A stretch of DNA of 54,788 nt from an uncultured Candidatus Saccharibacteria bacterium (GTDB lineage: Bacteria > Patescibacteriota > Minisyncoccia > Phycocordibacterales > SBAW01). Shown here piece after piece: positions 1-54,788 of this stretch. The position numbers were made by a program, and so were the translations under genes. How positions within the stretch are numbered: position 1 is the first letter of the stretch; every line of letters begins with the position of its first letter. The notes beneath the pieces were generated by a model, which had not been told where the DNA came from, did not search any database, and saw only the letters and a program-made list of their open reading frames with translations. The DNA lies in contig CAYHDT010000007.1 in assembly GCA_964355655.1 (NCBI GenBank), positions 1 to 54,788 on the forward strand, read 5' to 3'.

Positions 1-1058
1 TCGAGGGCGTCGACGGCATCGACAACGCTCCCGAGGAAAAGGCGCGCGGCATTACTATCGCTCTGCACCACAGCGAGTACGAGACTCCTAACCGCCACTA
101 TGCGCACATTGACGCGCCGGGCCACGCCGACTACATCAAAAACATGATTACCGGCGCCGCACAGATGGACGGCGCAGTCCTCGTAGTTGCCGCGACCGAC
201 GGCGCAATGCCCCAGACCCGCGAGCACATTCTCCTTGCGCGCCAAGTCGGCGTGCCGAAGATTATTGTCTTCCTTAACAAGGTGGACATGGTGGACGACA
301 AAGACCTCGTCGACCTCGTTGAAGAGGAGGTTAAAGAGCTCCTCGTAAAGCAGGGATATACGGATGCTCCGGTCATCCGCGGCTCGGGGCTGAAGGCTTT
401 GGAAGCCAAGACGCTCGACGACGAATGGGCAAAAAAGGTGCTTGAGCTCGTCAACACGATGGACAGCTACCTGCCGATGCCGACTCGCGAGCTCGACAAG
501 CCGTTCCTCATGCCGGTTGAAGACATCTTCTCGATTGAGGGCCGCGGCACCGTCGTGACCGGCCGCATCGAGCGCGGCGTCATCAAAGTAGGCGAGGAAG
601 TCGAAATCGTCGGCCTCGTCCCCACGACCAAAACTACCATCACCGGCATTGAAATGTTTAACAAGCAGCTCGACCAGGGCCAGGCCGGCGACAACGCGGG
701 TATCCTCCTGCGCGGCACCGCCAAGGATGCCGTCCATCGCGGCCAGGTGCTTGCCAAGACGGGCTCGGTTAATCCGCACACCGAGTTCGAGGGCGAGGTT
801 TACATCCTCAACAAAGACGAGGGTGGCCGCCACACGCCGTTCTTCTCCGGCTACAAACCGCAGTTCTACGTCCGCACTACGGACGTTACCGGCGAGGTAA
901 CCCTTGCAGCAGGAACCGAGATGGTTATGCCGGGCGATACTGTGACCTTTAAGGTCAAACTTGTAGCGCCGGTGGCGCTCGAGGCCCAGACCCGCTTTGC
1001 GGTCCGCGAGGGCGGCAAGACGGTAGGCGCAGGAGTCGTCACCAAAATCATCGCGTAA
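1..1058 (+). CDS. tuf: Elongation factor Tu, 5'-truncated by the window
   Basis: Frame open from position 3 ([38 protein letters not shown]); ends [10 protein letters not shown]. Confidence 0.99.
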
Positions 1059-1082
1059 TTCTAAGAAATAAAAAAAGAAAGG

Positions 1083-1107
1083 GCCCCGCAATGATGCGGG
1101 GCTTTTT
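1083..1107. terminator. Bidirectional intrinsic terminator
   Basis: GCCCCGCA-atga-TGCGGGGC with T-run after and A-run before, between convergent genes. Confidence 0.8.
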
Positions 1108-1119
1108 CGTACCTTCAAA

Positions 1120-1347
1120 TTATGCGACGCAACCCATCGCTTTAGGGGTGCCGGGGTTGAACCCCTTTGGCCGGTACTTTTCGGGTAGCCCGAGTTCCAT
1201 GAGATCGAGCGCATTAAGGCCATAGGCTTTGGCGTGCTTCCATGCTGTCGCATGGTCGCCGCGGTCCCGCGCCTCTGTAGCAAGACGCACGCCAGCTTCA
1301 TGATTCATCGCTGTTTTGACGATTTTGTCCGAAGTCCGGTAAACCAT
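1120..1347 (-). CDS. Hypothetical protein, 75 aa
   Basis: ORF with AGAGGAG SD upstream, ends at the tuf terminator. Confidence 0.6.
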   Translation of the reverse strand: MVYRTSDKIVKTAMNHEAGVRLATEARDRGDHATAWKHAKAYGLNALDLMELGLPEKYRPKGFNPGTPKAMGCVA

Positions 1348-1539
1348 TTAGAACTCCTCTGTTGCAACTCGTTTCTATTTAACATGTATCCTTAAAGAGA
1401 GCAATTGTGTAATTGGACGGTTGCTTTTTTCAAATAGATGTCGCATACTCGAAAGTGTTCATTTATTATCTGTAAGAGTAAGCTAATCGGGTATAGGTTA
1501 CTACGGCATCATGTCGGAGAGAACTAGACCCACATAATT

Positions 1540-1911
1540 ATGGCTACCGAACCAAAAGAAAAAAAAGTAACGAAGCCGCGCGCCAAGAAGGTCGCGGTCG
1601 CCACGCCGCAGAAACTGCGCATCAAAGTGCGCGCATACGAGCATAAGGTGCTCGACGCGTCTGTTAAGCAGATACTCGACACCGCCTTGCGCTACGAGGC
1701 GACAGTTGCCGGGCCGATACCTTTGCCGACCGAGATAAAAAAGTACACGGTCAACCGCTCGACCTTTATCTACAAAGACGCGCGCGAGCAGTTTGAGATG
1801 CGCATCCACAAGCGCGTCATCGACATCCTCGACCCGACCCCCAAAGTCATCGAGGCGCTGACGAACCTGTCTCTCCCGTCCGGCGTTACCATCGATGTAA
1901 AGATGGTGTAG
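1540..1911 (+). CDS. rpsJ: 30S ribosomal protein S10 with Lys-rich N-terminal extension
   Basis: [28 protein letters not shown] motifs. Confidence 0.98.
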
Positions 1912-2125
1912 GAAAACCAAACAGAATCTGCTTGCAAGAGCGGGTTCTCTGTTGTATAAAGCAAAGGCTGGGTCAACCCTACCATTCGAGCCCAGTATGT
2001 TCTCCTCCCTGTCGAACGGGAGAGCAGAACCGGCCCCGGCACATCACGATGTGCCGGGGCTTGCTCTTTTCTTGCATATTTTGGTAGGGGACAGTAGGGT
2101 TGAGGCAGTTGCACGGGAGGTTTGC

Positions 2126-2479
2126 ATGGCCGACTTGAGAGTGGCGCCTAAAGCAACGGGACGTTTGCCTGATCAAGAACTGGTTGCGCGGCTCGCTTAT
2201 GAGCTCACGCGCAACCGGGAAGTGCTTAACTACTTCCTCGGCGCTCTTGTCGATGGGTGGTACCCGGGCCGCGAGCATTCGTTCGGAGCGAAATTTACGG
2301 GGTCAGACAGACAGCGGCTCGAACAGATCTTCAAAATCCGGGATGTAGAAGTTCGGCGTATTACAAGCGTCTTGTACGAAATTGGCCTCGACGCTATTCC
2401 GATCGATTATCCGGCCGTCTACGATGAATTGAGCAAGGCAACAGAAATAACCGCACATTCGCACAAACCGATCGTATAG
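2126..2479 (+). CDS. Hypothetical protein
   Basis: GGGAGG SD before ATG 2126, in frame with ORF-track 1952..2479. Confidence 0.55.
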
Positions 2480-2560
2480 GGCTGCACCACTGCCGCCCTT
2501 TTTCTTGCATATTTTTCTAGAGTTGGTAAGTTTACTGGAGAATAGTATGGGGAGACAGAA

Positions 2561-2917
2561 ATGCCAAAAAGCAGAATTCCGACCGGCAGCCGACCGCTAA
2601 AAAACGTCATCTCCGGCGACGAAGTAAAACGTCAGCTGCGGGAGGAAGGATTTGGGTCGCTGCTCGATAAGTACGCTAACCGGAGGTGGTGGCAGAAACC
2701 CCTCTATTGGGACAAGTATGATGAGCCGATGTACATCGGCGACGTCCTTTTCACCGTTTTTGTGAATATCTTTCCCTTTCTCGCGGCGTTCGTGTTTGCA
2801 ACTGTCGTCTCGGGCATTAACTTCATTTTGACCTTGGAGGGCGCCCAAATCACCGCGATATGGGGCATCATCCTTACGCTCGGCTGGCAGTACCTGCTCA
2901 GGCGGAAGCAAAGATAA
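2561..2917 (+). CDS. Hypothetical membrane protein, 2 TM
   Basis: GGGGAG SD; two hydrophobic segments; hairpin and T-run after the stop. Confidence 0.65.
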   Translation: MPKSRIPTGSRPLKNVISGDEVKRQLREEGFGSLLDKYANRRWWQKPLYWDKYDEPMYIGDVLFTVFVNIFPFLAAFVFATVVSGINFILTLEGAQITAIWGIILTLGWQYLLRRKQR

Positions 2918-2983
2918 ACACCCCAACGACCCCGCTTCAGCGGGGCTTTTTCTTGCACAACCAATGAGGAGAGTGAGTCCGGA

Positions 2984-3019
2984 GTATTAATAGTTGTCCT
3001 ATAGGATATTTATTCATAC
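2984..3019. repeat. 36-bp imperfect palindrome, copy A
   Basis: GTATTAATAGTTGTCCTATAGGATATTTATTCATAC, centred on TCCTATAGGA. Confidence 0.9.
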
Positions 3020-3036
3020 GGAGGTACTATACAGAC

Positions 3037-3618
3037 ATGGGAGAGATAGAGGCAGGGGTTAGGGCGAGAATTCGAAAAACTAAAATTAATAAGGCGGTTA
3101 TTACTACGCTTGCTGTTACTGGCGGGCTCGCAGTGGCTTTGGTTGCTCCGAATGTGCTTGGGGCACTGGGTAAACTCGGTCTCATTAATAATCCGCGGCA
3201 AAAACGCCAAGGAGTGGAGAAATCGCTCAGCCGCCTTGTTCGCCACGGCTATGTAGTTTTGGAAGGTAGAGAGGAGGGAAAGAAGGTGCGTCTTACGGAA
3301 AAAGGGGAACGATACGCCGCAATGCTTGGGGAAGGAAAATTGATACCCAAAAAACCAAGGCGGTGGGATAAAAAATGGAGGATGCTTATCTTTGATATTC
3401 CGGAGAACCGTCGGCGTGTACGCAGTCAAATCCGTGCGTCCCTGGTGCATATGGGGTTTTACAGATTACAGGACAGTGTGTGGGTCTACCCGCACGACGC
3501 TGAAGACTTGGTAACTTTGCTAAAGGCGGATTTTAAAATTGGTAAAGATGTTTTATACGTGGTCGCCGATGCTATCGAATACGATCTTCCTCTCCGAAAA
3601 CATTTTGGTCTAGGATAA
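3037..3618 (+). CDS. PaaX-like protein: winged HTH plus Cas2-like domain
   Basis: LSRLVRHGYV..RLTEKG wHTH; WDKKWRMLIFDIPE...LQDSVW PaaX/Cas2-type motif. Confidence 0.85.
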   Translation: MGEIEAGVRARIRKTKINKAVITTLAVTGGLAVALVAPNVLGALGKLGLINNPRQKRQGVEKSLSRLVRHGYVVLEGREEGKKVRLTEKGERYAAMLGEGKLIPKKPRRWDKKWRMLIFDIPENRRRVRSQIRASLVHMGFYRLQDSVWVYPHDAEDLVTLLKADFKIGKDVLYVVADAIEYDLPLRKHFGLG

Positions 3619-3622
3619 CTGT

Positions 3623-3658
3623 GTATGATTAGTTGTCCTATAGGATATTTATTCATAC
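3623..3658. repeat. 36-bp imperfect palindrome, copy B
   Basis: GTATGATTAGTTGTCCTATAGGATATTTATTCATAC, 4 bp after the PaaX-like stop. Confidence 0.9.
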
Positions 3659-3721
3659 GATTTTGTAAAGGCGGTTTTTTCATGGTAGCGTAGCGGCAGA
3701 AGTGACAGCATAGAGGAACAT

Positions 3722-3880
3722 ATGCCACACCCGATATTGATCCCGATCGGTTTTCGGCTGCTTATCGCGGCTGCGGCGGCTATCGCCGGCGCGCTGGGTT
3801 TTGGACTTGCCAAGGCGGCTAACAAGAGCAACGACGCGCTCGACGAGGCCGAAAAAGAAAAGGAAGAAAAGAAGCAGTAA
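3722..3880 (+). CDS. Small membrane protein, 52 aa, absent from the ORF track
   Basis: AGAGGA SD; MPHPILIPIGFRLLIAAAAAIAGALGFGLAKAANKSNDALDEAEKEKEEKKQ; hairpin and T-run follow. Confidence 0.65.
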   Translation: MPHPILIPIGFRLLIAAAAAIAGALGFGLAKAANKSNDALDEAEKEKEEKKQ

Positions 3881-4046
3881 CCCCGACTCCCGTCGGGATT
3901 TTCTTTTCCACATATGATTTTCATGAAAATTTTTATATAATTGCAGGAAGTTGTTCATTCGTTCGGACATATGTCGGCCTGATTTCTAGAATCGGGTTTT
4001 TTGTTTGGCACGCACAGGGTAAAACCGCGCGCCAGGCAAAGAAAGT

Positions 4047-4086
4047 AAACGAAAAAGTGTCCCGTGCACGGGACACTTTTTCGTTT
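4047..4086. repeat. 40-bp perfect palindrome
   Basis: AAACGAAAAAGTGTCCCGTGCACGGGACACTTTTTCGTTT equals its own reverse complement. Confidence 0.9.
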
Positions 4087-4179
4087 CCCTGCCTGACTGC
4101 AGGCGAGTTGCATAAAAGTGCCCCTATATGAGCCTCAACGCTCATATAACCGTCACTCCAGTCGTACTGCAAGCAATAC

Positions 4180-4208
4180 TTGCACTCCTCCCTACGCTAG
4201 GTTATAGT
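4180..4208 (+). promoter_or_regulatory. Sigma70-type promoter of the rplC unit
   Basis: TTGCAC-17bp-TATAGT; near-duplicate at 11963. Confidence 0.7.
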
Positions 4209-4285
4209 CCTTGGGACGCAGTAAATAGCGTTGGCCATGTCCCCGGGGTTCGCCCCAAGCAGCGGGACCAATAGACAACAATGAA

Positions 4286-4385
4286 CCCCGTTAGAGATCC
4301 TAGAGATCTTCTACGAATGTCTGTTGAATAGGGTTCAGTGCAGATATGGACAAAACTGAAGATAAAACAAAAATCTCTAACGGGG
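4286..4385. mobile_element. Start-codon-inserted inverted-repeat element, copy 1 (rplC), 100 bp
   Basis: ATGAA[CCCCGTTAGAGAT...ATCTCTAACGGGG]TGAAATTC; TGAA duplicated. Confidence 0.8.
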
Positions 4386-5023
4386 TGAAATTCATCCTTG
4401 GAACAAAAGGCAAGATGACGACCGTATATACCGAAGAAGGTATGGCTTTTGCCGCGACCGTCATTGTTGCTACCCCTAATATCGTTACGCAAATAAAGAC
4501 CGCCGAAAAGGAGGGCTACGCCGCCATGCAAGTGGGCGCGGGCGAAACTACGGACAAGCACGTCAACAAAGCGCAGCTCGGCCATGCCAAAGGCAAGGCG
4601 CTTAAGATGTTCCGCGAAATGCGTCCCCGCCCCGCGACGCGCGGTGGGCAGCCGGACGTGAATTTTCCTGAAGTCGGCTCTACCATAGACGTTTCCGTCT
4701 TTGCGGTAGGAGACAAAGTTACCGTTTCCGCCATTTCCAAGGGCCGCGGCTTCCAAGGTGTCGTTAAGCGCCATGGCTTCCATGGCGGCCCGCGCTCGCA
4801 CGGCCAAAAACACTCCGAGCGCTCCCCGGGTTCTATCGGCGGCGGCGGAGGTCGCGCGGGAGGTCGCGTCGCCAAGGGTATGCGCATGGCCGGCCGCATG
4901 GGGCAGGACCGCGTGTCGGTGCGCAACTTGTCGGTCTTGCAGGTCCATCCCGAAACCAATGAGATTGTGATTTCAGGCGCTGTCCCGGGCCGCAAAGGCA
5001 CCGTCGTCGAAATCAAAGGATAA
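4385..5023 (+). CDS. rplC: 50S ribosomal protein L3 (GTG start; alternative ATG 4346 inside the element)
   Basis: KFILGTKGKMT, SKGRGFQGVVKRHGF, MAGRMG. Confidence 0.97.
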   Translation: MKFILGTKGKMTTVYTEEGMAFAATVIVATPNIVTQIKTAEKEGYAAMQVGAGETTDKHVNKAQLGHAKGKALKMFREMRPRPATRGGQPDVNFPEVGSTIDVSVFAVGDKVTVSAISKGRGFQGVVKRHGFHGGPRSHGQKHSERSPGSIGGGGGRAGGRVAKGMRMAGRMGQDRVSVRNLSVLQVHPETNEIVISGAVPGRKGTVVEIKG

Positions 5024-5028
5024 AAGAT

Positions 5029-5685
5029 ATGGAATCTAAACTTTACAACATGAAGGGCGAAGATGTGGGGAAATTTGACGCGCCCGAAAATATTTTCGGC
5101 CTCAAGTGGAATGCCGACCTGGTGCATCAGGTAGTGCTTGCCATGCAGGCAAACGCCCGCCCGAACGTCGCCCATACTAAAGACCGCGGTGAGGTGCGCG
5201 GCGGCGGCAAGAAGCCTTGGCAGCAGAAGGGCACCGGCCGCGCGCGCCATGGCTCCTCGCGCTCGCCTATCTGGAAGGGCGGCGGCGTTACCCACGGCCC
5301 GCGTAAAAATAAAATCTACGCGCAAAAAATCAACCGCACCATGGCGGCCAAGGCTCTTTTGACGGTACTCTCGCGCAAATACAAAGACGGCGAAGTTATT
5401 TTTGTCGACCAAATTGAGATGGCTTCGCCGAAAGCGGCTGCGGGCAAGGCCGTACTGGCGGCGCTCGGTAAAAACTTTTCCGGATTCTCCAAGCGCAAGA
5501 ACGCCGCGCTTATTGCTTTGCCGTCGCGCAGCGTGCCGACGATCAAGTCCTTCAGCAACTTCGGCAACATTTCGGTCGAAGAGGCCCGCAACCTCAACCC
5601 GCTTTCGGTGCTCTCGGCTAAATATCTGGTCATAGCAGACCCCAAATCCGCGCTTGCCCTGCTCGGCAAGAAGGCCTCTAAATAA
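5029..5685 (+). CDS. rplD: 50S ribosomal protein L4
   Basis: GGGKKPWQQKGTGRARHGS. Confidence 0.98.
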   Translation: MESKLYNMKGEDVGKFDAPENIFGLKWNADLVHQVVLAMQANARPNVAHTKDRGEVRGGGKKPWQQKGTGRARHGSSRSPIWKGGGVTHGPRKNKIYAQKINRTMAAKALLTVLSRKYKDGEVIFVDQIEMASPKAAAGKAVLAALGKNFSGFSKRKNAALIALPSRSVPTIKSFSNFGNISVEEARNLNPLSVLSAKYLVIADPKSALALLGKKASK

Positions 5686-5688
5686 TTT

Positions 5689-5976
5689 ATGAAAAAGCAC
5701 TCCGGACACATACTCATCTCCCCGCGCATCACCGAAAAGGGTGCGTACCTAGCAGAACAAGGCGCCTACATCTTTAATGTCGCTCCGGGCGCCAACAAAA
5801 AGGCCATTGCGGGCGCAATTAAAGAAATCTACGGCGTTTCCGCGCGCAAGGTGACGCTCGTTGCTATCCCGCGCAAGCGCGTCATGACCCGGGGCACGAA
5901 CCGCATGGGACTCACAGCCGGCGGCAAGAAGGCCTACGTCTTCTTGAAGAAAGGCGACAAAATCGATATCGCGTAA
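5689..5976 (+). CDS. rplW: 50S ribosomal protein L23
   Basis: PRITEK, KKAYV; synteny. Confidence 0.96.
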   Translation: MKKHSGHILISPRITEKGAYLAEQGAYIFNVAPGANKKAIAGAIKEIYGVSARKVTLVAIPRKRVMTRGTNRMGLTAGGKKAYVFLKKGDKIDIA

Positions 5977-5984
5977 ACAATCGT

Positions 5985-6833
5985 ATGAAATCCTACAAAC
6001 CTTACACAGACTCCCGCCGCCACATGACAACCGTCACCTTTAAGGGGAAGGTCACTACCAATGAACCGCACAAAGCCCTGACCAAGGGCGGCAAGCGCGA
6101 CTTCGGCCGCAATAACGCGGGCCGCATTACCGTGCGCCATAAGGGCGGGGGGCACAAGCGCCTCTTCCGCGATGTTGATTTTGACTACAAAAAACTCGTC
6201 CCTGCCGTGGTAGAGACGGTGGAGTACGACCCGAACCGCTCCGGCTTTATCGGCCTTTTGCTTTACAAAGACGGGGAACGCCGCTACGCTCTTTTGCCGC
6301 AGTCTGTTAAGGTCGGTGCCGTTATCGAGACCTCGCCGGATGCGCCGGCGACTCCCGGCAACCGCATGCCGCTTAAAAATGTTCCTATCGGCGCATTTAT
6401 TTACAACGTAGAGCTCAAGCCGGGCAACGGCGGCAAATTGGCCCGTTCGGCCGGCACTTCTATCGAGCTTATCGCGCGCGATCAGGGCTACGCCGACCTT
6501 AAAATGCCTTCCAGCGAGGTACGCAAAGTGCTCGAGACCTGCTGGGCGACCATAGGCGAAGTTTCAAACGACGAGCATCACCTGCGTACTATCGGCAAGG
6601 CTGGCCGCAGTCGCTGGCTCGGTATCCGCCCGACGGTGCGCGGCACCGCCATGAACCCGGTAGACCACCCGCACGGCGGAGGAGAGGGCCGCCAGGGCAG
6701 GGGATTGCGCCGCGCAAAGTCGGCTTGGGGCAAGCCTACCGGCAAAGGCCAAAAAACCCGCACGCCGAAGAAATACTCCAACTACTTAATAGTCTCCCGC
6801 CGCAAAGTCGGCAAACGCGGACAGAAGCAATAA
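5985..6833 (+). CDS. rplB: 50S ribosomal protein L2
   Basis: EYDPNRS, MNPVDHPHGGGEG. Confidence 0.99.
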   Translation: MKSYKPYTDSRRHMTTVTFKGKVTTNEPHKALTKGGKRDFGRNNAGRITVRHKGGGHKRLFRDVDFDYKKLVPAVVETVEYDPNRSGFIGLLLYKDGERRYALLPQSVKVGAVIETSPDAPATPGNRMPLKNVPIGAFIYNVELKPGNGGKLARSAGTSIELIARDQGYADLKMPSSEVRKVLETCWATIGEVSNDEHHLRTIGKAGRSRWLGIRPTVRGTAMNPVDHPHGGGEGRQGRGLRRAKSAWGKPTGKGQKTRTPKKYSNYLIVSRRKVGKRGQKQ

Positions 6834-6838
6834 AAGAA

Positions 6839-6868
6839 AAAACGCCCCGAGAAAAATCGGGGCGTTTT
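6839..6868. terminator. Bidirectional terminator after rplB
   Basis: AAAACGCCCCGA-gaaaaa-TCGGGGCGTTTT. Confidence 0.8.
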
Positions 6869-6871
6869 GCG

Positions 6872-7192
6872 TTAATGTTTTTTTGCTGTTGGAGTGAGAG
6901 CGAGTTCGCGCTCGGCAAATTCATCAAGATGCTGGTGAAGTCGGTGGAGCATCATCTGCATCCCGGCCTCCTCTCCCTTTACGAGCTCTGTCGGCAGCAA
7001 GCCGCCTTCGATTATAAGCTTGAGGTCGCCCATCAATCCCAACACGATCGTCGTGTAAAAGCGCATTGCCAGCTTTTCGAGCATCTTATCCAGAAGGCCG
7101 CTTTTATTAACCTTCTTGTAATCTTTTTCCACGCTCTTTGGTATATCCATTCGAATGGTTGCGCCGTCCGGGCCCTTGTATTGTATGTGCAT
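6872..7192 (-). CDS. Hypothetical protein inserted between rplB and rpsS
   Basis: CAGGAG SD before ATG 7192. Confidence 0.6.
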   Translation of the reverse strand: MHIQYKGPDGATIRMDIPKSVEKDYKKVNKSGLLDKMLEKLAMRFYTTIVLGLMGDLKLIIEGGLLPTELVKGEEAGMQMMLHRLHQHLDEFAERELALTPTAKKH

Positions 7193-7301
7193 GATCACTC
7201 TCCTGTGTCTGTCTAGTTGAACTCTATCCAGGCACCGCCACTTCCGCAAGTAAAGAAAAAAGCCCCGGATTTCCGGGGCGTTTCAATGGAACCGCTAGTG
7301 C

Positions 7302-7562
7302 TTAATACACAAACGGCTTGCTGGGGTCGGCCATCTTCTTTGCGTGCAGAAGGTACTCAGGCCGCGGTTGTGGGATGGTCGGCTCGGGGACCTTGCGGTA
7401 CTCGCTCACCGTGCAAGTGACCGAGCCGGCTACGTGCTTGAACCCGGTCCTTTTCTCCCAGGCGGGGAGCGCGGTATCGAAGAAGTCCGCATCGTCGGTG
7501 GCGGCCAGGGTCGCGAACGGCATCGATTGTCCGTGCCGGTAGCGGAAGTTATAGCTGCGCAT
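7302..7562 (-). CDS. Hypothetical protein, 86 aa
   Basis: CAGGAG SD; own terminator GCCCCGGA/TCCGGGGC near 7262-7279. Confidence 0.6.
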   Translation of the reverse strand: MRSYNFRYRHGQSMPFATLAATDDADFFDTALPAWEKRTGFKHVAGSVTCTVSEYRKVPEPTIPQPRPEYLLHAKKMADPSKPFVY

Positions 7563-7726
7563 GCGGTGTCTCCTGTGGGGGGTCGTCTGGAGCTACTATG
7601 TCACAAAGGTCTATTTTTGCAAGGTAGGTTGCGCTCCGCTAGGCTTTGCGGTACATTGTGTGCAACTCCCGTGCTGACGACCTAGGCGCTCGCTGCCTAC
7701 GGCCAGCCGGGGTTTTCAATTGCCAT

Positions 7727-8092
7727 ATGGCCCGCTCGCTTAAAAAAGGTCCTTACGTGGACGAAAAGCTCCTCAAAAAGATTGAGGGCAAGAAGCCTCA
7801 GACGGCTGAGCTTATTAAGACGTGGGCACGCCGCTCGCAGATTGCGCCGGAGATGGTGGGCTTTAAATTCGGCGTCCATAACGGCAAGACACACATCGAG
7901 GTCCTCGTAAGCGAAGATATGGTCGGGCACCGCCTGGGCGAATTCTCTCCCACCAAGAAGTTTGTCCGCCACGGCGGCAAGATGCAGAAGGAAATGGAGA
8001 CCAAGGCCAAAGAGGGCGAGATAGCAGCCGCACAGGCCGCCAAGGCCGCGGCAGATGCCGCTGGCGCCAAGAAGGCAGCTCCCGCAAAATAA
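7727..8092 (+). CDS. rpsS: 30S ribosomal protein S19 with Ala/Lys-rich tail
   Basis: [24 protein letters not shown]. Confidence 0.98.
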
Positions 8093-8098
8093 TATTGT

Positions 8099-8464
8099 AT
8101 GTCCGCCTCATCCGCTAAACTTTCAAACTATCGCCAGGCTCCGCGCAAAGTGCGGCTGATTGCCGACCTTGTGCGCGGCAAGTCCGTTACGCACGCGCTT
8201 GCTATGCTGACCATGCTCCCCAAGCGCGGCAGCGAGCCGATGGCCAAGCTTATAAAATCGGCCGCGGCCAATGCTAAAGATGTTTCCGCCGCTGACCTGT
8301 ACATATCGAAGATAGAGGTCAATGGCGGCATCGTCTTTAAGCGCTCCATGCCGAGGGCTCGCGGCCGCGCGGCGCAGATACTCAAGCGCACCAGCCACAT
8401 CACTCTTTCCTTGGACAAAAAACTTCCTAAAAAGGAAAAACCGGCTAAGACCGCCGCAAAATAA
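8099..8464 (+). CDS. rplV: 50S ribosomal protein L22
   Basis: PRKVRLIAD, PRARGRA, KRTSHI. Confidence 0.98.
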   Translation: MSASSAKLSNYRQAPRKVRLIADLVRGKSVTHALAMLTMLPKRGSEPMAKLIKSAAANAKDVSAADLYISKIEVNGGIVFKRSMPRARGRAAQILKRTSHITLSLDKKLPKKEKPAKTAAK

Positions 8465-8467
8465 TTT

Positions 8468-9133
8468 ATGTCTAAAGTAGTACACCCATTTGCACACAGG
8501 CTCGGCACGATACGCGATTGGCGCCATCGCTGGTTTGCCACGGGCCCGGCGTATCAGGCAAATCTGAAGACCGGTGTTCTCTTGCGCGAATTCCTTTTTA
8601 AAGAGCTCCGCGGCATGTACGTCGGCGGTATTGAGCTTGAGCTCGGCAAGCAGCTGCGCATCATCATCAAGACCAGCCGGCCCGGGCTCATTATCGGCCG
8701 GAGCGGCGAGGGCTCGACCAAGCTGCGCAACTCTATCGCCAAATTCTTGGCTGGCAAGAAGATAGTAGTGCCGGAAATAAAGCTCGATATCGAGGAAATC
8801 CGCAGCCCCGAGAGCAACGCGGCTATCGTGTCTTATATGGTCGCCGAAAGCTTGGAGAAGCGCCTGCCGTTCCGCCGCGTGCTCAAGCAAACCATCGAAA
8901 AGGTGATGGCTAACCGCGACGTCAAAGGCGTGCGCATCACGCTCTCAGGCATGCTCGGTGGCGGCTCTATGTCGCGCACTGAGACGCTGAAGAAAGGCCG
9001 CGTGCCGCTCCAGACCATCCGTGCCGACGTTGACTTCCATAAAGAGCGCGCCAACCTGCCGCTCGGCGTCTTGGGTATCAAGGTGTGGGTATACAAGGGC
9101 GATATCTTCTCGAAATCCCAAAAGGACAAATAA
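8468..9133 (+). CDS. rpsC: 30S ribosomal protein S3
   Basis: RPGLIIGR, GRVPLQTIRADVD, GVLGIKVW. Confidence 0.98.
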   Translation: MSKVVHPFAHRLGTIRDWRHRWFATGPAYQANLKTGVLLREFLFKELRGMYVGGIELELGKQLRIIIKTSRPGLIIGRSGEGSTKLRNSIAKFLAGKKIVVPEIKLDIEEIRSPESNAAIVSYMVAESLEKRLPFRRVLKQTIEKVMANRDVKGVRITLSGMLGGGSMSRTETLKKGRVPLQTIRADVDFHKERANLPLGVLGIKVWVYKGDIFSKSQKDK

Positions 9134-9139
9134 AAACAT

Positions 9140-9562
9140 ATGTTGTTTCCTAAAAAAGTAAAATTCCGCAAGTCGCACACGATGCGCCGCAACCCCAAAG
9201 CTCAAAAGCTGGCTACCCGGGGTGTTACGGTCGCGTTCGGCTCGCACGGATTGAAGGCCATTACCGAGGCGCGCGTTCGCTCCAACCAAATCGAGTCGGC
9301 ACGCAAGGTTATTGCCCGCAGTTTAGGCAAGACCGGCAAGCTCTGGGTGCGCATTTTCCCCGACAAGCCTTTTACCAAAAAACCCCCGGAGGTTAAGCTC
9401 GGCAAAGGCAAGGGCGACCCGGTCGGTTATGAGGTGCAGGTGTGGCCCGGCCGCGTTCTGTTCGAGGTAGACGGGGTAGGGGATGCGCTGGCCGTCATGA
9501 CGTTGAAAAAAGCCGCCGCCAAATTGCCGCTGAAAGCTAAGGTCGTCGCCCGTACACACTAA
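9140..9562 (+). CDS. rplP: 50S ribosomal protein L16
   Basis: WVRIFPDKP, GKGKG, AAAKLP. Confidence 0.98.
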   Translation: MLFPKKVKFRKSHTMRRNPKAQKLATRGVTVAFGSHGLKAITEARVRSNQIESARKVIARSLGKTGKLWVRIFPDKPFTKKPPEVKLGKGKGDPVGYEVQVWPGRVLFEVDGVGDALAVMTLKKAAAKLPLKAKVVARTH

Positions 9563-9564
9563 TT

Positions 9565-9759
9565 ATGGCAAAGAAACTTGATCTAAAAAACCACACGGAA
9601 GTTGAACTCGCCAAACTTGCGATGACCAAGCGTGAGGAGCTCCGTGTCTTGCGTTTTAACGTCGCAGGTAGTAAAAACCGTGATGTGAAGCAGGCTTCGA
9701 AGCTCCGCAAGGATATAGCCCGCGCACTGACGGCGTTGACCGCGGCAAAGAAAAAATAA
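9565..9759 (+). CDS. rpmC: 50S ribosomal protein L29
   Basis: LRF, LRKDIAR; synteny. Confidence 0.92.
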   Translation: MAKKLDLKNHTEVELAKLAMTKREELRVLRFNVAGSKNRDVKQASKLRKDIARALTALTAAKKK

Positions 9760-9760
9760 C

Positions 9761-10006
9761 ATGGAAACTACTACTAAAAAAAAGGAATTCCGCGGCAAGG
9801 TTGTCTCGGACAAAATGAAGGACACCGCCGTGGTGGCAGTTTCACGGTTCGTGATGCACCCCAAGTACAAGAAGTTTATGAAGAAGACCTCAAAATTTTC
9901 CGTGCATAATCCCGGCAACAAAGCCAAGGAGGGGGACATGGTTACCATCCGGAGCTGCCGCCCTCTCTCCAAAACGAAACACTTTGAAATAGTGTTCGAT
10001 AAATAA
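9761..10006 (+). CDS. rpsQ: 30S ribosomal protein S17
   Basis: GKVVSDKMKDT, HPKYKK, RPLSKTK. Confidence 0.98.
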   Translation: METTTKKKEFRGKVVSDKMKDTAVVAVSRFVMHPKYKKFMKKTSKFSVHNPGNKAKEGDMVTIRSCRPLSKTKHFEIVFDK

Positions 10007-10010
10007 TTAT

Positions 10011-10391
10011 ATGATCCAAGACCGCTCACTCGTAGTCGTTGCAGACAATTCCGGCGCAAAAATCGGACGCATTTTCAAGATACCCGGCTCGTCAAAGAAG
10101 CGCTATGCCGAGATAGGGGAGCTGGTGGTCTTTTCGGTGCAGACGGCCGAGCCGCGCAAGGCAGTTAAGAAGAAAGACGTACTCATCGGCGTCGTGGTGC
10201 GCCAGCGCAAGCCCTTTCGCCGCAAGGACGGCAGCTATATCCGCTTCGACGAAAACGCGGTAGTGGTGCTCGAGACGGGCGGCAAGGACAAAAAAGAGCC
10301 GAAAGCGGGCCGCATCTTCGGCCCTATCCCGCGCGAGCTGCAGGAGCTCGGCTATCAGACGATAATCTCCCGCGCGCCGGAAGTCGTATAA
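10011..10391 (+). CDS. rplN: 50S ribosomal protein L14
   Basis: VADNSGAK, IRFDENA, RIFGP. Confidence 0.98.
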   Translation: MIQDRSLVVVADNSGAKIGRIFKIPGSSKKRYAEIGELVVFSVQTAEPRKAVKKKDVLIGVVVRQRKPFRRKDGSYIRFDENAVVVLETGGKDKKEPKAGRIFGPIPRELQELGYQTIISRAPEVV

Positions 10392-10395
10392 TTGT

Positions 10396-10623
10396 ATGCA
10401 TACTCTCCACGTAAAAAAAGGCGACACGGTAGTGGTACTCTCCGGAGTCGACAAGGGCAAGTCCGGCAAGGTTACGCGCACCTTTCCGAAAAAGAACATG
10501 GTCATGGTGGAGGGTGTAGGGAAGCGCACCAAGCACCAAAAGCCGCGCAAAGCCGGCCAGTCGGGCCAGATTGTCGAGAAATTCCATCCTATTAACGCGA
10601 GCAAGGTGGCCCTCAAGAAATAA
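10396..10623 (+). CDS. rplX: 50S ribosomal protein L24, short (75 aa)
   Basis: KKGDTVVVLSGVDKGKSG KOW motif. Confidence 0.95.
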   Translation: MHTLHVKKGDTVVVLSGVDKGKSGKVTRTFPKKNMVMVEGVGKRTKHQKPRKAGQSGQIVEKFHPINASKVALKK

Positions 10624-10628
10624 CCTCT

Positions 10629-11168
10629 ATGCCTAAACTTATTCAAGAACAACAGAAGACGGCCTTCAGTGCCCTTAAAGGAGACTTCGGGTGGAAAAAC
10701 CTCATGCAAAGCCCCCGCCTTGTTAAGGTGGTTATTTCCGTCGGTGTCGGTAAAATGACCAAGGACAAAGGCAAAGTGGAGTTGGTCGCCGACCGCCTGG
10801 CAAAAATCACCGGACAAAAGCCCGTATCCCGAGGCGCCAAGAAAGCTATTTCCACTTATAAAACCCGCGTGGGGGACAAGATAGGCTACCAGATTACTTT
10901 GCGCGGCAAGCGCGCGGAAGACTTTCTCAACCGCCTCGTGCATATCGCGCTCCCGCGCACCAAGGACTTTAAAGGCGTCAGCGTCGCAGGTATTGATGAA
11001 ATGGGCAACTACACGCTCGGCATCAAGGAGCATACCGTCTTCCCCGAAACAGCAGACGAGGATATTAAAGACATCTTTGGTATGGCGGTTACGGTGGTCA
11101 CCACCGCAAAGAATAAAAAAATGGCCGAAGCCTACCTCCGCCACCTCGGCTTCCCGTTTAAGAAGTAA
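10629..11168 (+). CDS. rplE: 50S ribosomal protein L5
   Basis: ITGQKP, IALPRTKDFKG, GNYTLGIKE. Confidence 0.98.
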   Translation: MPKLIQEQQKTAFSALKGDFGWKNLMQSPRLVKVVISVGVGKMTKDKGKVELVADRLAKITGQKPVSRGAKKAISTYKTRVGDKIGYQITLRGKRAEDFLNRLVHIALPRTKDFKGVSVAGIDEMGNYTLGIKEHTVFPETADEDIKDIFGMAVTVVTTAKNKKMAEAYLRHLGFPFKK

Positions 11169-11288
11169 TTTTTAGAAAAATATAAAAGGCTGGGCCAATA
11201 GGCAACTACCGGACAACACATAGAACACGAATAAACTTATCCCCTGTGTCGTTTGCATATTTAGAACGACGCTATACTATTGTTGTAT

Positions 11289-11918
11289 ATGGATAAATTT
11301 GAAGGTGTGAAGTTAGGGCACATTAAAGGGCAGGAGGCCACGGTTACCGAGAAAGGAAATAAAGAAATTGAGAATCAGGACAAGGCGCGTGAGATGGCAA
11401 AAACAGAAGACTTCTATCACGAACAGGCAGGGCGGTTTCAGGAGTATCTCAAAGACCCTAAGGCATTCTCGAAAACTCTCGAGTGGAGACCGAAAGTTGC
11501 CGACATCAATGTCCTTTACTCAGCGGAATATTTTAAGAGGCTTGTGCAATCAGGGATTACGCCGGACGATCTGCGCATTATCGGTGACAGAGTAGCGGAG
11601 GTTCGAGGATCGGCTGTTGATTATGAAGAGACAGTTCGTGAAAAATCAACAGTACAACTGAAAATCGAAGCCGCTGTATTCACGGTATTAAATTTTAAGC
11701 ACGGAATGTCTGGTCTAGCGGGAGCAATAAAGAACCCTTCTATATCATGGGCCATAACGGAGCAGACAATTAACCGGGACAATCAAAAACTAGAAGTGTG
11801 GCTCAAAAAAGAGGTTGCTGAGCGTGAATTGATAGCCCGCGATGTGGAACAAGCATTCGGCCCGGAGGCAGCAGCCAGAGTCCGTATAAAAGACATTCCT
11901 TTTTTGCAGGTGAAATAG
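11289..11918 (+). CDS. Hypothetical protein inserted between rplE and rpsN
   Basis: About 210-aa ORF, lower GC, TATACT upstream. Confidence 0.7.
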   Translation: MDKFEGVKLGHIKGQEATVTEKGNKEIENQDKAREMAKTEDFYHEQAGRFQEYLKDPKAFSKTLEWRPKVADINVLYSAEYFKRLVQSGITPDDLRIIGDRVAEVRGSAVDYEETVREKSTVQLKIEAAVFTVLNFKHGMSGLAGAIKNPSISWAITEQTINRDNQKLEVWLKKEVAERELIARDVEQAFGPEAAARVRIKDIPFLQVK

Positions 11919-11962
11919 TAATAACCAAATCGATAAATAGGGTCAGACTCCATTTATGGAAT

Positions 11963-11991
11963 TTGCATTTCTCCTTACGCTAGGTTATAGT
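11963..11991 (+). promoter_or_regulatory. Promoter of the rpsN-secY unit
   Basis: TTGCAT-17bp-TATAGT; shares TACGCTAGGTTATAGTC with the rplC promoter. Confidence 0.7.
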
Positions 11992-12125
11992 CGTCTCAGC
12001 CCTCAAGGGCTCCTTTTTTCTGATAGGTGCCGCTTAGTCATCAGCTTTGCTGAAATCAAGCAAAGTGGCGAGGCAAACCCTCAGAATCGTAACTCTCTAG
12101 GCAAGGGGAGTAACCACCTTTAAAG

Positions 12126-12311
12126 ATGGCTAAAAAATCCACAGTTGCACGTTCTAACAAACCCCCGAAGTTTAAATCCCGGGTTGTTCGCCGTTGCTTC
12201 CGCTGCGGGCGCAAGCGCGCCTTTATGCGCGACTTCGGCATGTGCCGCGCGTGCTTTAGAGAGGCCGCCAACGAAGGGTTGATCCCCGGCGTCCGCAAAT
12301 CATCCTGGTAA
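12126..12311 (+). CDS. rpsN: 30S ribosomal protein S14, type Z (zinc-binding)
   Basis: 61 aa, [20 protein letters not shown]. Confidence 0.98.
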
Positions 12312-12315
12312 TCAT

Positions 12316-12696
12316 ATGGTAAACGACCCTATCTCAGACTTGCTCGTCCGCCTCCAAAACGCTTCCCGCGTGGGTAAGGCGTCCGTGTCGGTGCCCTTCT
12401 CTAAAATGAAGCTCGCCATTGCAGACGTACTTTCTAAAGAAGGCTACGTGGGCGCGCCCGACAAAAAAAATTACGCGCTCACTATCCCGCTCTCGTATAA
12501 AAACGGCCGCCCCACTATTACCGGGGTAAAGCGCATCTCTAAGCTCTCGCGCCGCACCTACATGGGCGTGCGCGATGTACGCCCCGTCCGCCACGGTCAC
12601 GGCCTCCTTGTCCTCTCGACCCCTAAAGGCATCATGACCGGCGCGCAGGCCAGGGCGCACCGTGTCGGCGGCGAAGCGTTGTTCGAAATTTGGTAA
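12316..12696 (+). CDS. rpsH: 30S ribosomal protein S8
   Basis: DPISDLL, LSTPKG, GGEALFEIW. Confidence 0.97.
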   Translation: MVNDPISDLLVRLQNASRVGKASVSVPFSKMKLAIADVLSKEGYVGAPDKKNYALTIPLSYKNGRPTITGVKRISKLSRRTYMGVRDVRPVRHGHGLLVLSTPKGIMTGAQARAHRVGGEALFEIW

Positions 12697-12701
12697 ATTA
12701 T

Positions 12702-13235
12702 ATGTCACGACTTGCTAAACGCCCTATTGCGATACCCGCCAAAACCGAAGTTACTGTTTCGGGCGGTTTGCTTGTGGTCAAAGGACCCAAAGGAACTCTG
12801 CAAAAGCCGATACACCGCATGGTCGGTATTGAGGTCGGCGCCGAAGGCGTACAGGTTTCTCCCAAAGGCTCGTCTATCGAGTCTCGCGTGCTTATTGGCA
12901 CGTACGCATCGCATGTCAAAAACATGATGAGCGGCGTCACTACCGGATTCAGCAAAAAGCTTCTGATTGAGGGAGTCGGCTACAAGTGGGACGTGCAGGG
13001 GAAGACGCTCAACCTCGCACTCGGATTTTCTCATCCGGTTAAGGTGGCGATCCCCGAGGGTCTTATGGTTAAGGCCGACAAGGGCGCCCTCGATATTTCG
13101 GGCTTCGACAAAGAATTGGTCGGGCAATTTGCCGCAGACATTCGCGCGATGAAGAAGCCCGAGCCGTATAAAGGCAAAGGCATCCGCTACGACGGCGAAG
13201 TCATCCGCCGCAAGCAGGGCAAGAAGGCCGCATAA
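12702..13235 (+). CDS. rplF: 50S ribosomal protein L6
   Basis: MSRLAKRPI, LGFSHP, PEPYKGKGIRY. Confidence 0.98.
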   Translation: MSRLAKRPIAIPAKTEVTVSGGLLVVKGPKGTLQKPIHRMVGIEVGAEGVQVSPKGSSIESRVLIGTYASHVKNMMSGVTTGFSKKLLIEGVGYKWDVQGKTLNLALGFSHPVKVAIPEGLMVKADKGALDISGFDKELVGQFAADIRAMKKPEPYKGKGIRYDGEVIRRKQGKKAA

Positions 13236-13243
13236 ATTGATAT

Positions 13244-13573
13244 ATGTTAAACCGTGAACGCAGACACAACCGAATACGCGCCAAAATTGAAGGGACATCC
13301 GCGCGCCCGCGCTTGGCGGTGTATAAATCTAATCGCTTCCTGCACGCGCAGATTATCGACGACGAAGCGGGGAAGACTCTGGTAGCCGGCTCCACCAAAG
13401 AGATGGGCAAGGATAAAAAAACCGACGCCGCGGGCAAGCTCGGCGCCGAGCTTGCCAAGCGCGCCAAAGCGGCGGGTATTACCAAAGTCGTCTTCGACCG
13501 CGGCGGATTCCGCTACATAGGCCGGATTGCAACGCTCGCGGCGGCCGCGCGTAAGGCGGGTTTGGAATTTTAA
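13244..13573 (+). CDS. rplR: 50S ribosomal protein L18
   Basis: RPRLAVYKSN, VVFDRGG. Confidence 0.98.
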   Translation: MLNRERRHNRIRAKIEGTSARPRLAVYKSNRFLHAQIIDDEAGKTLVAGSTKEMGKDKKTDAAGKLGAELAKRAKAAGITKVVFDRGGFRYIGRIATLAAAARKAGLEF

Positions 13574-13578
13574 ATTAT

Positions 13579-14205
13579 ATGGATGATGAACAAAAAATAA
13601 TCGAGACACCCGCAAGCGCCGAGCCCTCTTCGGATGTTTCGACGGAACTGACTCCCGAGCCTGTTGCCGCGCCTGCGGCAGCCGCGCCTCAACGCGCTGT
13701 GCGCGGACGCGGCGGTCGCGACCAGCGTGGAGGCGCCGGCGGACGCCGCCCTTCCAGCCGTCCGCCGCGCGCCAAGAGCGAGTACGACCAAAAGATGATA
13801 ACTATCCGCCGCGTCTCGCGCACCGTCGCCGGCGGACGCCGTTTCTCCTTCTCGGTGGCTCTGATTATAGGCAACAAAAAAGGCAAGGTAGGCGTGGGGC
13901 TGGGCAAAGCAGGGGACACTACGCTTGCGATAGACAAAGCGGTCCGCAACGCAAAGAAAAACATGATTACGGTCAACCTGACCAAGGACAACTCGATTGC
14001 GCACCAAGTGTCGGCAAAATACACTGCCTCGCGGGTTGAGCTCATGCCGGTGCGCGGCCGCGGACTCGTTGCCGGCTCCTCGGTGCGCCCCGTGTTGGAA
14101 CTTGCCGGGATAACCAACACCGTCGCGAAGATCCACTCCGGCAGCAAGAATGGGCTTAACAACGCCCGCGCCGCGATTGAAGCTTTGAAAAGTCTCAAAG
14201 CTTAA
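13579..14205 (+). CDS. rpsE: 30S ribosomal protein S5
   Basis: RRVSRTVAGGRRFSF, VGVGLGKA. Confidence 0.98.
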   Translation: MDDEQKIIETPASAEPSSDVSTELTPEPVAAPAAAAPQRAVRGRGGRDQRGGAGGRRPSSRPPRAKSEYDQKMITIRRVSRTVAGGRRFSFSVALIIGNKKGKVGVGLGKAGDTTLAIDKAVRNAKKNMITVNLTKDNSIAHQVSAKYTASRVELMPVRGRGLVAGSSVRPVLELAGITNTVAKIHSGSKNGLNNARAAIEALKSLKA

Positions 14206-14206
14206 T

Positions 14207-14268
14207 AAATAACAATAATCAAATCACAAATAACAAATTTGAATTTTGGAACTTGAGATTTGAAATTT
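14207..14268. repeat. Inverted pair of short heptamer tandem repeats
   Basis: AAATAAC/AATAATC/AAATCAC/AAATAAC followed by complementary-like ATTTTGG/AACTTGA/GATTTGA. Confidence 0.55.
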
Positions 14269-14274
14269 ACCCTT

Positions 14275-14709
14275 ATGCAACTAAATCAATTACAACGGAA
14301 AACGCCGAATAAGGGTATTAAGCGCGTGGGTCGCGGCGGCGGTCGCGGTAAAACCTCCGGCCGCGGCACCAAAGGCCAGAAAGCCCGCGCCGGACATCGT
14401 ATCCGCCCGGACGTCCGCGAAAAGCTCAAAAAGCTTCCTAAGTTGCGCGGGTACGCCTTTAATTCCATCGAAATGAAGCCGGCTGTTGTTAACCTAGCGG
14501 TTCTTGAGAGCATGTTTGCCGCGGGTGACGCTATTACTCCGGAGATACTCCGCGAGCGTGGCGCAGTCCGCGCGCGCAAGGGTGTGGCAGTGCGCGTGAA
14601 GATACTGGGCGACGGCGAGCTGACAAAAAAACTCGTCATAACCGGCTGCAGCGTTTCTGCCGCCGCATCAGCTAAGATTGAAAAGGCGGGCGGGTCTGTC
14701 GGCAAATAA
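14275..14709 (+). CDS. rplO: 50S ribosomal protein L15
   Basis: RVGRGGGRGKTSGRGTKGQKARAG, VKILGDG. Confidence 0.97.
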   Translation: MQLNQLQRKTPNKGIKRVGRGGGRGKTSGRGTKGQKARAGHRIRPDVREKLKKLPKLRGYAFNSIEMKPAVVNLAVLESMFAAGDAITPEILRERGAVRARKGVAVRVKILGDGELTKKLVITGCSVSAAASAKIEKAGGSVGK

Positions 14710-14716
14710 CCATGAA

Positions 14717-14800
14717 TCCCGTTAGAAATCAAAACTTTATGAATTCGGACATTATCAAAATAACAACGGAAATGCTCGGCATTTCCTATTTCTAACGGGA
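14717..14800. mobile_element. Start-codon-inserted element, copy 2 (secY), 84 bp
   Basis: ATGAA[TCCCGTTAGAAAT...ATTTCTAACGGGA]TGAACGG; TGAA duplicated. Confidence 0.85.
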
Positions 14801-16071
14801 TGAACGGTTTCGCTCAAAAACTTAGCATGCTCTTTTCGGACAAAGGGCTTCGCAACCGCCTGCTTTTTGTGGTCGGGGCGTTTGTTGTCTTCCGCGTGCT
14901 GGCAACCATCCCCATTCCGGGCATCAATGCCTCGCAACTGGAACTTTTTTTCAATAACAATCAGTTTTTCGGCCTGCTCAACCTCTTTTCCGGCGGCGGG
15001 CTTTCCAACCTTTCACTCGTGATGCTCGGCGTAGGCCCTTACATCACCGCCAGTATCGTCATGCAGCTCCTCACGCTCATGATTCCGCGCTTTAAGCAGC
15101 TCTACCAAGAGGAGGGCGAAGCCGGCCGGGCGAAGTTCAGCATGTACAGCCGGTGGCTCACACTCCCTATTGCCGCTGTGCAGGGTATCTCTTTCCTTAT
15201 CATCCTCGAGCGTCAGGGCGTGTTGCCGGCGCTCGGACTTTTTCCCTTTGCAGTTAACCTTATTACCGTCATTGCAGGCTCTCTCTTGCTTATGTGGATA
15301 GGCGAACTTATATCCGAGTACGGGCTCGGCAACGGTGTATCGCTTATCATCTTCGCGGGCATCGTGGCGGGGTACCCTGCTCAAGTAAGCCAGCTCCTCT
15401 TTACGTTTGACTCTTCGCAAATACCGCTGTATCTGGCGTTTATCGCCGCGACGCTCGCGGTTATTGCGGCGGTGGTGTTTGTTACCGAGGCCGAGCGTCC
15501 TATCCCGGTCACTTACGCCAAGCGCGTCCGGGGGATGAAATTCTTTGGCGGCACGTCGACCTACTTGCCGCTGCGGCTCAATCAGGCGGGGGTTATCCCG
15601 ATTATCTTCGCGCTGTCCTTCCTGCTTATCCCGCAGATGTTCGCGAGCTTCTTCGCGACCTCTTCGGTAGCGCTGTTGGCCAATATATCCAACTGGATGC
15701 TCGGGCTGCTGCAGAACTTACCGGTCTACGGCGCGCTCTACTTTATCCTCGTATTCCTCTTTACCTACTTCTACACGGCGGTCACCTTTGACCCGCATCA
15801 GATAGCGGAGAACCTGCAAAAGAACGGCGCCTTTATCCCCGGCGTGCGCCCCGGCCAATCCACGCAAGAGTACCTCGGCCACGTTATCACGCGTATTACC
15901 TTCGTCGGGGCGCTCTTTCTCGGCCTTATCGCGGTGCTGCCTATCGTCATGCAGTCGTTGACCGGTATCCAGTCCCTGGCGCTGGGCGGTACAGCGCTCC
16001 TCATTGTCGTCCAGGTCATCCTCGACCTCGCGCGCCGCATCGATGCCCAGATCTCTATCCGGGAGTACTAA
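14800..16071 (+). CDS. secY: Preprotein translocase SecY
   Basis: LGVGPYITASI, GLGNGVSLIIF, FIPGVRPG; multi-TM. Confidence 0.99.
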   Translation: MNGFAQKLSMLFSDKGLRNRLLFVVGAFVVFRVLATIPIPGINASQLELFFNNNQFFGLLNLFSGGGLSNLSLVMLGVGPYITASIVMQLLTLMIPRFKQLYQEEGEAGRAKFSMYSRWLTLPIAAVQGISFLIILERQGVLPALGLFPFAVNLITVIAGSLLLMWIGELISEYGLGNGVSLIIFAGIVAGYPAQVSQLLFTFDSSQIPLYLAFIAATLAVIAAVVFVTEAERPIPVTYAKRVRGMKFFGGTSTYLPLRLNQAGVIPIIFALSFLLIPQMFASFFATSSVALLANISNWMLGLLQNLPVYGALYFILVFLFTYFYTAVTFDPHQIAENLQKNGAFIPGVRPGQSTQEYLGHVITRITFVGALFLGLIAVLPIVMQSLTGIQSLALGGTALLIVVQVILDLARRIDAQISIREY

Positions 16072-16091
16072 ACTTTGGTATTGTAGGAGGC

Positions 16092-16664
16092 GTGGATATA
16101 AATACTTTTTTGATGGTGGGGCGGCCGGGTTCGGGCAAGGGGACGCAGGCTAAATTATTAGCGGACAAAATAGGCGCTCAACTTTTTTCGACCGGCGACA
16201 ACTTTCGTGCTTGGGCCGCAGGAGAGAGCTACGTTGGTAAGCGTCTTAAGGGCGCTATGGAGGCCGGTGAACTGCTTCCTAATTGGCTCGCGTCATACAC
16301 GTTTGAGCAAGTAATTTTTAGTCTTGAGCCCGAGAACAAAATCGTGTTCGAGGGGGCTTGCCGCACGGGGCCCGAGGCGGTTTTGTTTGACGAAATTTCA
16401 AAGTGGCTACCGCGTCCTTACACGGCTGTCTATCTTAATATTTCAGAAGAAGAGGCATGGAAGCGTTTATTGCAGAGGTCCAAGAACAGTGGCCGCGCCG
16501 ACGATAGTGAGGACGTTATCCGCACTCGTTTTGAGGAATATAAAAAAAAGAACGAGGCGGTTATAGAGCATTTTCGCTCTGTGGGCACGCTCGTTGAGGT
16601 AAACGGAGAGCAGTCTATAGAGTCAACGCACCGCGATGTGCTTAAAGCGCTTAATCTCCAATGA
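16092..16664 (+). CDS. adk: Adenylate kinase, short LID
   Basis: GRPGSGKGTQ, STGD, GRADD; follows secY. Confidence 0.9.
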   Translation: MDINTFLMVGRPGSGKGTQAKLLADKIGAQLFSTGDNFRAWAAGESYVGKRLKGAMEAGELLPNWLASYTFEQVIFSLEPENKIVFEGACRTGPEAVLFDEISKWLPRPYTAVYLNISEEEAWKRLLQRSKNSGRADDSEDVIRTRFEEYKKKNEAVIEHFRSVGTLVEVNGEQSIESTHRDVLKALNLQ

Positions 16665-16748
16665 TCCCGTTAGAGACTACATCTGTATGATTACGAAAAT
16701 TACTCAAATAACCGACGGAAATGCTTGCATTTCCTGTCTCTAACGGGA
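16665..16748. mobile_element. Start-codon-inserted element, copy 3 (map), 84 bp
   Basis: ATGA[TCCCGTTAGAGAC...GTCTCTAACGGGA]TGATAGCG; interior homologous to copy 2. Confidence 0.85.
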
Positions 16749-17509
16749 TGATAGCGACCACTCCCGAAGAACTAAAGGCTCTGCGTGCCGCCGGCAAAAT
16801 ACTTTCCGGCGTGCTTATTGATGTCGCCGCGCTCTGCAAAGAAGGGGCCAACACCGCCGAGCTCGACTTGGCGGCCGAGCACGCAATCGTTTCGCGGGGC
16901 GCGGTTCCGGCGTTTCTTAATTATCAGCCCGAGGGTGCGGCGTATCCGTATCCTGCGACGCTCTGCGTTTCCATCAACGACGAGGTGGTGCACGGCATCC
17001 CGAACGAAAAACGTATTTTGCGCGACGGCGACATACTTTCTATAGACGCGGGGCTCAACTACCAAGGTTACTTTGTCGATGCCGCGCGTACGTTATGCAT
17101 CGGCAAAGGAGACGAGCAGGCGCACAAGCTGATTACCGCCACCAAAGAGGCGCTTGCGAGCGCTATAGGCGTCGCGCGCGTGGGGAATCATGTGGGGGAC
17201 ATTGGGGCGGTGGTGGCGGGCATTGCCGCCAAATACCGGCTCGGCATAGTGCGCGACCTCGGCGGGCACGGGGTGGGCAAGGCGGTGCACGAAAAGCCTT
17301 TTATCGCCAACGACGGCAAGCGCGGCGAGGGCGAGGAAATAATCGCGGGGATGGTGCTTGCTATCGAACCAATGCTCGCCGAGGGGAAGGGCGACATTGT
17401 TTTGGACGAGGACGAGTGGACCTACCGCATGGAGGACGGCAAACGCGCCGCGCACTTTGAAGAGACGGTACTTATTACCGAAACCGGCGCCGAAATTCTC
17501 ACGGCGTAA
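16748..17509 (+). CDS. map: Methionine aminopeptidase type I
   Basis: CVSINDEVVHGIP, GHGVG, AIEPM, AHFEET. Confidence 0.97.
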   Translation: MIATTPEELKALRAAGKILSGVLIDVAALCKEGANTAELDLAAEHAIVSRGAVPAFLNYQPEGAAYPYPATLCVSINDEVVHGIPNEKRILRDGDILSIDAGLNYQGYFVDAARTLCIGKGDEQAHKLITATKEALASAIGVARVGNHVGDIGAVVAGIAAKYRLGIVRDLGGHGVGKAVHEKPFIANDGKRGEGEEIIAGMVLAIEPMLAEGKGDIVLDEDEWTYRMEDGKRAAHFEETVLITETGAEILTA

Positions 17510-17526
17510 GGTGCTAGACTTCGGGT

Positions 17527-18795
17527 ATGGAACGGATTTCTCGATTTGAAAACTTCCAGAAACATAGAGATATAGAGCCGATTGAGAAAAGGGAAGGCCG
17601 GCCCGATGATATAGAGGTTGGGGGCATCTCGCTTTTAAAAATTGAAAAGACTCCGCTGCAGCAAGAAGTGGCGCAGAGTGCCCTTTCTTTCGTGCAGGAG
17701 CATTTGCAGAATCTCGGTATTACCGGGCGGTCATTCGACTCGCGGCGCATAACCTATGTCGACTATTACGGCAACGACCGGGGTTCTTGGAATATAGATG
17801 ACGATTGGGTAGTCCTCTCGACCGCTGTTGCCGAAGCAAATGTGCATACTTCAGAGCACGAGCTCCTCCACGCTTTTTCAGCAGAATGGCAGTATAAAGC
17901 TCGCGGAGAGGTCGAATCAAAAGAAGCTATTCGTCCCGCAAAGACCGGGTTTAGTACGGTCTGGCAGAAAAAAGAGCATACGCTTGAAGCGCCCGCGTAT
18001 AAGAAGAATTTCTCTCTTTTAAACGAAGCGGTAACTGAAAAAATAGCCCGGGAGATTACCGCAAAACACGAAGCATATATCGCGGCTTTGCCGCGCAAGT
18101 ATGAAACTCGCTTTCAAGAACATATTGCCCGCGCCCAAGAATATGTAAACCAAGGGATTGCGGCCGACCGCGAGCAGTTTGAGAAGAAAAAAGCCGAAAT
18201 TATCCAAAATATGGAGGCAGAGATCAAGCGGCATCAGGCGTTTGCCGAACAAAGTCTTGCGGATTTGGATAAATTGGAGACAGAAGCACGAAATCCGGAA
18301 ATGCTGGAAACCGAACGCACTCATATTAAAGAGCATCAGGATATCGCAGTTAAATACGCGCGCGAAACCGCCGACATACTTATACGGCTGGAAGAATCTC
18401 ATTTAGAGGTGTACAAGGATATTATGGAGAGCAAAACGCTGGAACATATCCGCAACGCCTGGTTGAAGCCCACTGAAAGCGGGGCCTATGAAGACGGGAT
18501 AAAAATGCTAGATTTGTTGCTCGAAGGAATGGCGCTTCAGAAAACAAAAGAGGAAAAAATATCTTATGAAGAAGCTCACGCTGCAGTGTGGACAGAAATG
18601 CAAAAAGCCTATTTCAACGGCAAGACTATCTGGTTGCGTACTATTGAAAAAACATTTGGCGAGGGGGCGTTTCGGTCGATAGGGGAATTAGCTCCGGATC
18701 CGCTCGGGGGCATGTTCGGCGGAGATGATAAAACAAAGGAAGTGCTGACGATTTTAGAAGAAATAGTAAAAAATTTTAGGCAGACTCGACACTAA
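17527..18795 (+). CDS. Hypothetical protein with HExxH motif and coiled-coil region
   Basis: HELLH, downstream NEAVTE; long charged helical stretch. Confidence 0.7.
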   Translation: MERISRFENFQKHRDIEPIEKREGRPDDIEVGGISLLKIEKTPLQQEVAQSALSFVQEHLQNLGITGRSFDSRRITYVDYYGNDRGSWNIDDDWVVLSTAVAEANVHTSEHELLHAFSAEWQYKARGEVESKEAIRPAKTGFSTVWQKKEHTLEAPAYKKNFSLLNEAVTEKIAREITAKHEAYIAALPRKYETRFQEHIARAQEYVNQGIAADREQFEKKKAEIIQNMEAEIKRHQAFAEQSLADLDKLETEARNPEMLETERTHIKEHQDIAVKYARETADILIRLEESHLEVYKDIMESKTLEHIRNAWLKPTESGAYEDGIKMLDLLLEGMALQKTKEEKISYEEAHAAVWTEMQKAYFNGKTIWLRTIEKTFGEGAFRSIGELAPDPLGGMFGGDDKTKEVLTILEEIVKNFRQTRH

Positions 18796-18841
18796 CAGCC
18801 AGTTGCACAGAACGGCCTAATGTTGTACCGTTAGCTCCATT

Positions 18842-19426
18842 ATGCATCCGAAGGAGGAAAAGACTTTCGTCATCATCAAGCCCGACGGCGTCCGCAAGGG
18901 CCTGGTCGGCGAGATTATTACCCGCTTCGAGCGCCGCGACCTTAAAGTGGTGGCGCTGGAGATGTTCCACCCCTCCCGCAAGGAAATGGATAATCACTAT
19001 CCTAAGGATGATAAGTGGATACGCCGCCTCGGCGAGAAGACCATGGCCACCTACGCCAAGTACGGCCACGATGTCAAAAAAGACTTCGGCACCAGTGACC
19101 TGATGCGCGTCGGCAAGACCGTGCGCGGCTGGCTCTTGGACTTTATGTCCTCGGCACCTCTGGTCAAAATGGTAGTGCAAGGCGTGCACGCGGTGGATAT
19201 GGTCCGCAAAATAGTCGGCCCCACAATGCCGTATCTCGCCGAGATGGGCACTATCCGCGGCGACTTCTCCAACGACTCGCCGCTCAATGCCAATGTCGAG
19301 CGCCGCTCGGTATACAACCTGGTGCATGCCTCTGAGACTCCGGAGGAAGCAAAGCACGAAATAGCCCACTGGTTCGGCAAATCGAGCCCCATCTACAAAT
19401 ACAAGCGCTTTGGTGTTGACGAGTAA
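18842..19426 (+). CDS. ndk: Nucleoside-diphosphate kinase
   Basis: IIKPDGV, GTIRGDF, NLVHAS. Confidence 0.96.
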   Translation: MHPKEEKTFVIIKPDGVRKGLVGEIITRFERRDLKVVALEMFHPSRKEMDNHYPKDDKWIRRLGEKTMATYAKYGHDVKKDFGTSDLMRVGKTVRGWLLDFMSSAPLVKMVVQGVHAVDMVRKIVGPTMPYLAEMGTIRGDFSNDSPLNANVERRSVYNLVHASETPEEAKHEIAHWFGKSSPIYKYKRFGVDE

Positions 19427-19432
19427 GGTCTC

Positions 19433-20014
19433 ATGACCAAATTTATTTTGGTCGGCGGGTATGTGCGTAAAGCGGCGGACGGCGGCAAAGCATTTTGTGA
19501 GGAATTGGTAAGAGGTTTTGATGTGCCGGTAAAAATACTCGATTGTTTTTTTGCCGAACCGGAGGAACTTTGGGCCAGGAAGTTTGCTATTGATAAAGAA
19601 TTTTTCAGTACTCAGCTGCCGGAGAAAGATCTCGAGTTACGCATGGCCTCGGTCGAAGTGTTTGCCGCGCAGGTGCAGTGGGCCGACGCGATATTTCTGC
19701 GCGGAGGTTTAAATGACCGCCTTTTTCCTGCGTTGCGTGTCGATTTGGCGTGGACAAAACACCTTGGCGGTAAAACTTTGGCGGGCACCTCTGCCGGAGC
19801 GGACGCGCTTGCGAAATATACTTGGGGGCTAGACTCACTTCAGCTTGAGGAAGGGCTCGGGTTGGTGCCGGTTAAAGTGCTCGTACACTACCTCTCCGAT
19901 TATAATGCGCCGAATATCGATTGGAACAAAGCCGAGGCGGAGCTTAGGGCCTTTAAAGAGGATTTGCCCCTGGTAGCCTTGCGGGAAGGAGAATTTAAAG
20001 TTTTTGAGAAATAA
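19433..20014 (+). CDS. Peptidase S51 (dipeptidase E) / class I GATase-like protein
   Basis: DAIFLRGG, GTSAGA nucleophile elbow, VLVHY. Confidence 0.8.
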   Translation: MTKFILVGGYVRKAADGGKAFCEELVRGFDVPVKILDCFFAEPEELWARKFAIDKEFFSTQLPEKDLELRMASVEVFAAQVQWADAIFLRGGLNDRLFPALRVDLAWTKHLGGKTLAGTSAGADALAKYTWGLDSLQLEEGLGLVPVKVLVHYLSDYNAPNIDWNKAEAELRAFKEDLPLVALREGEFKVFEK

Positions 20015-20019
20015 TGACA

Positions 20020-20694
20020 TTACAAGGTTTCGCCTTGTAGCGGCTGGTAGGATAGCCAGTCTGTAACGCTATCTTCAAAGTTTTTAGGAGTTTGTAAAAA
20101 TTCTCTAAGGACTGCCTGCTCGATGATTGCGCCCTCCAGGCGATTTTTTCCGATGTAATCTGGGTAGCTAGAGTAGCGATATTTTTGCAAGTGATCGGAT
20201 GCTAAATCTTTGCTGCTTATCCCAGTTTCTTTCCATTTAGGTTCAATAAGTTTTATCGGATTGAGGTGTATATAAGAAATAACATATTTGAAGTACCGGT
20301 CGTCCTTCGCGTGTTGGGATTTGAATACTCCTTGAAATAAGGCACCGCTTCGTTCGTGGCGTTTATTAAAATACATAGTGTATCCCGTTGTCAGTTTTTG
20401 CATAAATCGACTTATATTGCCTCCAGCTTTCTCGCGGACAAGAAAGTGGAAATGATTTGGCATCAAACAATATACGGCCAGATCGATCAGTGCTTCCCCT
20501 CGATTAAGTAGAGTTGCCTCATACAAGGTTTCGCCTTGTAATTTTAAATCTGCAGGGACGGAACTATTACACAAATACATTAACCGCAAGAATCTCTCAT
20601 AATCTTTATCTGAGGTAAAAATGTCGCGCTTGTCCGTGCCCCGGTTGTAAAGGTGATACCATTCGCCAGGTACGAGTGCGGTTTTTCTGAGCAT
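20020..20694 (-). CDS. REP-associated tyrosine (Y1 HUH) transposase, RAYT
   Basis: YHLYNRG, YCLMPNHFH (HUH), YIHLNP, SSY. Confidence 0.92.
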   Translation of the reverse strand: MLRKTALVPGEWYHLYNRGTDKRDIFTSDKDYERFLRLMYLCNSSVPADLKLQGETLYEATLLNRGEALIDLAVYCLMPNHFHFLVREKAGGNISRFMQKLTTGYTMYFNKRHERSGALFQGVFKSQHAKDDRYFKYVISYIHLNPIKLIEPKWKETGISSKDLASDHLQKYRYSSYPDYIGKNRLEGAIIEQAVLREFLQTPKNFEDSVTDWLSYQPLQGETL

Positions 20695-20741
20695 ATTTCT
20701 ATTGTACTGCCCCCACAAGATTTACAAGGTTTCGCCTTGTA
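20021..20741. repeat. Three identical 19-bp REP-like palindromes TACAAGGTTTCGCCTTGTA
   Basis: At 20021-20039, 20522-20540 and 20723-20741. Confidence 0.92.
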
Positions 20742-20823
20742 GACAGCTTCGGTGTTGACGAGTAACACTTATCGACGCTATCCCCGTATCATAGTGCGCG
20801 GAATTACTATTTGATATACTAGG

Positions 20824-20966
20824 AGCAGGAGGCCGAAGGCAAAATCCTTACTTACACACAGGGAGCTCGAGGTGAGTGACTTAACGGTCATCCATAGGGC
20901 ACCCACCTAGTGAAAACTAGGATACGCCTTCGGAATCCTGCAGAGCGTCCCCCACTGAGGGGACTT
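20824..20966 (+). ncRNA. Candidate structured ncRNA with its own terminator
   Basis: TATACT at 20815; nested pairing GCAGGA/TCCTGC, CCGAAGGC/GCCTTCGG, ATCCT/AGGAT; GTCCCC/GGGGAC-TTT follows. Confidence 0.5.
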
Positions 20967-20985
20967 TCTGTTAAGATGAGTATTC

Positions 20986-22344
20986 ATGCGCGAATCAATT
21001 TTATATTTTTACGGCGCGGCGGGTACGGTAACCGGCTCTAATTTTTTACTCGACACCGGCTCACAAAAGCTCCTTATTGATTGCGGGCTTATGCAGGGGA
21101 TGGGGGAGGATAAAAATTGGGAATCCTTTCCCTATAATCCGGCGGATATATCCCACTTGTTGGTGACGCATGCGCACCTCGACCATATCGGGCGCATTCC
21201 GCGGCTGGTCAAGCAGGGATTCAAAGGAAAAATAATTTCTACCAAGGCGACGCTCGCGCTGGCCGAGCCGCTCTTGCTTGATGCGATGGAGATTCTGGGG
21301 CATGCCGCAGAGAAACATGGGCGCGAAGAGCTTTTTAATGAACATGATATTTCTTCCGCCATGCAATTATGGACCGGTATCGGGTATGGAGAAAAAACAG
21401 ACCTGCAAGATAATGCCTCGTTTGAGCTTTTAGACGCGGGACATATCCTCGGCTCGGCGATGGTAAGACTCGTCCGCGAAGGGAGGAATATTGTTTTTAG
21501 CGGAGACCTCGGCGGCGGCAATTCGCCGCTCATGGGGCCGACGCACGAACTGAGAGGCGCAACATACTTGGTGATGGAAGGCACCTACGGCGACCGGACG
21601 CGGCCCGATGACGCCGGGCGCCGTGAGCAGTTGGAGAACATTATCGAAGACTCAGCTAAACGCGGAGGAACCCTGCTTATCCCCGCGTTTTCTACCGAGC
21701 GTACGCAGGATTTGATGTATGAAATTAAGACATTGATGGTAGAGAAGCGCGTCCCCTCGATGCCGGTTTTTATCGACTCGCCACTCGCCTCGCGGGTGAC
21801 GCGCGCGTTTGTCGCGCATCCGGAGTATATGTCCGCGGATATACGAGCTCGCATTGCGGCAGGAGAGGACATCTTCGGCTTCCCCGAGATGCATTTTGTC
21901 GAGACAGTTGAAGAGTCCCACAAAATTAAAAATACTCCCGGCCCGAAGATAATTCTCGCCGGTTCGGGAATGTCCAGCGGCGGCCGCGTACTCTCTCATG
22001 AACGGGAGTATCTGCCCGATGTGGCCTCAACGTTGCTTATTGTCGGATATCAAGCCGCCGGCACCATGGGTCGCCGCCTTATCGAGGGGGCGAAGAGTAT
22101 TGAGTATCATAAAGAAAAAATTCCGGTGCGTGCCAAAGTCGAGACCTTGTACGGCTACTCGGCGCATATGGACGGGGAGAGGCTGCTGGAATTCGCCAAC
22201 AAAGCGGCACAGGATGCCGAGGAGGTGTTTGTGGTGCACGCCGAGTCGGCGGCGTCTCTATTTTTGACCCAGCGCATCCGCGATTATTTGGGAGTTAAAG
22301 CAACTGCGCCAGAAATCGGCAATAAGGTCGTGTTAAAATGGTAG
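20986..22344 (+). CDS. MBL-fold beta-CASP ribonuclease family protein
   Basis: THAHLDHIGR, AGHILGS, GYQAAGT, YSAHMD. Confidence 0.93.
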   Translation: MRESILYFYGAAGTVTGSNFLLDTGSQKLLIDCGLMQGMGEDKNWESFPYNPADISHLLVTHAHLDHIGRIPRLVKQGFKGKIISTKATLALAEPLLLDAMEILGHAAEKHGREELFNEHDISSAMQLWTGIGYGEKTDLQDNASFELLDAGHILGSAMVRLVREGRNIVFSGDLGGGNSPLMGPTHELRGATYLVMEGTYGDRTRPDDAGRREQLENIIEDSAKRGGTLLIPAFSTERTQDLMYEIKTLMVEKRVPSMPVFIDSPLASRVTRAFVAHPEYMSADIRARIAAGEDIFGFPEMHFVETVEESHKIKNTPGPKIILAGSGMSSGGRVLSHEREYLPDVASTLLIVGYQAAGTMGRRLIEGAKSIEYHKEKIPVRAKVETLYGYSAHMDGERLLEFANKAAQDAEEVFVVHAESAASLFLTQRIRDYLGVKATAPEIGNKVVLKW

Positions 22345-22346
22345 CA

Positions 22347-22976
22347 ATGGATCCGAAACATTTGCATCTGCAGATAAAACTCTGTGTTTCCGGTGCGGCC
22401 GAAACGGGGCATTGCGGTGTGGATGCGTACGACAAAGGGCTCGAGCTTGGGCGCCAAATCGCCAAACACAACGCGGTTACTGTTAACGGCGCTACCACCG
22501 GCTTCCCGCTGTGGGCGGCGATGGGCGCCAAGGAGGCCGGCGGGTATACCATCGGCTTTTCTCCGGCAAACTCCGAGCGCGAGCATATCGAACGGTACAA
22601 TCTGCCTGTCGAGTATCTCGACCTGATTGTCTACACCGGTTTTGGGTACCCGGGCCGCGACCTCATACTTACCCGCTCTTCCGACGCGGTGCTCTTTGGG
22701 TGCGGGCGCATCGGTACCATACATGAGTTTACTATCGCGTTTGAGGACCAAAAGCCCATCGGGATACTGGAAGCAGGTTGGGAGACTGATGAAGTTCTTA
22801 AGAGCATCCTCGCAAATGGCCACCGCCCCAATGACCGTATTGTATTTGACACCGACCCTAAAGCGCTTGTGGAGCGTGTCGTAGAGCTGGTCAATAAAGA
22901 CAAAATAAACCGCGCGTCGTTTCGCTTTGACCCGGCCGCTCCGGTGCAGGCGCCCGCTCCGATAGCAACGAAGTAA
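22347..22976 (+). CDS. LOG/SLOG (TIGR00725-like) nucleotide-binding protein
   Basis: NGATTG, IGFSP, GRD, GTIHEF. Confidence 0.8.
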   Translation: MDPKHLHLQIKLCVSGAAETGHCGVDAYDKGLELGRQIAKHNAVTVNGATTGFPLWAAMGAKEAGGYTIGFSPANSEREHIERYNLPVEYLDLIVYTGFGYPGRDLILTRSSDAVLFGCGRIGTIHEFTIAFEDQKPIGILEAGWETDEVLKSILANGHRPNDRIVFDTDPKALVERVVELVNKDKINRASFRFDPAAPVQAPAPIATK

Positions 22977-22988
22977 GTTATTTTTTTA

Positions 22989-23026
22989 TTGACACCACTA
23001 ACAGATGTGTATACACTGTATATACT
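22989..23026 (+). promoter_or_regulatory. mazEF promoter and operator
   Basis: TTGACA-17bp-TACACT overlapping the palindrome GTGTATACAC. Confidence 0.65.
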
Positions 23027-23269
23027 ATGACTACGACCATAAGAAAATGGGGCAACAGTTTGGGAGTTCGAATTTCGCGCGAGATTGCCGAAGACACCGG
23101 GCTTTCTGAGGGAAAGGAGGTCGCGTTGGAAAAACGGGACGGGAGGCTCACTCTTCGTCCTGTAGCCGAGCCGCATCTCTCGCTTAGTGCGCTTATACGC
23201 AAAATAACTCCCCGCAACCGCCACGCAGAAGTGTCGTGGAGTAAGCCGCGCGGAAAAGAAGTATGGTAA
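23027..23269 (+). CDS. mazE: AbrB/MazE antitoxin
   Basis: KWGNSLGVRI; ends GKEVW. Confidence 0.93.
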   Translation: MTTTIRKWGNSLGVRISREIAEDTGLSEGKEVALEKRDGRLTLRPVAEPHLSLSALIRKITPRNRHAEVSWSKPRGKEVW

Positions 23270-23604
23270 AGAAAAAAAGTGCCGTGCCAGTGCAAGGAGG
23301 CATCTATAAAGTGTCTCTCGACCCAACCGTAGGCCACGAACAGCGTGGGTACCGGCCAGCGCTTGTGGTATCTCCCCTAAAATACAACGCTAAATCAGGG
23401 TTAGCGCTTGTGTGCCCGATTACGTCACAACGCAAAGGGTATCCGTTTGAAGTGCCGCTTAGCATAGATAAACTGGACGGGGCTGTGCTAGTCGACCAAG
23501 TGCGAGCCCTGGATTGGCGAGCAAGAAAATTTGTATATGTAGGAAAGCTTGAAATCAAAGCGTTTGAAGAGGTTCGAGCAAAACTCCTAGCGATTTTAAG
23601 TTAA
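23263..23604 (+). CDS. mazF: MazF/PemK endoribonuclease toxin
   Basis: DPTVGHEQRGYRPALVVS, CPITS, DQVRALD. Confidence 0.94.
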   Translation: MVKKKSAVPVQGGIYKVSLDPTVGHEQRGYRPALVVSPLKYNAKSGLALVCPITSQRKGYPFEVPLSIDKLDGAVLVDQVRALDWRARKFVYVGKLEIKAFEEVRAKLLAILS

Positions 23605-23744
23605 ATGGTTTGAGACTCGTGATCATACTGTCAAACCAGACGAAACAGAAGAAAGAGAAAGGGTGCGCAAGTATATCCGGGGAAAAGTTGAGCAATACTT
23701 TAGGAGCTTATAAACAAAAAACCCCGCCACCCCCAACCCTGTAG

Positions 23745-24191
23745 TTACTGAAGTGTTAATTTCAACTCGGAATTTACCTTTACAGCATCTTCAATTACTG
23801 AAACTAATAGAGAAAAGTCATTTCCGAGCGAAACCCGCGCTTGTTCCGAGTTATTCCAAATAATCCGGGCTTTCTTAATGTCCTCCGCTAAACACTCATC
23901 AAGTGCATCGAAATTTTTACCGAAGTAGGAAGGAAGTTTTAAGTCATTAGCTAATCGGCTGAAGACGTATTCAAGACCTCCCTCGTCTCCAGTTAATATA
24001 CAAGCCAAGATACCGCTTTTATTCCAAACCTCTTTTGCTTCATTTAAACTTTCCTTATTGGCTCCACCCTGATAGTCGGGGTCTCGAAATTGCACCTGGT
24101 CGTCTTCCCAGCCACAAATAGGGCATATCGCGTAACTGCCTGGTGGTTCGCTAAAGACCGGATACTGGCAGACAGGACAAGGGTATTTCAT
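23745..24191 (-). CDS. Cys-rich CPCC domain fused to barstar-like domain
   Basis: CPVC..ICPICGWEDD..GGANKESLNEA plus LPSYFGKNFDALDECL. Confidence 0.78.
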   Translation of the reverse strand: MKYPCPVCQYPVFSEPPGSYAICPICGWEDDQVQFRDPDYQGGANKESLNEAKEVWNKSGILACILTGDEGGLEYVFSRLANDLKLPSYFGKNFDALDECLAEDIKKARIIWNNSEQARVSLGNDFSLLVSVIEDAVKVNSELKLTLQ

Positions 24192-24210
24192 GTCTAGAAT
24201 ATAGCATAAC

Positions 24211-24239
24211 AAAAACCCCGCTCAATGAGCGGGGTTTTT
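24211..24239 (-). terminator. Terminator of infC-rpmI-rplT
   Basis: AAAAACCCCGCTC-aat-GAGCGGGGTTTTT. Confidence 0.85.
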
Positions 24240-24247
24240 GTTTTGAG

Positions 24248-24598
24248 TTAGCGAACCTGTTTGACAATCCGGGCGAAGACTTCGGGGCGGAACTCGGCGA
24301 GCGTCGCGAGCATCTTTGAGTTAAGTTCGACGCCTTTTTTGTTGGCGACGCCGATGAATTTCGAGTACGAGAGCTTTTCGTCAATAAGGCGCAGCCCCGC
24401 GTTGATGCGGACGTTAAAGAGGCGGCGGTAATCGTTCTTTTTGTCGCGGCGGTGGGCAAAGGCGTATTTGCCCGCGTGGAAGATGGCTTCGCGCGCCTGG
24501 CGCTTTTTGGTGGAGCGGCCGAAGCGGTAGCCCTTGGTCATCGCAAGAATATTCTTGCGGCGCTTGTTACTGGTTTTTCCTCCCTTTACGCGTGCCAT
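24248..24598 (-). CDS. rplT: 50S ribosomal protein L20
   Basis: MARVKGG, RINAG, SYSKFI. Confidence 0.98.
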   Translation of the reverse strand: MARVKGGKTSNKRRKNILAMTKGYRFGRSTKKRQAREAIFHAGKYAFAHRRDKKNDYRRLFNVRINAGLRLIDEKLSYSKFIGVANKKGVELNSKMLATLAEFRPEVFARIVKQVR

Positions 24599-24625
24599 AT
24601 AAAATTAATTGTTAGTTAGTAGCCC

Positions 24626-24835
24626 CTAGTTGCTGGTCTTAAGAGGGTTGCCGATGTAGCGCTGCATGACCTTCGGGGTCATCGTGCGGCGGGAGAGCGT
24701 TTCGGTGCGGTTGCCGGCCATCTGGTTAGAGCGGCTCTCCTTGGCGTTAAAGTGATTTTTGCCGGGCTTGCGCGCGACAATCTTCCCCGTGCGGGTAACT
24801 TTGAGCCTCTTTGAAAATGATTTATTGGTTTTCAT
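24626..24835 (-). CDS. rpmI: 50S ribosomal protein L35
   Basis: MKTNKSFSKRLKVTRTGK; synteny. Confidence 0.93.
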   Translation of the reverse strand: MKTNKSFSKRLKVTRTGKIVARKPGKNHFNAKESRSNQMAGNRTETLSRRTMTPKVMQRYIGNPLKTSN

Positions 24836-25350
24836 GATGGTTTTTTTGCCCGCTCCAGCACTGTCGCCAGCCCTTTAGGGCTCTTTGCTATAGGCTCGCC
24901 GAGCTTGTAGTCCGCCGGTATAAGTTTGAGGAACCGCTCCAGTCTTTCTTTGAGGAAAGCAAACTCCATGTACTTGTACCGTCCCCAGAGAAAAAGGTCC
25001 ACTTTGACCCTATGGCCCTCGGCAAGCCACTCGGCCGCCTTTTTGGCCTTAAGCTGCATGTCGTGGTCGCCGGTGCCTATCTTTACCTGGACCGACTTGG
25101 TCTCGGTAGTGTGGGATTTGGCCTTCATTTCCCGGCGTTTTTTCTGCTGTTCGTATTGGAATTTACCATATTCCATCACTTTTGCAACCGGCGGGACGGC
25201 GTTGGGGCTTATCTCGATAAGGTCCAGCCCGAACTCCTGAGCTTTCGCAATAGCGTCAGCAAGAGCTAAAACGCCGAAATTTTCCCCCTCAGGGCCTAAG
25301 ACACGCACTTCCTTAGCCCGTATTTGATGATTGATTCGAGTAGTATCCAA
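24832..25350 (-). CDS. infC: Translation initiation factor IF-3 (probable TTG start)
   Basis: RINHQIRAKEVR, PPVAKVMEYGKF. Confidence 0.95.
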   Translation of the reverse strand: MDTTRINHQIRAKEVRVLGPEGENFGVLALADAIAKAQEFGLDLIEISPNAVPPVAKVMEYGKFQYEQQKKRREMKAKSHTTETKSVQVKIGTGDHDMQLKAKKAAEWLAEGHRVKVDLFLWGRYKYMEFAFLKERLERFLKLIPADYKLGEPIAKSPKGLATVLERAKKPS

Positions 25351-25410
25351 AGCAGTTTGTGGGGCTACTATACCATATACCTCTTTTAAATACAGGCGTA
25401 TCATGGGCCT

Positions 25411-25914
25411 ATGTTTCCGGGAGATTTTTATGAGGGGGCGCGCCGGTCTGTGGGTGAGGTGGACGCTTTTGTGCGAAAACACGCTCTCGCGGGTCAAGTG
25501 CGCGCCGACCATATTTGTTACAAGTGCGACTCGACGCAGTCGTTCGAAGAAAAGCGCAAGATGCTCGAGCTCGAGAGCGAATATATCCACCAGTCGATAA
25601 TTTCCAAACGCCGGATTGCTTATTTAAAATTTAAGAAGCCCGTCGCCAGCTCAATAGGAGATATTTTCTTTTTGGAATTGTCCGACCAGAAGCCCGATGG
25701 CTCGCAGACGGAAGGTTTTGACCACGTGGAGATGTATCCGACCGCCGGGACCTATGAAGAGTTGGTGGCAAAACTCGAGCAGGCAGGGGAGACAGTGCTA
25801 CAAGTTGTGCGCCCGCATCATACGACTCATGATATTAAACTACCAAGCGGATTTTTAGTCCGCCTGTGCCAAGAGCCTTTGATAGAAAAGATAAAGCGCG
25901 AGGAAATGAATTAA
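25411..25914 (+). CDS. YecM-like VOC metalloprotein
   Basis: ADHICYKC, ELSDQK, GFDHVE. Confidence 0.7.
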   Translation: MFPGDFYEGARRSVGEVDAFVRKHALAGQVRADHICYKCDSTQSFEEKRKMLELESEYIHQSIISKRRIAYLKFKKPVASSIGDIFFLELSDQKPDGSQTEGFDHVEMYPTAGTYEELVAKLEQAGETVLQVVRPHHTTHDIKLPSGFLVRLCQEPLIEKIKREEMN

Positions 25915-25934
25915 AAAAGCAGCCCATTGGGCTG

Positions 25935-26447
25935 CTAATAGAACTTGCCGCCGATGGCCTTGGCCATGGTAAGGCGGATGAACCGCAGTTTTTCCTCGTC
26001 CAGTTCGTATTCTCCGAGCGCGGGCTTGGCGTAGTGCTGCCCCCACTCGTGATCGGCAGTCAATAGACCAATCTTCCCAACCGCCAACGGCTCTTTAAAC
26101 CGCGGCACGAAGTGCCAGTGCATATAGTGCTTATGCTCGGCCAAGTTGGCCAGGTATGCCATGTTGAGCAGAAAATTCTCGCCGTACGGGTCGACCTGAT
26201 GACCGAGCGCCCGGCAGGCGTCAACCACTTCGTCGAAGACGGTCTGGTTAAGCTCAAACACCGCTTGGCGCGAGAGGTCGCTGGGGCGCATATTCTCGCC
26301 TTGACCCTGCGAGTCGTCCTTTTTCCACCAGGCGTAGCAGCGCCCGACGTACGGGTTCTGCTTTTTGTGCAGAAACAGGGTCCAGTGCGTGTATTCCTTA
26401 ATGATATAAGGCAGATATTTAGGGTCGTCGGCCACAGTACTCTCCAT
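25935..26447 (-). CDS. HIT-like protein
   Basis: LNMAYLAN...HMHWHFVPR-type histidine triad. Confidence 0.7.
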   Translation of the reverse strand: MESTVADDPKYLPYIIKEYTHWTLFLHKKQNPYVGRCYAWWKKDDSQGQGENMRPSDLSRQAVFELNQTVFDEVVDACRALGHQVDPYGENFLLNMAYLANLAEHKHYMHWHFVPRFKEPLAVGKIGLLTADHEWGQHYAKPALGEYELDEEKLRFIRLTMAKAIGGKFY

Positions 26448-26519
26448 TGCTAAGGGACTCTGCCGGCACTGTACGGCAGGCAATGCAATTAGTAAAGCTT
26501 CGTTTATACTTACCTTTCT

Positions 26520-27158
26520 ATGCTTACGCTTTACACGTGGACGACGCCGAACGGGTACAAGGTTCCTATATTGCTCGAGGAACTAGGGCTGTCGTATGAA
26601 ATAGTGCCGGTCAACATTGGTGCCGGCGAGCAAAAGGCGCCGGAGTACCTGGCGCTTAATCCCAACGGCAAAATCCCGACCCTTACCGACAGCGAGGGGC
26701 CGGAGGGCAAGCCAGTTACTATTTTTGAGTCCGGCGCGATACTTTGGTACCTGGCCGAAAAGTCGGGGCGGCTGCTCTCCAAAGATATTTCCAACAAACT
26801 TCTTACGATGGAGTGGCTGATGTTCCAGATGGCAAGCGTCGGGCCGATGCTCGGGCAAGCCAAACATTTTCGACTCGACACGCCCGAGCAGTTGGAGTAT
26901 CCGCTCAAGCGCTTCGGCGACGAGGCGCAAAGAATTTATAAAGTATTGGACAAGCGGCTCGGCGAGGCTGACTACTTGGCGGGGGAGTACTCGATAGCCG
27001 ACATCGCCACGTGGCCGTGGGTGCGCAACTATACCAAACATGGCGTCGACTTAAACGATTTGCCGAACGTAAAACGCTGGTTCGATGCAATCGCCGCGCG
27101 GTCTGCTGTGCAGGCCGCGCTCGTTAAAGTGGATGCTGCCGCGGCCTCTAAAAAATAA
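26520..27158 (+). CDS. Glutathione S-transferase family (YfcG-like)
   Basis: TTPNG, NPNGKIP, FESGAIL, YSIADIA. Confidence 0.93.
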   Translation: MLTLYTWTTPNGYKVPILLEELGLSYEIVPVNIGAGEQKAPEYLALNPNGKIPTLTDSEGPEGKPVTIFESGAILWYLAEKSGRLLSKDISNKLLTMEWLMFQMASVGPMLGQAKHFRLDTPEQLEYPLKRFGDEAQRIYKVLDKRLGEADYLAGEYSIADIATWPWVRNYTKHGVDLNDLPNVKRWFDAIAARSAVQAALVKVDAAAASKK

Positions 27159-27204
27159 AAAAGCCCCGCCAACTGGCGGGGTTGAGGAGCGGCGAGCTTT
27201 AGGC

Positions 27205-27660
27205 TCATCGCCTCGCTCGCATGGTGCCGGTCTCCATATCGTCGTACTCGATAAAGGGGCCCAGCGCCATAAGTTCGGCCGTGGTGTATGTCCTGAGGAT
27301 TTCGACCTCGGCGAGCTTAAAGCCGAAGCAATCCCAGTTTTTGTCCTGCACAGGGTGTCCGTGTTGGTAGAACCATTTGGCCGCAAGTGGCGAATGGACG
27401 GCGAGTACTTGCAGCGCGATTTCCTGGTAGACGTCAAAGCCGTCGATCTTGTCGTTGACACGATCGAGCGCCAAGAACTCCTCTACCGTAAGCAGGCCCT
27501 TCTTCGTGCGCGGCACGACGCTGCGCGTATATCTCGGCACGTGGCCGCAGGTGACCCTCGCCGTGGGGAGAATGCAGCCGACCCAGCCGCGGCGCACCGC
27601 CTCGGGTGCGTCGCCGTGGGGAAGCGAGTTAATCCTGATTATCTTTGCGAAAGAAGCCAT
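27205..27660 (-). CDS. Hypothetical protein
   Basis: CAGGAGG SD; terminator at 27157-27182. Confidence 0.65.
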   Translation of the reverse strand: MASFAKIIRINSLPHGDAPEAVRRGWVGCILPTARVTCGHVPRYTRSVVPRTKKGLLTVEEFLALDRVNDKIDGFDVYQEIALQVLAVHSPLAAKWFYQHGHPVQDKNWDCFGFKLAEVEILRTYTTAELMALGPFIEYDDMETGTMRARR

Positions 27661-27709
27661 TGGCCCCTCCTGTTTCGTCTGGTCCTACCATAGCAAAATG
27701 GCGCAATAA

Positions 27710-27736
27710 ATCCAGCACCAACTGTTGGTGCTGGAT
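27710..27736. repeat. 27-bp palindrome ATCCAGCACCAAC-W-GTTGGTGCTGGAT, copy 1
   Basis: Second copy at 41270-41296. Confidence 0.9.
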
Positions 27737-27771
27737 AAAAAAGCCCCGCCAGTTGGCGGGGTACTACTGCA

Positions 27772-27975
27772 TTAAAATTCGACACGCTTGCCTTTGTCAT
27801 CAAACACCGCCATGACTTCCTGCTGGCATACCAGCATGCCGCCGAGGAGATTTTTAGCTTCGTCGGTGCTGTCCACGTCGGCCTCTTTGGTCGGCCAGTG
27901 GTCCCGCGGGTCGATATGCACAATACGCAGTTTGCCCGCAGGCGCGGTACAAATCGCTTGTTCTTGCGTGTTCAT
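27772..27975 (-). CDS. Hypothetical protein, 67 aa
   Basis: GGGAG upstream; terminator near 27737-27762 almost identical to that at 27157. Confidence 0.5.
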   Translation of the reverse strand: MNTQEQAICTAPAGKLRIVHIDPRDHWPTKEADVDSTDEAKNLLGGMLVCQQEVMAVFDDKGKRVEF

Positions 27976-28045
27976 TCCTAAGCTCCCTTCTTTCTCCCCA
28001 CAGAGTATCCAAGCAAGCAAACTTTGTAAATAGCCCTGTTACATA

Positions 28046-28151
28046 ACAACAAAACCCCCACATCGAGTGGAGGTTTTGTTGTTTGCGGCGCCGCATCAGG
28101 AAGTGCGGCATCCTACAAAATTATAGGCGCTTCGCTTCTTAATTTTGTGGA
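28046..28151. repeat. 106-bp direct repeat, copy 1 (outer island boundary)
   Basis: Matches 31343-31448 with 4 mismatches; three hairpins; ends TGTGGA like the tmRNA 3' end. Confidence 0.92.
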
Positions 28152-28302
28152 CACATCCCCGGAAAGTTGGAACCGCCTTGTTCCCAGCATTTTTGAGCAA
28201 TACGAGCTCCTAGTTGCCCGCGATTACGCCTTGGCCCAGTAGGGGGAAGGATTACAAGGGGGTAGTGGAATTAAAAGCGGCCCCGAAGGGCCGCTTTGCG
28301 CA

Positions 28303-28572
28303 CTAGATACGGCTGCTAAGCCATGGCCAGATGTCCTTATGCATCCAACCTGCGTGCCCGCCACTATGGAGCCGAGTGACGAAGACATTGTCGTCAGAAT
28401 CTATATGCCCACGCAACTTTTCGCTTATTTGGTCCGCACTCAAGTGAGTTGAGACGAACCAAACGGAATCCAAGCCGTTGTCCCGTATCCAATCGCCCAA
28501 AGCTTTGAGGGCGGTGTACAAACGCTCGTAGTCCTTAGTTTTGTTGAGGTCGTAGGTAATTAGGTAAACCAT
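28303..28572 (-). CDS. Stand-alone Cas2/VapD-like small protein
   Basis: YLITYDL at N-terminus, SVWFV, about 90 aa. Confidence 0.65.
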   Translation of the reverse strand: MVYLITYDLNKTKDYERLYTALKALGDWIRDNGLDSVWFVSTHLSADQISEKLRGHIDSDDNVFVTRLHSGGHAGWMHKDIWPWLSSRI

Positions 28573-28880
28573 AAACAATAACTATCCTTGTAAAGCGCCA
28601 TACGAGCTGGTACGCTTAAGGTGCAAGTCTAAAGCGCAAGGAAGTCGACCGGGCTTCCCCTCAAAATATGCCGCAGGGGGTCGTCCTTATCGCAGGGCGG
28701 CCCTTATTCGCTACCGTCTCCCACTGGGGATAGCTCGGTTGCACGAACAGGAGCCGTATGCTATAAAGATATTAACCCCTGCCCACCATCATAATATCTT
28801 CAATTGCATTGTGCAAGATGGTAAATGGGGGATAAGTAATATGACGACGCCTATACGCAGCGCGCCGTACCCAACATCCA

Positions 28881-29207
28881 ATGAAAGTCAGCTATGGCGA
28901 GGACCTCGCCGAGTATCTGGCCGACGAGAAGGCTTGTCGTGCTCGCTACGGGGTCCCAATGACAAAACTTATCTTCCGCCGCCTCAACCAACTCCTCGCG
29001 TCTCCCACTCTAGAAGCCATGCACAACCTAGGTCGATGCCATGAGCTTAAGGGAGACCGTGCGGGCTGCTTTGCTGTTGACCTGGTACATCCACAGCGGA
29101 TGATTTTTAAGCCGGACGACGAGACGAAGGAGTATTTAGAGGGGAGAGAGATTAAATGGCCAAAGGTACGCTCTGTAGAGATTTTAAGCATAGAGGACTA
29201 TCACTAA
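28881..29207 (+). CDS. higB: HigB/RelE-family toxin
   Basis: HELKGDRAGCFAVDL..RMIFKP..IEDYH. Confidence 0.9.
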   Translation: MKVSYGEDLAEYLADEKACRARYGVPMTKLIFRRLNQLLASPTLEAMHNLGRCHELKGDRAGCFAVDLVHPQRMIFKPDDETKEYLEGREIKWPKVRSVEILSIEDYH

Positions 29208-29212
29208 AAAAC

Positions 29213-30304
29213 ATGACTGTCGAAGCTAAAAAATATACATATCGCTCCGTAGCTATCCCTCCAGGGGATACCCTTCTCGAGGTGCTCGAGTTTTTGAACA
29301 TGAGCCAAAAAGAGTTGGCTGAAAGAATGGGCCGTCCGCTTAAGTTGGTAAATGAAATCGTCAAAGGTAAAGCGTCTATCACTTCGGAGACTGCAATCCA
29401 ATTGGAACGAGTTCTGGGGAAGGAAGCAGCTTTTTGGTCTAACTTAGAGGCAGGGTTTCAAGAGGCTCTTGCTAGGCAAGAGGCGGATAAAAGGCTTGTA
29501 GATGAGATTGAAAAAGTCCCCCTCTATCCCTATGCAGAAATGGTAAAAAATGGTTGGGTATCTGCGGCAAATAGTGCAGTAACTAAAGCCAGGAATCTAT
29601 TGGAGTTTTTTGCTGTGAACTCTCTAGATAATGTGGTTGAAAACAGATTACTGCAGCCAGTCTTCTACAAAATCTCTTCCAAAAAGAAAGTAGACTCTTT
29701 TGCTGTTTCCGCTTGGTTAAGAAAAGGAGCCGTCGATGCTCAAGAAATAAATACGAAGCCGTTTAACGAAGAAATTCTAAAAGAAAAACTAACTCAAATC
29801 AGAGAACTAACTTCTGAAAAACCTCAAGAATTTTTAGAGAAAATTACGAGTTGTCTAGCGGAAGCCGGGATCGCCTTTGTTGTGACACGAAATCTAAAGA
29901 ATGTACCTGTAAATGGTGCTTCAAGATGGCTGGGGAGTGATAAGGCCCTAATCCAACTGAGTATTTACGGAAGATTTGCAGATAAATTCTGGTTTTCTCT
30001 ATTCCATGAAATAGGTCATATTATCCTGCATGGGAAAAGAGACTTCAACATAGACATAAGCAATGGACCAAATATTGACTTAAAAGAAGCGCAAGCGAAT
30101 GAATATGCTAAAGACTTGCTCATTCCTTCCGATAAGTATCTGGATTTTATAAGTAAAGGAGAGTTTAATGCTCAAGCGATAAACCAATTCGCCCAAAAAG
30201 TTAAAATTCACCCAGGAATAGTGGTAGGTAGACTTCAATTTGAAGAGTTGGTTGGTTTCAACCAGCTAAATCACCTGAGGGGTCGTTATACATGGGGGGA
30301 ATAG
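29213..30304 (+). CDS. higA: HigA antitoxin HTH fused to ImmA/IrrE metallopeptidase
   Basis: IPPGDTL..MSQKELAERMG; FWFSLFHEIGH; EAQAN. Confidence 0.88.
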   Translation: MTVEAKKYTYRSVAIPPGDTLLEVLEFLNMSQKELAERMGRPLKLVNEIVKGKASITSETAIQLERVLGKEAAFWSNLEAGFQEALARQEADKRLVDEIEKVPLYPYAEMVKNGWVSAANSAVTKARNLLEFFAVNSLDNVVENRLLQPVFYKISSKKKVDSFAVSAWLRKGAVDAQEINTKPFNEEILKEKLTQIRELTSEKPQEFLEKITSCLAEAGIAFVVTRNLKNVPVNGASRWLGSDKALIQLSIYGRFADKFWFSLFHEIGHIILHGKRDFNIDISNGPNIDLKEAQANEYAKDLLIPSDKYLDFISKGEFNAQAINQFAQKVKIHPGIVVGRLQFEELVGFNQLNHLRGRYTWGE

Positions 30305-30402
30305 TCATTCTGATTTGACGCGCTTGACGAGGGATTGGGATTGGGGTCAGATCCCATAAAGATGTTGTTGCTAAATAGTTAAATAGGGTCTACAAATAGG
30401 CT

Positions 30403-31245
30403 ATGTTTGGATGGATTTCCAGCCTCTTTGGGAAAATAGCTTTAGGTATCTCCGGTGTCCTCATTGGTGTGGCGGGGTTTATTTCGCCTGCTCAAAAAGA
30501 AGATGCGTTGCCGGCACCATCAGCGACCAGCACATCAGAAATAGTACCCGCAACACCGACGTCAACGGTAAAAAAAACTTCTACACCAGCAACAAAATCT
30601 GTTCAAGTCCCGCCTGTGCAAGCAGTCAATCCCAAACCGACGCAAGCCGTAGTGCCGGTCTCACCATCAGCAAAAATTACCCCAACAATTCGGTCATTTG
30701 ATGTTTCACCCACATCGGCATCTTATGGTGATGATGTGACATTTTCTTGGTCAGCACAGAATGCTGTAAGTTGTGCCGTACCCGTTGCCGACCCTTCAAA
30801 TTTGGCTATTCCATTCGTGGGGCGCTTACCTCAAGGGTCAGTCAGTTACAAGATAGTGGATACTACAGGGACTTCAAAAAGCCTGACCTTCTGGATAGTG
30901 TGTGCTGATAAAGATTGGGCCACGGTCAGTGCAAAAATAAATATCCAATTACTAGAGGCTCGCGTCGTCGGGACTCCCTATACTTACAATGATGGACACG
31001 GTAATAGGTTTGTATCTGTAACCGTTAAGGGGGCGGCGTCGGCCCACGTGTCATGTGTGGTCGCAACATATAATGGGACAGGCGCCCCGAATGTTGTTGA
31101 TTCAATTGTGTATCCCGATAACGATACTCACATCACAACCGCAGCAATCCAAGAGAATATCACAGCTGGGTTACCCTTAAATTGTAAAATAAATTTCAGC
31201 GCGGGAGTTGAGGAAGAATTTTCCGTCCAGACACCAGGCCGATAA
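30403..31245 (+). CDS. Exported protein with Pro/Thr linker and beta-rich domains
   Basis: N-terminal hydrophobic segment; FSWSAQNAVSC. Confidence 0.7.
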   Translation: MFGWISSLFGKIALGISGVLIGVAGFISPAQKEDALPAPSATSTSEIVPATPTSTVKKTSTPATKSVQVPPVQAVNPKPTQAVVPVSPSAKITPTIRSFDVSPTSASYGDDVTFSWSAQNAVSCAVPVADPSNLAIPFVGRLPQGSVSYKIVDTTGTSKSLTFWIVCADKDWATVSAKINIQLLEARVVGTPYTYNDGHGNRFVSVTVKGAASAHVSCVVATYNGTGAPNVVDSIVYPDNDTHITTAAIQENITAGLPLNCKINFSAGVEEEFSVQTPGR

Positions 31246-31256
31246 ACTAAGCTTAT

Positions 31257-31335
31257 TGAGGAATTGGTCACAAGTAACTTTTTGTCGCCGTAAAAAAATT
31301 TCGCAACCCTGCCTCGCTCCAGCTTTCGAATCCCC
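31257..31335 (-). other. Conserved T-arm-like element, copy 1
   Basis: GGGGATTCGAAAGCTGGAGCG-AGGCAGGGT...TGACCAATTCCTC; homologous to 54644-54752. Confidence 0.7.
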
Positions 31336-31342
31336 ACGCACG

Positions 31343-31448
31343 ACAACAAAACCCCCACATCGAGTGGGGGTTTTGTTGTTTGTGGCGCCGCACTAGGAAG
31401 TGCGGCATCCTACAAAATTATAGGCGCTTCGCTTCTTAATTTTGTGGA
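31343..31448. repeat. 106-bp direct repeat, copy 2
   Basis: See 28046-28151. Confidence 0.92.
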
Positions 31449-31593
31449 GATATCGGGCAAAACATCAAACCGCTGAAAGACTACCTATTTAGGTTCTGGG
31501 GCTACTGGCTTAGTAGTCAAAGTCTCCAGGCTTATCTAAGGGGAGGTATAGACAAACCTCAGTAATTAAACAAGAACGTTGTACTATTGCGGC

Positions 31594-32142
31594 ATGGCGG
31601 ACACTAAAACATATCTTGAACAATATGATGATGGGAACCCTATAGATAACCTGATCACGGAGGAACAGTTAGAGCAACTGATGCCTTTGGTGGGCACAAT
31701 CCTCGCCAAGTTTAATGCTTTGGAGACTGACTTGGATAGGCAAATAGCGGAAGCTATCAACGGTAGAGCGCATCAGCCTGGTTATACCATTACCGCTGAG
31801 ATGAGTGCTGTGTTCGCGAAGAAGGTTTCAGTTTTTAAGGCACTACTTGGTATTGCAGTAAGTTCGCTAGACAATGATGCATTATCAGCAGAGTTTGAGC
31901 CTCTGTGGAAGTCTTTATATGCAGTAAAGGATATTAGAAACGATATTGCTCATGCAGACTGGCTTAACGGTGTTTCAGACTATAGGATTCGTATAAAGAT
32001 ATCCAGTGATGAAAAGGGGCCGTATGCGATCACGAGAGTGATGACCCCGGACTACTTAGAGGCTCAAATTGAAAGTCTAGATAAAGCCTCCGAGAAGCTA
32101 GAGAAGTTTGAAGAAAGTTTTTCAAATGCATTAAGTGTCTGA
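31594..32142 (+). CDS. Hypothetical helical protein with an RxxxxH (HEPN-like) motif
   Basis: IRNDIAH. Confidence 0.6.
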   Translation: MADTKTYLEQYDDGNPIDNLITEEQLEQLMPLVGTILAKFNALETDLDRQIAEAINGRAHQPGYTITAEMSAVFAKKVSVFKALLGIAVSSLDNDALSAEFEPLWKSLYAVKDIRNDIAHADWLNGVSDYRIRIKISSDEKGPYAITRVMTPDYLEAQIESLDKASEKLEKFEESFSNALSV

Positions 32143-32267
32143 ATCGATTTTATCAACGGCTTGTTTTGAAAGGATTATGCCTGAACATAAGCTTGTTCTT
32201 AGAATGGCCGTTTTGGGTGTCCTAAATTAAGTCTCTATTTGCGTTATGCAATTGGTACTATAATGGG

Positions 32268-32436
32268 CTTGTGCAGCTCCTCTGCACCCAACAATTGAAT
32301 AAAAGGGCCTAACCCTCTCAGGAGGTAAGGTTGACAAGCCGGATCACGCATAAAAAACCCGTCATGGGGTTGCGTGATCCGCCGTATCGGGAAACTGGTA
32401 CGAGAGACTTCGGTCTCTACCCGTGGCGGGCTTTTT
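32268..32436 (+). ncRNA. Candidate multi-hairpin ncRNA in the island
   Basis: TATAAT 32259; stems GGATCACGCA/TGCGTGATCC, GAAA and UUCG tetraloop hairpins, final hairpin plus U-run. Confidence 0.5.
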
Positions 32437-32455
32437 GTATTTAAAAATAACTTCT

Positions 32456-32701
32456 ATGAATGATTTAAGCATTCTTGCTCTTGGTTTCTTTGGTTTAGCT
32501 GTAATTGGGCTGCTGGTTTTTAAAGTGATAATTTGGCTCTCAAAGACAAGGCTTGTAGAAACTATTAGTCAGGCAGCTGATCCAGTATTGGAAAAAGTTT
32601 CTTGGTTTTTCAGACTAGGATGGCTCTGGCTTACTGGTGGAATCTTAGTAGCAGTAGTTCTACTCGCTGTTCTGAAGTGGGCTTTTGTATTTCTTTTCTA
32701 A
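32456..32701 (+). CDS. Small membrane protein
   Basis: Two hydrophobic helices. Confidence 0.55.
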   Translation: MNDLSILALGFFGLAVIGLLVFKVIIWLSKTRLVETISQAADPVLEKVSWFFRLGWLWLTGGILVAVVLLAVLKWAFVFLF

Positions 32702-33040
32702 ATGAATGTACTGCGAAAATGGCTCTATATGCTCATCTTTGTAGCCCTCTTAGTCTGCATAGGGGGAGTGGGGTTTTACCTCGTTAGACCTCAAGCTGTG
32801 AGGCAACAATGCCCGTCATCGTACGTGACAGAGCAAGAAAGAGCAGAGGCTTTCATTTCTTTTGCGAAAGCCTTACCAACAAGTACCACCCCTTATGACT
32901 TTTTTGCTGCACGAATAGACTTTTACATAGCTAATGGGTGTGTCTCGGAGCTGCAGAAATACGGCTATGACGGAAGGCCAATAGATGTGAGAGTTAGGGC
33001 CGTCCTCATATCCTCCATGGCTGACTCTTTAAGCAAATAA
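32702..33040 (+). CDS. Hypothetical membrane-anchored protein
   Basis: N-terminal TM; abuts the previous ORF. Confidence 0.6.
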   Translation: MNVLRKWLYMLIFVALLVCIGGVGFYLVRPQAVRQQCPSSYVTEQERAEAFISFAKALPTSTTPYDFFAARIDFYIANGCVSELQKYGYDGRPIDVRVRAVLISSMADSLSK

Positions 33041-33132
33041 GCCTTAAATACAGGCCTATTTTGGTGGGGCCAGACGAATCTTTCATTTCTACTTAAAAGG
33101 AGTATTCTTTAGTGGCCTCCTGTTGAGGCTTG

Positions 33133-34971
33133 ATGATGAAAGTCCTATCTATTTCTATTGAGAATTTTCGAAGTATCCGGGAGGAAGTGGTCCTACCTAT
33201 TAAGAAAATAGGCCAGGGTACTTGTTATGTGTTGTTGGGGATCAACGAGAGCGGGAAGAGTAATATCCTTGATGCTATTGCCCTCATTAACAATCAAGAT
33301 GAACTGGACTATGAGCTTGATTGCCATAAGGAGGCTCAAGAGGAAGATGAAGCTATAGACATTACATATGATCTCGATATAGGCGACGGAACTGAATATA
33401 AAGAGTTTTTGATTGGAAAGGGTTGGGATAAGACTTTAGTAAGCAAAATCAAATTCACTACTGTAAATAGGGGAATATTTCTTGATCGTGGTGAAGAAAG
33501 ACAAGACGAATATCAAATCTGGATTAAAGAGGATAAAGGTTTTGACAAGTATGTTCTTATAAAAGATGAAAAGGGGAAAGAAAGCATAGAGCTTCGAACT
33601 CCCGAAAATGAAGTACTGCATACAGGGAATGGAACTGACCTTTCGAATATTCTAACGAAAGCAAGGCTCGAAACTCGACTTGAGATCGAACTTTTTGATT
33701 TGTTGGATCAACACATGCCAAAGGTTATCTTTTGGCGGCCATCTGATGAGAGGTACCTTATCAATGGAGAAGTTGATCTAAATGCCTTTAAGGAGAATCC
33801 TGACATTTCCATCCCTTTGCGTAATTGTTTCCGAATTGCAGGCATTAAAACTCCAGAAAAGATAAAGGCCAAGATTGAAGGAATTGCAGGCAGGGCAAGC
33901 AAAAGCTTGGAGTTGCAACAAAAACTGAGTGAAAGTGTAACTGAGCATATCAATGCGATTTGGGAGGAACATGATGTAAGCGTTCAATTCTCCATTGATA
34001 ATTCAAAGCTTTCGTTCTTGGTTGAAGATAACGATGACACTCTTCCAAAGTACGGCATTCCTCAACGGAGCGATGGTTTTAGACATTTCGTTTCCATACT
34101 TTTGAATCTTTCGGCTGAGAACAAAACAGAAGTTTTGACTAACAACATAATTCTTCTTGATGAGCCCGAAATCCACTTACATCCCAGTGGTCAAAGGTAT
34201 CTTCGTGATGAACTACTCGACATCTCAAAAAACAACATCATCTTCTTTGCTTCCCACTCTGTATACATGGTTGATACAAAAAATATTGATAGGCACTTCA
34301 GCATAAAAAAGAGTAAAGGTAGAACAAAGGCTTCTCAGATAGAGAAAGACAATCCATATAGAGAAGAAGTACTTTACGAGGCACTAGGAACTTCTGTGCT
34401 TGAGCTTATTGAGCCCAATGTTCTCATATTTGAAGGGAAGACCGACAGGGACATTTTTGAACTTTATACGCGCAAACTCAAGGCAGACCTGAAGCCTCCA
34501 AAGGTATCACTCATATCAGCGGATGGGTGTAGCAACATAATCAAATATACGAAGTTTTTTAACACAAAAGTTGTTAAGGGCTATGTTGTTGTTGACTCCG
34601 ACAACGATGGAGTACAGCAAAAATCCCTTGTGCTTAAAGAGCCGGGATACGATAGTAAAAACACCTTTGAGATAAACGAGGTATTCGATACGAAAAAAGA
34701 ATCAAGTCTAGAAGATCTCTTTGATAAGAAGTTTTTGATTCAGGCTGTAAAAGATAAGTACGAGTTAGAGATAGATCTAGATAAAAAGATTCCACTGATT
34801 GCGCAAGTAAAGCAGAAACTGCAAGAAAATCGTAAGCCTTATAGAGATGAGGAAAAAGAAGCTGTAAAACAAGCGTTCTTCGATCAAATATCTAAACTCA
34901 GTAAAGAAGACCTAAAGAAGGAGGCCTACTATGATTTCTGCGCAGCTCTCTGCGAGAAGGTGAAGGCGTAA
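33133..34971 (+). CDS. OLD-family ABC ATPase plus TOPRIM nuclease (probable anti-phage)
   Basis: GINESGKS, RSDG, LLDEPEIHLHP, SHS, FEGKTD, VDSD. Confidence 0.85.
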   Translation: MMKVLSISIENFRSIREEVVLPIKKIGQGTCYVLLGINESGKSNILDAIALINNQDELDYELDCHKEAQEEDEAIDITYDLDIGDGTEYKEFLIGKGWDKTLVSKIKFTTVNRGIFLDRGEERQDEYQIWIKEDKGFDKYVLIKDEKGKESIELRTPENEVLHTGNGTDLSNILTKARLETRLEIELFDLLDQHMPKVIFWRPSDERYLINGEVDLNAFKENPDISIPLRNCFRIAGIKTPEKIKAKIEGIAGRASKSLELQQKLSESVTEHINAIWEEHDVSVQFSIDNSKLSFLVEDNDDTLPKYGIPQRSDGFRHFVSILLNLSAENKTEVLTNNIILLDEPEIHLHPSGQRYLRDELLDISKNNIIFFASHSVYMVDTKNIDRHFSIKKSKGRTKASQIEKDNPYREEVLYEALGTSVLELIEPNVLIFEGKTDRDIFELYTRKLKADLKPPKVSLISADGCSNIIKYTKFFNTKVVKGYVVVDSDNDGVQQKSLVLKEPGYDSKNTFEINEVFDTKKESSLEDLFDKKFLIQAVKDKYELEIDLDKKIPLIAQVKQKLQENRKPYRDEEKEAVKQAFFDQISKLSKEDLKKEAYYDFCAALCEKVKA

Positions 34972-35264
34972 TATTTAGTTAGCAAAAAAGTCGTTTTTTA
35001 GAAAAAGTGCATTGCTTTTTGCTCCACAATGTTTCGCAGTCCGAAAAGTATCTTTACTCCCTTTTAAAGGATGCATATGATTGCGGGCATAGAGAGCGAG
35101 ATGCGCTCGAACCAGTCCGCAGATAGCGAGCTGTAACCAAGGCGGGGACAAAGCTAGTCATCCGAATTTTGGGAACGTTTTATCAGGCAAGATAAAGCGT
35201 TTTTTGTCGTACCTTGAAAATTGAATAACCGTTGTTCACTCATTAACTCTAATCAGAAATCATT

Positions 35265-35480
35265 ATGAAAGTTAGAAAGTACCGTGCCCTAATGGACGAC
35301 TACTCTAGTTCTACAGCAGTTGCACAGGCAAATATTTGGCTCCTCGAGTCGTTTTGCCGTCGGTTAAATATCGACATCGAAGGGCGTCTTAAAGAGAAGC
35401 CTGACGAAGAGTCAATCTGGGAGTACATGACCGAGGAGGAATGGTACCCAGATTTCAAAAGAAAAATCGAAAAGGATTGA
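35265..35480 (+). CDS. Small hypothetical protein, paralog of 35583
   Basis: KYRALMDD...LESFC. Confidence 0.6.
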   Translation: MKVRKYRALMDDYSSSTAVAQANIWLLESFCRRLNIDIEGRLKEKPDEESIWEYMTEEEWYPDFKRKIEKD

Positions 35481-35582
35481 CCGCCCTTGTGGAGAACTAA
35501 GTTGGGTACTTTTGTCTAAGTACTTAACATCACTAACAGCTAATCCTCGGTGATGTAGACCCGATCAAAAACATCACAGCCG

Positions 35583-35777
35583 ATGCTATCCATCGCGAAG
35601 TATCGTGAGCTAACCAATGACAAGACCACCACAGACGAAGTGATCCTTGAAAGGCTCGAGTTCCTACACGCGTTTTGCAGCAATGTAATAAAAATTCAAC
35701 TAGATAAAAATGAAAAACGAAATACTATACCGAAAGCCTCCAAAGAGGCAAAGGGGAGGAAGGGCAATCTCAAATGA
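35583..35777 (+). CDS. Small hypothetical protein overlapping the recombinase start
   Basis: KYRELTND...LHAFC. Confidence 0.6.
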   Translation: MLSIAKYRELTNDKTTTDEVILERLEFLHAFCSNVIKIQLDKNEKRNTIPKASKEAKGRKGNLK

Positions 35778-37326
35778 GGCAGGGCCTGCGTCAGCCAATA
35801 CAAGAGCGATAATTTACGCACGAGTATCTTCTGAAACTCAGGCTCGAGAGGGGCATGGGCTAGAAAGCCAAGAGCATCGCTGTAGGGATTTTGCCAAAGC
35901 TAAGGGGTATGAGGTAGAGGCTGTCTTCCGAGACAGCTTCACCGGTGGCGGCGACTTCTCTAAGAGGCCTGCGATGGCCGAAATGCTTGCGTACATCGAC
36001 AGCAAGCCCCATCGGGACTATGTTGTCATCTTCGACGACATATCTCGTCTGGCTCGTGATGTAGGTCAACATATAAAGTTGCGAGCAATCTTCCGTCTAC
36101 GCGAAATAACCCCTCTGTGTCTGAACTACAGTTTTGAAGACACTCCTGAGGGAGAGTTTGCGGAGGTTGTAATGGCGGGTAATGCAGAGCTATTCCGAAA
36201 ACAAAACAGAAGACAGGTGATCCAAAAGCAGAAGGCTCGTCTAGAGGCCGGCTACTGGCCATTTGGTCCTAGAACGGGCTATATGCACACCCGCGACCAC
36301 ACGCATGGAGTACTGGCGGTACCGACACCTCGAGCAAAGAAAACCCTTAAAGTCGCCCTTGAGATGTACGCCCTAGGTACTCTCCAAAGAAAAGTCGATG
36401 TATGTAGGTATCTTGTTGAAGTAGGTTTTTGGAAGAAACAAAAGCCAGAACGATACATCGATAAAATCAGCCGCATCATGGCGGATCCGTTCTATTGCGG
36501 CGATATTGCATACCCAGCATGGGAAGTGGAAAGGCGTAAAGGACACCATGAGGGAGTTATCTCTCGGGAAACTTTCGATCTTATTCAGCGGCGGCTAGAT
36601 AGGGGAGATGGAGCTCGCATCCGTATTGATACCTCGCCAGACTTTCCTTTGAGAGGATTGCTGGTGTGCCCCGAATGTAAAAAACCTCTGACGGCAGCGT
36701 GGTCAAAAGGTCGTACAAAAAGATACGGTTACTACTTCTGTCAGAACAAAGGCTGTGCTGTAAGCAAAAAGAGCACTACTAGGAGAGAGAAAGTGGAACT
36801 AGAATTTGCAGCACTGTTAAAGCGCAATCGTCTTCGTCCTGAATTTGAAAAAGTGGTTGAGGCCGCTTTCGAACATGCTTGGAAGCAAGAGGCTACTTAC
36901 GCAAAAGAGCGCGAGAAACTCTTTGTTGACGAAGCAAAGCAAGTAAAGGAGCGTATGAACAAGCTCTTGAACGCAACCCTTGCTGCTAAGAGTAGTGAAT
37001 TGAAACAAGTATATGAGGATCAGTTAGAGGGGGCTGCTAAGGAACTAAAGTCGCTTGAGGCTCTTAAACCTCTTACTGACGCAGAGTTGGCGGTGCCTTA
37101 TCAAACCGCGCTAGGCATGTCGATACAACTGCTCAAAAATCCTTATAGAGCTTGGAATAAACTGGATGTGTTCGAGAAGCACAAGCTCTTTTTCTTTGTT
37201 TTCTCTGAGAAATTGGCATATAGCAAAGTCGGCGGTTATCAAACCGCCGATTTAGCTTGCGTTACAAGACTCTTTACAGAGTTTGCGGCACAAAAACACC
37301 TAGTATGTGGAGATGCGGAGAATTGA
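35710..37326 (+). CDS. Large serine recombinase (integrase)
   Basis: IYARVSS, ISRLAR, recombinase domain, CPEC..YYFC..C zinc ribbon, coiled coil. Confidence 0.95.
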   Translation: MKNEILYRKPPKRQRGGRAISNEAGPASANTRAIIYARVSSETQAREGHGLESQEHRCRDFAKAKGYEVEAVFRDSFTGGGDFSKRPAMAEMLAYIDSKPHRDYVVIFDDISRLARDVGQHIKLRAIFRLREITPLCLNYSFEDTPEGEFAEVVMAGNAELFRKQNRRQVIQKQKARLEAGYWPFGPRTGYMHTRDHTHGVLAVPTPRAKKTLKVALEMYALGTLQRKVDVCRYLVEVGFWKKQKPERYIDKISRIMADPFYCGDIAYPAWEVERRKGHHEGVISRETFDLIQRRLDRGDGARIRIDTSPDFPLRGLLVCPECKKPLTAAWSKGRTKRYGYYFCQNKGCAVSKKSTTRREKVELEFAALLKRNRLRPEFEKVVEAAFEHAWKQEATYAKEREKLFVDEAKQVKERMNKLLNATLAAKSSELKQVYEDQLEGAAKELKSLEALKPLTDAELAVPYQTALGMSIQLLKNPYRAWNKLDVFEKHKLFFFVFSEKLAYSKVGGYQTADLACVTRLFTEFAAQKHLVCGDAEN

Positions 37327-37684
37327 ACTCCGGTGCAATGGATAACGGCGCAAGCTTCTACGATGCGTAGTTTGCTTTATGTCTTAGGCAAGATTCGTAT
37401 GAAACAAACCAAATCGAATCAAGCAGCAGCTTTGAGTTTTAAGTACACCGAGTAAGCGACCCAGTGCTCCCGAGTTTAGCTGTATAACACCCGAACCCCG
37501 CTCGCTAAACGAAGCAGGTAGGTGTCCTCTTAGGCCTTAGCGTAGGCGAAAGAGAAATCGTTCGCCGTGAAAAACGGCGACGTAACTGATTTTGCAGTTA
37601 TGAGTTGAAGCATTTTAGAGAAGATGCCTCACTTCTGCATCGCGCTTTGCGCGCGTCAGTCCATTGTCTAAGCCTGTCATCCCC
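37308..37684 (-). ncRNA. ssrA: tmRNA; tag frame 37595-37530 AKSVTSPFFTANDFSFAYAKA*
   Basis: Acceptor GGGGATG/CATCTCC-A with G3.U wobble; T-loop GGAGTTCAATTCTCC; ATAACT-GCA resume context; smpB nearby. Confidence 0.93.
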
Positions 37685-37816
37685 CTAAAACACCCGACGC
37701 TAACCGGTGTTTGAGACGGTGTACAGACTTTTGTGACGAGTGCTCAAATGTGGGGCGAAGTTTTGAGTTGGATTCAAGGTCCAAGTCAAAACTTCGCCGT
37801 TTGTGGTAGGCGGTTG

Positions 37817-38071
37817 TCAGGACATCCCATCGCCAAAGCGATGAGAGGGGTCCTCCCCGTCGGCAGAACCGAAGTGCGCCCGCGCCCGGTGACCATGGCC
37901 GGAAACGTCTCCCACTTTGATGCGGTGAGCATCCAAGGTTGAAAAACGTCTCAGGTGGTCATCGGGCCGTGCATGGCACTGCGATGCTCCGGCAGGTTTC
38001 CCCGTCAGCCTGCGCTTCCGGGGTTTACGCCAGGGGTACTCAGTAATTTCTCCATGATATCCTAGCGACAT
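37817..38071 (-). CDS. Hypothetical protein
   Basis: GGAGG SD before ATG 38071. Confidence 0.45.
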   Translation of the reverse strand: MSLGYHGEITEYPWRKPRKRRLTGKPAGASQCHARPDDHLRRFSTLDAHRIKVGDVSGHGHRARAHFGSADGEDPSHRFGDGMS

Positions 38072-38131
38072 CGTTTCCTCCACAACAAGTGGCAAAAAGC
38101 AATTATAGCCTCGCCACATTTCAGCACTCGT

Positions 38132-38575
38132 CTATTGATTTTTCAACGAACGGTCCATCTCGCGCTTGGTGTCGCGCTCCTTAAGTGTAGCGCGCTTGTC
38201 GTACTTTTTCTTGCCGCGGGCCACGCCCAAGGCAAGCTTTAAGTTCCTGCCTTTATTGTACACTCTAAGTGGCACTATTGTCAAGCCTTTTTGCCCCTCA
38301 TACTTCGACAAATCAAATATTTCCTTCTTAGTCAGGAGCAATTTGCGCGTACGGCCCGCATCATAACTCTCTGCGGTATTTCCCGGCTGATAGGGTGGGA
38401 TGCTGGCCCCCACCAAGTAGGCCTCGCCTCCTCTAACAATGACATGAGCGCCCTCTAACTTGCCCTGCCCGCCGCGCAGGCTCTTAACCTCGCCACCCAG
38501 CAACTCTAACCCCGCCTCATATTCCTCGAGGATTTCGTAGTTTAGGCGTGCCTTTTTGTGTTCCACCAGAGCCAT
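38132..38575 (-). CDS. smpB: SsrA-binding protein
   Basis: EAGLELLGGEVKSLR, RTRKLLL, GKKKYDKR. Confidence 0.98.
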   Translation of the reverse strand: MALVEHKKARLNYEILEEYEAGLELLGGEVKSLRGGQGKLEGAHVIVRGGEAYLVGASIPPYQPGNTAESYDAGRTRKLLLTKKEIFDLSKYEGQKGLTIVPLRVYNKGRNLKLALGVARGKKKYDKRATLKERDTKREMDRSLKNQ

Positions 38576-38697
38576 GCCGAGACTATAGCATTATTTTCTA
38601 TTAAAATACGGGGCGCTTCATTCACGAATCATATTTTCAGTGTTACGGTAAAAAACGGGTAAGTCCCCGCTAATGAAACTCATGTGAGGAGTGCGTA

Positions 38698-39192
38698 ATG
38701 ATACGTTCACGACTTCGGCGGGCAGTGCTCGCCGCCTGTTCTTTTACCATCATGCTCGTCGTTATGGTCATGGCACCTGCCATGGCATCGGCCCAATCGT
38801 CTTTAGACAGCCCGGATGGTGCGCCGTCGCAATCACTTGCCGTCTTTGGCGGCTCTTCAGTGGTGGCGGAAGCCCGACGCTATATCGGTACCAACCCGAC
38901 AGGTTGGAAGAGCCTTTGGTGCGGGAAGTTTATGGACATGGTGCTCAGGCGCACCGGACACAAACCCGGCAGCAACCTGGCCGGCGCTTACGCGCACTAC
39001 GGCACCCGCGTTTCCGGACCCGTCGTCGGCGCTATTGCCGTGATGGGCCGCCGGGGAGGAGGACATGTCGGCATCGTCAGCGGCATAGACGCCAACGGCA
39101 ACCAGATTATTATCTCGGGTAACTACAACCGTACTGTGGCCGAGGTACCCTACCCGCGCCGCCGCATCTACGCCTACGTCCTGCCGAAATGA
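38698..39192 (+). CDS. Secreted CHAP/NlpC-like (TIGR02594-type) cell-wall hydrolase
   Basis: Signal peptide; LWCGKF, GHVGIV, ISGN. Confidence 0.8.
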   Translation: MIRSRLRRAVLAACSFTIMLVVMVMAPAMASAQSSLDSPDGAPSQSLAVFGGSSVVAEARRYIGTNPTGWKSLWCGKFMDMVLRRTGHKPGSNLAGAYAHYGTRVSGPVVGAIAVMGRRGGGHVGIVSGIDANGNQIIISGNYNRTVAEVPYPRRRIYAYVLPK

Positions 39193-39273
39193 CGGCAGAC
39201 ATTCATGCCCCGCGCTTTGCGCGGGGCATTTTCTTTTGTTTAAATACAGGCGGAATGGTAGTATTGTTTACTA

Positions 39274-41238
39274 ATGGCGACTCCTCAAAAAAACCCGCAG
39301 CCAAAGAAGCCGCGTCGGCCGGGGATGCCTAATTTTCCGCAGATTCCCAATATGCCGACCGGCGACTCCTTCTGGGTCAACCTGGCGACCAGTATTTTGG
39401 TGCTTCTTTTGCTCGCCGCCACCTACAGCTACTTTACGGGCAGCGCGGCGGACAAACCGGCTGACGTGGCGCTCTCGCAGGTGGCGGCTGACATCAACGC
39501 CGGGTTGGTAAAAAATATCGAGGTTGACGGCAATAATCTCAAAGTAGTTTACGCCGACAAGACGGAAAAGAAGTCCAAGAAAGAGCCGGAGTCGGCGCTT
39601 TCGGAGAGCCTTAAAAATTACGGCGTTACCACCGAAGCACTTACCAAAACCTCTATCGACATCAAGCGCGAGGGAGGCTTCCAATTTTGGCTGATCGCGC
39701 TAGCTCCTTTCTTCGCGCCGATACTGCTGCTCGCGTTCTTCGTCTGGTATCTTTCCCGACAGGTAAAAGGCGCGGGTATGCAGGCGTTTTCCTTCGGGCA
39801 GTCCAAGCCGCGGATTACCGACCCGAACGACGAAAAATCGCGCGTGACCTTTAAAGACGTGGCAGGCGCCAAAGAGGCCAAGCAAGAGCTGCTCGAAATC
39901 GTCGACTTTTTAAAGAATCCGAAAAAATTCCTCGACATAGGCGCGCGCATCCCTAAAGGCATTCTGCTTATGGGCGCGCCGGGTACCGGCAAGACGTTGC
40001 TGGCCAGAGCGGTGGCCGGCGAGGCGGGGGTGCCCTTTTTCTCTATCTCGGGCTCGGAGTTTGTCGAGATGTTTGTCGGGGTGGGCGCCAGCCGCGTGCG
40101 CGACCTCTTTTTGATGGCTAAAAAAGCGTCCCCGTCGATTATCTTTGTTGACGAGATAGACGCCGTCGGCCGCGTGCGCGGCACGGGAGTAGGGGGCGGC
40201 AACGATGAGCGCGAGCAAACACTCAACCAGATACTTGTCGAGATGGACGGCTTTGAGCCGAACGAAAAAGTGATAGTCATGGCGGCCACCAACCGCCCCG
40301 ATGTGCTGGACCCGGCGCTTTTGCGTCCGGGCCGCTTTGACCGCCGGGTCACTATCGACTTGCCCGACCGCCAAGACCGCAGAGAGATACTTAAAATCCA
40401 CGCGCGCAAAAAGCCGCTCGCTGAAGACGTAAACCTCGAAGTTGTTGCCGAGCGTACGCCCGGATTCTCCGGCGCGGACCTCTTTAGCTTAATGAACGAG
40501 GGCGCCATACTTGCCGCGCGGGAAAACCGCAAGACGGTCGCCCAGTACGACCTTATACGCTCGATAGAAAAAGTGATGCTCGGTCCCGAGCGTAAGTCGC
40601 ACGTGCTTAATAAGAAGGAAAAGGAGATAACTGCCTATCACGAGGCCGGCCACGCGCTGGTCGCGAGTGTGCTGCCGTACGCCGACCCGGTGCACAAAAT
40701 TTCCATCATTTCCCGCGGGCGCGCCGCCGGCTACACGCTCAAGCTCCCGTTTGAGGACAAGAAGATGCAAAGCAAGAAAGAATTTCTCGATGACATCGCT
40801 ATGAGCCTCGGCGGCTATGTGGCGGAGAAAACGGTCTTTGGCGATATTACGACGGGCCCGAGCAACGACCTGCAAGTGCTGACCGCGCTGGCGCGCACCA
40901 TGGTGACCCGCTACGGCATGAGCGACAAGATGGGCACAGTGGCGCTTGAGGGCGACGGCGGCCGGGCGCTCTTTGGCGGCGGCATCGACGGCAAAGCCTA
41001 CTCCGAAAAGATTTCCGCCGAAATAGACGCGGAGGTAAAGAAAATAATCGGCGAGGCGTATACGAAGGCCGAAACAATAATCAAAGAGCATCGCAAGCTC
41101 CTCAATGCCATTGCCAAGCGACTGGTGGAGACAGAGACCATGGAGCGCGAGGAGTTTGAGCAGATACTCATTGCCCACGGCATTACTCCGAAGAAAAAAG
41201 AGGACATCCTCGTCGAGCCGCAAGTCGTAAACTTCTAG
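39274..41238 (+). CDS. ftsH: ATP-dependent zinc metalloprotease FtsH
   Basis: 2 [29 protein letters not shown]. Confidence 0.99.
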
Positions 41239-41269
41239 TCCCGACGCTACGGTCGGGATTGCCGGATAA

Positions 41270-41296
41270 ATCCAGCACCAACAGTTGGTGCTGGAT
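41270..41296. repeat. 27-bp palindrome, copy 2
   Basis: ATCCAGCACCAAC-A-GTTGGTGCTGGAT. Confidence 0.9.
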
Positions 41297-41342
41297 AAAA
41301 AACCTCCCGCGGGTGCGGGAGGGGATAGTTTATACGTCTTGA

Positions 41343-41576
41343 TCAGGGTCCGACGTACGGGTGGTGGTAGGTGCTGTTCCATTTTTGGCGCAGTAATCCA
41401 AGCAGGATATAGCCCAGCGCCACCAGGATCATGATGCAGAAGGCCCCCAGTCCAAGGAAAAAGGGCGGATTCTGGGTCGTGTCGAGATAGAAAAAAATCC
41501 CCGCAAGGCCCAAGAGCGTCACTATGCTGATCGGCAACCAAGCGTCTATTTTGACCTCCGACGTGATTTCGGCCAT
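41343..41576 (-). CDS. Small 2-TM membrane protein
   Basis: GGGAG SD; flanked by the duplicated terminator AAAAAACCTCCCGCGGGTGCGGGAGGGGA (about 41297 and 41635). Confidence 0.6.
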   Translation of the reverse strand: MAEITSEVKIDAWLPISIVTLLGLAGIFFYLDTTQNPPFFLGLGAFCIMILVALGYILLGLLRQKWNSTYHHPYVGP

Positions 41577-41668
41577 GTAGTTTCTCCCTAGTTGAAACTG
41601 CGTCTGCCGAAACCATATCACGCCTTTTATAAATAAAAAACCTCCCGCGGGTGCGGGAGGGGAATCGG

Positions 41669-42895
41669 TTAGGCAATCACTCGTTCGGCAGGCACATACT
41701 TACGTTTCATCCCTGCCATTGCGAGCCGGGCCCGCATTTCGCCGCGAGGGGTCTGGCGGACGAAGTACTCGTCCACAATCCAATCCTTGCGGACGAACTT
41801 TTTGAGCGTCTTGGGATAATCAAGCCCATATGCTTCCCGCGCGTTGATCGACATAAAATCGTTCAAACGGTCAAGATTGCCCGTCTCGGCGAAACGCTCG
41901 ATAACGTACGAGACGTTGGCCGCCGGCGACTGCGTTTGCCCGCCGATGACGAACCCGTGGTTGTTTATCTTGACTCCGCCAGGCTGGGTCGGGTCATCCC
42001 ACCAACACGCGTCGTCGCAGCCGTAGATCCAATACGGTTCATCCGACAACATCGCCGAGTCGACCGCCTGTCGGCTCTCCTCCGTCTTGAAGATGGGTAG
42101 GCAGAACTTGTCGGCGGCGAACATAGTGCCGCCGTCCGGTGCTTCGACGAGATCGTCGCACGACCACAGGCTATAGTGAGGGCAGACTTCGCCCCACACG
42201 TTGTAGCCCTTTGAACGCAGGTAGCGAATCACGTCAATCGTGTAGCTATCGGTGACGTGGCAGACCACGATCTTTGCATCCGGCACCTCAAGAAAGAGCC
42301 GCGAGAGGTCCCGTTCGACTGAGGCCCGCTCGCGGTGGAGAAAATAGATCCTCCGCCCGAACAAGTCGTACTTGCGCTCCATGTGGACAGCCAGGGTCAT
42401 CGGCTCGCGGCGATGGCTGAACTTGGTGTAAGTCATCGCCTTAAGCACCGGGATCATTGTGGAGATGTCGTTGACGTCCGCACCGTGCGCATTGCTGGCG
42501 GCGCGGACGAACATCTTCATGTAGTCCCACGCCGCTTTGCCTTCGGGCTGGTCGTAGCCAGAGACAACGTCGGCCGGATCGGTACCTTCGGTCATGAGGC
42601 CTCCCACGCGGATTTTCGTGCTGCTGTCGGCGGGCAACAACGCTCGCCATTGCGCACCCTTGCGATAGGCGAGCTCGCTGGTTGTGAGCGGGGGTTTGGT
42701 ATTTCCCATGCACATGAGCGTTTCGTAGACTTCGGCGGCGCGGGGGATAAGCATCTCGGCGCGACCGTCACCTTCGGCGTCGGTGTCCCGCGGATGGAAG
42801 TGCGTGTTGACGATGTTGGGGGTATCGACCGTTTCCGGGTAGGAGACGCTCAACTCTACGGCTTTCAATGTGGGAAACAACTCCTGTATCTGCAT
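41669..42895 (-). CDS. pyrC: Dihydroorotase, divergent
   Basis: HFHPRD, MGNTKPP, EVCPHY, FCLPIFK, GCDDA. Confidence 0.8.
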   Translation of the reverse strand: MQIQELFPTLKAVELSVSYPETVDTPNIVNTHFHPRDTDAEGDGRAEMLIPRAAEVYETLMCMGNTKPPLTTSELAYRKGAQWRALLPADSSTKIRVGGLMTEGTDPADVVSGYDQPEGKAAWDYMKMFVRAASNAHGADVNDISTMIPVLKAMTYTKFSHRREPMTLAVHMERKYDLFGRRIYFLHRERASVERDLSRLFLEVPDAKIVVCHVTDSYTIDVIRYLRSKGYNVWGEVCPHYSLWSCDDLVEAPDGGTMFAADKFCLPIFKTEESRQAVDSAMLSDEPYWIYGCDDACWWDDPTQPGGVKINNHGFVIGGQTQSPAANVSYVIERFAETGNLDRLNDFMSINAREAYGLDYPKTLKKFVRKDWIVDEYFVRQTPRGEMRARLAMAGMKRKYVPAERVIA

Positions 42896-42992
42896 GTCGT
42901 GCCTCGCTCTGGTTAGAACTGGTAGTCTGCTCGGCACTGTAACAAAGGGTCAGAAAAAAGAAAAGGCCGCTCCCGAGGAAGCGGCTTACTTA

Positions 42993-43928
42993 TCAGACAG
43001 CATCGGGAAGTTCGAGAAGCCCCAAGTTAAGATCGCGGATGAAGTTTGGATCCTCGTTGGCTTCGCGGAAGGCGCTATTGATTTGTACCATCGTGGCGCC
43101 CGCCTTGAACATCTGAGAAGTTTTTTCAATGTTGTTGACTCCGCCGGCCCCAAGTACAACTTTACCGGCAGGCATACCCTCCGCCATGAACTGGGTATGG
43201 TCCAGTGCGATGGGGAAGATAGCCGGGCCGGCTAGGCCGCCGCGATCAATCCCGTTCGCGGTTTTGATTACCGTGGCGCCAGTCCCGATATAACCGAGTC
43301 CGTTCGGGATAGTGTTGCCAGTAATCGCGCCGGTAAAGACACGCGATGCGCGAACCCGGTCACGGTTATGCGAGAGTGCCGGCCGGCGCATGGCACACGA
43401 GACTTTCCACAAGACCACGGCGTCGATGTCGCCAATTTCGCGGTCTGCCCGGTCGAAGACTTCATCCACTGCGAATGGGTCGTCGCAGAGAATCGGTTGG
43501 TCCTTCTTGTTTGGACAGGCACCGTTGACCGTGATGACCTTAATGCCGGCCTGCACAGCCCGTTTCAGGAGGGAAAGCGTGTCTTCGACGCCATTGCCGG
43601 ATACATTAAGCCAGAACGGCTTGCCGTAGTCGGCATGGGTTTTAATCAGCTCGCTCGCATGTTCCTCGACATAGTCCATACCACGGTTCAACAAACCGAT
43701 CGAGTTGTAGGTGCAGACGAGCGCCCCATTGTCATAGACAGCAAAATAATCGCGTCCTCCGTTGCCGGCAAGTGCCGGAGTCGTGGCTGAGCCGAACTCG
43801 GCCAGGACATCTGCCTTCGCAAACTTTATAGACTGCTCGACAGTCTTGACCACCCCGCCGGCAACCATAACAGGATAAGGGAAGGTGATTCCTTTGACCG
43901 TACGCTGCAATGATGCAACTTCTCTCAC
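42993..43928 (-). CDS. pyrD: Dihydroorotate dehydrogenase, class 1, divergent
   Basis: NSIGLLN, NGACPN, GNT, GGLAG, GAGGV. Confidence 0.85.
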   Translation of the reverse strand: MREVASLQRTVKGITFPYPVMVAGGVVKTVEQSIKFAKADVLAEFGSATTPALAGNGGRDYFAVYDNGALVCTYNSIGLLNRGMDYVEEHASELIKTHADYGKPFWLNVSGNGVEDTLSLLKRAVQAGIKVITVNGACPNKKDQPILCDDPFAVDEVFDRADREIGDIDAVVLWKVSCAMRRPALSHNRDRVRASRVFTGAITGNTIPNGLGYIGTGATVIKTANGIDRGGLAGPAIFPIALDHTQFMAEGMPAGKVVLGAGGVNNIEKTSQMFKAGATMVQINSAFREANEDPNFIRDLNLGLLELPDAV

Positions 43929-44019
43929 GAGTCGTACTCCTCTGATTGAAAAGAATTTCTGTGCCGAACAATAGCACGGAGCTACAAAAAGAAAAACCCC
44001 GCGGTAGGCGGGGTTGGAA

Positions 44020-44928
44020 TCAGCGGAGAATCTCCTGTAGCAGAGCCATGCGGATAAGCCGGCCGTAGTACATCTGGTCGAGATATTTCTGCTGGGGCAG
44101 TGCGTCGATCTCGCGAGAGAGCTCCTGGTTGCGGGGGAGGGGGTGCAGGATGATGGCGCCCTTTTTCATCCGCTCGGCCACCCTGCGGTCGATGACATAG
44201 GGTGCCAGTCCGGCATGCGCATTCGGATCGGTTGTGTACTCTTTTTGCGCGCGCGTCTGGTACACCACATCAACCTGGCCGATAATCCGGTCGAGGTCGG
44301 CCGTCTCTTCCACCTGCACGCCGCTTTCGTGGAGATAGTGCAACAGGTCGCCTTTGATGCGCAGATGCTCGGGCGACACCAAGTAGAGCTTAACTCCCCG
44401 GTACTTGGTAAGCAGATACGCCAGCGAGTTGGTGGTGCGGCCGAACTTTAAGTCGCCGACGAGCGCGATACTTAAATCATCGATATCTTTGTGCGCCCGA
44501 TGGATGGTGTATACGTCGAGCAGGGCCTGCGTAGGATGCTGTTCCTTGCCGGACCCGCCGTTGATGATAGGTACCGGTGAGAGCAGTGCCACCCGAAATA
44601 TGGCGTCTTCGTCCGGATGCCGCAGCACAATGACATCCGCGCCAATTTTTGCAAGCGAGAGTACCGTGTCCTCGATAGTTTCGCCTTTTTCCTGCGATGA
44701 GTCGGAGCTGGAAACGGCGTGCGCGGTGCCGCCGAGCCGCTCCCATCCGATGCAGAAAGAAAGCCGCGTGCGGGTGCTGGGCTGGCAGGCATAAAACACG
44801 AGCGTCTTGCCCTTTGCACAGTCGCTGCCTTTTTGCTCGAGCATGTTCGCCGAGTCAAAAAGGTCGTCGATGCGCCGGCGGTCAAAGTCCTGCGCCCGCA
44901 GGACATGCGGGATTTTTTTTGCCGGCAT
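44020..44928 (-). CDS. pyrB: Aspartate carbamoyltransferase catalytic subunit
   Basis: PSTRTRLSF, HPTQALLD, GDLKFGRT, HPLPR. Confidence 0.95.
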   Translation of the reverse strand: MPAKKIPHVLRAQDFDRRRIDDLFDSANMLEQKGSDCAKGKTLVFYACQPSTRTRLSFCIGWERLGGTAHAVSSSDSSQEKGETIEDTVLSLAKIGADVIVLRHPDEDAIFRVALLSPVPIINGGSGKEQHPTQALLDVYTIHRAHKDIDDLSIALVGDLKFGRTTNSLAYLLTKYRGVKLYLVSPEHLRIKGDLLHYLHESGVQVEETADLDRIIGQVDVVYQTRAQKEYTTDPNAHAGLAPYVIDRRVAERMKKGAIILHPLPRNQELSREIDALPQQKYLDQMYYGRLIRMALLQEILR

Positions 44929-45004
44929 GAGTCGCCTCCGTGTGAGAAAGAAGTCTTGCGGAACAGTAGCACAACGGGGAAGTTTCGGGTAGAGTTTAGC
45001 TCAT

Positions 45005-45080
45005 GGGCGTGTAGCTCAGTTGGTAGAGCAGTCGACTTATACTCGACCGGTCCCTGGTTCGAGCCCAGGCGCGCCCACCA
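45005..45080 (+). tRNA. tRNA-Ile(UAU)
   Basis: Full cloverleaf; anticodon arm GTCGA-CTTATAC-TCGAC (TAT 45038-45040); GGTTCGA; ends ACCA. Confidence 0.93.
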
Positions 45081-45101
45081 CAATTGTAGAAGATAAGGTG
45101 C

Positions 45102-45137
45102 GTATGAATTACTGTCCTATAGGATTTTTATTCATAC
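45102..45137. repeat. 36-bp imperfect palindrome, solo copy C
   Basis: GTATGAATTACTGTCCTATAGGATTTTTATTCATAC between tRNA-Ile and the recG stop. Confidence 0.9.
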
Positions 45138-45140
45138 GAG

Positions 45141-47360
45141 CTACTCAAAATGCATTGCCGCCGTCCGGGAGGCAACCGCTTGTGCAAGGAGCGGATGGCC
45201 GGAAAGCTGTTCGTCTTTTTTAATAAGCTCTAGCGCCTCTTCTCGTGCGGCTTCCACCAATTTTAAATTCTTCAGCGCTTCCATGCCGACGTCGGAGATG
45301 CCCCATTGTTTGCGGCCGGACAGCTCGCCGGGGCCGCGCTGCAATAGGTCGGCCTCCGCCAGCGCAAAGCCGTTTTTGGCGGTGACCAGGGCTTTAAGCC
45401 GCGCGGTTGTCGACTCTCCGCGGCTCTCGGGTACTACAAAGCAGTAGGCTTGGTGGTTAGAGCGTACGACGCGGCCGCGCAGCTGGTGGAGTTGGCTTAA
45501 GCCAAAGCGCTCCGCACCCTCTATCATAATCATCGTCGCGTTTGGCACGTTGACTCCGACCTCGACCACCGAGGTGGCAACTAAAATATCTATTTCGTGG
45601 TTTGAAAACCGCGCCATAACCGAATCCTTTTCCTTCGGCGTCATTTTGCTGTGCAGGATATCTATTTCGTACTCCGGAAATATATCTTTTTTCAGGCGCT
45701 TGGCTTCGGCTTTGACCGACTTTGCCTGCAAGGCAAACGCTTTGTCCGGGTCGGGCTCATCAATCCGCGGACAGATGACATAGGCCTGCCTTCCCGCTTG
45801 CAATTGCTCACGCATCTGTTCGTACGCGGCCTTGCGTTCGGCGGGGCGCACCACCTCGGTGATAATCTTTTTGCGCCCCGGCGGCATCTCATCAAGCAGA
45901 GTAAGGTCGAGGTCGCCATATATAGTGAGCGCGAGTGTGCGGGGTATGGGGGTGGCGGTCATGGAGAGCAGGTGAGGGAGTTGGATATCCTTTTTTGCCA
46001 GTTTGCGCCGCTGGCTAGTGCCAAAGCGGTGCTGCTCGTCTATCACTACCAGTGCTAAATGTTTAAATTGCACCGATTTTTCTATAAGGGCATGCGTGCC
46101 GATGAGTACCGGTATCTCGCCGTTTGCCACCCACTTTAAAAGTTGCGCGCGCGAGATGTTGGTAATCCCGCCGGAAACTTTAGAGGGAAATTTGTAGCAG
46201 CCCGAGCCGGTAATAAGCCCGATATTAATAGGAAAGCGTTCAAAAAATTGTATAAAAGATTCAAAATGCTGTTTGGCTAAAATCTCGGTCGGTGCCATGT
46301 ACGCGACCTGCAAAGTGCCGAAGCTTTGTCCCGCCGGACGCGTGTGCACCGCGGCATAAGCGGCTACGGCCGCCACGGCGGTTTTGCCGCTCCCGACATC
46401 GCCTTCGAGTAGTCGCGACATCGGGTGCCCGGCGCGCATGTCGCCAAGTATCGCTTCTATAGCCTTTTTTTGCGCCACGGTCGCCTCAAAGGGAAACTCG
46501 GCCATAAACTCGGCAATGTCGCCGTGCGTCACCTCTATCGAAAAACTTTTTTCTTTTGCCTGCAGCATCCGCTCGCGCTGGCGCTCGAGCTGTATCATAA
46601 AAACCTCCTCAAAGGCAAAGCGCTTGCGCGCGGCTTCGGCATTTTTTAATTCCTTAGGCTGGTGCGCCCACACCAAAGCGGTTTTAAGCGCCGGCAAACT
46701 GTACTTTTTGAGCATTGCGGGCGGTATCGGGTCCTCTGTTTCGATTTTTTGCTCGAATATTTTTTTGACTGCACTGCGGAACCATAGCGACGAGATGCCT
46801 CTGGATTCCGGATACACAGCAAAGAGGTCAGCTACGGCAGAAACAGCTTCTGAAAAAGTCCTCGGATCTCCTGTCTCGGCCAAGCCCCCAGAGGCCGGCA
46901 GGCCAGACTTTTCCATAACCTGTTTATGCTCCGCAAACAACCCCGCCTCGGTGGCGGAGATTTTTTGCAGCTGCGGGTTGGCCAAATACAATTTGTCCTC
47001 GCTCCCCGACACTTTGCCCACCGCACGCACGAGGCTGCCCTCGGCATACATTTTGGCTATATACGGCTGGTTGAACCACCGGAGCTTTATCCGGCCGCTC
47101 TGGTCGCGCAGATATCCCTCGCTCATGGGGATACGGGACTTCCACCCTTTCTTTGTCTCCATTTTTTCGAGCGTGCCCACCAGTGTGGCCTCCTGACCCG
47201 ACACCAGACCGCTTACCGCCGCCCCCTCGCCCCCGACCTCGTAGCGGGAGGGGAAGTGATAGAGCAGGTCGCGCACGGTCTTAATGCCGAGTTTATTGAG
47301 TGCTGATTTTTGTGTATCCGTGAGCCGGAAGTGTTCGGTAAGTAGGTTTGACAGAAGCAT
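45141..47360 (-). CDS. recG: ATP-dependent DNA helicase RecG
   Basis: GDVGSGKT, DEQHRFG, MTATPIPRTL, QLHQLRGRV. Confidence 0.98.
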   Translation of the reverse strand: MLLSNLLTEHFRLTDTQKSALNKLGIKTVRDLLYHFPSRYEVGGEGAAVSGLVSGQEATLVGTLEKMETKKGWKSRIPMSEGYLRDQSGRIKLRWFNQPYIAKMYAEGSLVRAVGKVSGSEDKLYLANPQLQKISATEAGLFAEHKQVMEKSGLPASGGLAETGDPRTFSEAVSAVADLFAVYPESRGISSLWFRSAVKKIFEQKIETEDPIPPAMLKKYSLPALKTALVWAHQPKELKNAEAARKRFAFEEVFMIQLERQRERMLQAKEKSFSIEVTHGDIAEFMAEFPFEATVAQKKAIEAILGDMRAGHPMSRLLEGDVGSGKTAVAAVAAYAAVHTRPAGQSFGTLQVAYMAPTEILAKQHFESFIQFFERFPINIGLITGSGCYKFPSKVSGGITNISRAQLLKWVANGEIPVLIGTHALIEKSVQFKHLALVVIDEQHRFGTSQRRKLAKKDIQLPHLLSMTATPIPRTLALTIYGDLDLTLLDEMPPGRKKIITEVVRPAERKAAYEQMREQLQAGRQAYVICPRIDEPDPDKAFALQAKSVKAEAKRLKKDIFPEYEIDILHSKMTPKEKDSVMARFSNHEIDILVATSVVEVGVNVPNATMIMIEGAERFGLSQLHQLRGRVVRSNHQAYCFVVPESRGESTTARLKALVTAKNGFALAEADLLQRGPGELSGRKQWGISDVGMEALKNLKLVEAAREEALELIKKDEQLSGHPLLAQAVASRTAAMHFE

Positions 47361-47406
47361 AGGCTGAGTATATCAATAGGGCAGAAGTCAGCACGGAGGA
47401 ATATCC

Positions 47407-47832
47407 ATGTTCGCAAAATTCGACTTTCGCGTAACCTCGGTGTCGATGATGGCGCTGTTTGTTGCGACGGTACTGTACGTGTTGGGAGTCAGCTACCTGG
47501 CCTCATCGGGCGGCATAGCCCGGTGCTACGTTTGGCTGGTCGGCTGGCTAGGCCCGACCGGGGCGTTCTGGACAATCGTGGTTAACCGCGCGCTCGAAAC
47601 CCTGCTTTTTGTGGTGATGCCGTTCCGCTCGCATTTGCGCGAGAGGGCAGTGCTCATCCATATCACGCTTAGCGTAAGCTTCTGCGGCTCGGTGGCTCCA
47701 TGGATTCTGTGGGGGCTCAGCCAGGGGGCTCTCGTGGTATTGGCGATTGCTTATGGATGCGCTTACGCCATCTATTGGATGCTCATTTGGAACGATGACT
47801 CCAAGCCAGTTGAAGTTCCGAAATCCGCTTAA
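47407..47832 (+). CDS. Hypothetical membrane protein
   Basis: GGAGG SD; about four hydrophobic segments. Confidence 0.65.
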   Translation: MFAKFDFRVTSVSMMALFVATVLYVLGVSYLASSGGIARCYVWLVGWLGPTGAFWTIVVNRALETLLFVVMPFRSHLRERAVLIHITLSVSFCGSVAPWILWGLSQGALVVLAIAYGCAYAIYWMLIWNDDSKPVEVPKSA

Positions 47833-47881
47833 GTAAGGCGGATTTTTTCTTTATCTACCCTGCGGGTGTATACTTTGCCGC

Positions 47882-49051
47882 ATGGCTAAAAATGACATAA
47901 ACAAAGCGGCAATCACTCTCCACAAAAAGCTCGGGGGGAAGATCCGGATACAGAGCGTTATGAAGGTCAAGAGCCGCGCGGACCTCTCTCTTGTATATAC
48001 GCCTGGGGTGGCGGCGGTTTCTTCTCTATTGCACAAAAACAGCAAGCTCGCGCGCGACTACACGGTTAAGGGCAAAATGATAGCGGTTATCTCTGACGGC
48101 TCCGCCGTGCTGGGGCTCGGCAACATTGGCCCTTACGGGGCGCTGCCGGTGATGGAGGGGAAGTGCGCGCTGTTTAAGACCTTTGCAGACGTAGACGCGT
48201 TTCCTATTGTGCTCGACACTACTTCGCCAAGGCTTCGAAGTGCAAGTACGCAAGAACAAATGGATTTTATCGTTGAAACCATTTGTGCGATTGCGCCGGT
48301 GTTCGGCGGCATCAACCTCGAGGACATTGCCGCGCCCAAGTGCTTTTATATAGAAGAGGAACTCAAAAAGCGTCTCGACATCCCCGTGATGCACGACGAC
48401 CAGCACGGCACGGCAGTGGTCATACTCGCGGCACTCATTAATTCGGCAAAGGTAGTTAAGAAAGATTTTAAAAAATTAAAGGTAGTGGTGTCGGGCGCGG
48501 GCGCGGCGGGTGCAGCCTCGGCCCGCCTGCTGCTGAAGGCCGGTATTAAGGATGTCGTACTGCTTGACCGCAAAGGCATCATCAATACGGCGCGCCCCGA
48601 GCCGCACAAGCGCTCGCTCGCCCGACTTACCAATCCGCGCAAAGTTAAAGGCGCTCTGCAAGAAGCTCTTTTTGGCGCGGACGTGTTGCTCGGCGTCTCC
48701 GGCCCGGGGCTCGCGGCAGCCGCCGATATCCGCCTCATGGCGCCGCGCGCGATTGTATTTGGCATGGCCAACCCGACTCCGGAAATAACTCCGGAGGAGG
48801 CTAAAAAAGGAGGAGCGATGGTCGTAGGCACCGGCCGGAGCGACTACCCCAACCAAATCAACAACTCGCTCGCGTTCCCCGGCATCTTTCGCGGGGCGCT
48901 CGACAACCGCGTCGGGCAAATTACCGATGAAATGAAGATTAAAGCCGCAAAAAACCTTGCCGCGCTGGTTAAGCGGCCCACGGCCGAAAGGGTCGTGCCC
49001 GGACCATTTGATAAGGGTGTTTGTGAAGCGGTGGCCAAGGCTATCCGGTAG
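47882..49051 (+). CDS. NAD(P)-dependent malic enzyme
   Basis: YTPGVA, LPVMEGK, INLEDI, HDDQHGT, GRSDYPNQINN. Confidence 0.96.
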   Translation: MAKNDINKAAITLHKKLGGKIRIQSVMKVKSRADLSLVYTPGVAAVSSLLHKNSKLARDYTVKGKMIAVISDGSAVLGLGNIGPYGALPVMEGKCALFKTFADVDAFPIVLDTTSPRLRSASTQEQMDFIVETICAIAPVFGGINLEDIAAPKCFYIEEELKKRLDIPVMHDDQHGTAVVILAALINSAKVVKKDFKKLKVVVSGAGAAGAASARLLLKAGIKDVVLLDRKGIINTARPEPHKRSLARLTNPRKVKGALQEALFGADVLLGVSGPGLAAAADIRLMAPRAIVFGMANPTPEITPEEAKKGGAMVVGTGRSDYPNQINNSLAFPGIFRGALDNRVGQITDEMKIKAAKNLAALVKRPTAERVVPGPFDKGVCEAVAKAIR

Positions 49052-49102
49052 CGGCTGCGTTGCGGCGCCCCTGAAAGAAGGGCATAGTAGAAACGTCTGC
49101 AT

Positions 49103-49636
49103 ATGAGGAAGCTCCAAAAAGACTTCGAAGCGGCCTTTGAGGCCTACAACGACGAATTGTTCAGGCATGCGAGCATGCGGTTGCGCGACCGCGACCGCGC
49201 GCTTGAGATAGTGCAGGAATGCTTTTTGAAGGTGTGGGCCTATGCCCAAAAGGGCGAGGAGATACGCGAACTGCGGCCGTTCCTCTATCGGACGCTACGG
49301 CATCTTATTATCGACGAGTACCGCCGCAAAAAATCCGTGTCGCTGGAGGCTATCGCCGAGGGGTACGAGGATATGAGCGTCGAAGCGCTGCTGCCGCCGG
49401 ACGAGACCAACACGTTCGAGGCGGCGATAGAGCGCTTTGACGGGAAGCGCGCTCTCCAGTGCCTTCAGGAGTTGCCCGATGCTTACCGCGAAGCCGTAGC
49501 GTTGCGCTATGTCGAGGGTTTAAGTCCGAAGGAAATAGGCGACATCGTCGGCGAAACAGAAAATACCGTAAGCGTGCGCATCCACCGCGGACTGCGTAAA
49601 CTGAAAGAAATCCTCGAGGGAGAACAAATAGCATGA
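49103..49636 (+). CDS. ECF sigma factor
   Basis: EIVQECFLKVW region 2; EGLSPKEI..VSVRIHRG region 4. Confidence 0.92.
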   Translation: MRKLQKDFEAAFEAYNDELFRHASMRLRDRDRALEIVQECFLKVWAYAQKGEEIRELRPFLYRTLRHLIIDEYRRKKSVSLEAIAEGYEDMSVEALLPPDETNTFEAAIERFDGKRALQCLQELPDAYREAVALRYVEGLSPKEIGDIVGETENTVSVRIHRGLRKLKEILEGEQIA

Positions 49637-50406
49637 AAAAATTTCTTCACAATATAAAACAGGAGGCAGGGCACATCCGCATGAGTGTTGCGGAAAAGGT
49701 CGCCATGAAGGCCGCTGTTTTCGGCGCGGTTTCTTCTGTGCCTGTGCAATCCAGTCCGTACGTTTTTGCCTCTCTCTTTTCTTACAACATGCGCATGAGT
49801 CTCGCCGGGCTATTACTTTTTGTGCTCGCAGGCAGCGGCACCGTGTCGGCCGCGCAAGGCGCCTTGCCGGGCGATATACTTTATCCGATCAAACTAGCGG
49901 TAAACGAAAAAGTGGAGGTCGCCCTTGCGTCGAATGCGTCCGCCAAGGCCGAGGTCCAGGTGCGCTTGGCCGGCCGCCGCGTCGAGGAGGCGCAGACGCT
50001 TGCCGCGCAGGGCCGGCTTGACGAAAAGACCGCCAACCTTCTTACTGACGATTTTAACGAACACGCCTCTCTCGCGCTCGCCGAGTCGGAGACGGAAGAC
50101 TCTTCCGCAGATGTGGAGATAACCTTGTCCGCAAAAGAGCCGCAAACTCCCGCCTCTGCGAGGACCGTGATGATGACGACTCTCTCGGTCAATGTGCCCG
50201 AGCCTGCCCAGTCGACTACCACGCAAAAGCAGGAGAAGTTCCACAATGAAAAAACTGCCGGACAGCGCGGTGCGCTCCGAGAATCGCTGCGCGAAAAAGA
50301 AGAGATTCTTAAGGAACTCAAAACCCGCTCGCAGCGGCAGGAGATCAGAGACGGCGAGGGGGAAGAAAGGGATACTATAAAAGTCGAACTACAATTCGGC
50401 CGCTAA
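49633..50406 (+). CDS. DUF5667-type membrane protein, probable anti-sigma partner
   Basis: ATGA overlap with the sigma gene; TM then ALPGDILYPIK..RRVEEA. Confidence 0.75.
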   Translation: MKKFLHNIKQEAGHIRMSVAEKVAMKAAVFGAVSSVPVQSSPYVFASLFSYNMRMSLAGLLLFVLAGSGTVSAAQGALPGDILYPIKLAVNEKVEVALASNASAKAEVQVRLAGRRVEEAQTLAAQGRLDEKTANLLTDDFNEHASLALAESETEDSSADVEITLSAKEPQTPASARTVMMTTLSVNVPEPAQSTTTQKQEKFHNEKTAGQRGALRESLREKEEILKELKTRSQRQEIRDGEGEERDTIKVELQFGR

Positions 50407-50498
50407 TTTTTTAATCCGCGATGCGTTCGGGTTAAGTGCCCTATGTATCAATCAATGTAAAGGTTTTTGAGCGATTCGAATACCTGCGAGAATTGCAT

Positions 50499-50527
50499 TT
50501 GACTCTATACCCCCTAGGGGGTATACT
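50499..50527 (+). promoter_or_regulatory. csoR promoter with CsoR-type operator
   Basis: TTGACT-17bp-TATACT enclosing the perfect palindrome TATACCCCCTAGGGGGTATA (50506-50525). Confidence 0.88.
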
Positions 50528-50534
50528 ACTCTGT

Positions 50535-50810
50535 ATGAAATATATGGATGATAAAAATAAGGCAAAGGTTGTTCGTCGTCTCAAATTACTTGAAGGACAA
50601 GTACGAGGTCTTCAAAAGATGGTCGAGAATGATACCTATTGCATCGATGTAATTACTCAAACCTCGGCGGTTAAGCAGGGCCTTTCAAATGTTGAAGACT
50701 TGCTTCTTGAAAACCACCTTGATCACTGCGTCCATCATCAGATGAAAACCGGGCAGACCGCTAAGGCGAAAGCGGAGATTATCAAAGTGTATAAGCTCAA
50801 GAGAAAATAA
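50535..50810 (+). CDS. csoR: CsoR/RcnR metal-sensing repressor
   Basis: [26 protein letters not shown]. Confidence 0.92.
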
Positions 50811-50811
50811 T

Positions 50812-53163
50812 ATGCACACACAAACCTACAGAGTAAAAGGGATGCATTGCGCTTCATGCTCCTCGGTTATCGAGAAGACTTTTACAAAGGTGGACGGTGT
50901 GCATTCTGCTGAAGTTAACTATGGTACAGAAAAAGCAAAAGTTTCTTTTGATCCATCAAAAACAAACCCCCACGACCTTTCAAAACGCATTGAACCGCTT
51001 GGATATTCCCTAGAAGTTCCAACAAGTGCAGAAGAGATGGGAATGTCTGAAAGTGAGCACCACAAGGGCACTTCCATTTTTCTAGGCTCAAATACGAGCG
51101 AGAAAAATTGGTCGCACGCGGCGCACTTAGGTCTTAATCAATCCACAAAAGAGAAGCTCGCGGAAGTGGCTGATATGCGAACGAAAGTGCTTTCTGCTAT
51201 CCCCATCGCAATTTTTGCGGCTCTTGTCATGGGCTCCGACATACTTGCCGAATACAGCATCGCTCCCGCGATGAGCTACACTCTCAAAGAATTTGTCCAC
51301 CACCTGCTTCCAATACTTGCCACCTATATTTTGTTTGTGGTTGGCAAGCCATATTTGCTTGGTTTTTATAGATTTCTACGCTACGGCAAGGCAAATATGG
51401 ACACCCTCATCGGCATTGGTACTACTGCCGCCTTTCTATACAGCTTTGCCGTAACCGCTTTTGAAGATGTTCTCCGTCCTTTTATCAACGTTGAATACCA
51501 ATACTACGATGTAACAATTGTGGTCATTACCTTTATCGCACTTGGCAAATATCTTGAGGCGCGATCAAAAATCAAAACCGGAGATGCCATTGAAAAACTT
51601 CTCAATCTTCAGGCAAAGACTGCGCTGGTAATTCGCGATGGGAAGGAAATAGAAATTTCTATAAACGACGTTACACATGGCGACCTAATTATTGTTAAAC
51701 CAGGTGCAAAGATTCCTGTGGACGGTGTCATAACCGAGGGCGGTTCTTTCGTTGATGAATCTATGGTTACAGGTGAGCCGATGCCTGCACAGAAAAAGAT
51801 TGGTGACAGCGTTGTTTCAGGAACACTTAACACAAGTGGCTCCTTTACGTTCAGGGCTACAAAGGTTGGGTCCGAGACGCTTCTCGCTCAAATTATAAAA
51901 ATGGTTGAGGATGCTCAGGGTAGTAAGGCCCCGATACAAGCCCTCGCAGATAAAATATCAGCAATCTTTGTGCCCATTGTTTTAGTAATCGCTTTTCTCA
52001 CCCTTGGTGCATGGCTCATTGTTGGGTCACAGTATCTAGGCTTCTCTCAAGCACTTTCATTTGGTCTCGTTTCGTTTGTTGGAATCCTCGTTATTGCATG
52101 TCCCTGCGCTCTCGGACTTGCTACACCGACTGCAATAATTGTCGGAGTCGGCAAAGGAGCTAAGGAAGGCATTCTCATTAAAGATGCGGCAACTCTGGAG
52201 AAGCTGCACAAAGTGAATACGATTGTTGTCGATAAGACAGGAACTATAACTAAAGGCAAGCCAGCACTTGTCGATATACAGAATCTCTCAAATCTAAAGG
52301 ATGATGAGTTGGTATCCATTCTCGCTTCGCTTGAGAAAAAATCAGAGCATCCAATTGCACATGCGATTGTAAACTATGCACAAGAAAAAAATATTACGAT
52401 ATCTGACATATCAGGTTTTGAGGGGATACAAGGCAAAGGTCTCAAGGGAACAATAAACGGCACTGAATACTTTGTAGGGAATGCAAGACTCGCAAGCGAC
52501 CTCAAGATCTCGTTCGACAGCACGAAGTTGGGTGAGTTTACCTCACAAGGTAAAACACCTATTATTCTTTCCACGAAAGATAAAGTTCTTGGCTTCGTGA
52601 TGGTAGCTGATGAGATAAAACAGGAGTCAAAGCAGGCTATTGCTGATCTTCATACGCTGGGCATCAAGGTTGTGATGCTCACCGGTGATGATGAAAAAGC
52701 TGCTAAATACATTGCGTCGCTTGTTGGCATTGATGATGTTGTGGCACACGTATTGCCACAGGACAAACTTGAGAAGATAAAAGCACTCCAGTCACAGGGC
52801 CGAATAGTTGCTATGGCAGGTGACGGCGTAAATGATGCTCCAGCACTCGCTCAAGCGGATGTGGGTATCGCTATGGGTACTGGGACAGACGTCGCCATCG
52901 AGTCAGCGGGAATCACTCTGCTTGGGGGTGATATTTCAAAGCTCGTTAAAGCTATTAAGCTTTCCAAGATTACCATGAGAGGTATTAAGCAGAATCTCTT
53001 TTGGGCCTTTATATATAACATTGTCGGAATCCCACTAGCGGCGGGAGCTTTGTACCCAGTCTTCGGATGGCTCTTGAACCCCGTGTTTGCAGGATTGGCG
53101 ATGGCGTTCTCGAGCGTCTCGGTGGTTTCAAACTCGCTGAGAATTAAAGCAATGAAATTATAA
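50812..53163 (+). CDS. copA: Copper-translocating P1B ATPase
   Basis: [37 protein letters not shown]. Confidence 0.96.
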
Positions 53164-53165
53164 AT

Positions 53166-54173
53166 ATGAAAACATTACTATTCCACGTTTCTGGCACCCA
53201 TTGTCCGTCCTGCAAAATCTTCATTGAGGACACTTTAAATGCGCAAATCGGGATTGAGCAGACACAAGTTGATTTGAAACACGAAACTGTTTCGGTTGAA
53301 ACCACTCTTGATGAAAGTCAGCACAAACTCGCTGAGATACTGACTGAGAAAATAAAGCACAACGGCTACTCACTTTCAGTTGAGAAAAAAACTAAGGAGA
53401 AAAAAGACAATAGAGTTATTTGGCAGGCACTTCCCATCGGGCTCGCATTTCTTGCCCTGTTCTTTATTGTCCAGAAGTCAGGAATACTGAATTTTGGGTT
53501 AGGTGGGGCAGTAACACCAGCTACTAGTTTTATCATTGGCCTCGTTGCATCAGTTTCGAGCTGTCTTGCTGTTGTTGGTGGGCTTGTCCTTTCTCTTTCG
53601 GCAACAGTGTCTCAGGACAAGGTCAGCGATATAAAACCGATGATGCTTTTCCACGGGGGTCGCCTTATTAGTTTTGCCGTGCTCGGAGGAGTACTTGGCG
53701 CTATTGGAAGCGCGATTGGCATAAGTTTTACAGTCACGGCAATACTCGGAATTATTGCTTCAGTCGTGATGATTATACTCGGTCTTAATCTGGTGGGAGT
53801 TTTTGAGAAAAATGTGATTGCCCTGCCTTCAGGAGTTTTTAGCTTCTTTCGTAAGGTTGAGCACAAGACGATAGCCCCTTTCTTGGTTGGCGTTGGTACA
53901 TTTTTCCTGCCTTGTGGATTTACTCAGGCAATGCAGGTCGCGGCGCTTTCAAGCGGTTCATTCATCTCCGGACTCTTGATTATGGGGGCATTTGCACTTG
54001 GGACACTACCAATGCTCGGGCTTCTATCATTTGGTTCGGCTTCATTTGCTCAATCAAAACACGCTCCGCTCTTTTTTAAATCCGCAGGTGTTTTAGTGAT
54101 TGGTCTTGGAGCTTTTGCACTTCTTGCAGGACTTGCGGGGCTCGGTATTATCGATCCTTTATTTAACATATAA
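53166..54173 (+). CDS. HMA domain plus DsbD_2/TauE-like membrane protein
   Basis: HCPSC; SCLAVVGG; FLPCG; FALGT. Confidence 0.82.
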   Translation: MKTLLFHVSGTHCPSCKIFIEDTLNAQIGIEQTQVDLKHETVSVETTLDESQHKLAEILTEKIKHNGYSLSVEKKTKEKKDNRVIWQALPIGLAFLALFFIVQKSGILNFGLGGAVTPATSFIIGLVASVSSCLAVVGGLVLSLSATVSQDKVSDIKPMMLFHGGRLISFAVLGGVLGAIGSAIGISFTVTAILGIIASVVMIILGLNLVGVFEKNVIALPSGVFSFFRKVEHKTIAPFLVGVGTFFLPCGFTQAMQVAALSSGSFISGLLIMGAFALGTLPMLGLLSFGSASFAQSKHAPLFFKSAGVLVIGLGAFALLAGLAGLGIIDPLFNI

Positions 54174-54189
54174 TCTTGTCAGCTTGCCT

Positions 54190-54588
54190 ATGCAAAAAAA
54201 CACAATCATATCCCTTATCATCAGTGTCGCTCTTATTGGCGGGACTCTTTACTTTATTTCTGACAGGTCGGCATCTTCAGGTGGAGAGATTGCACAATCA
54301 CAGAATATCGAGATTAGAGACGGCGTGCAGTATGTGACCATAACCGCAAAAGGAGGATACTCCCCGCGCGTCACGGAAATCAAAGGAGGACTGCCCACCA
54401 AGTTGGTTGTGAAGACAGACGGCACGTATGATTGTTCGGCATCACTTGTAGTTCGTTCTGTTGGTTTCCAAAAAATATTGCAGCCAACAGGTGAAGAGGT
54501 TATAGATTTAGGCACTCCAAAATCTGGAGATAAAGTGCAGGGTGTGTGCGGAATGGGGATGTATAGCTTTCAGATAAAGGTTAGCTAG
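54190..54588 (+). CDS. Cupredoxin-like exported protein
   Basis: TM anchor; GGYSP; CGMGMY. Confidence 0.8.
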   Translation: MQKNTIISLIISVALIGGTLYFISDRSASSGGEIAQSQNIEIRDGVQYVTITAKGGYSPRVTEIKGGLPTKLVVKTDGTYDCSASLVVRSVGFQKILQPTGEEVIDLGTPKSGDKVQGVCGMGMYSFQIKVS

Positions 54589-54634
54589 AATGACTAACAA
54601 AAATGGCGCCTAGCGGCGCTCATTTTTTGTCCTA

Positions 54635-54653
54635 GCGGAGAGGGAGGGATTCG
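54635..54653 (-). other. tRNA-Ser-like 3' fragment (att-like)
   Basis: CGAATCCCTCCCTCTCCGC on the minus strand. Confidence 0.65.
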
Positions 54654-54752
54654 GTCAGGCGTTCAAAAATTACCGTCGCAATTTTTGCCGCACGACCCTG
54701 CCTCGCTCCCACACGTACTCGTGTGGGGCCCGCTCCGGCTTTCGAATCCCTC
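54644..54752 (-). other. Conserved T-arm-like element, copy 2
   Basis: GAGGGATTCGAAAGCCGGAGCG..AGGCAGGGT..TGAC-CGAATCCCTC, closed by a 10-bp inverted repeat. Confidence 0.7.
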
Positions 54753-54788
54753 ATGCGACGTGCCCCCCCCGTCGCACCTCTCCGCAGT

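Follow-up and report, generated by a model that had tools for sequence, protein, structure and literature searches.

What could be the function of a gene for a small PaaX- and Cas2-like protein that is bracketed by two copies of the same 36-bp palindrome, with a further copy elsewhere between two unrelated genes? A first-pass annotation of the window, i.e. the whole stretch of 54,788 nt from an uncultured Candidatus Saccharibacteria bacterium that was analyzed here, had proposed that such a protein may spread a palindromic repeat family, as in the REP/RAYT architecture, rather than only act as a repressor. Our analysis leads to a different answer, which we consider probable: this protein, hereafter called mini-PaaX, would be a site-specific DNA-binding protein that represses its own gene and has its operators in a pair.

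Copies of the palindrome in the window and in the genome

The relevant features of the window are the following.

2984-3019, no strand: upstream type-A copy, outer arms GTATKA../..TCATAC, core TCCTATAGGA; between a terminator (2930-2945) and the ATG (3037)
3025-3030, plus strand: TACTAT, a -10-like hexamer separated from the ATG by a 6-nt gap; same geometry in relatives
3037-3618, plus strand: mini-PaaX gene, 193 aa; predicted winged helix-turn-helix and Cas2-like PaaX_M, without PaaX_C
3193-3243, plus strand: codons of helix 53-69, predicted to be the recognition helix; covariation of residues 58, 59, 62 and 64 with palindrome positions 13-16, counted from the centre
3358-3576, plus strand: codons of the Cas2-like (PaaX_M) domain, residues 108-180; D120, R129, Q145 and S147 invariant in 60/60 relatives
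3623-3658, no strand: downstream type-A copy, just past the stop codon
45102-45137, no strand: solo type-A copy, between the 3' end of tRNA-Ile(TAT) and the recG stop codon

The flanking copies (GTATTAATAGTTGTCCTATAGGATATTTATTCATAC upstream, GTATGATTAGTTGTCCTATAGGATATTTATTCATAC downstream) were confirmed as first described: they are in direct orientation and identical at 34 of 36 bases, the former ending 17 nt before the ATG and the latter starting 4 nt after the stop codon. The third copy, GTATGAATTACTGTCCTATAGGATTTTTATTCATAC, does lie between convergent 3' ends, 21 nt past tRNA-Ile(TAT) (45005-45080, plus strand) and 3 nt off the stop codon of a minus-strand ORF (45141-47360) that encodes RecG (RecG_wedge, DEAD, Helicase_C and RecG_dom3_C). 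A fourth copy was found on another contig of the same genome (G000:C13:26273-26308), 52 nt upstream of tRNA-Ser(GGA). These two solos have 30-31 of 36 bases in common with the flanking copies, and the palindromy of every type-A copy is imperfect (about 14 of 18 pairs). The core occurs three times for 0.05 expected, a number reached in none of 100 shuffles, and the expectation for the 36-mer pattern is 0.00.

A truncated PaaX-type protein

Mini-PaaX is a truncated protein of the PaaX type, which consists of a predicted winged helix and a Cas2-like PaaX_M domain and has no ligand domain. In Pfam, PaaX_M (PF20803) is matched with an E-value of 2.7e-22 (79.1 bits, cut-off 24) and CRISPR_Cas2 with 4e-4; the winged-helix matches are weak (HTH_27, DUF6293_C), PF07848 is unlisted at E up to 1, and no match to the C-terminal ligand domain PaaX_C (PF08223) was found in the 193 residues. 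The NCBIfam cas2 model TIGR01573 scores 27.3 bits (cut-off 24.5), with no more than positions 3-46 of the 96 in the profile aligned, and a Cas2 model is matched in PADLOC too. Among solved structures, Foldseek matched the predicted one best to E. coli PaaX (8A39, E 4e-6, 182 columns); Rv0674 and Cas2 chains (5ZYF, 6JHZ, 3EXC) come next. The alignment to 8A39 includes the N-terminal part, where, however, pLDDT is only 53-78.

The closest known proteins are those of the phenylacetyl-CoA-responsive repressor PaaX, from E. coli W (8A39), Jannaschia (3L09) and Mycobacterium tuberculosis (Rv0674, 3KFW); the match to 8A39 extends over the putative winged helix and the middle domain. According to a published account (PMC9493321), E. 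coli PaaX binds TGATTC(N27)GAATCA and represses its own promoter, and this operator resembles the 36-mer, with its arms at 13-16 bp from the centre, in that both are long with short inverted repeats far apart. However, mini-PaaX ends at residue 193 without PaaX_C and reaches only 42.9 bits with the PaaX equivalog TIGR02277 (cut-off 264.55). It also differs from PaaX by the absence of paa genes among its neighbours, by having its own sites on both sides and by the existence of several paralogues, each with its own specificity.

Concerning the Cas2-like domain, the predicted model suggests a ferredoxin-like fold shared with Cas2/VapD-type nucleases. The beta-1 motif F-D-I of mini-PaaX aligns with Y-D-V of SSO8090 (3EXC), a weak match (E 0.15). 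The beta-1 aspartate is the catalytic one in Cas2; its counterpart D120 is invariant in 60/60 relatives, yet it is unconserved in the PaaX-like Rv0674. Unlike Cas2, mini-PaaX carries a fused, predicted winged helix, matches the first half of the Cas2 profile alone and has no CRISPR context; no Cas_Cas1 (PF01867) match was found in this 97% complete genome, in which controls were matched. The domain could be considered a putative nuclease.

Paired palindromes in the family

The three paralogues of this genome are all bracketed by their own, mutually different palindromes of 32-36 bp. The gene-specific pairs that the first-pass annotation had envisaged around homologues are indeed widespread: when the 90 nt before the start were compared with the 90 nt after the stop in 80 homologous loci, the two flanks of 67 shared a palindrome scoring above the maximum of 156 control comparisons, so that a family whose members lack flanking palindromes is not what we observe. 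A stricter pipeline, which kept 63 of 83 genes, gave matched pairs in 60 of them.

Contigs with one genome per species gave at least 366 relatives, and viral contigs gave none. Within the genus, the family is present in 14 of 31 genomes, with 0-5 copies per genome, and was not found in the 17 others searched, some of them 98-99% complete; it is therefore dispensable. The slot between rpsJ and rplC, which holds this copy and its orthologues (5 of the 80 loci, proteins 57-86% identical), is old and has been kept across deep divergence. The palindromes of these orthologues have diverged between loci, but the two flanks still match within each. The flanking copies are direct in 33 loci, inverted in 15 and tied in 12, a mixture that one would not expect of a directional recombination site. 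In 33 of 60 loci, a crude ORF call puts the next gene downstream on the opposite strand, and the downstream copy thus often faces a 3' end.

Overlap of the upstream copy with a putative promoter

The distance from the palindrome centre to the ATG is fixed at 17.5 nt in 32 of 60 loci. In this class, the motif TAnnnT occupies -12..-7 relative to the start-codon A in 21/32 upstream right arms, as compared with 5/32 left arms and 6/32 downstream copies in each orientation. For most relatives the putative -10 lies inside the palindrome, which ends with the first base of the ATG. The present locus belongs to the class with distances of 35-39, where 7 of 12 cases have a TAnnnT separated from the ATG by 6 nt. 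A sigma-70 consensus scan of the window found no gene-strand promoter in or beside the type-A palindrome. On the basis of the motif, the upstream copy would overlap a leaderless promoter of the mini-PaaX gene, with a start presumably at 3037, and could be a putative operator covering about -54 to -19 of it, that is, the -35 side.

Covariation between the protein and its site

The eight strongest mutual-information pairs all link residues 58-64 of the protein to positions 13-16 of the palindrome; by comparison with 100 label shuffles, the eight are above the 95th percentile and four of them above the shuffle maximum. For instance, the arm base is C in 11/11 loci with Y or F at residue 59 and A in 6/6 loci with N. 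In the predicted model, residues 58-64 lie within helix 53-69, directly before the wing hairpin. Residue 130, in the PaaX_M domain, covaries weakly with positions 3-4. A phylogeny-aware check was underpowered: supported branches offered 1-4 independent pairs for each trait, and nearly all of these went in the expected direction, without any reaching significance. Read from these alignments, the specificity residues of mini-PaaX appear to track the bases of the site, as in a repressor-operator pair.

Solo sites

This genome (863 kb) contains two type-A, two type-B and no type-C solos, and no doublet of any of these types; 0-5 solos were counted in six other genomes. They are not confined to promoters: convergent gene ends hold one of the four here and three of the four examined in genome G049, and one type-B solo lies inside the rsmI coding sequence as a length-preserving 36-nt patch, sharply unlike the same codons of the nearest relative. 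Another, on contig C4, is 80 nt upstream of the start of a hypothetical gene. The four solos of G049 are identical to the flanking copies at 32/32 positions, unread spacer bases included, which indicates copying of the palindrome as a unit; one solo in G048 and one in G051 are identical at 36/36.

Solos are lineage-specific and unconserved in place. A search of 24 same-genus genomes gave no type-A site, nor was such a palindrome seen at the tRNA-Ile/recG junction of the genus genomes examined, where both genes, when seen, mostly abut within 3-25 nt. Among congeners with an orthologous cassette, G024 has no solo and G020 has one at another place. The empty-site alleles with one repeat, which had also been envisaged, were not encountered: none of the 22 empty rpsJ-rplC gaps of the genus contains a solo palindrome of this kind.

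The idea of a palindrome family that the protein spreads beyond repression is therefore right as far as copying is concerned, with lineage-specific and sometimes identical solos, and unsupported as to a RAYT-like mechanism. The likeness to REP/RAYT is real: a gene flanked by palindromes that its product presumably recognizes, and solos elsewhere, often in 3' intergenic positions and of lineage-specific sequence. However, RAYTs are HUH/Y1 transposases, and Pfam gave no Y1_Tnp (PF01797) match in mini-PaaX; REPs are shorter, numerous and often arranged in inverted doublets, whereas the mini-PaaX palindromes are 36 bp long with 0-2 solos per type here. The kept rpsJ-rplC slot, the position of the upstream copy at its own putative promoter and the covariation of the recognition helix with the arms also speak against this mechanism. 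Moreover, the same genome has six genuine Y1_Tnp genes (e.g. window 20020-20742: 15 sites genome-wide, 5 doublets), whose own hairpin repeats of 21-25 nt, with doublets, look different.

A proposed self-repressing module with paired operators

Since the layout is common to most relatives, we propose a self-repressing module with occasionally copied sites and not a transposase system of the REP/RAYT type. A symmetric dimer of mini-PaaX would bind its own palindrome of about 36 bp, with two recognition helices reading the outer arms 13-16 bp on either side of the centre and the pair of Cas2-like domains placed over the core. Through the upstream site, the protein would repress its own leaderless promoter. 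The downstream site, usually the more perfect one and directly past the stop codon, could be a paired operator acting by looping or as a roadblock, so that the cassette would be shut at both ends. The solos may be extra binding sites that arose by copying of the palindrome, with no conserved target.

Several observations do not fit easily with this proposal. Operators make little sense at convergent 3' ends and inside rsmI. A dimer that reads arms and core leaves unexplained the compensated double differences described below. The solo positions are not conserved between congeners with an orthologous cassette. Finally, the family was not found in 17 of the 31 genus genomes searched, and a pure self-repressor without output is hard to justify in a genome of 0.86 Mb.

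Alternative explanations

One could assume, on the other hand, that mini-PaaX and its palindrome form a selfish pair, functionally analogous to REP/RAYT. The dimer would recognize the palindrome, its Cas2-type domain would nick or cleave it or near-cognate sites, and repair or copying from an intact copy would place new palindromes of 36 bp at the ends of genes and even within coding sequence, autorepression merely holding the dose low. This is compatible with the self-repressing module. It would account for solos that are lineage-specific, identical at all positions in G049, G048 and G051, absent from palindrome-free tRNA-Ile/recG junctions of the genus, located at convergent ends, the usual refuge of REP-like elements, or patched into rsmI; the invariance of D120, the cas2 score and the patchy distribution also agree with it. 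Nevertheless, no HUH, Cas1 or integrase partner was found and a nuclease or recombinase role is putative. There are very few copies, the cassette has not left its slot over 57-86% protein identity, none of the 22 empty rpsJ-rplC gaps showed a solo of this kind, the flanking copies occur in either orientation and viral contigs hold no relative. We thus regard the selfish pair as unlikely, and judge equally so the homing-like drive in which the Cas2-type domain cuts the palindrome centre or near-cognate sites and the intact copy templates conversion.

Somewhat less likely still is that mini-PaaX is an ordinary local regulator with a small regulon, the downstream copy and the solos being operators of their neighbours (the small membrane-protein ORF 3722-3880, tRNA-Ser and the hypothetical gene of contig C4). 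The downstream copy lies 63 nt before that ORF, and the distances of 52 and 80 nt from tRNA-Ser and the C4 gene could suit such a role, as could the third identical copy of G051, in front of the gene that lies upstream of the cassette, and the two solos in similar-looking upstream regions of G050. However, the downstream neighbour is so often on the opposite strand, by the crude ORF call mentioned above, and several of the solos are placed within a gene or flanked by convergent ends. Congeners with an orthologous cassette have no conserved target, and tRNA adjacency is not general (0/9 solo loci of other genomes).

A very improbable explanation is that the palindromes act chiefly as nucleic-acid hairpins, either RNA 3' stabilizers or terminators or DNA cruciforms, the protein being secondary. 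Copies of one gene that differ and yet are each palindromic show 84 double differences for 36 expected, 43 of them compensated in both copies, and the arms-and-core reading by a dimer leaves these unaccounted for. Of the two copies, the transcribed downstream one is more palindromic in 29 loci and the upstream one in 14, and the central 4 nt (TATA, GGTC, GACC, GATC) are loop-like and flip freely. But quasi-palindrome correction by template switching, an established mutational mechanism, could give the same symmetry without function; only 7/60 loci have a T-run after the downstream copy, the stems are AT-rich as opposed to the GC-rich hairpins of nearby terminators, the upstream copy of the leaderless class would be outside its own transcript, and arm bases that track recognition-helix residues point to duplex reading. 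Just as improbable is a single-chain toxin-antitoxin-like or defence module, in which a Cas2/VapD-type nuclease domain would be fused to its own autorepressor and silenced by two operators: the Cas2 matches in PADLOC and NCBIfam, the invariant D120, the tight autoregulatory geometry and the accessory status (0-5 copies per genome) would suit it, but the locus has no partner gene and no visible defence-island context, and the match to the Cas2 profile is limited to its N-terminal half.

Implications

The bracketed mini-PaaX module is a compact, self-contained architecture across at least 366 relatives, and it is new as far as our literature search on PaaX with Cas2 and PaaX with the Candidate Phyla Radiation could find, no paper describing it. 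It raises a question of function, as streamlined CPR genomes hold 0-5 copies of a regulator without a conserved target. The RAYT/REP-like systems of the same genome offer a comparator for the selfish-element reading. If a homing-like drive were true, it would write 36-bp palindromes to the ends of genes and, keeping the frame, within genes like rsmI; REP-like repeat families would then have a second origin, independent of HUH enzymes, in ultra-small bacteria that possess true RAYTs as well. Whether a Cas2-fold domain outside CRISPR acts on DNA is now directly testable. Finally, the family would provide a natural, readable protein-DNA code with dozens of specificities, e.g. residue 59 versus arm base 14, which could be useful to understand and engineer the recognition of long palindromes.

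Copies of the palindrome in the window and in the genome

The gene for mini-PaaX, a 193-aa protein combining a winged helix with a Cas2-like PaaX_M domain, is bracketed by two copies of a palindrome (type A), other copies of which, hereafter called solos, lie away from any such gene. The features concerned are as follows; the last was obtained by scanning the whole assembly of the source genome (863 kb, 24 contigs, 54% G+C).

2984-3019, type-A upstream copy, a 36-bp quasi-palindrome ending 17 nt ahead of the ORF
3037-3618, + strand, mini-PaaX ORF, 193 aa
3623-3658, type-A downstream copy, beginning 4 nt past the ORF end
45005-45080, + strand, tRNA-Ile(TAT)
45102-45137, type-A solo between tRNA-Ile(TAT) and the recG stop
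45141-47360, - strand, recG ORF, identified by Pfam
C13:26273-26308 (another contig of this genome), fourth type-A copy, a solo after a terminator and 52 nt ahead of tRNA-Ser(GGA)

The layout described in the first-pass annotation was recovered. The copies 17 nt before and 4 nt after the gene have the same orientation, as direct copies identical at 34 of 36 positions, and the third copy does lie at 45102-45137 between the converging ends of the tRNA (+) and of the RecG ORF (-). The 10-bp type-A core occurs 3 times for 0.05 expected, a number reached in 0 of 100 shuffles, and the expectation for the degenerate full 36-mer is 0.00. The window also contains Rfam matches to LOOT RNA (32306-32418, 76 bits) and tmRNA (37305-37684, 100 bits).

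Most mini-PaaX genes have their own pair of palindromes

The source genome encodes two paralogues of the window gene, 54% and 40% identical, and each of them has its own palindrome immediately 5' of the start codon and 3' of the stop: type B, TACACC..CCGGTCGGG..GGTGTA, on contig C3, and type C, ACGTAA.TTAT.CTATAG.ATAA.TTACGT, on contig C6. Scanning the contigs of one genome per species yielded at least 366 relatives, and the best 80 of these, all of which belong to the CPR (Adler-, Kaiser-, Taylor-, Zambryski- and Nomurabacteria, Paceibacterota), were used to compare the 90 nt ahead of the start with the 90 nt past the stop. Paired gene-specific palindromes, for which the first-pass annotation proposed to examine CPR homologues, were present in 67 of these best 80 loci, where both flanks share a palindrome of about 30-40 nt with a score exceeding 12.0, the highest value among 156 control comparisons (medians, 20.5 observed vs 7.0 control). 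A stricter script, demanding a palindromic centre of equal parity in both flanks, retained 63 of 83 genes and found matched pairs in 60 of the 63. The 20 genes that it left out, one for a short flank and 19 without a common-parity palindromic centre, are excluded from the site-anatomy and covariation counts; 12 of these 19 have matched flanks in the 90-nt comparison. At one locus (L033), both palindromes are perfect and their arms are unlike (upstream ACGCTATAATTAAGC vs downstream ACACATATCCTAAGC); of these, the downstream palindrome is possibly that of a different paralogue. Carriage by phages was considered and discarded, no relative of mini-PaaX having been found in the viral contigs searched. 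A literature search covering journals other than subscription ones found no description of a palindrome-bracketed mini-PaaX module.

The protein and its predicted recognition helix

Pfam assigned mini-PaaX to PaaX_M (2.7e-22), with CRISPR_Cas2 below threshold and weak winged-helix matches. The NCBIfam cas2 model scored 27.3 bits for a cut-off of 24.5, covering profile positions 3-46 only, and the NCBIfam PaaX equivalog 42.9 bits, far under its cut-off of 264.55. An AlphaFold model computed from a 60-sequence alignment (mean pLDDT 76; 83-96 in the Cas2-like half, 53-78 in the N-terminal half) predicts a helix at 53-69 and a wing hairpin at 73-86, followed by a beta-alpha-beta-beta-alpha-beta domain. 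Foldseek ranked E. coli PaaX first for this model (8A39, E 4e-6, 182 columns), Rv0674 second (3KFW), then several Cas2 chains. Because of these Pfam, NCBIfam, modelling and Foldseek results, we conclude that mini-PaaX is a PaaX devoid of the C-terminal ligand domain. Residues W110, D111, W114, R115, F119, D120, R129, L144, Q145, S147 and P152 are invariant in 60/60 relatives. A profile alignment, weak at E 0.15, places the Y-D-V of the Cas2 protein SSO8090 on the F-D-I of mini-PaaX, and Rv0674 has no acidic residue at the position of the F-D-I aspartate. No Cas1 was found in the source genome.

For 60 loci, we scored each alignment column for mutual information with the consensus half-site of the locus, 100 label shuffles serving as the null. 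The top eight pairs all associate residue 58, 59, 62 or 64 with positions 13-16 from the palindrome centre, with values of 1.32 to 1.02 (null: median 0.82, 95th percentile 0.93, maximum 1.06). Loci with Y or F at residue 59 have C in the arm (11/11), those with N have A (6/6) and those with I, V or S have T (29/31); where residue 64 is R, A or K, the base is G in 36/39 loci. According to the model, the covarying residues would sit in the helix that precedes the wing, which in winged-helix proteins serves for recognition. Since the shuffles ignore relatedness, it is this concentration in one helix that we take as the real argument. When relatedness was considered by means of a tree, with the helix columns left out, supported branches offered only 1-4 independent contrasts for each trait; almost all pointed the expected way and none reached significance. 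Within the Cas2-like domain, residue 130 of the first helix is associated with positions 3-4 at borderline significance (0.93 and 0.86).

A parallel can be drawn with E. coli PaaX, which, according to PMC9493321, recognizes TGATTC(N27)GAATCA and represses its own Px; this site geometry and this self-repression agree with the geometry of the mini-PaaX palindromes. PMC2770484 is devoted to PaaR, which is of the TetR type.

Anatomy of the paired sites

Counted from the centre, the symmetry of the palindromes peaks at positions 1-3, the core, and at 14-17, the outer arms; it is lowest at positions 5-8, yet still well above chance. The commonest cores are of the CTATAG type or of the CGGTCG/CGACCG type. 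The centre of the upstream copy lies 17.5 nt from the ATG in 32/60 loci, where the 36-mer thus finishes on the A of this codon; the distance is 19.5 nt in 6 others, and 12, among them the window copy, have 35.5-38.5 nt. Counting from the A of the start codon, the motif TAnnnT at -12 to -7 is distributed as follows within the 17.5-nt class.

Occurrence of TAnnnT in the 17.5-nt class
Upstream copy, right arm: 21/32
Upstream copy, left arm: 5/32
Downstream copy, forward: 6/32
Downstream copy, reverse complement: 6/32

In the class at 35-39 nt, TAnnnT ends 6 nt from the ATG in 7 of 12 loci, the window version being TACTAT at 3025-3030. These positions suggest that mini-PaaX genes could have a leaderless promoter whose -10 element would lie within the palindrome in most relatives; in the window, the palindrome would instead cover the -35 side of such a promoter. 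A scan for consensus promoters gave none at the type-A palindrome on the strand of the gene, and was uninformative for both solo sites.

The downstream copy has no fixed distance to the stop, its centre being 14.5 to 85.5 nt off, and it is the better palindrome of the pair in 29 loci, the upstream copy in 14. We rejected an intrinsic terminator, a T-run following this copy in just 7/60 loci, as well as an operator of the next gene, the neighbouring ORF being convergent in 33/60 by a crude ORF call. Differences between the two copies of one gene comprise 84 double changes vs 36 expected, and 43 keep pairing in both copies. The protein would bind the palindrome as a presumed dimer, a reading that does not require compensated arm changes; these could be explained by a hairpin or cruciform function, or could result from arm-to-arm correction through template switching. 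Correction of one arm to the other by template switching is a known mutational process.

Solo sites

Apart from the two type-A solos, at the tRNA-Ile/recG junction and upstream of tRNA-Ser, the source genome contains two type-B solos, and its scan returned none of type C.

C4:44395-44430, type-B solo, 80 nt ahead of a hypothetical gene
C3:68366-68401, type-B solo, inside an rsmI-like gene

The type-A pattern was absent from the 24 other genus genomes searched: G020 has only a 3-mismatch match, which is its own diverged flanking palindrome. The genome with an 86%-identical orthologue has the two flanking copies only, in an assembly of just 500 kb. Where both genes were seen together in the genus, tRNA-Ile(TAT) usually lies 3-25 nt from the recG stop, with no such palindrome. 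This adjacency (window 45005-45143; L097-L125) occurs in most genus genomes, about nine times co-directional and about nine times convergent. A link between solos and tRNAs was discarded: both type-A solos adjoin tRNAs, but a tRNA is found at 0/9 solo loci elsewhere and there is none near the G020 solo. An insertion was likewise rejected for the rsmI solo, the gene having the same length as in its nearest relatives; the 36 nt differ at many positions from the same codons of an 86%-identical orthologue. Compared with the other orthologues, three rsmI genes (L156, L157 and L158, from G005, G017 and G047) have an additional in-frame segment, about 30-45 residues long, in the vicinity of residue 94.

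Solos in compared genomes
G048: 1, identical 36/36
G049: 5, of which 4 identical 32/32
G050: 2
G051: 1, identical
G024: 0
G020: 1, at an unrelated place

In G049, ORF ends converge around 3 of the 4 solos examined. An exact empty site was sought for one of its solos; at that place the genes of the sole syntenic relative, G055 (71-74% identical), abut and define no exact junction. The identical 32-bp solos of G049 (L191-L194) each have a different short inverted flank, e.g. ccccctcc...ggaggggg or ccctc...gaggg, and look as if they capped GC-rich hairpins that already existed. In G050 (contig C16, L197, around 1410-1536), a solo is preceded, at about 50 nt, by a second palindrome of like architecture whose sequence is another one, ACACACCAATAACACGCTATAGCGCGTGATTGGTGTGT; this one intergenic region therefore has sites of two specificities. 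From these comparisons we conclude that solos are copied as units, are young or lineage-specific and define no conserved regulon.

One would wonder whether protein and palindrome form a selfish pair, in which the Cas2-type domain would be used to propagate its site. The copying of solos as units speaks for this reading, the gene-free loci considered below against it; we regard it as unlikely.

Inheritance of the cassette

1540-1911, rpsJ
4346-5023, rplC

The window cassette (the gene with its two flanking palindromes) lies between rpsJ and rplC, a slot common to 5 of the 80 loci (L009-L012 and L016; 57-86% identical). The palindromes of these five loci are unlike each other and the flanks are matched within each, which we read, from sequence comparison, as old vertical inheritance with both sites changing in concert. 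Among 29 genus loci, the gene occupies the slot in 4 (source genome, G046, G020, G024), 22 have rplC without it, and the other 3 gave no call. The first-pass annotation suggested looking for empty-site alleles with one repeat; no mini-PaaX-type solo was found in the 22 gene-free rpsJ-rplC gaps (75-1250 nt), where the only palindromes seen were GC-rich terminator-type hairpins and one of 24 nt with a different architecture (L181). The family is dispensable, because it was found in 14 of 31 genus genomes, copy numbers ranging over 0-5 per genome, and was not found in some that are 98-99% complete.

The rpsJ-rplC gap (window 1911-4346; L159-L187) is a hotspot of variable content in the genus, from 75 to at least 1250 nt, with small ORFs, membrane proteins or a mini-PaaX cassette. 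In the window, rplC is preceded by a perfect 40-nt hairpin made of an A-tract, a GC stem and a T-tract (4047-4086), and many genus genomes have a very similar one (ACGAAAAA-GC stem-TTTTTCGT) in this gap; possible roles are those of a conserved bidirectional terminator or of an L3 operon leader element. The type-C cassette (L008, 1016-2402, contig C6) is flanked by two tandem paralogous small-gene units, whose promoter-like segments (43 nt, 81%) and terminators (57 nt, 74%) are nearly identical, and looks as if it had been placed between duplicated units.

Comparison with REP/RAYT systems and overall reading

The analogy with REP/RAYT systems holds for the layout, a REPtron-like bracketing, and fails for family membership, mini-PaaX being without the HUH/Y1 enzyme that defines such systems. 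The source genome has six true Y1_Tnp genes, at least four of them flanked by their own short hairpin repeats, as illustrated in the window:

20020-20742, - strand, interval containing a Y1_Tnp gene (HUH 'NHFHF', about 232 aa, RAYT/IS200-like; Y1_Tnp match at 20266-20487)
20020-20040 and 20722-20742, identical 21-nt hairpins TTACAAGGTTTCGCCTTGTAG bracketing this gene, with a third copy at 20521-20541

Among the 15 genomic sites of the hairpin TTACAAGGTTTCGCCTTGTAG there are five inverted doublets, REPIN-like, with a spacing of about 20 nt. Mini-PaaX sites differ from these REP-like families, whose repeats are shorter, present in larger numbers and doubled.

Altogether, the sequence comparisons make it probable that mini-PaaX and its palindromes constitute a self-repressing, site-specific DNA-binding module with paired operators.

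Follow-up and report, generated by a model that had tools for sequence, protein, structure and literature searches.

Start-codon insertions in a Candidatus Saccharibacteria genome as probable deletion derivatives of a GIY-YIG nuclease element

Three inverted-repeat elements at rplC, secY and map

The window analysed here, a 54,788-nucleotide stretch of an uncultured Candidatus Saccharibacteria bacterium (contig CAYHDT010000007.1), holds three short elements, inserted where rplC, secY and map begin. In Pfam searches the ORFs 3' of the elements were assigned to L3, SecY and a methionine aminopeptidase-type M24 peptidase, and the 5' ORFs to L15 and adenylate kinase. The three genes are operon-internal and have no evident promoter. 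The features, all on the + strand, are:

4281–4285, +: left-over rplC start ATGAA, with the left copy of the TGAA duplication at 4282–4285
4281–4331, +: rplC relic ORF of 16 codons, opened by the old ATG (MNPVRDPRDLLRMSVE, then stop)
4286–4385, +: element copy 1 (rplC), 100 bp, ends C...G, repeats CCCCGTTAGAGAT...ATCTCTAACGGGG with a C-G closing pair
4385–5023, +: rplC (L3) from the rebuilt GTG at 4385–4387; PF00297; orthologues align from residue 1
14712–14716, +: left-over secY start ATGAA, with the left TGAA copy at 14713–14716
14712–14795, +: secY relic ORF of 27 codons, whose stop is the TAA in the right repeat, 4 nt 5' of the rebuilt ATG
14717–14800, +: element copy 2 (secY), 84 bp, terminal repeats, ends T...A with a T-A closing pair
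14800–16071, +: secY from the rebuilt ATG at 14800–14802; PF00344, E 2.7e-103; right TGAA copy at 14801–14804
16661–16664, +: ATGA in which adk and map originally overlapped; its TGA (16662–16664) still serves as the adk stop and is the left duplication copy
16661–16690, +: map relic ORF of 9 codons, opened by the old ATG
16665–16748, +: element copy 3 (map), 84 bp, T-A closing pair, built as copy 2
16748–17509, +: map, an M24 peptidase of methionine aminopeptidase type, starting with the rebuilt ATG (16748–16750); PF00557; right TGA copy at 16749–16751

The first-pass annotation had described three inverted-repeat elements of 84 to 100 bp, inserted after ATGA(A) and followed by a TGA(A) duplication, and this anatomy and insertion polarity were recovered at all three genes. 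The terminal repeats are perfect, as it had claimed, and measure 14 bp instead of the 13 bp given; those of the rplC copy are 100% complementary, and longer with the flanks counted. The rebuilding of an in-frame GTG or ATG from the element's last purine and the duplicated TG was likewise confirmed, at 4385, 14800 and 16748. At rplC, the TGAA of 4282–4285 is duplicated at 4386–4389, and the rebuilt GTG consists of the element's G and the TG of this right copy. The rplC copy is without a nuclease ORF, while in the secY copy an inner hairpin (GGAAATGC..GCATTTCC) adjoins the right repeat.

The three hairpins have much stronger folds than shuffled sequences, with z-scores of -5.56 (rplC), -5.93 (secY) and -6.95 (map). 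Exact 9-mer ends were matched six times in the window against 0.42 expected. Allowing one mismatch gave 13 matches in the window, no excess over shuffles (mean 10.6), and thus only exact, paired ends are informative.

Empty sites and placement of the short copies

Insert-free orthologous sites were found in all genus relatives examined, 16/16 for rplC, 8/8 for secY and 6/6 for map, showing that the pre-insertion sequences predicted in the first-pass annotation are real. The empty rplC sites read ...caaca ATGAAATTC or ATGAAGTT, and GTTAAATT in one of the 16 loci, those at secY ATGAAx, ATGGxx, ATAAAC or GTGAAC, and those at map ATGAT, with GTGAT in one.

The 863-kb genome (G000) contains 20 end pairs and 19 complete copies, which, with their short target duplication and empty sites, agree with the dispersed non-autonomous family that had been proposed. 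With gene starts judged by simple ORF rules, 16 of the 19 lie exactly at the start of an ORF (37–621 aa), for which random placement has a probability of 2.5e-43. The initiation codon is the family's usual harbour but not its sole one. Copies are also located in TTGAC boxes resembling -35 elements and in extended -10 boxes (in G027 and on contig C8 of this genome), and two lie inside gatB and rarA/mgsA, with in-frame read-through. Occupied starts are enriched in ATGA (12/16 vs 33% background, p 7e-4) and ATGAA (9/16 vs 16.5%, p 3e-4). In six of the 16 start copies of G000 the upstream mini-ORF ends at a TAA lying 4 nt 5' of the start codon, and in one at an ATGA overlap. A TATACT-like box was also seen 6–9 nt 5' of the ATG in many host genes, which suggests that these genes may have leaderless starts.

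The same ends followed by RTG have a patchy distribution, being present in 13 of the 41 relatives. Among the copies fetched, start codons were occupied by 19/20 in G033, 9/12 in G037 and 6/9 in G038, and by merely 7/26 in G027. Two copies, on C11 and C20, are 94% identical at different genes, indicating that short copies move or get copied. In old copies the upstream ATG has decayed and the rebuilt one is kept (glyS in G000 and G024; rplD in G024).

Long copies enclosing a GIY-YIG nuclease gene

The first-pass annotation had advised looking for longer copies in which these ends flank an enzyme gene, and such copies were found in G037 (L068:165-442), G038 (L079 and L081) and G027 (L118). The enclosed ORF is a GIY-YIG nuclease of ~94 aa, with PF01541 E-values of 2.5e-16 (L068), 3.7e-14 (L079) and 1.7e-10 (L081). 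Against solved structures, the nuclease matched 1zg2 (E 8.7e-10), 1ywl (3e-5), SLX1 7wme (0.0098) and, weakly, the I-TevI catalytic domain 1mk0 (0.064). Homologues numbered 2259 at E<=1e-5; among the best 120 of these, 99 begin with M-x-P-V-R (with N as x in 80 of the 120, S in 15) and 103 end with LSLTG. Residues 6–12 are free of Met in 69 of these 99.

A relative is encoded at 522 loci in species-representative genomes, of which 80 were analysed, from Patescibacteria, Omnitrophota and Elusimicrobiota. In all 80 the repeat pair is 269–282 nt apart (mode 275) and the space is filled by a single nuclease ORF. Both 9-mers are letter-perfect in 69 and the ORF is intact in 58. Start codons are the site of 56 copies, and 43 combine an intact ORF, a position at a start and an upstream ATG in frame. 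The nuclease ORF begins on the host's original ATG and usually ends at a TGA overlapping the rebuilt start (ATGA or GTGA, 49/80). The repeats are coding in the full form, the left one as P-V-R-D and the right one as L-S-L-T-G-stop, and the inner 14-bp stem likewise lies within the coding sequence. A C-G closing pair is present in 15 of the 80 long copies, 13 of which are away from start codons. Start-codon residence is thus a habit of lineages and no fixed rule.

Short and long copies have ~17–20 nt on the left and ~25–45 nt on the right in common. By a crude score and weak test of 63 short copies, the orientation relative to the host gene was that of the ORF in 37, opposite in 3 and unclear in 23. 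The full-length cognate nuclease was not found in this genome (97% complete) or in G033, with ~19 short copies each; both contain just a small GIY-YIG of a sister type, whose ends differ.

The target duplication is 4 nt long in 45 of the 56 long copies at start codons, and is TGAA in 40. Across copies its length varies from 2 to 6 nt (mode 4), and 4-nt and 3-nt duplications stand at 45:2 in long and 40:14 in short copies (Fisher p 0.005), in keeping with the reading-frame logic of the element. The flanking duplicates are unequal in some copies, e.g., ATGAGT...ATGAAC at L124, L140 and L154. Variable length and unequal flanks are not what a simple staggered cut of fixed geometry would predict. 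The short 3' overhangs left by characterised GIY-YIG homing enzymes would not yield duplications on their own.

In 56 long copies, pairing across the outer stem (13 bp) and the inner one (14 bp) is 96.1%, against 88.6% when shuffled (0/500). Changes on both sides of the stem (148) far outnumber those on a single side (7), and the covariation reaches 0.232 compared to at most 0.096 in slid controls. This covariation is of the Watson-Crick type and almost without G-U, and thus points to a constraint acting on the stems at the DNA level.

Proposed origin of the insertions

Considering the long same-ended copies filled by a nuclease ORF, we interpret the copies in the window as internally deleted, non-autonomous relatives, and it is likely that the rplC, secY and map inserts are MITEs of a GIY-YIG element that borrows and rebuilds the host start codon. 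The family is bounded by 14-bp inverted repeats (YCCCGTTAGAGAY...RTCTCTAACGGGR), and its full form of ~277 bp carries one gene only, for a ~94-aa nuclease of the UPF0213/SLX1-like kind. The insertion point follows the first 4–5 bases of a host gene, typically ATGAA, and 3–5 bases are duplicated (mode 4, mostly TGAA), so that the nuclease ORF (M-N-P-V-R...) would then be driven by the promoter, ribosome entry and ATG of the host. The base that ends the element, an A or rarely a G, forms the new in-frame host start with the duplicated TG. Since the nuclease's TGA stop overlaps this start (ATGA), host translation could restart by coupling, and in long copies the host gene probably restarts by termination-reinitiation.

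The bias towards starts may equally well have arisen, or not, from a preference for TGA(A), the loss of harmful insertions and the ORF's need of a host ATG, with no direct sensing of initiation sites. The competing view, to which we give somewhat less than an even chance, is that such preference and selection are insufficient and that initiation regions are actively sensed, either as melted promoter or leaderless-start DNA or by the nascent nuclease in cis. All nine ATGAA-type copies are at starts (p 8e-5), where 134 ATGAA sites lie against 249 outside ORFs by a crude gene model, yet small genes and miscalled starts inflate the latter class. Start copies with non-TGAA duplications still always follow an ATG, and the further targets, TTGAC -35 boxes and TGATATAAT extended -10 boxes, are expression signals too. 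The TATACT-like boxes of many host genes, with the leaderless starts that they suggest, would also fit this view. The same bias is seen in short copies, for which expression is needless. Against active sensing, rplC, secY and map lack an evident promoter within their operons, in-frame intragenic survivors exist, and the ATGA and ATGAA enrichment is what plain sequence preference predicts.

As to the mover, co-linearity with the repeats inclines us slightly towards the nuclease itself, which would act on the DNA hairpin or cruciform of the repeats. It is unlikely that the elements are moved in trans by another enzyme, either a DDE transposase or an IS200/RAYT-like Y1/HUH enzyme, with the GIY-YIG protein as a passenger or a helper for retention or homing, a role that nucleases have in some IS200/IS605 elements. 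Such an enzyme would suit the Watson-Crick-only covariation, as expected for the reading of DNA hairpins, and the absence of the cognate nuclease from two genomes rich in short copies; besides, Y1_Tnp (PF01797) genes occur in 5/5 element-rich genomes searched. However, the six in G000 each have their own, different hairpins (several of the ...AAGTCnGACTT... type) and not the CCCGTTAGA ends. Target duplications are not known for Y1 enzymes, and here the duplicated bases track the host gene (TGGG, TGAG, TGTA, TGGA, TTGA...), the empty sites confirming the duplication. Profile searches of G000 and G027 gave no DDE_Tnp_1 or rve match, and none of the five element-rich genomes yielded the TnpB zinc-ribbon family. 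The nuclease ORF, on the other hand, fills the space between the repeats at every long locus analysed, and the repeats are its codons.

It is very unlikely that the hairpins are a conserved RNA device serving the host at the 5' ends of essential genes (translational control, a ribosome shunt or a processing site). The pairing of the start codon's A or G in stable hairpins, the mini-ORFs of G000 ending just before or on the start, and the same genes hit across families (ssb in G000, G033 and G027; rpmI-like in G033 and G038) would fit it. Mini-ORF fates differ between copies, however, no Rfam match was obtained at E<=1, copies are also found within promoters and ORFs, and the long copies encode a nuclease. 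The empty sites, the patchy occurrence and the DNA-type covariation further speak against such a device and, with it, the domestication as a translational control that the first-pass annotation had suggested. That the insert is removed from mRNA (intron-like or by RNase III and a ligase), restoring ATGAA... and making the rebuilt start irrelevant, is extremely improbable: symmetric excision of a perfect hairpin between direct repeats would restore the original reading, but there is no intron-family similarity, old copies always keep the downstream ATG and lose the upstream one, and an ORF crossing both repeats to end on the host ATGA is sensible only if the insert is translated.

The GIY-YIG element and its derivatives share features with several known systems. 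Like bacterial MITEs (Correia, Nezha), the short copies lack an enzyme gene, have perfect terminal repeats and a short target duplication, and are dispersed in many copies alongside a longer same-ended relative; unlike these MITEs, which lie between genes, they occupy first codons, the parent's repeats are coding sequence, and the parent encodes a GIY-YIG nuclease and no DDE transposase. As in GIY-YIG homing endonucleases (I-TevI, T4 Seg), a selfish gene with this nuclease as sole product is wedged beside host genes. Homing elements copy into one cognate allele via repair, whereas here we observe a protein of 94 aa in total with no separate DNA-binding domain, inverted repeats together with target duplications, unrelated target genes in the hundreds, and multiplying deletion derivatives. 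The best solved relatives, UPF0213/YhbQ-type small GIY-YIG proteins and SLX1, agree in size and domain; their genes are ordinary chromosomal ones not known to carry repeats, SLX1 requires SLX4, and UPF0213 has no established function. In IS200/IS605 with PATEs and in REP/RAYT, as here, DNA hairpins rather than protein-read duplex repeats seem to be the functional ends, and small non-autonomous derivatives exist. Those systems use a Y1 HUH enzyme and subterminal hairpins and make no target duplication, in contrast to the single foldback from terminal repeats and the real duplication found here. Rickettsia palindromic elements, like integrative elements that restore the end of a tRNA gene, are tolerated in genes as the frame or gene end is restored. 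In-frame read-through is seen here for two copies, but the part restored at starts is the initiation codon, from one element base and the duplication; no sequence relation to either is known. GIY-YIG ORFs within rRNA-gene insertions of CPR bacteria match in phylum and enzyme family (PMC11270868); that work covers rRNA genes only, and 'inverted repeat' and 'start codon' are absent from its main text. One GIY-YIG ORF in an rRNA-gene insertion was seen here, at L111 in G033.

No published description of the element was found in literature searches, in line with the first-pass view that it resembles no described family, and the family is apparently undescribed. As members of it, the copies in the window would have lost the nuclease and kept the repeats, the inner stem and short relic ORFs. 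The rebuilt GTG or ATG would now serve as the start of rplC, secY and map.

Insertions at the starts of rplC, secY and map

The first-pass annotation described an element placed behind the original start codon of three genes, followed by a duplicated TGA(A) whose TG rebuilds the start with the element's last base. Re-reading of the rplC, secY and map sites bore out this anatomy letter for letter.

Copies of the element in the window, with flanks
4286-4385, rplC copy: caaca ATGAA, C CCCGTTAGAGAT ... ATCTCTAACGGG G, TGAA ATTC
14717-14800, secY copy: ATGAA, T CCCGTTAGAAAT ... ATTTCTAACGGG A, TGAA CGG
16665-16748, map copy: adk-map overlap ATGA, T CCCGTTAGAGAC ... GTCTCTAACGGG A, TGA TAGCG

The duplicated target words are TGAA at rplC and secY and TGA at map, and the inserts, 84-100 bp long, have perfect terminal inverted repeats of 14 bp. 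The z-scores of their folded hairpins range from -5.6 to -7.0, and exact 9-mer ends were observed six times in the window against an expectation of 0.42. The inserts contain relic ORFs of 9-27 codons, read from the upstream ATGs (16 codons at rplC, 27 at secY with a TAA stop within the right repeat, and 9 at map), with no enzyme gene and no PF01541 GIY-YIG domain. The ORFs 3' of the inserts encode L3, SecY and M24 methionine aminopeptidase, and those 5' of the secY and map inserts L15 and adenylate kinase, respectively. The A or G now opening each gene is the last base of the element, and L3, SecY and Map are read from the rebuilt codon. Scanned against Rfam at E<=1, positions 3500-17800 gave no match at the three insert sites, and two weak, unrelated matches elsewhere in this range.

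Besides, a perfect 20+20-nt palindrome (AAACGAAAAAGTGTCCCGTG and its complement) lies at window positions 4047-4086, about 200 nt 5' of the rplC insert. A palindrome of about 36 nt, GTATGAWT..TGTCCTATAGGA..TTATTCATAC, has four to five intergenic occurrences in the genome.

Positions of the GTATGAWT palindrome
window 2984-3019
window 3623-3658
window 45101-45138
contig C13 of the window's own genome (G000), about 26284

Empty orthologous sites, a check proposed in the same annotation, were sought and found for all three genes. L3 was located in 29 of 31 genomes of the genus and the operon retrieved from 16 of those; in all 16, including the closest relative (L3 92% identical), the rplC start is uninterrupted (...gaccaatagacaac ATGAAATTCATCCTTGG and close variants). 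The secY and map starts are likewise uninterrupted in 8/8 and 6/6 examinable genus relatives, respectively, which indicates that the element and one TGA(A) copy were gained in this lineage. In old shared insertions (glyS in G000 and the related genome G024; rplD in G024 compared with G001, another relative) the upstream ATG has decayed and the rebuilt ATG is intact, pointing to the downstream codon as the working start.

Contigs of four DNA sequencing runs bridge the filled secY site in runs X1 and X4 and the filled map site in X1, with no differences; the X1 and X4 bridgings are not independent, as one run may be the source sample. A joint 14730>14784 occurs in 9, 6, 6 and 3 contigs of the four runs, and many run contigs match the repeat ends only and then diverge, with loose ends at 14712 and 14804 of about 0.42-0.47 agreement. 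We attribute them to further element copies present in the communities. Among the 15 joints listed of 42, none skips the whole element with matching flanks, a result uninformative on excision because contigs drop rare variants.

Distribution and target sites of the copies

Genome G000 (863 kb, 24 contigs) contains 20 end pairs and 19 complete copies. Sixteen of the latter, counted by hand, lie exactly at the starts of ORFs (37-621 aa, on either strand) in the form ATGnn(T)-core-ATGnn, with a probability under random placement of p = 2.5e-43; an automated count of 17 included the gatB-internal hairpin.

Copies in G000 away from ORF starts
C3 9593-9619 (locus L203:994-1020), minus strand: 27-nt minimal hairpin inside gatB, read through in frame as PVRKQASNG (...SQH-PVRKQASNG-AGAED...)
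C5 37026-37082 (L204:727-783): 57-nt copy inside rarA/mgsA, read through in frame as PVRDKSAKRTADRSRISNG, flanked by duplicated GCGCGC (Ala-Arg)
C8 5939-6015 (L206): copy splitting a -35-like box, GTTGAC-core-GTTGACA

The motif TCTAACGGGRTG is patchily distributed, being present in 13 of 41 relatives (reversed-pattern controls 0-1), with counts of 0-3 in genus mates and 10-17 in four genomes from other families of the order. For related genomes with nearly all exact-end places retrieved, the share of copies at long-ORF starts is 19/20 in G033, 9/12 in G037, 6/9 in G038, 2/3 in G029 and just 7/26 in G027; shares for G001, G008, G020 and G024 are left out because the search pattern already held RTG. 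The initiation codon, proposed in the annotation as the safe harbour of the element, is not its sole site, since copies also occupy promoter boxes and lie inside ORFs. A second class of G027 copies lies in TTGAC-core-GTTGAC(A) boxes, which are -35-like, with C-G as closing pair (the outermost base pair of the element), and further copies of the form xTGATAT-core-ATGATATAAT rebuild an extended -10 box. At these -35 and -10 copies, promoter elements instead of start codons are regenerated.

Loci with promoter-box copies
G027: L053, L054, L055, L057, L058, L063
G027: L035, L037, L042, L062
G000: L206

With the closing pair (T-A or C-G) counted as element, the 67 short copies at start codons comprise 40 with a 4-nt duplication, 14 with one of 3 nt, two each with 5 nt and 2 nt, and nine with none that can be recognised. 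Of the 80 long-form loci treated below, 64 have T-A as closing pair and 15 have C-G, one is probably mis-set, and the combinations T-G and C-A do not occur; a 5-nt duplication around a core-only element was ruled out because the pair is always complementary. T-A pairs are at starts in 54/64 and C-G pairs at other sites in 13/15 (p = 3e-7), C-G pairs elsewhere coming mostly from non-Patescibacteria records. The flanking words are unequal in four long (L124, L140, L154, L151) and two short loci (L016, L082), as in ATGAGT...ATGAAC, ATGTAT...ATGAAC and ATGGT...ATGAC; either the upstream copy has mutated or part of the flank travels with the element.

Some start codons hold tandem arrays of two to three units (unit-ATGAAT-unit-ATGAAT-unit-ATGAAA), an arrangement that renewed insertion at the left-over ATGAA would produce, and the composite array was found again at three genes. 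Inner units have the right end ...TTTCGGAGGG, not ...TTCTAACGGG, giving GGAGG right before ATG.

Tandem arrays
G037 L068:1580-2021
G037 L069, reverse strand
G037 L075
L162
protein P0070

Occupied starts in G000 are enriched in ATGA (12/16 vs 33%) and ATGAA (9/16 vs 16.5%) under a crude gene model, which supports a preference for TGA(A). ATGAA is found at 134 crude starts and at 249 sites outside ORFs, the latter class being inflated, and 9/9 copies are at starts (p = 8e-5). The non-start targets are likewise expression signals. We see about an even chance that sequence preference and selection together do not fully explain the residence at start codons. The upstream flanks of G000 copies have a TATACT/TAAAAT-like box ending 6-9 nt before the ATG and no evident Shine-Dalgarno, which suggests that many genes are leaderless.

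G000 copies with TATACT-box flanks
C5 42228
C20 4017
C4 34748
C1 57507
C1 89900
C2 32018

Long copies encoding a GIY-YIG nuclease

The search for long copies with the same ends around an enzyme gene, also suggested in the first-pass annotation, was successful: such copies measure 269-282 bp and enclose a GIY-YIG nuclease. A 278-nt copy at the start of a murG-like gene in G037 reads, from the left-over host ATG, MNPVRDHSFMHYVYLLKS...RRFLSLTG and a stop, and the same anatomy was observed in two 269-275-nt copies of G038 and one of G027. PF01541 was detected in the three long copies scanned (E 2.5e-16, 3.7e-14 and 1.7e-10). The nuclease has 92-95 aa, with the GIY-YIG domain at residues 10-77, and its nearest solved relatives are UPF0213 proteins (UPF0213/YhbQ domain; 1zg2, E 8.7e-10; 1ywl, E 3e-5) and the structure-specific SLX1. 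A homodimer prediction scored 0.36 against a mark of 0.42 and was counted neither way.

A protein search limited to lengths of 51-165 aa returned 2259 relatives at E<=1e-5. Database records, from Kaiserbacteria, Terrybacteria, Paceibacterota and others, call them only 'GIY-YIG nuclease family protein', 'putative endonuclease' or 'excinuclease ABC subunit C'. Among the best 120 of these 2259, 91 have exactly 94 aa, 103 end in LSLTG and 99 begin with M-x-P-V-R, x being N in 80 and S in 15 of the 120. No Met is present at residues 6-12 in 69 of the 99 M-x-P-V-R proteins, which leaves them with no ATG except that taken over from the host gene.

A scan of species-representative genomes gave 522 loci, and the best 80 of these belong to many Patescibacteria lineages and to Omnitrophota, Elusimicrobiota and Ratteibacteria records. 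The end-to-end distance is 269-282 nt (mode 275) in all 80, and both 9-mers, which encode P-V-R and L-T-G, are letter-perfect in 69. Invariant Thr and Gly residues at internal positions use all four codons; the codon table was built on loci pre-filtered for exact ends and is circular for the repeat codons, for which the unfiltered 69/80 was used. The ORF is intact in 58 loci and 56 copies are at a long-ORF start, with 43 being intact, at a start and in frame with an upstream ATG, while the TGA stop overlaps the rebuilt ATGA or GTGA in 49. Of the 56 long start copies, 45 carry a 4-nt duplication, and TGAA is the duplicated word in 40; the ORF comes into frame with the host ATG through a duplication of 4 nt but not through one of 3 nt. 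The ratio of 4-nt to 3-nt duplications is 45:2 in long vs 40:14 in short copies (p = 0.005), as expected if coding copies alone need the frame.

The consensus fold of 56 of the 58 intact long copies (L181 and L182, with ends set with four mismatches, were left out) consists of a 13-bp outer and a 14-bp inner stem, the latter pairing the codons of L-R-K-R-F-K with those of R-L-K-R-F-L. Paired cells amount to 96.1% vs 88.6% in shuffles (0/500 reach it), and the covariation score is 0.232 vs 0.091 in shuffles and at most 0.096 in slid versions. Changes in 1509 cells comprise 148 double and 7 single-side ones, and G-U intermediates are thus nearly absent. Such a pattern would be left by an inverted repeat that is recognised at the DNA level, as a foldback or cruciform, or whose arms stay perfect because one is copied onto the other, and it differs from the usual signature of an RNA helix.

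The window copies can be aligned with the long ones for 17-20 nt on the left and 25-45 nt on the right (...TTTCCTRTCTCTAACGGG) but lack what lies between, and their inner hairpin (GGAAATGC..GCATTTCC) is the collapsed inner inverted repeat of the long copies. Short copies derive, on this alignment, from long ones, and they also spread independently. Their orientation relative to the host gene, compared with that of the nuclease ORF, is the same in 37, opposite in 3 and unclear in 23 by a crude score. The copies on contigs C11 and C20 are 94% identical though at different genes; those at secY, map and rpmJ have one common build, and the 19 copies of G033 have equal length, a covarying second stem and diverged loops (median identity 0.50). 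Kilobase-long copies were not found from the end coordinates in G000 and five relatives, and the putative autonomous form is just about 277 bp. The cognate nuclease was not found in G000 or G033, so the short copies there are either orphans or moved by a sister-type GIY-YIG element present in both.

A small GIY-YIG element of this sister type has other ends (CCTGTTGTAGATTT.../CCCGTAGTAGAATTT...) and its own ATG, and is the only small GIY-YIG element of its kind in the window's genome. Its copy at L113 is at a gene start, flanked by ATGAGT and ATGAGAAAA. Other small GIY-YIG ORFs were observed at RNA genes, and the first bases of the tRNA are repeated before the ORF (GCCGCC in L121, a longer stretch in L116). 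The tRNA cases look like the same pattern of entering at the 5' end and duplicating, on an RNA gene.

Sister-type elements and small GIY-YIG ORFs at RNA genes
G000 C10 ~29381-29660 (L205): sister type
G037 L113: sister type
G037 L112: sister type
G033 L111 (C2 6671-7458): ORF flanked by a 12-nt inverted repeat, within a 16S rRNA gene, towards its 5' end
G033 L121: ORF directly 5' of a tRNA gene
G037 L116: ORF directly 5' of a tRNA gene

Proposed mechanism and relation to known systems

Insertion occurs after ATGAA-like words with 3-5 bases duplicated, after which the host's own signals lead into the element's ORF and the new start consists of one element base and TG. We hypothesize that the nuclease would be made from the host's ATG, that ribosomes terminating at the overlapping TGA would restart on the host gene, and that the nuclease may recognise the foldback and make the cuts for movement. 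The elements would then represent a new class of autonomous transposon without expression signals of its own, in which the 94-aa GIY-YIG protein acts as transposase on the foldback of its own coding sequence, the host start is captured and handed back by ATGA coupling, the spread extends from Patescibacteria to Omnitrophota and Elusimicrobiota, and MITE swarms occupy the starts of essential genes. We put this joint reading forward tentatively, at slightly under an even chance. To our knowledge, an element of about 277 bp would be the smallest autonomous prokaryotic transposon.

That another enzyme moves the elements in trans seems improbable: Y1 genes are present in all five element-rich genomes, and G000 and G033 are without the cognate nuclease, but each of the six Y1 genes of G000 has its own, different flanking hairpins, the real target duplications speak against a Y1 mechanism, and the interior of the long copies is filled by the GIY-YIG ORF and not by a DDE transposase. 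No DDE_Tnp_1 (PF01609), rve (PF00665) or TnpB zinc-ribbon family was found in G000 (97% complete). An IS200/IS605-like reading, with the right 'duplicate' carried by the element, was ruled out, since the duplicated words are many and varied and agree with the host gene on either side. A host regulatory hairpin or RNA-level excision is unlikely given the empty sites in relatives, the patchy distribution, the DNA-type covariation and an ORF running through both repeats, and the first three of these also argue against the domestication as a translational control that the first-pass annotation had considered.

The Y1_Tnp genes of G000 (IS200/RAYT-like, 224-243 aa) are diverged, and several are flanked on both sides by REP-like hairpins of their own, e.g., GACGTAAGTCAGACTTACGTC and GAGGGAAGTCGGACTTCCCTC. 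With them, this small genome possesses another hairpin system, unrelated to that of the elements.

Y1_Tnp genes
window 20020-20694, minus strand
G000 C4 52493-53179
G000 C2
G000 C6
G000 C8, two genes

Compared with known systems, the short copies have the features of MITEs, being short, without an enzyme gene, with terminal inverted repeats, a duplication relative to empty sites and a longer relative with the same ends; unlike in MITE parents, the gene of that relative is a GIY-YIG nuclease and not a known transposase. The long copies share the GIY-YIG catalytic domain with free-standing homing endonuclease genes but, at 92-95 aa, have no added DNA-binding domain for a long specific target, and in contrast to homing into one cognate allele without repeats they show inverted repeats in 80/80 loci, duplications and many unrelated host genes. 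They differ from DDE insertion sequences in having no DDE transposase between the repeats or in G000. IS200/IS605-PATE and REP-RAYT systems make no duplication, whereas here the duplicated bases follow the host sequence, and none of the six Y1 genes in G000 is flanked by these hairpins. Described cis-regulatory RNAs differ in that the elements have no Rfam match and no G-U-type covariation. Similarity to the small UPF0213/YhbQ GIY-YIG proteins is one of sequence over the domain. Rickettsia palindromic elements may also bear a resemblance to these elements.

Full-text literature searching found no published description of such an element. The nearest paper concerns rRNA-gene insertions of CPR bacteria, with GIY-YIG ORFs in non-intron rRNA insertions that are seemingly not spread by homing (PMC11270868); its main text makes no mention of inverted repeats or start codons, and its supplements may list relevant insertions. 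Considering that MITEs, GIY-YIG homing genes and IS200-type elements each differ in at least one tested defining feature, the family would be new in kind, only if the nuclease is the putative mobility enzyme. In that case, GIY-YIG would join the catalytic classes of known DNA transposases and a new lower size limit would be set for an autonomous element; if the nuclease is just a passenger, the family would be a new MITE variant with an unusual target.

Sharing the host initiation codon is an apparently undescribed parasitic strategy, by which the element could not be silenced without silencing an essential gene. For annotation, mobile elements would account for hundreds of Patescibacteria genes labelled 'GIY-YIG nuclease family protein', the true start of many genes would lie 60-280 bp 3' of the apparent ATG, and short M-N-P-V-R... 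ORFs would be relics. These insertions may also serve as a natural setting in which to study termination-reinitiation and leaderless initiation in hard-to-culture organisms.
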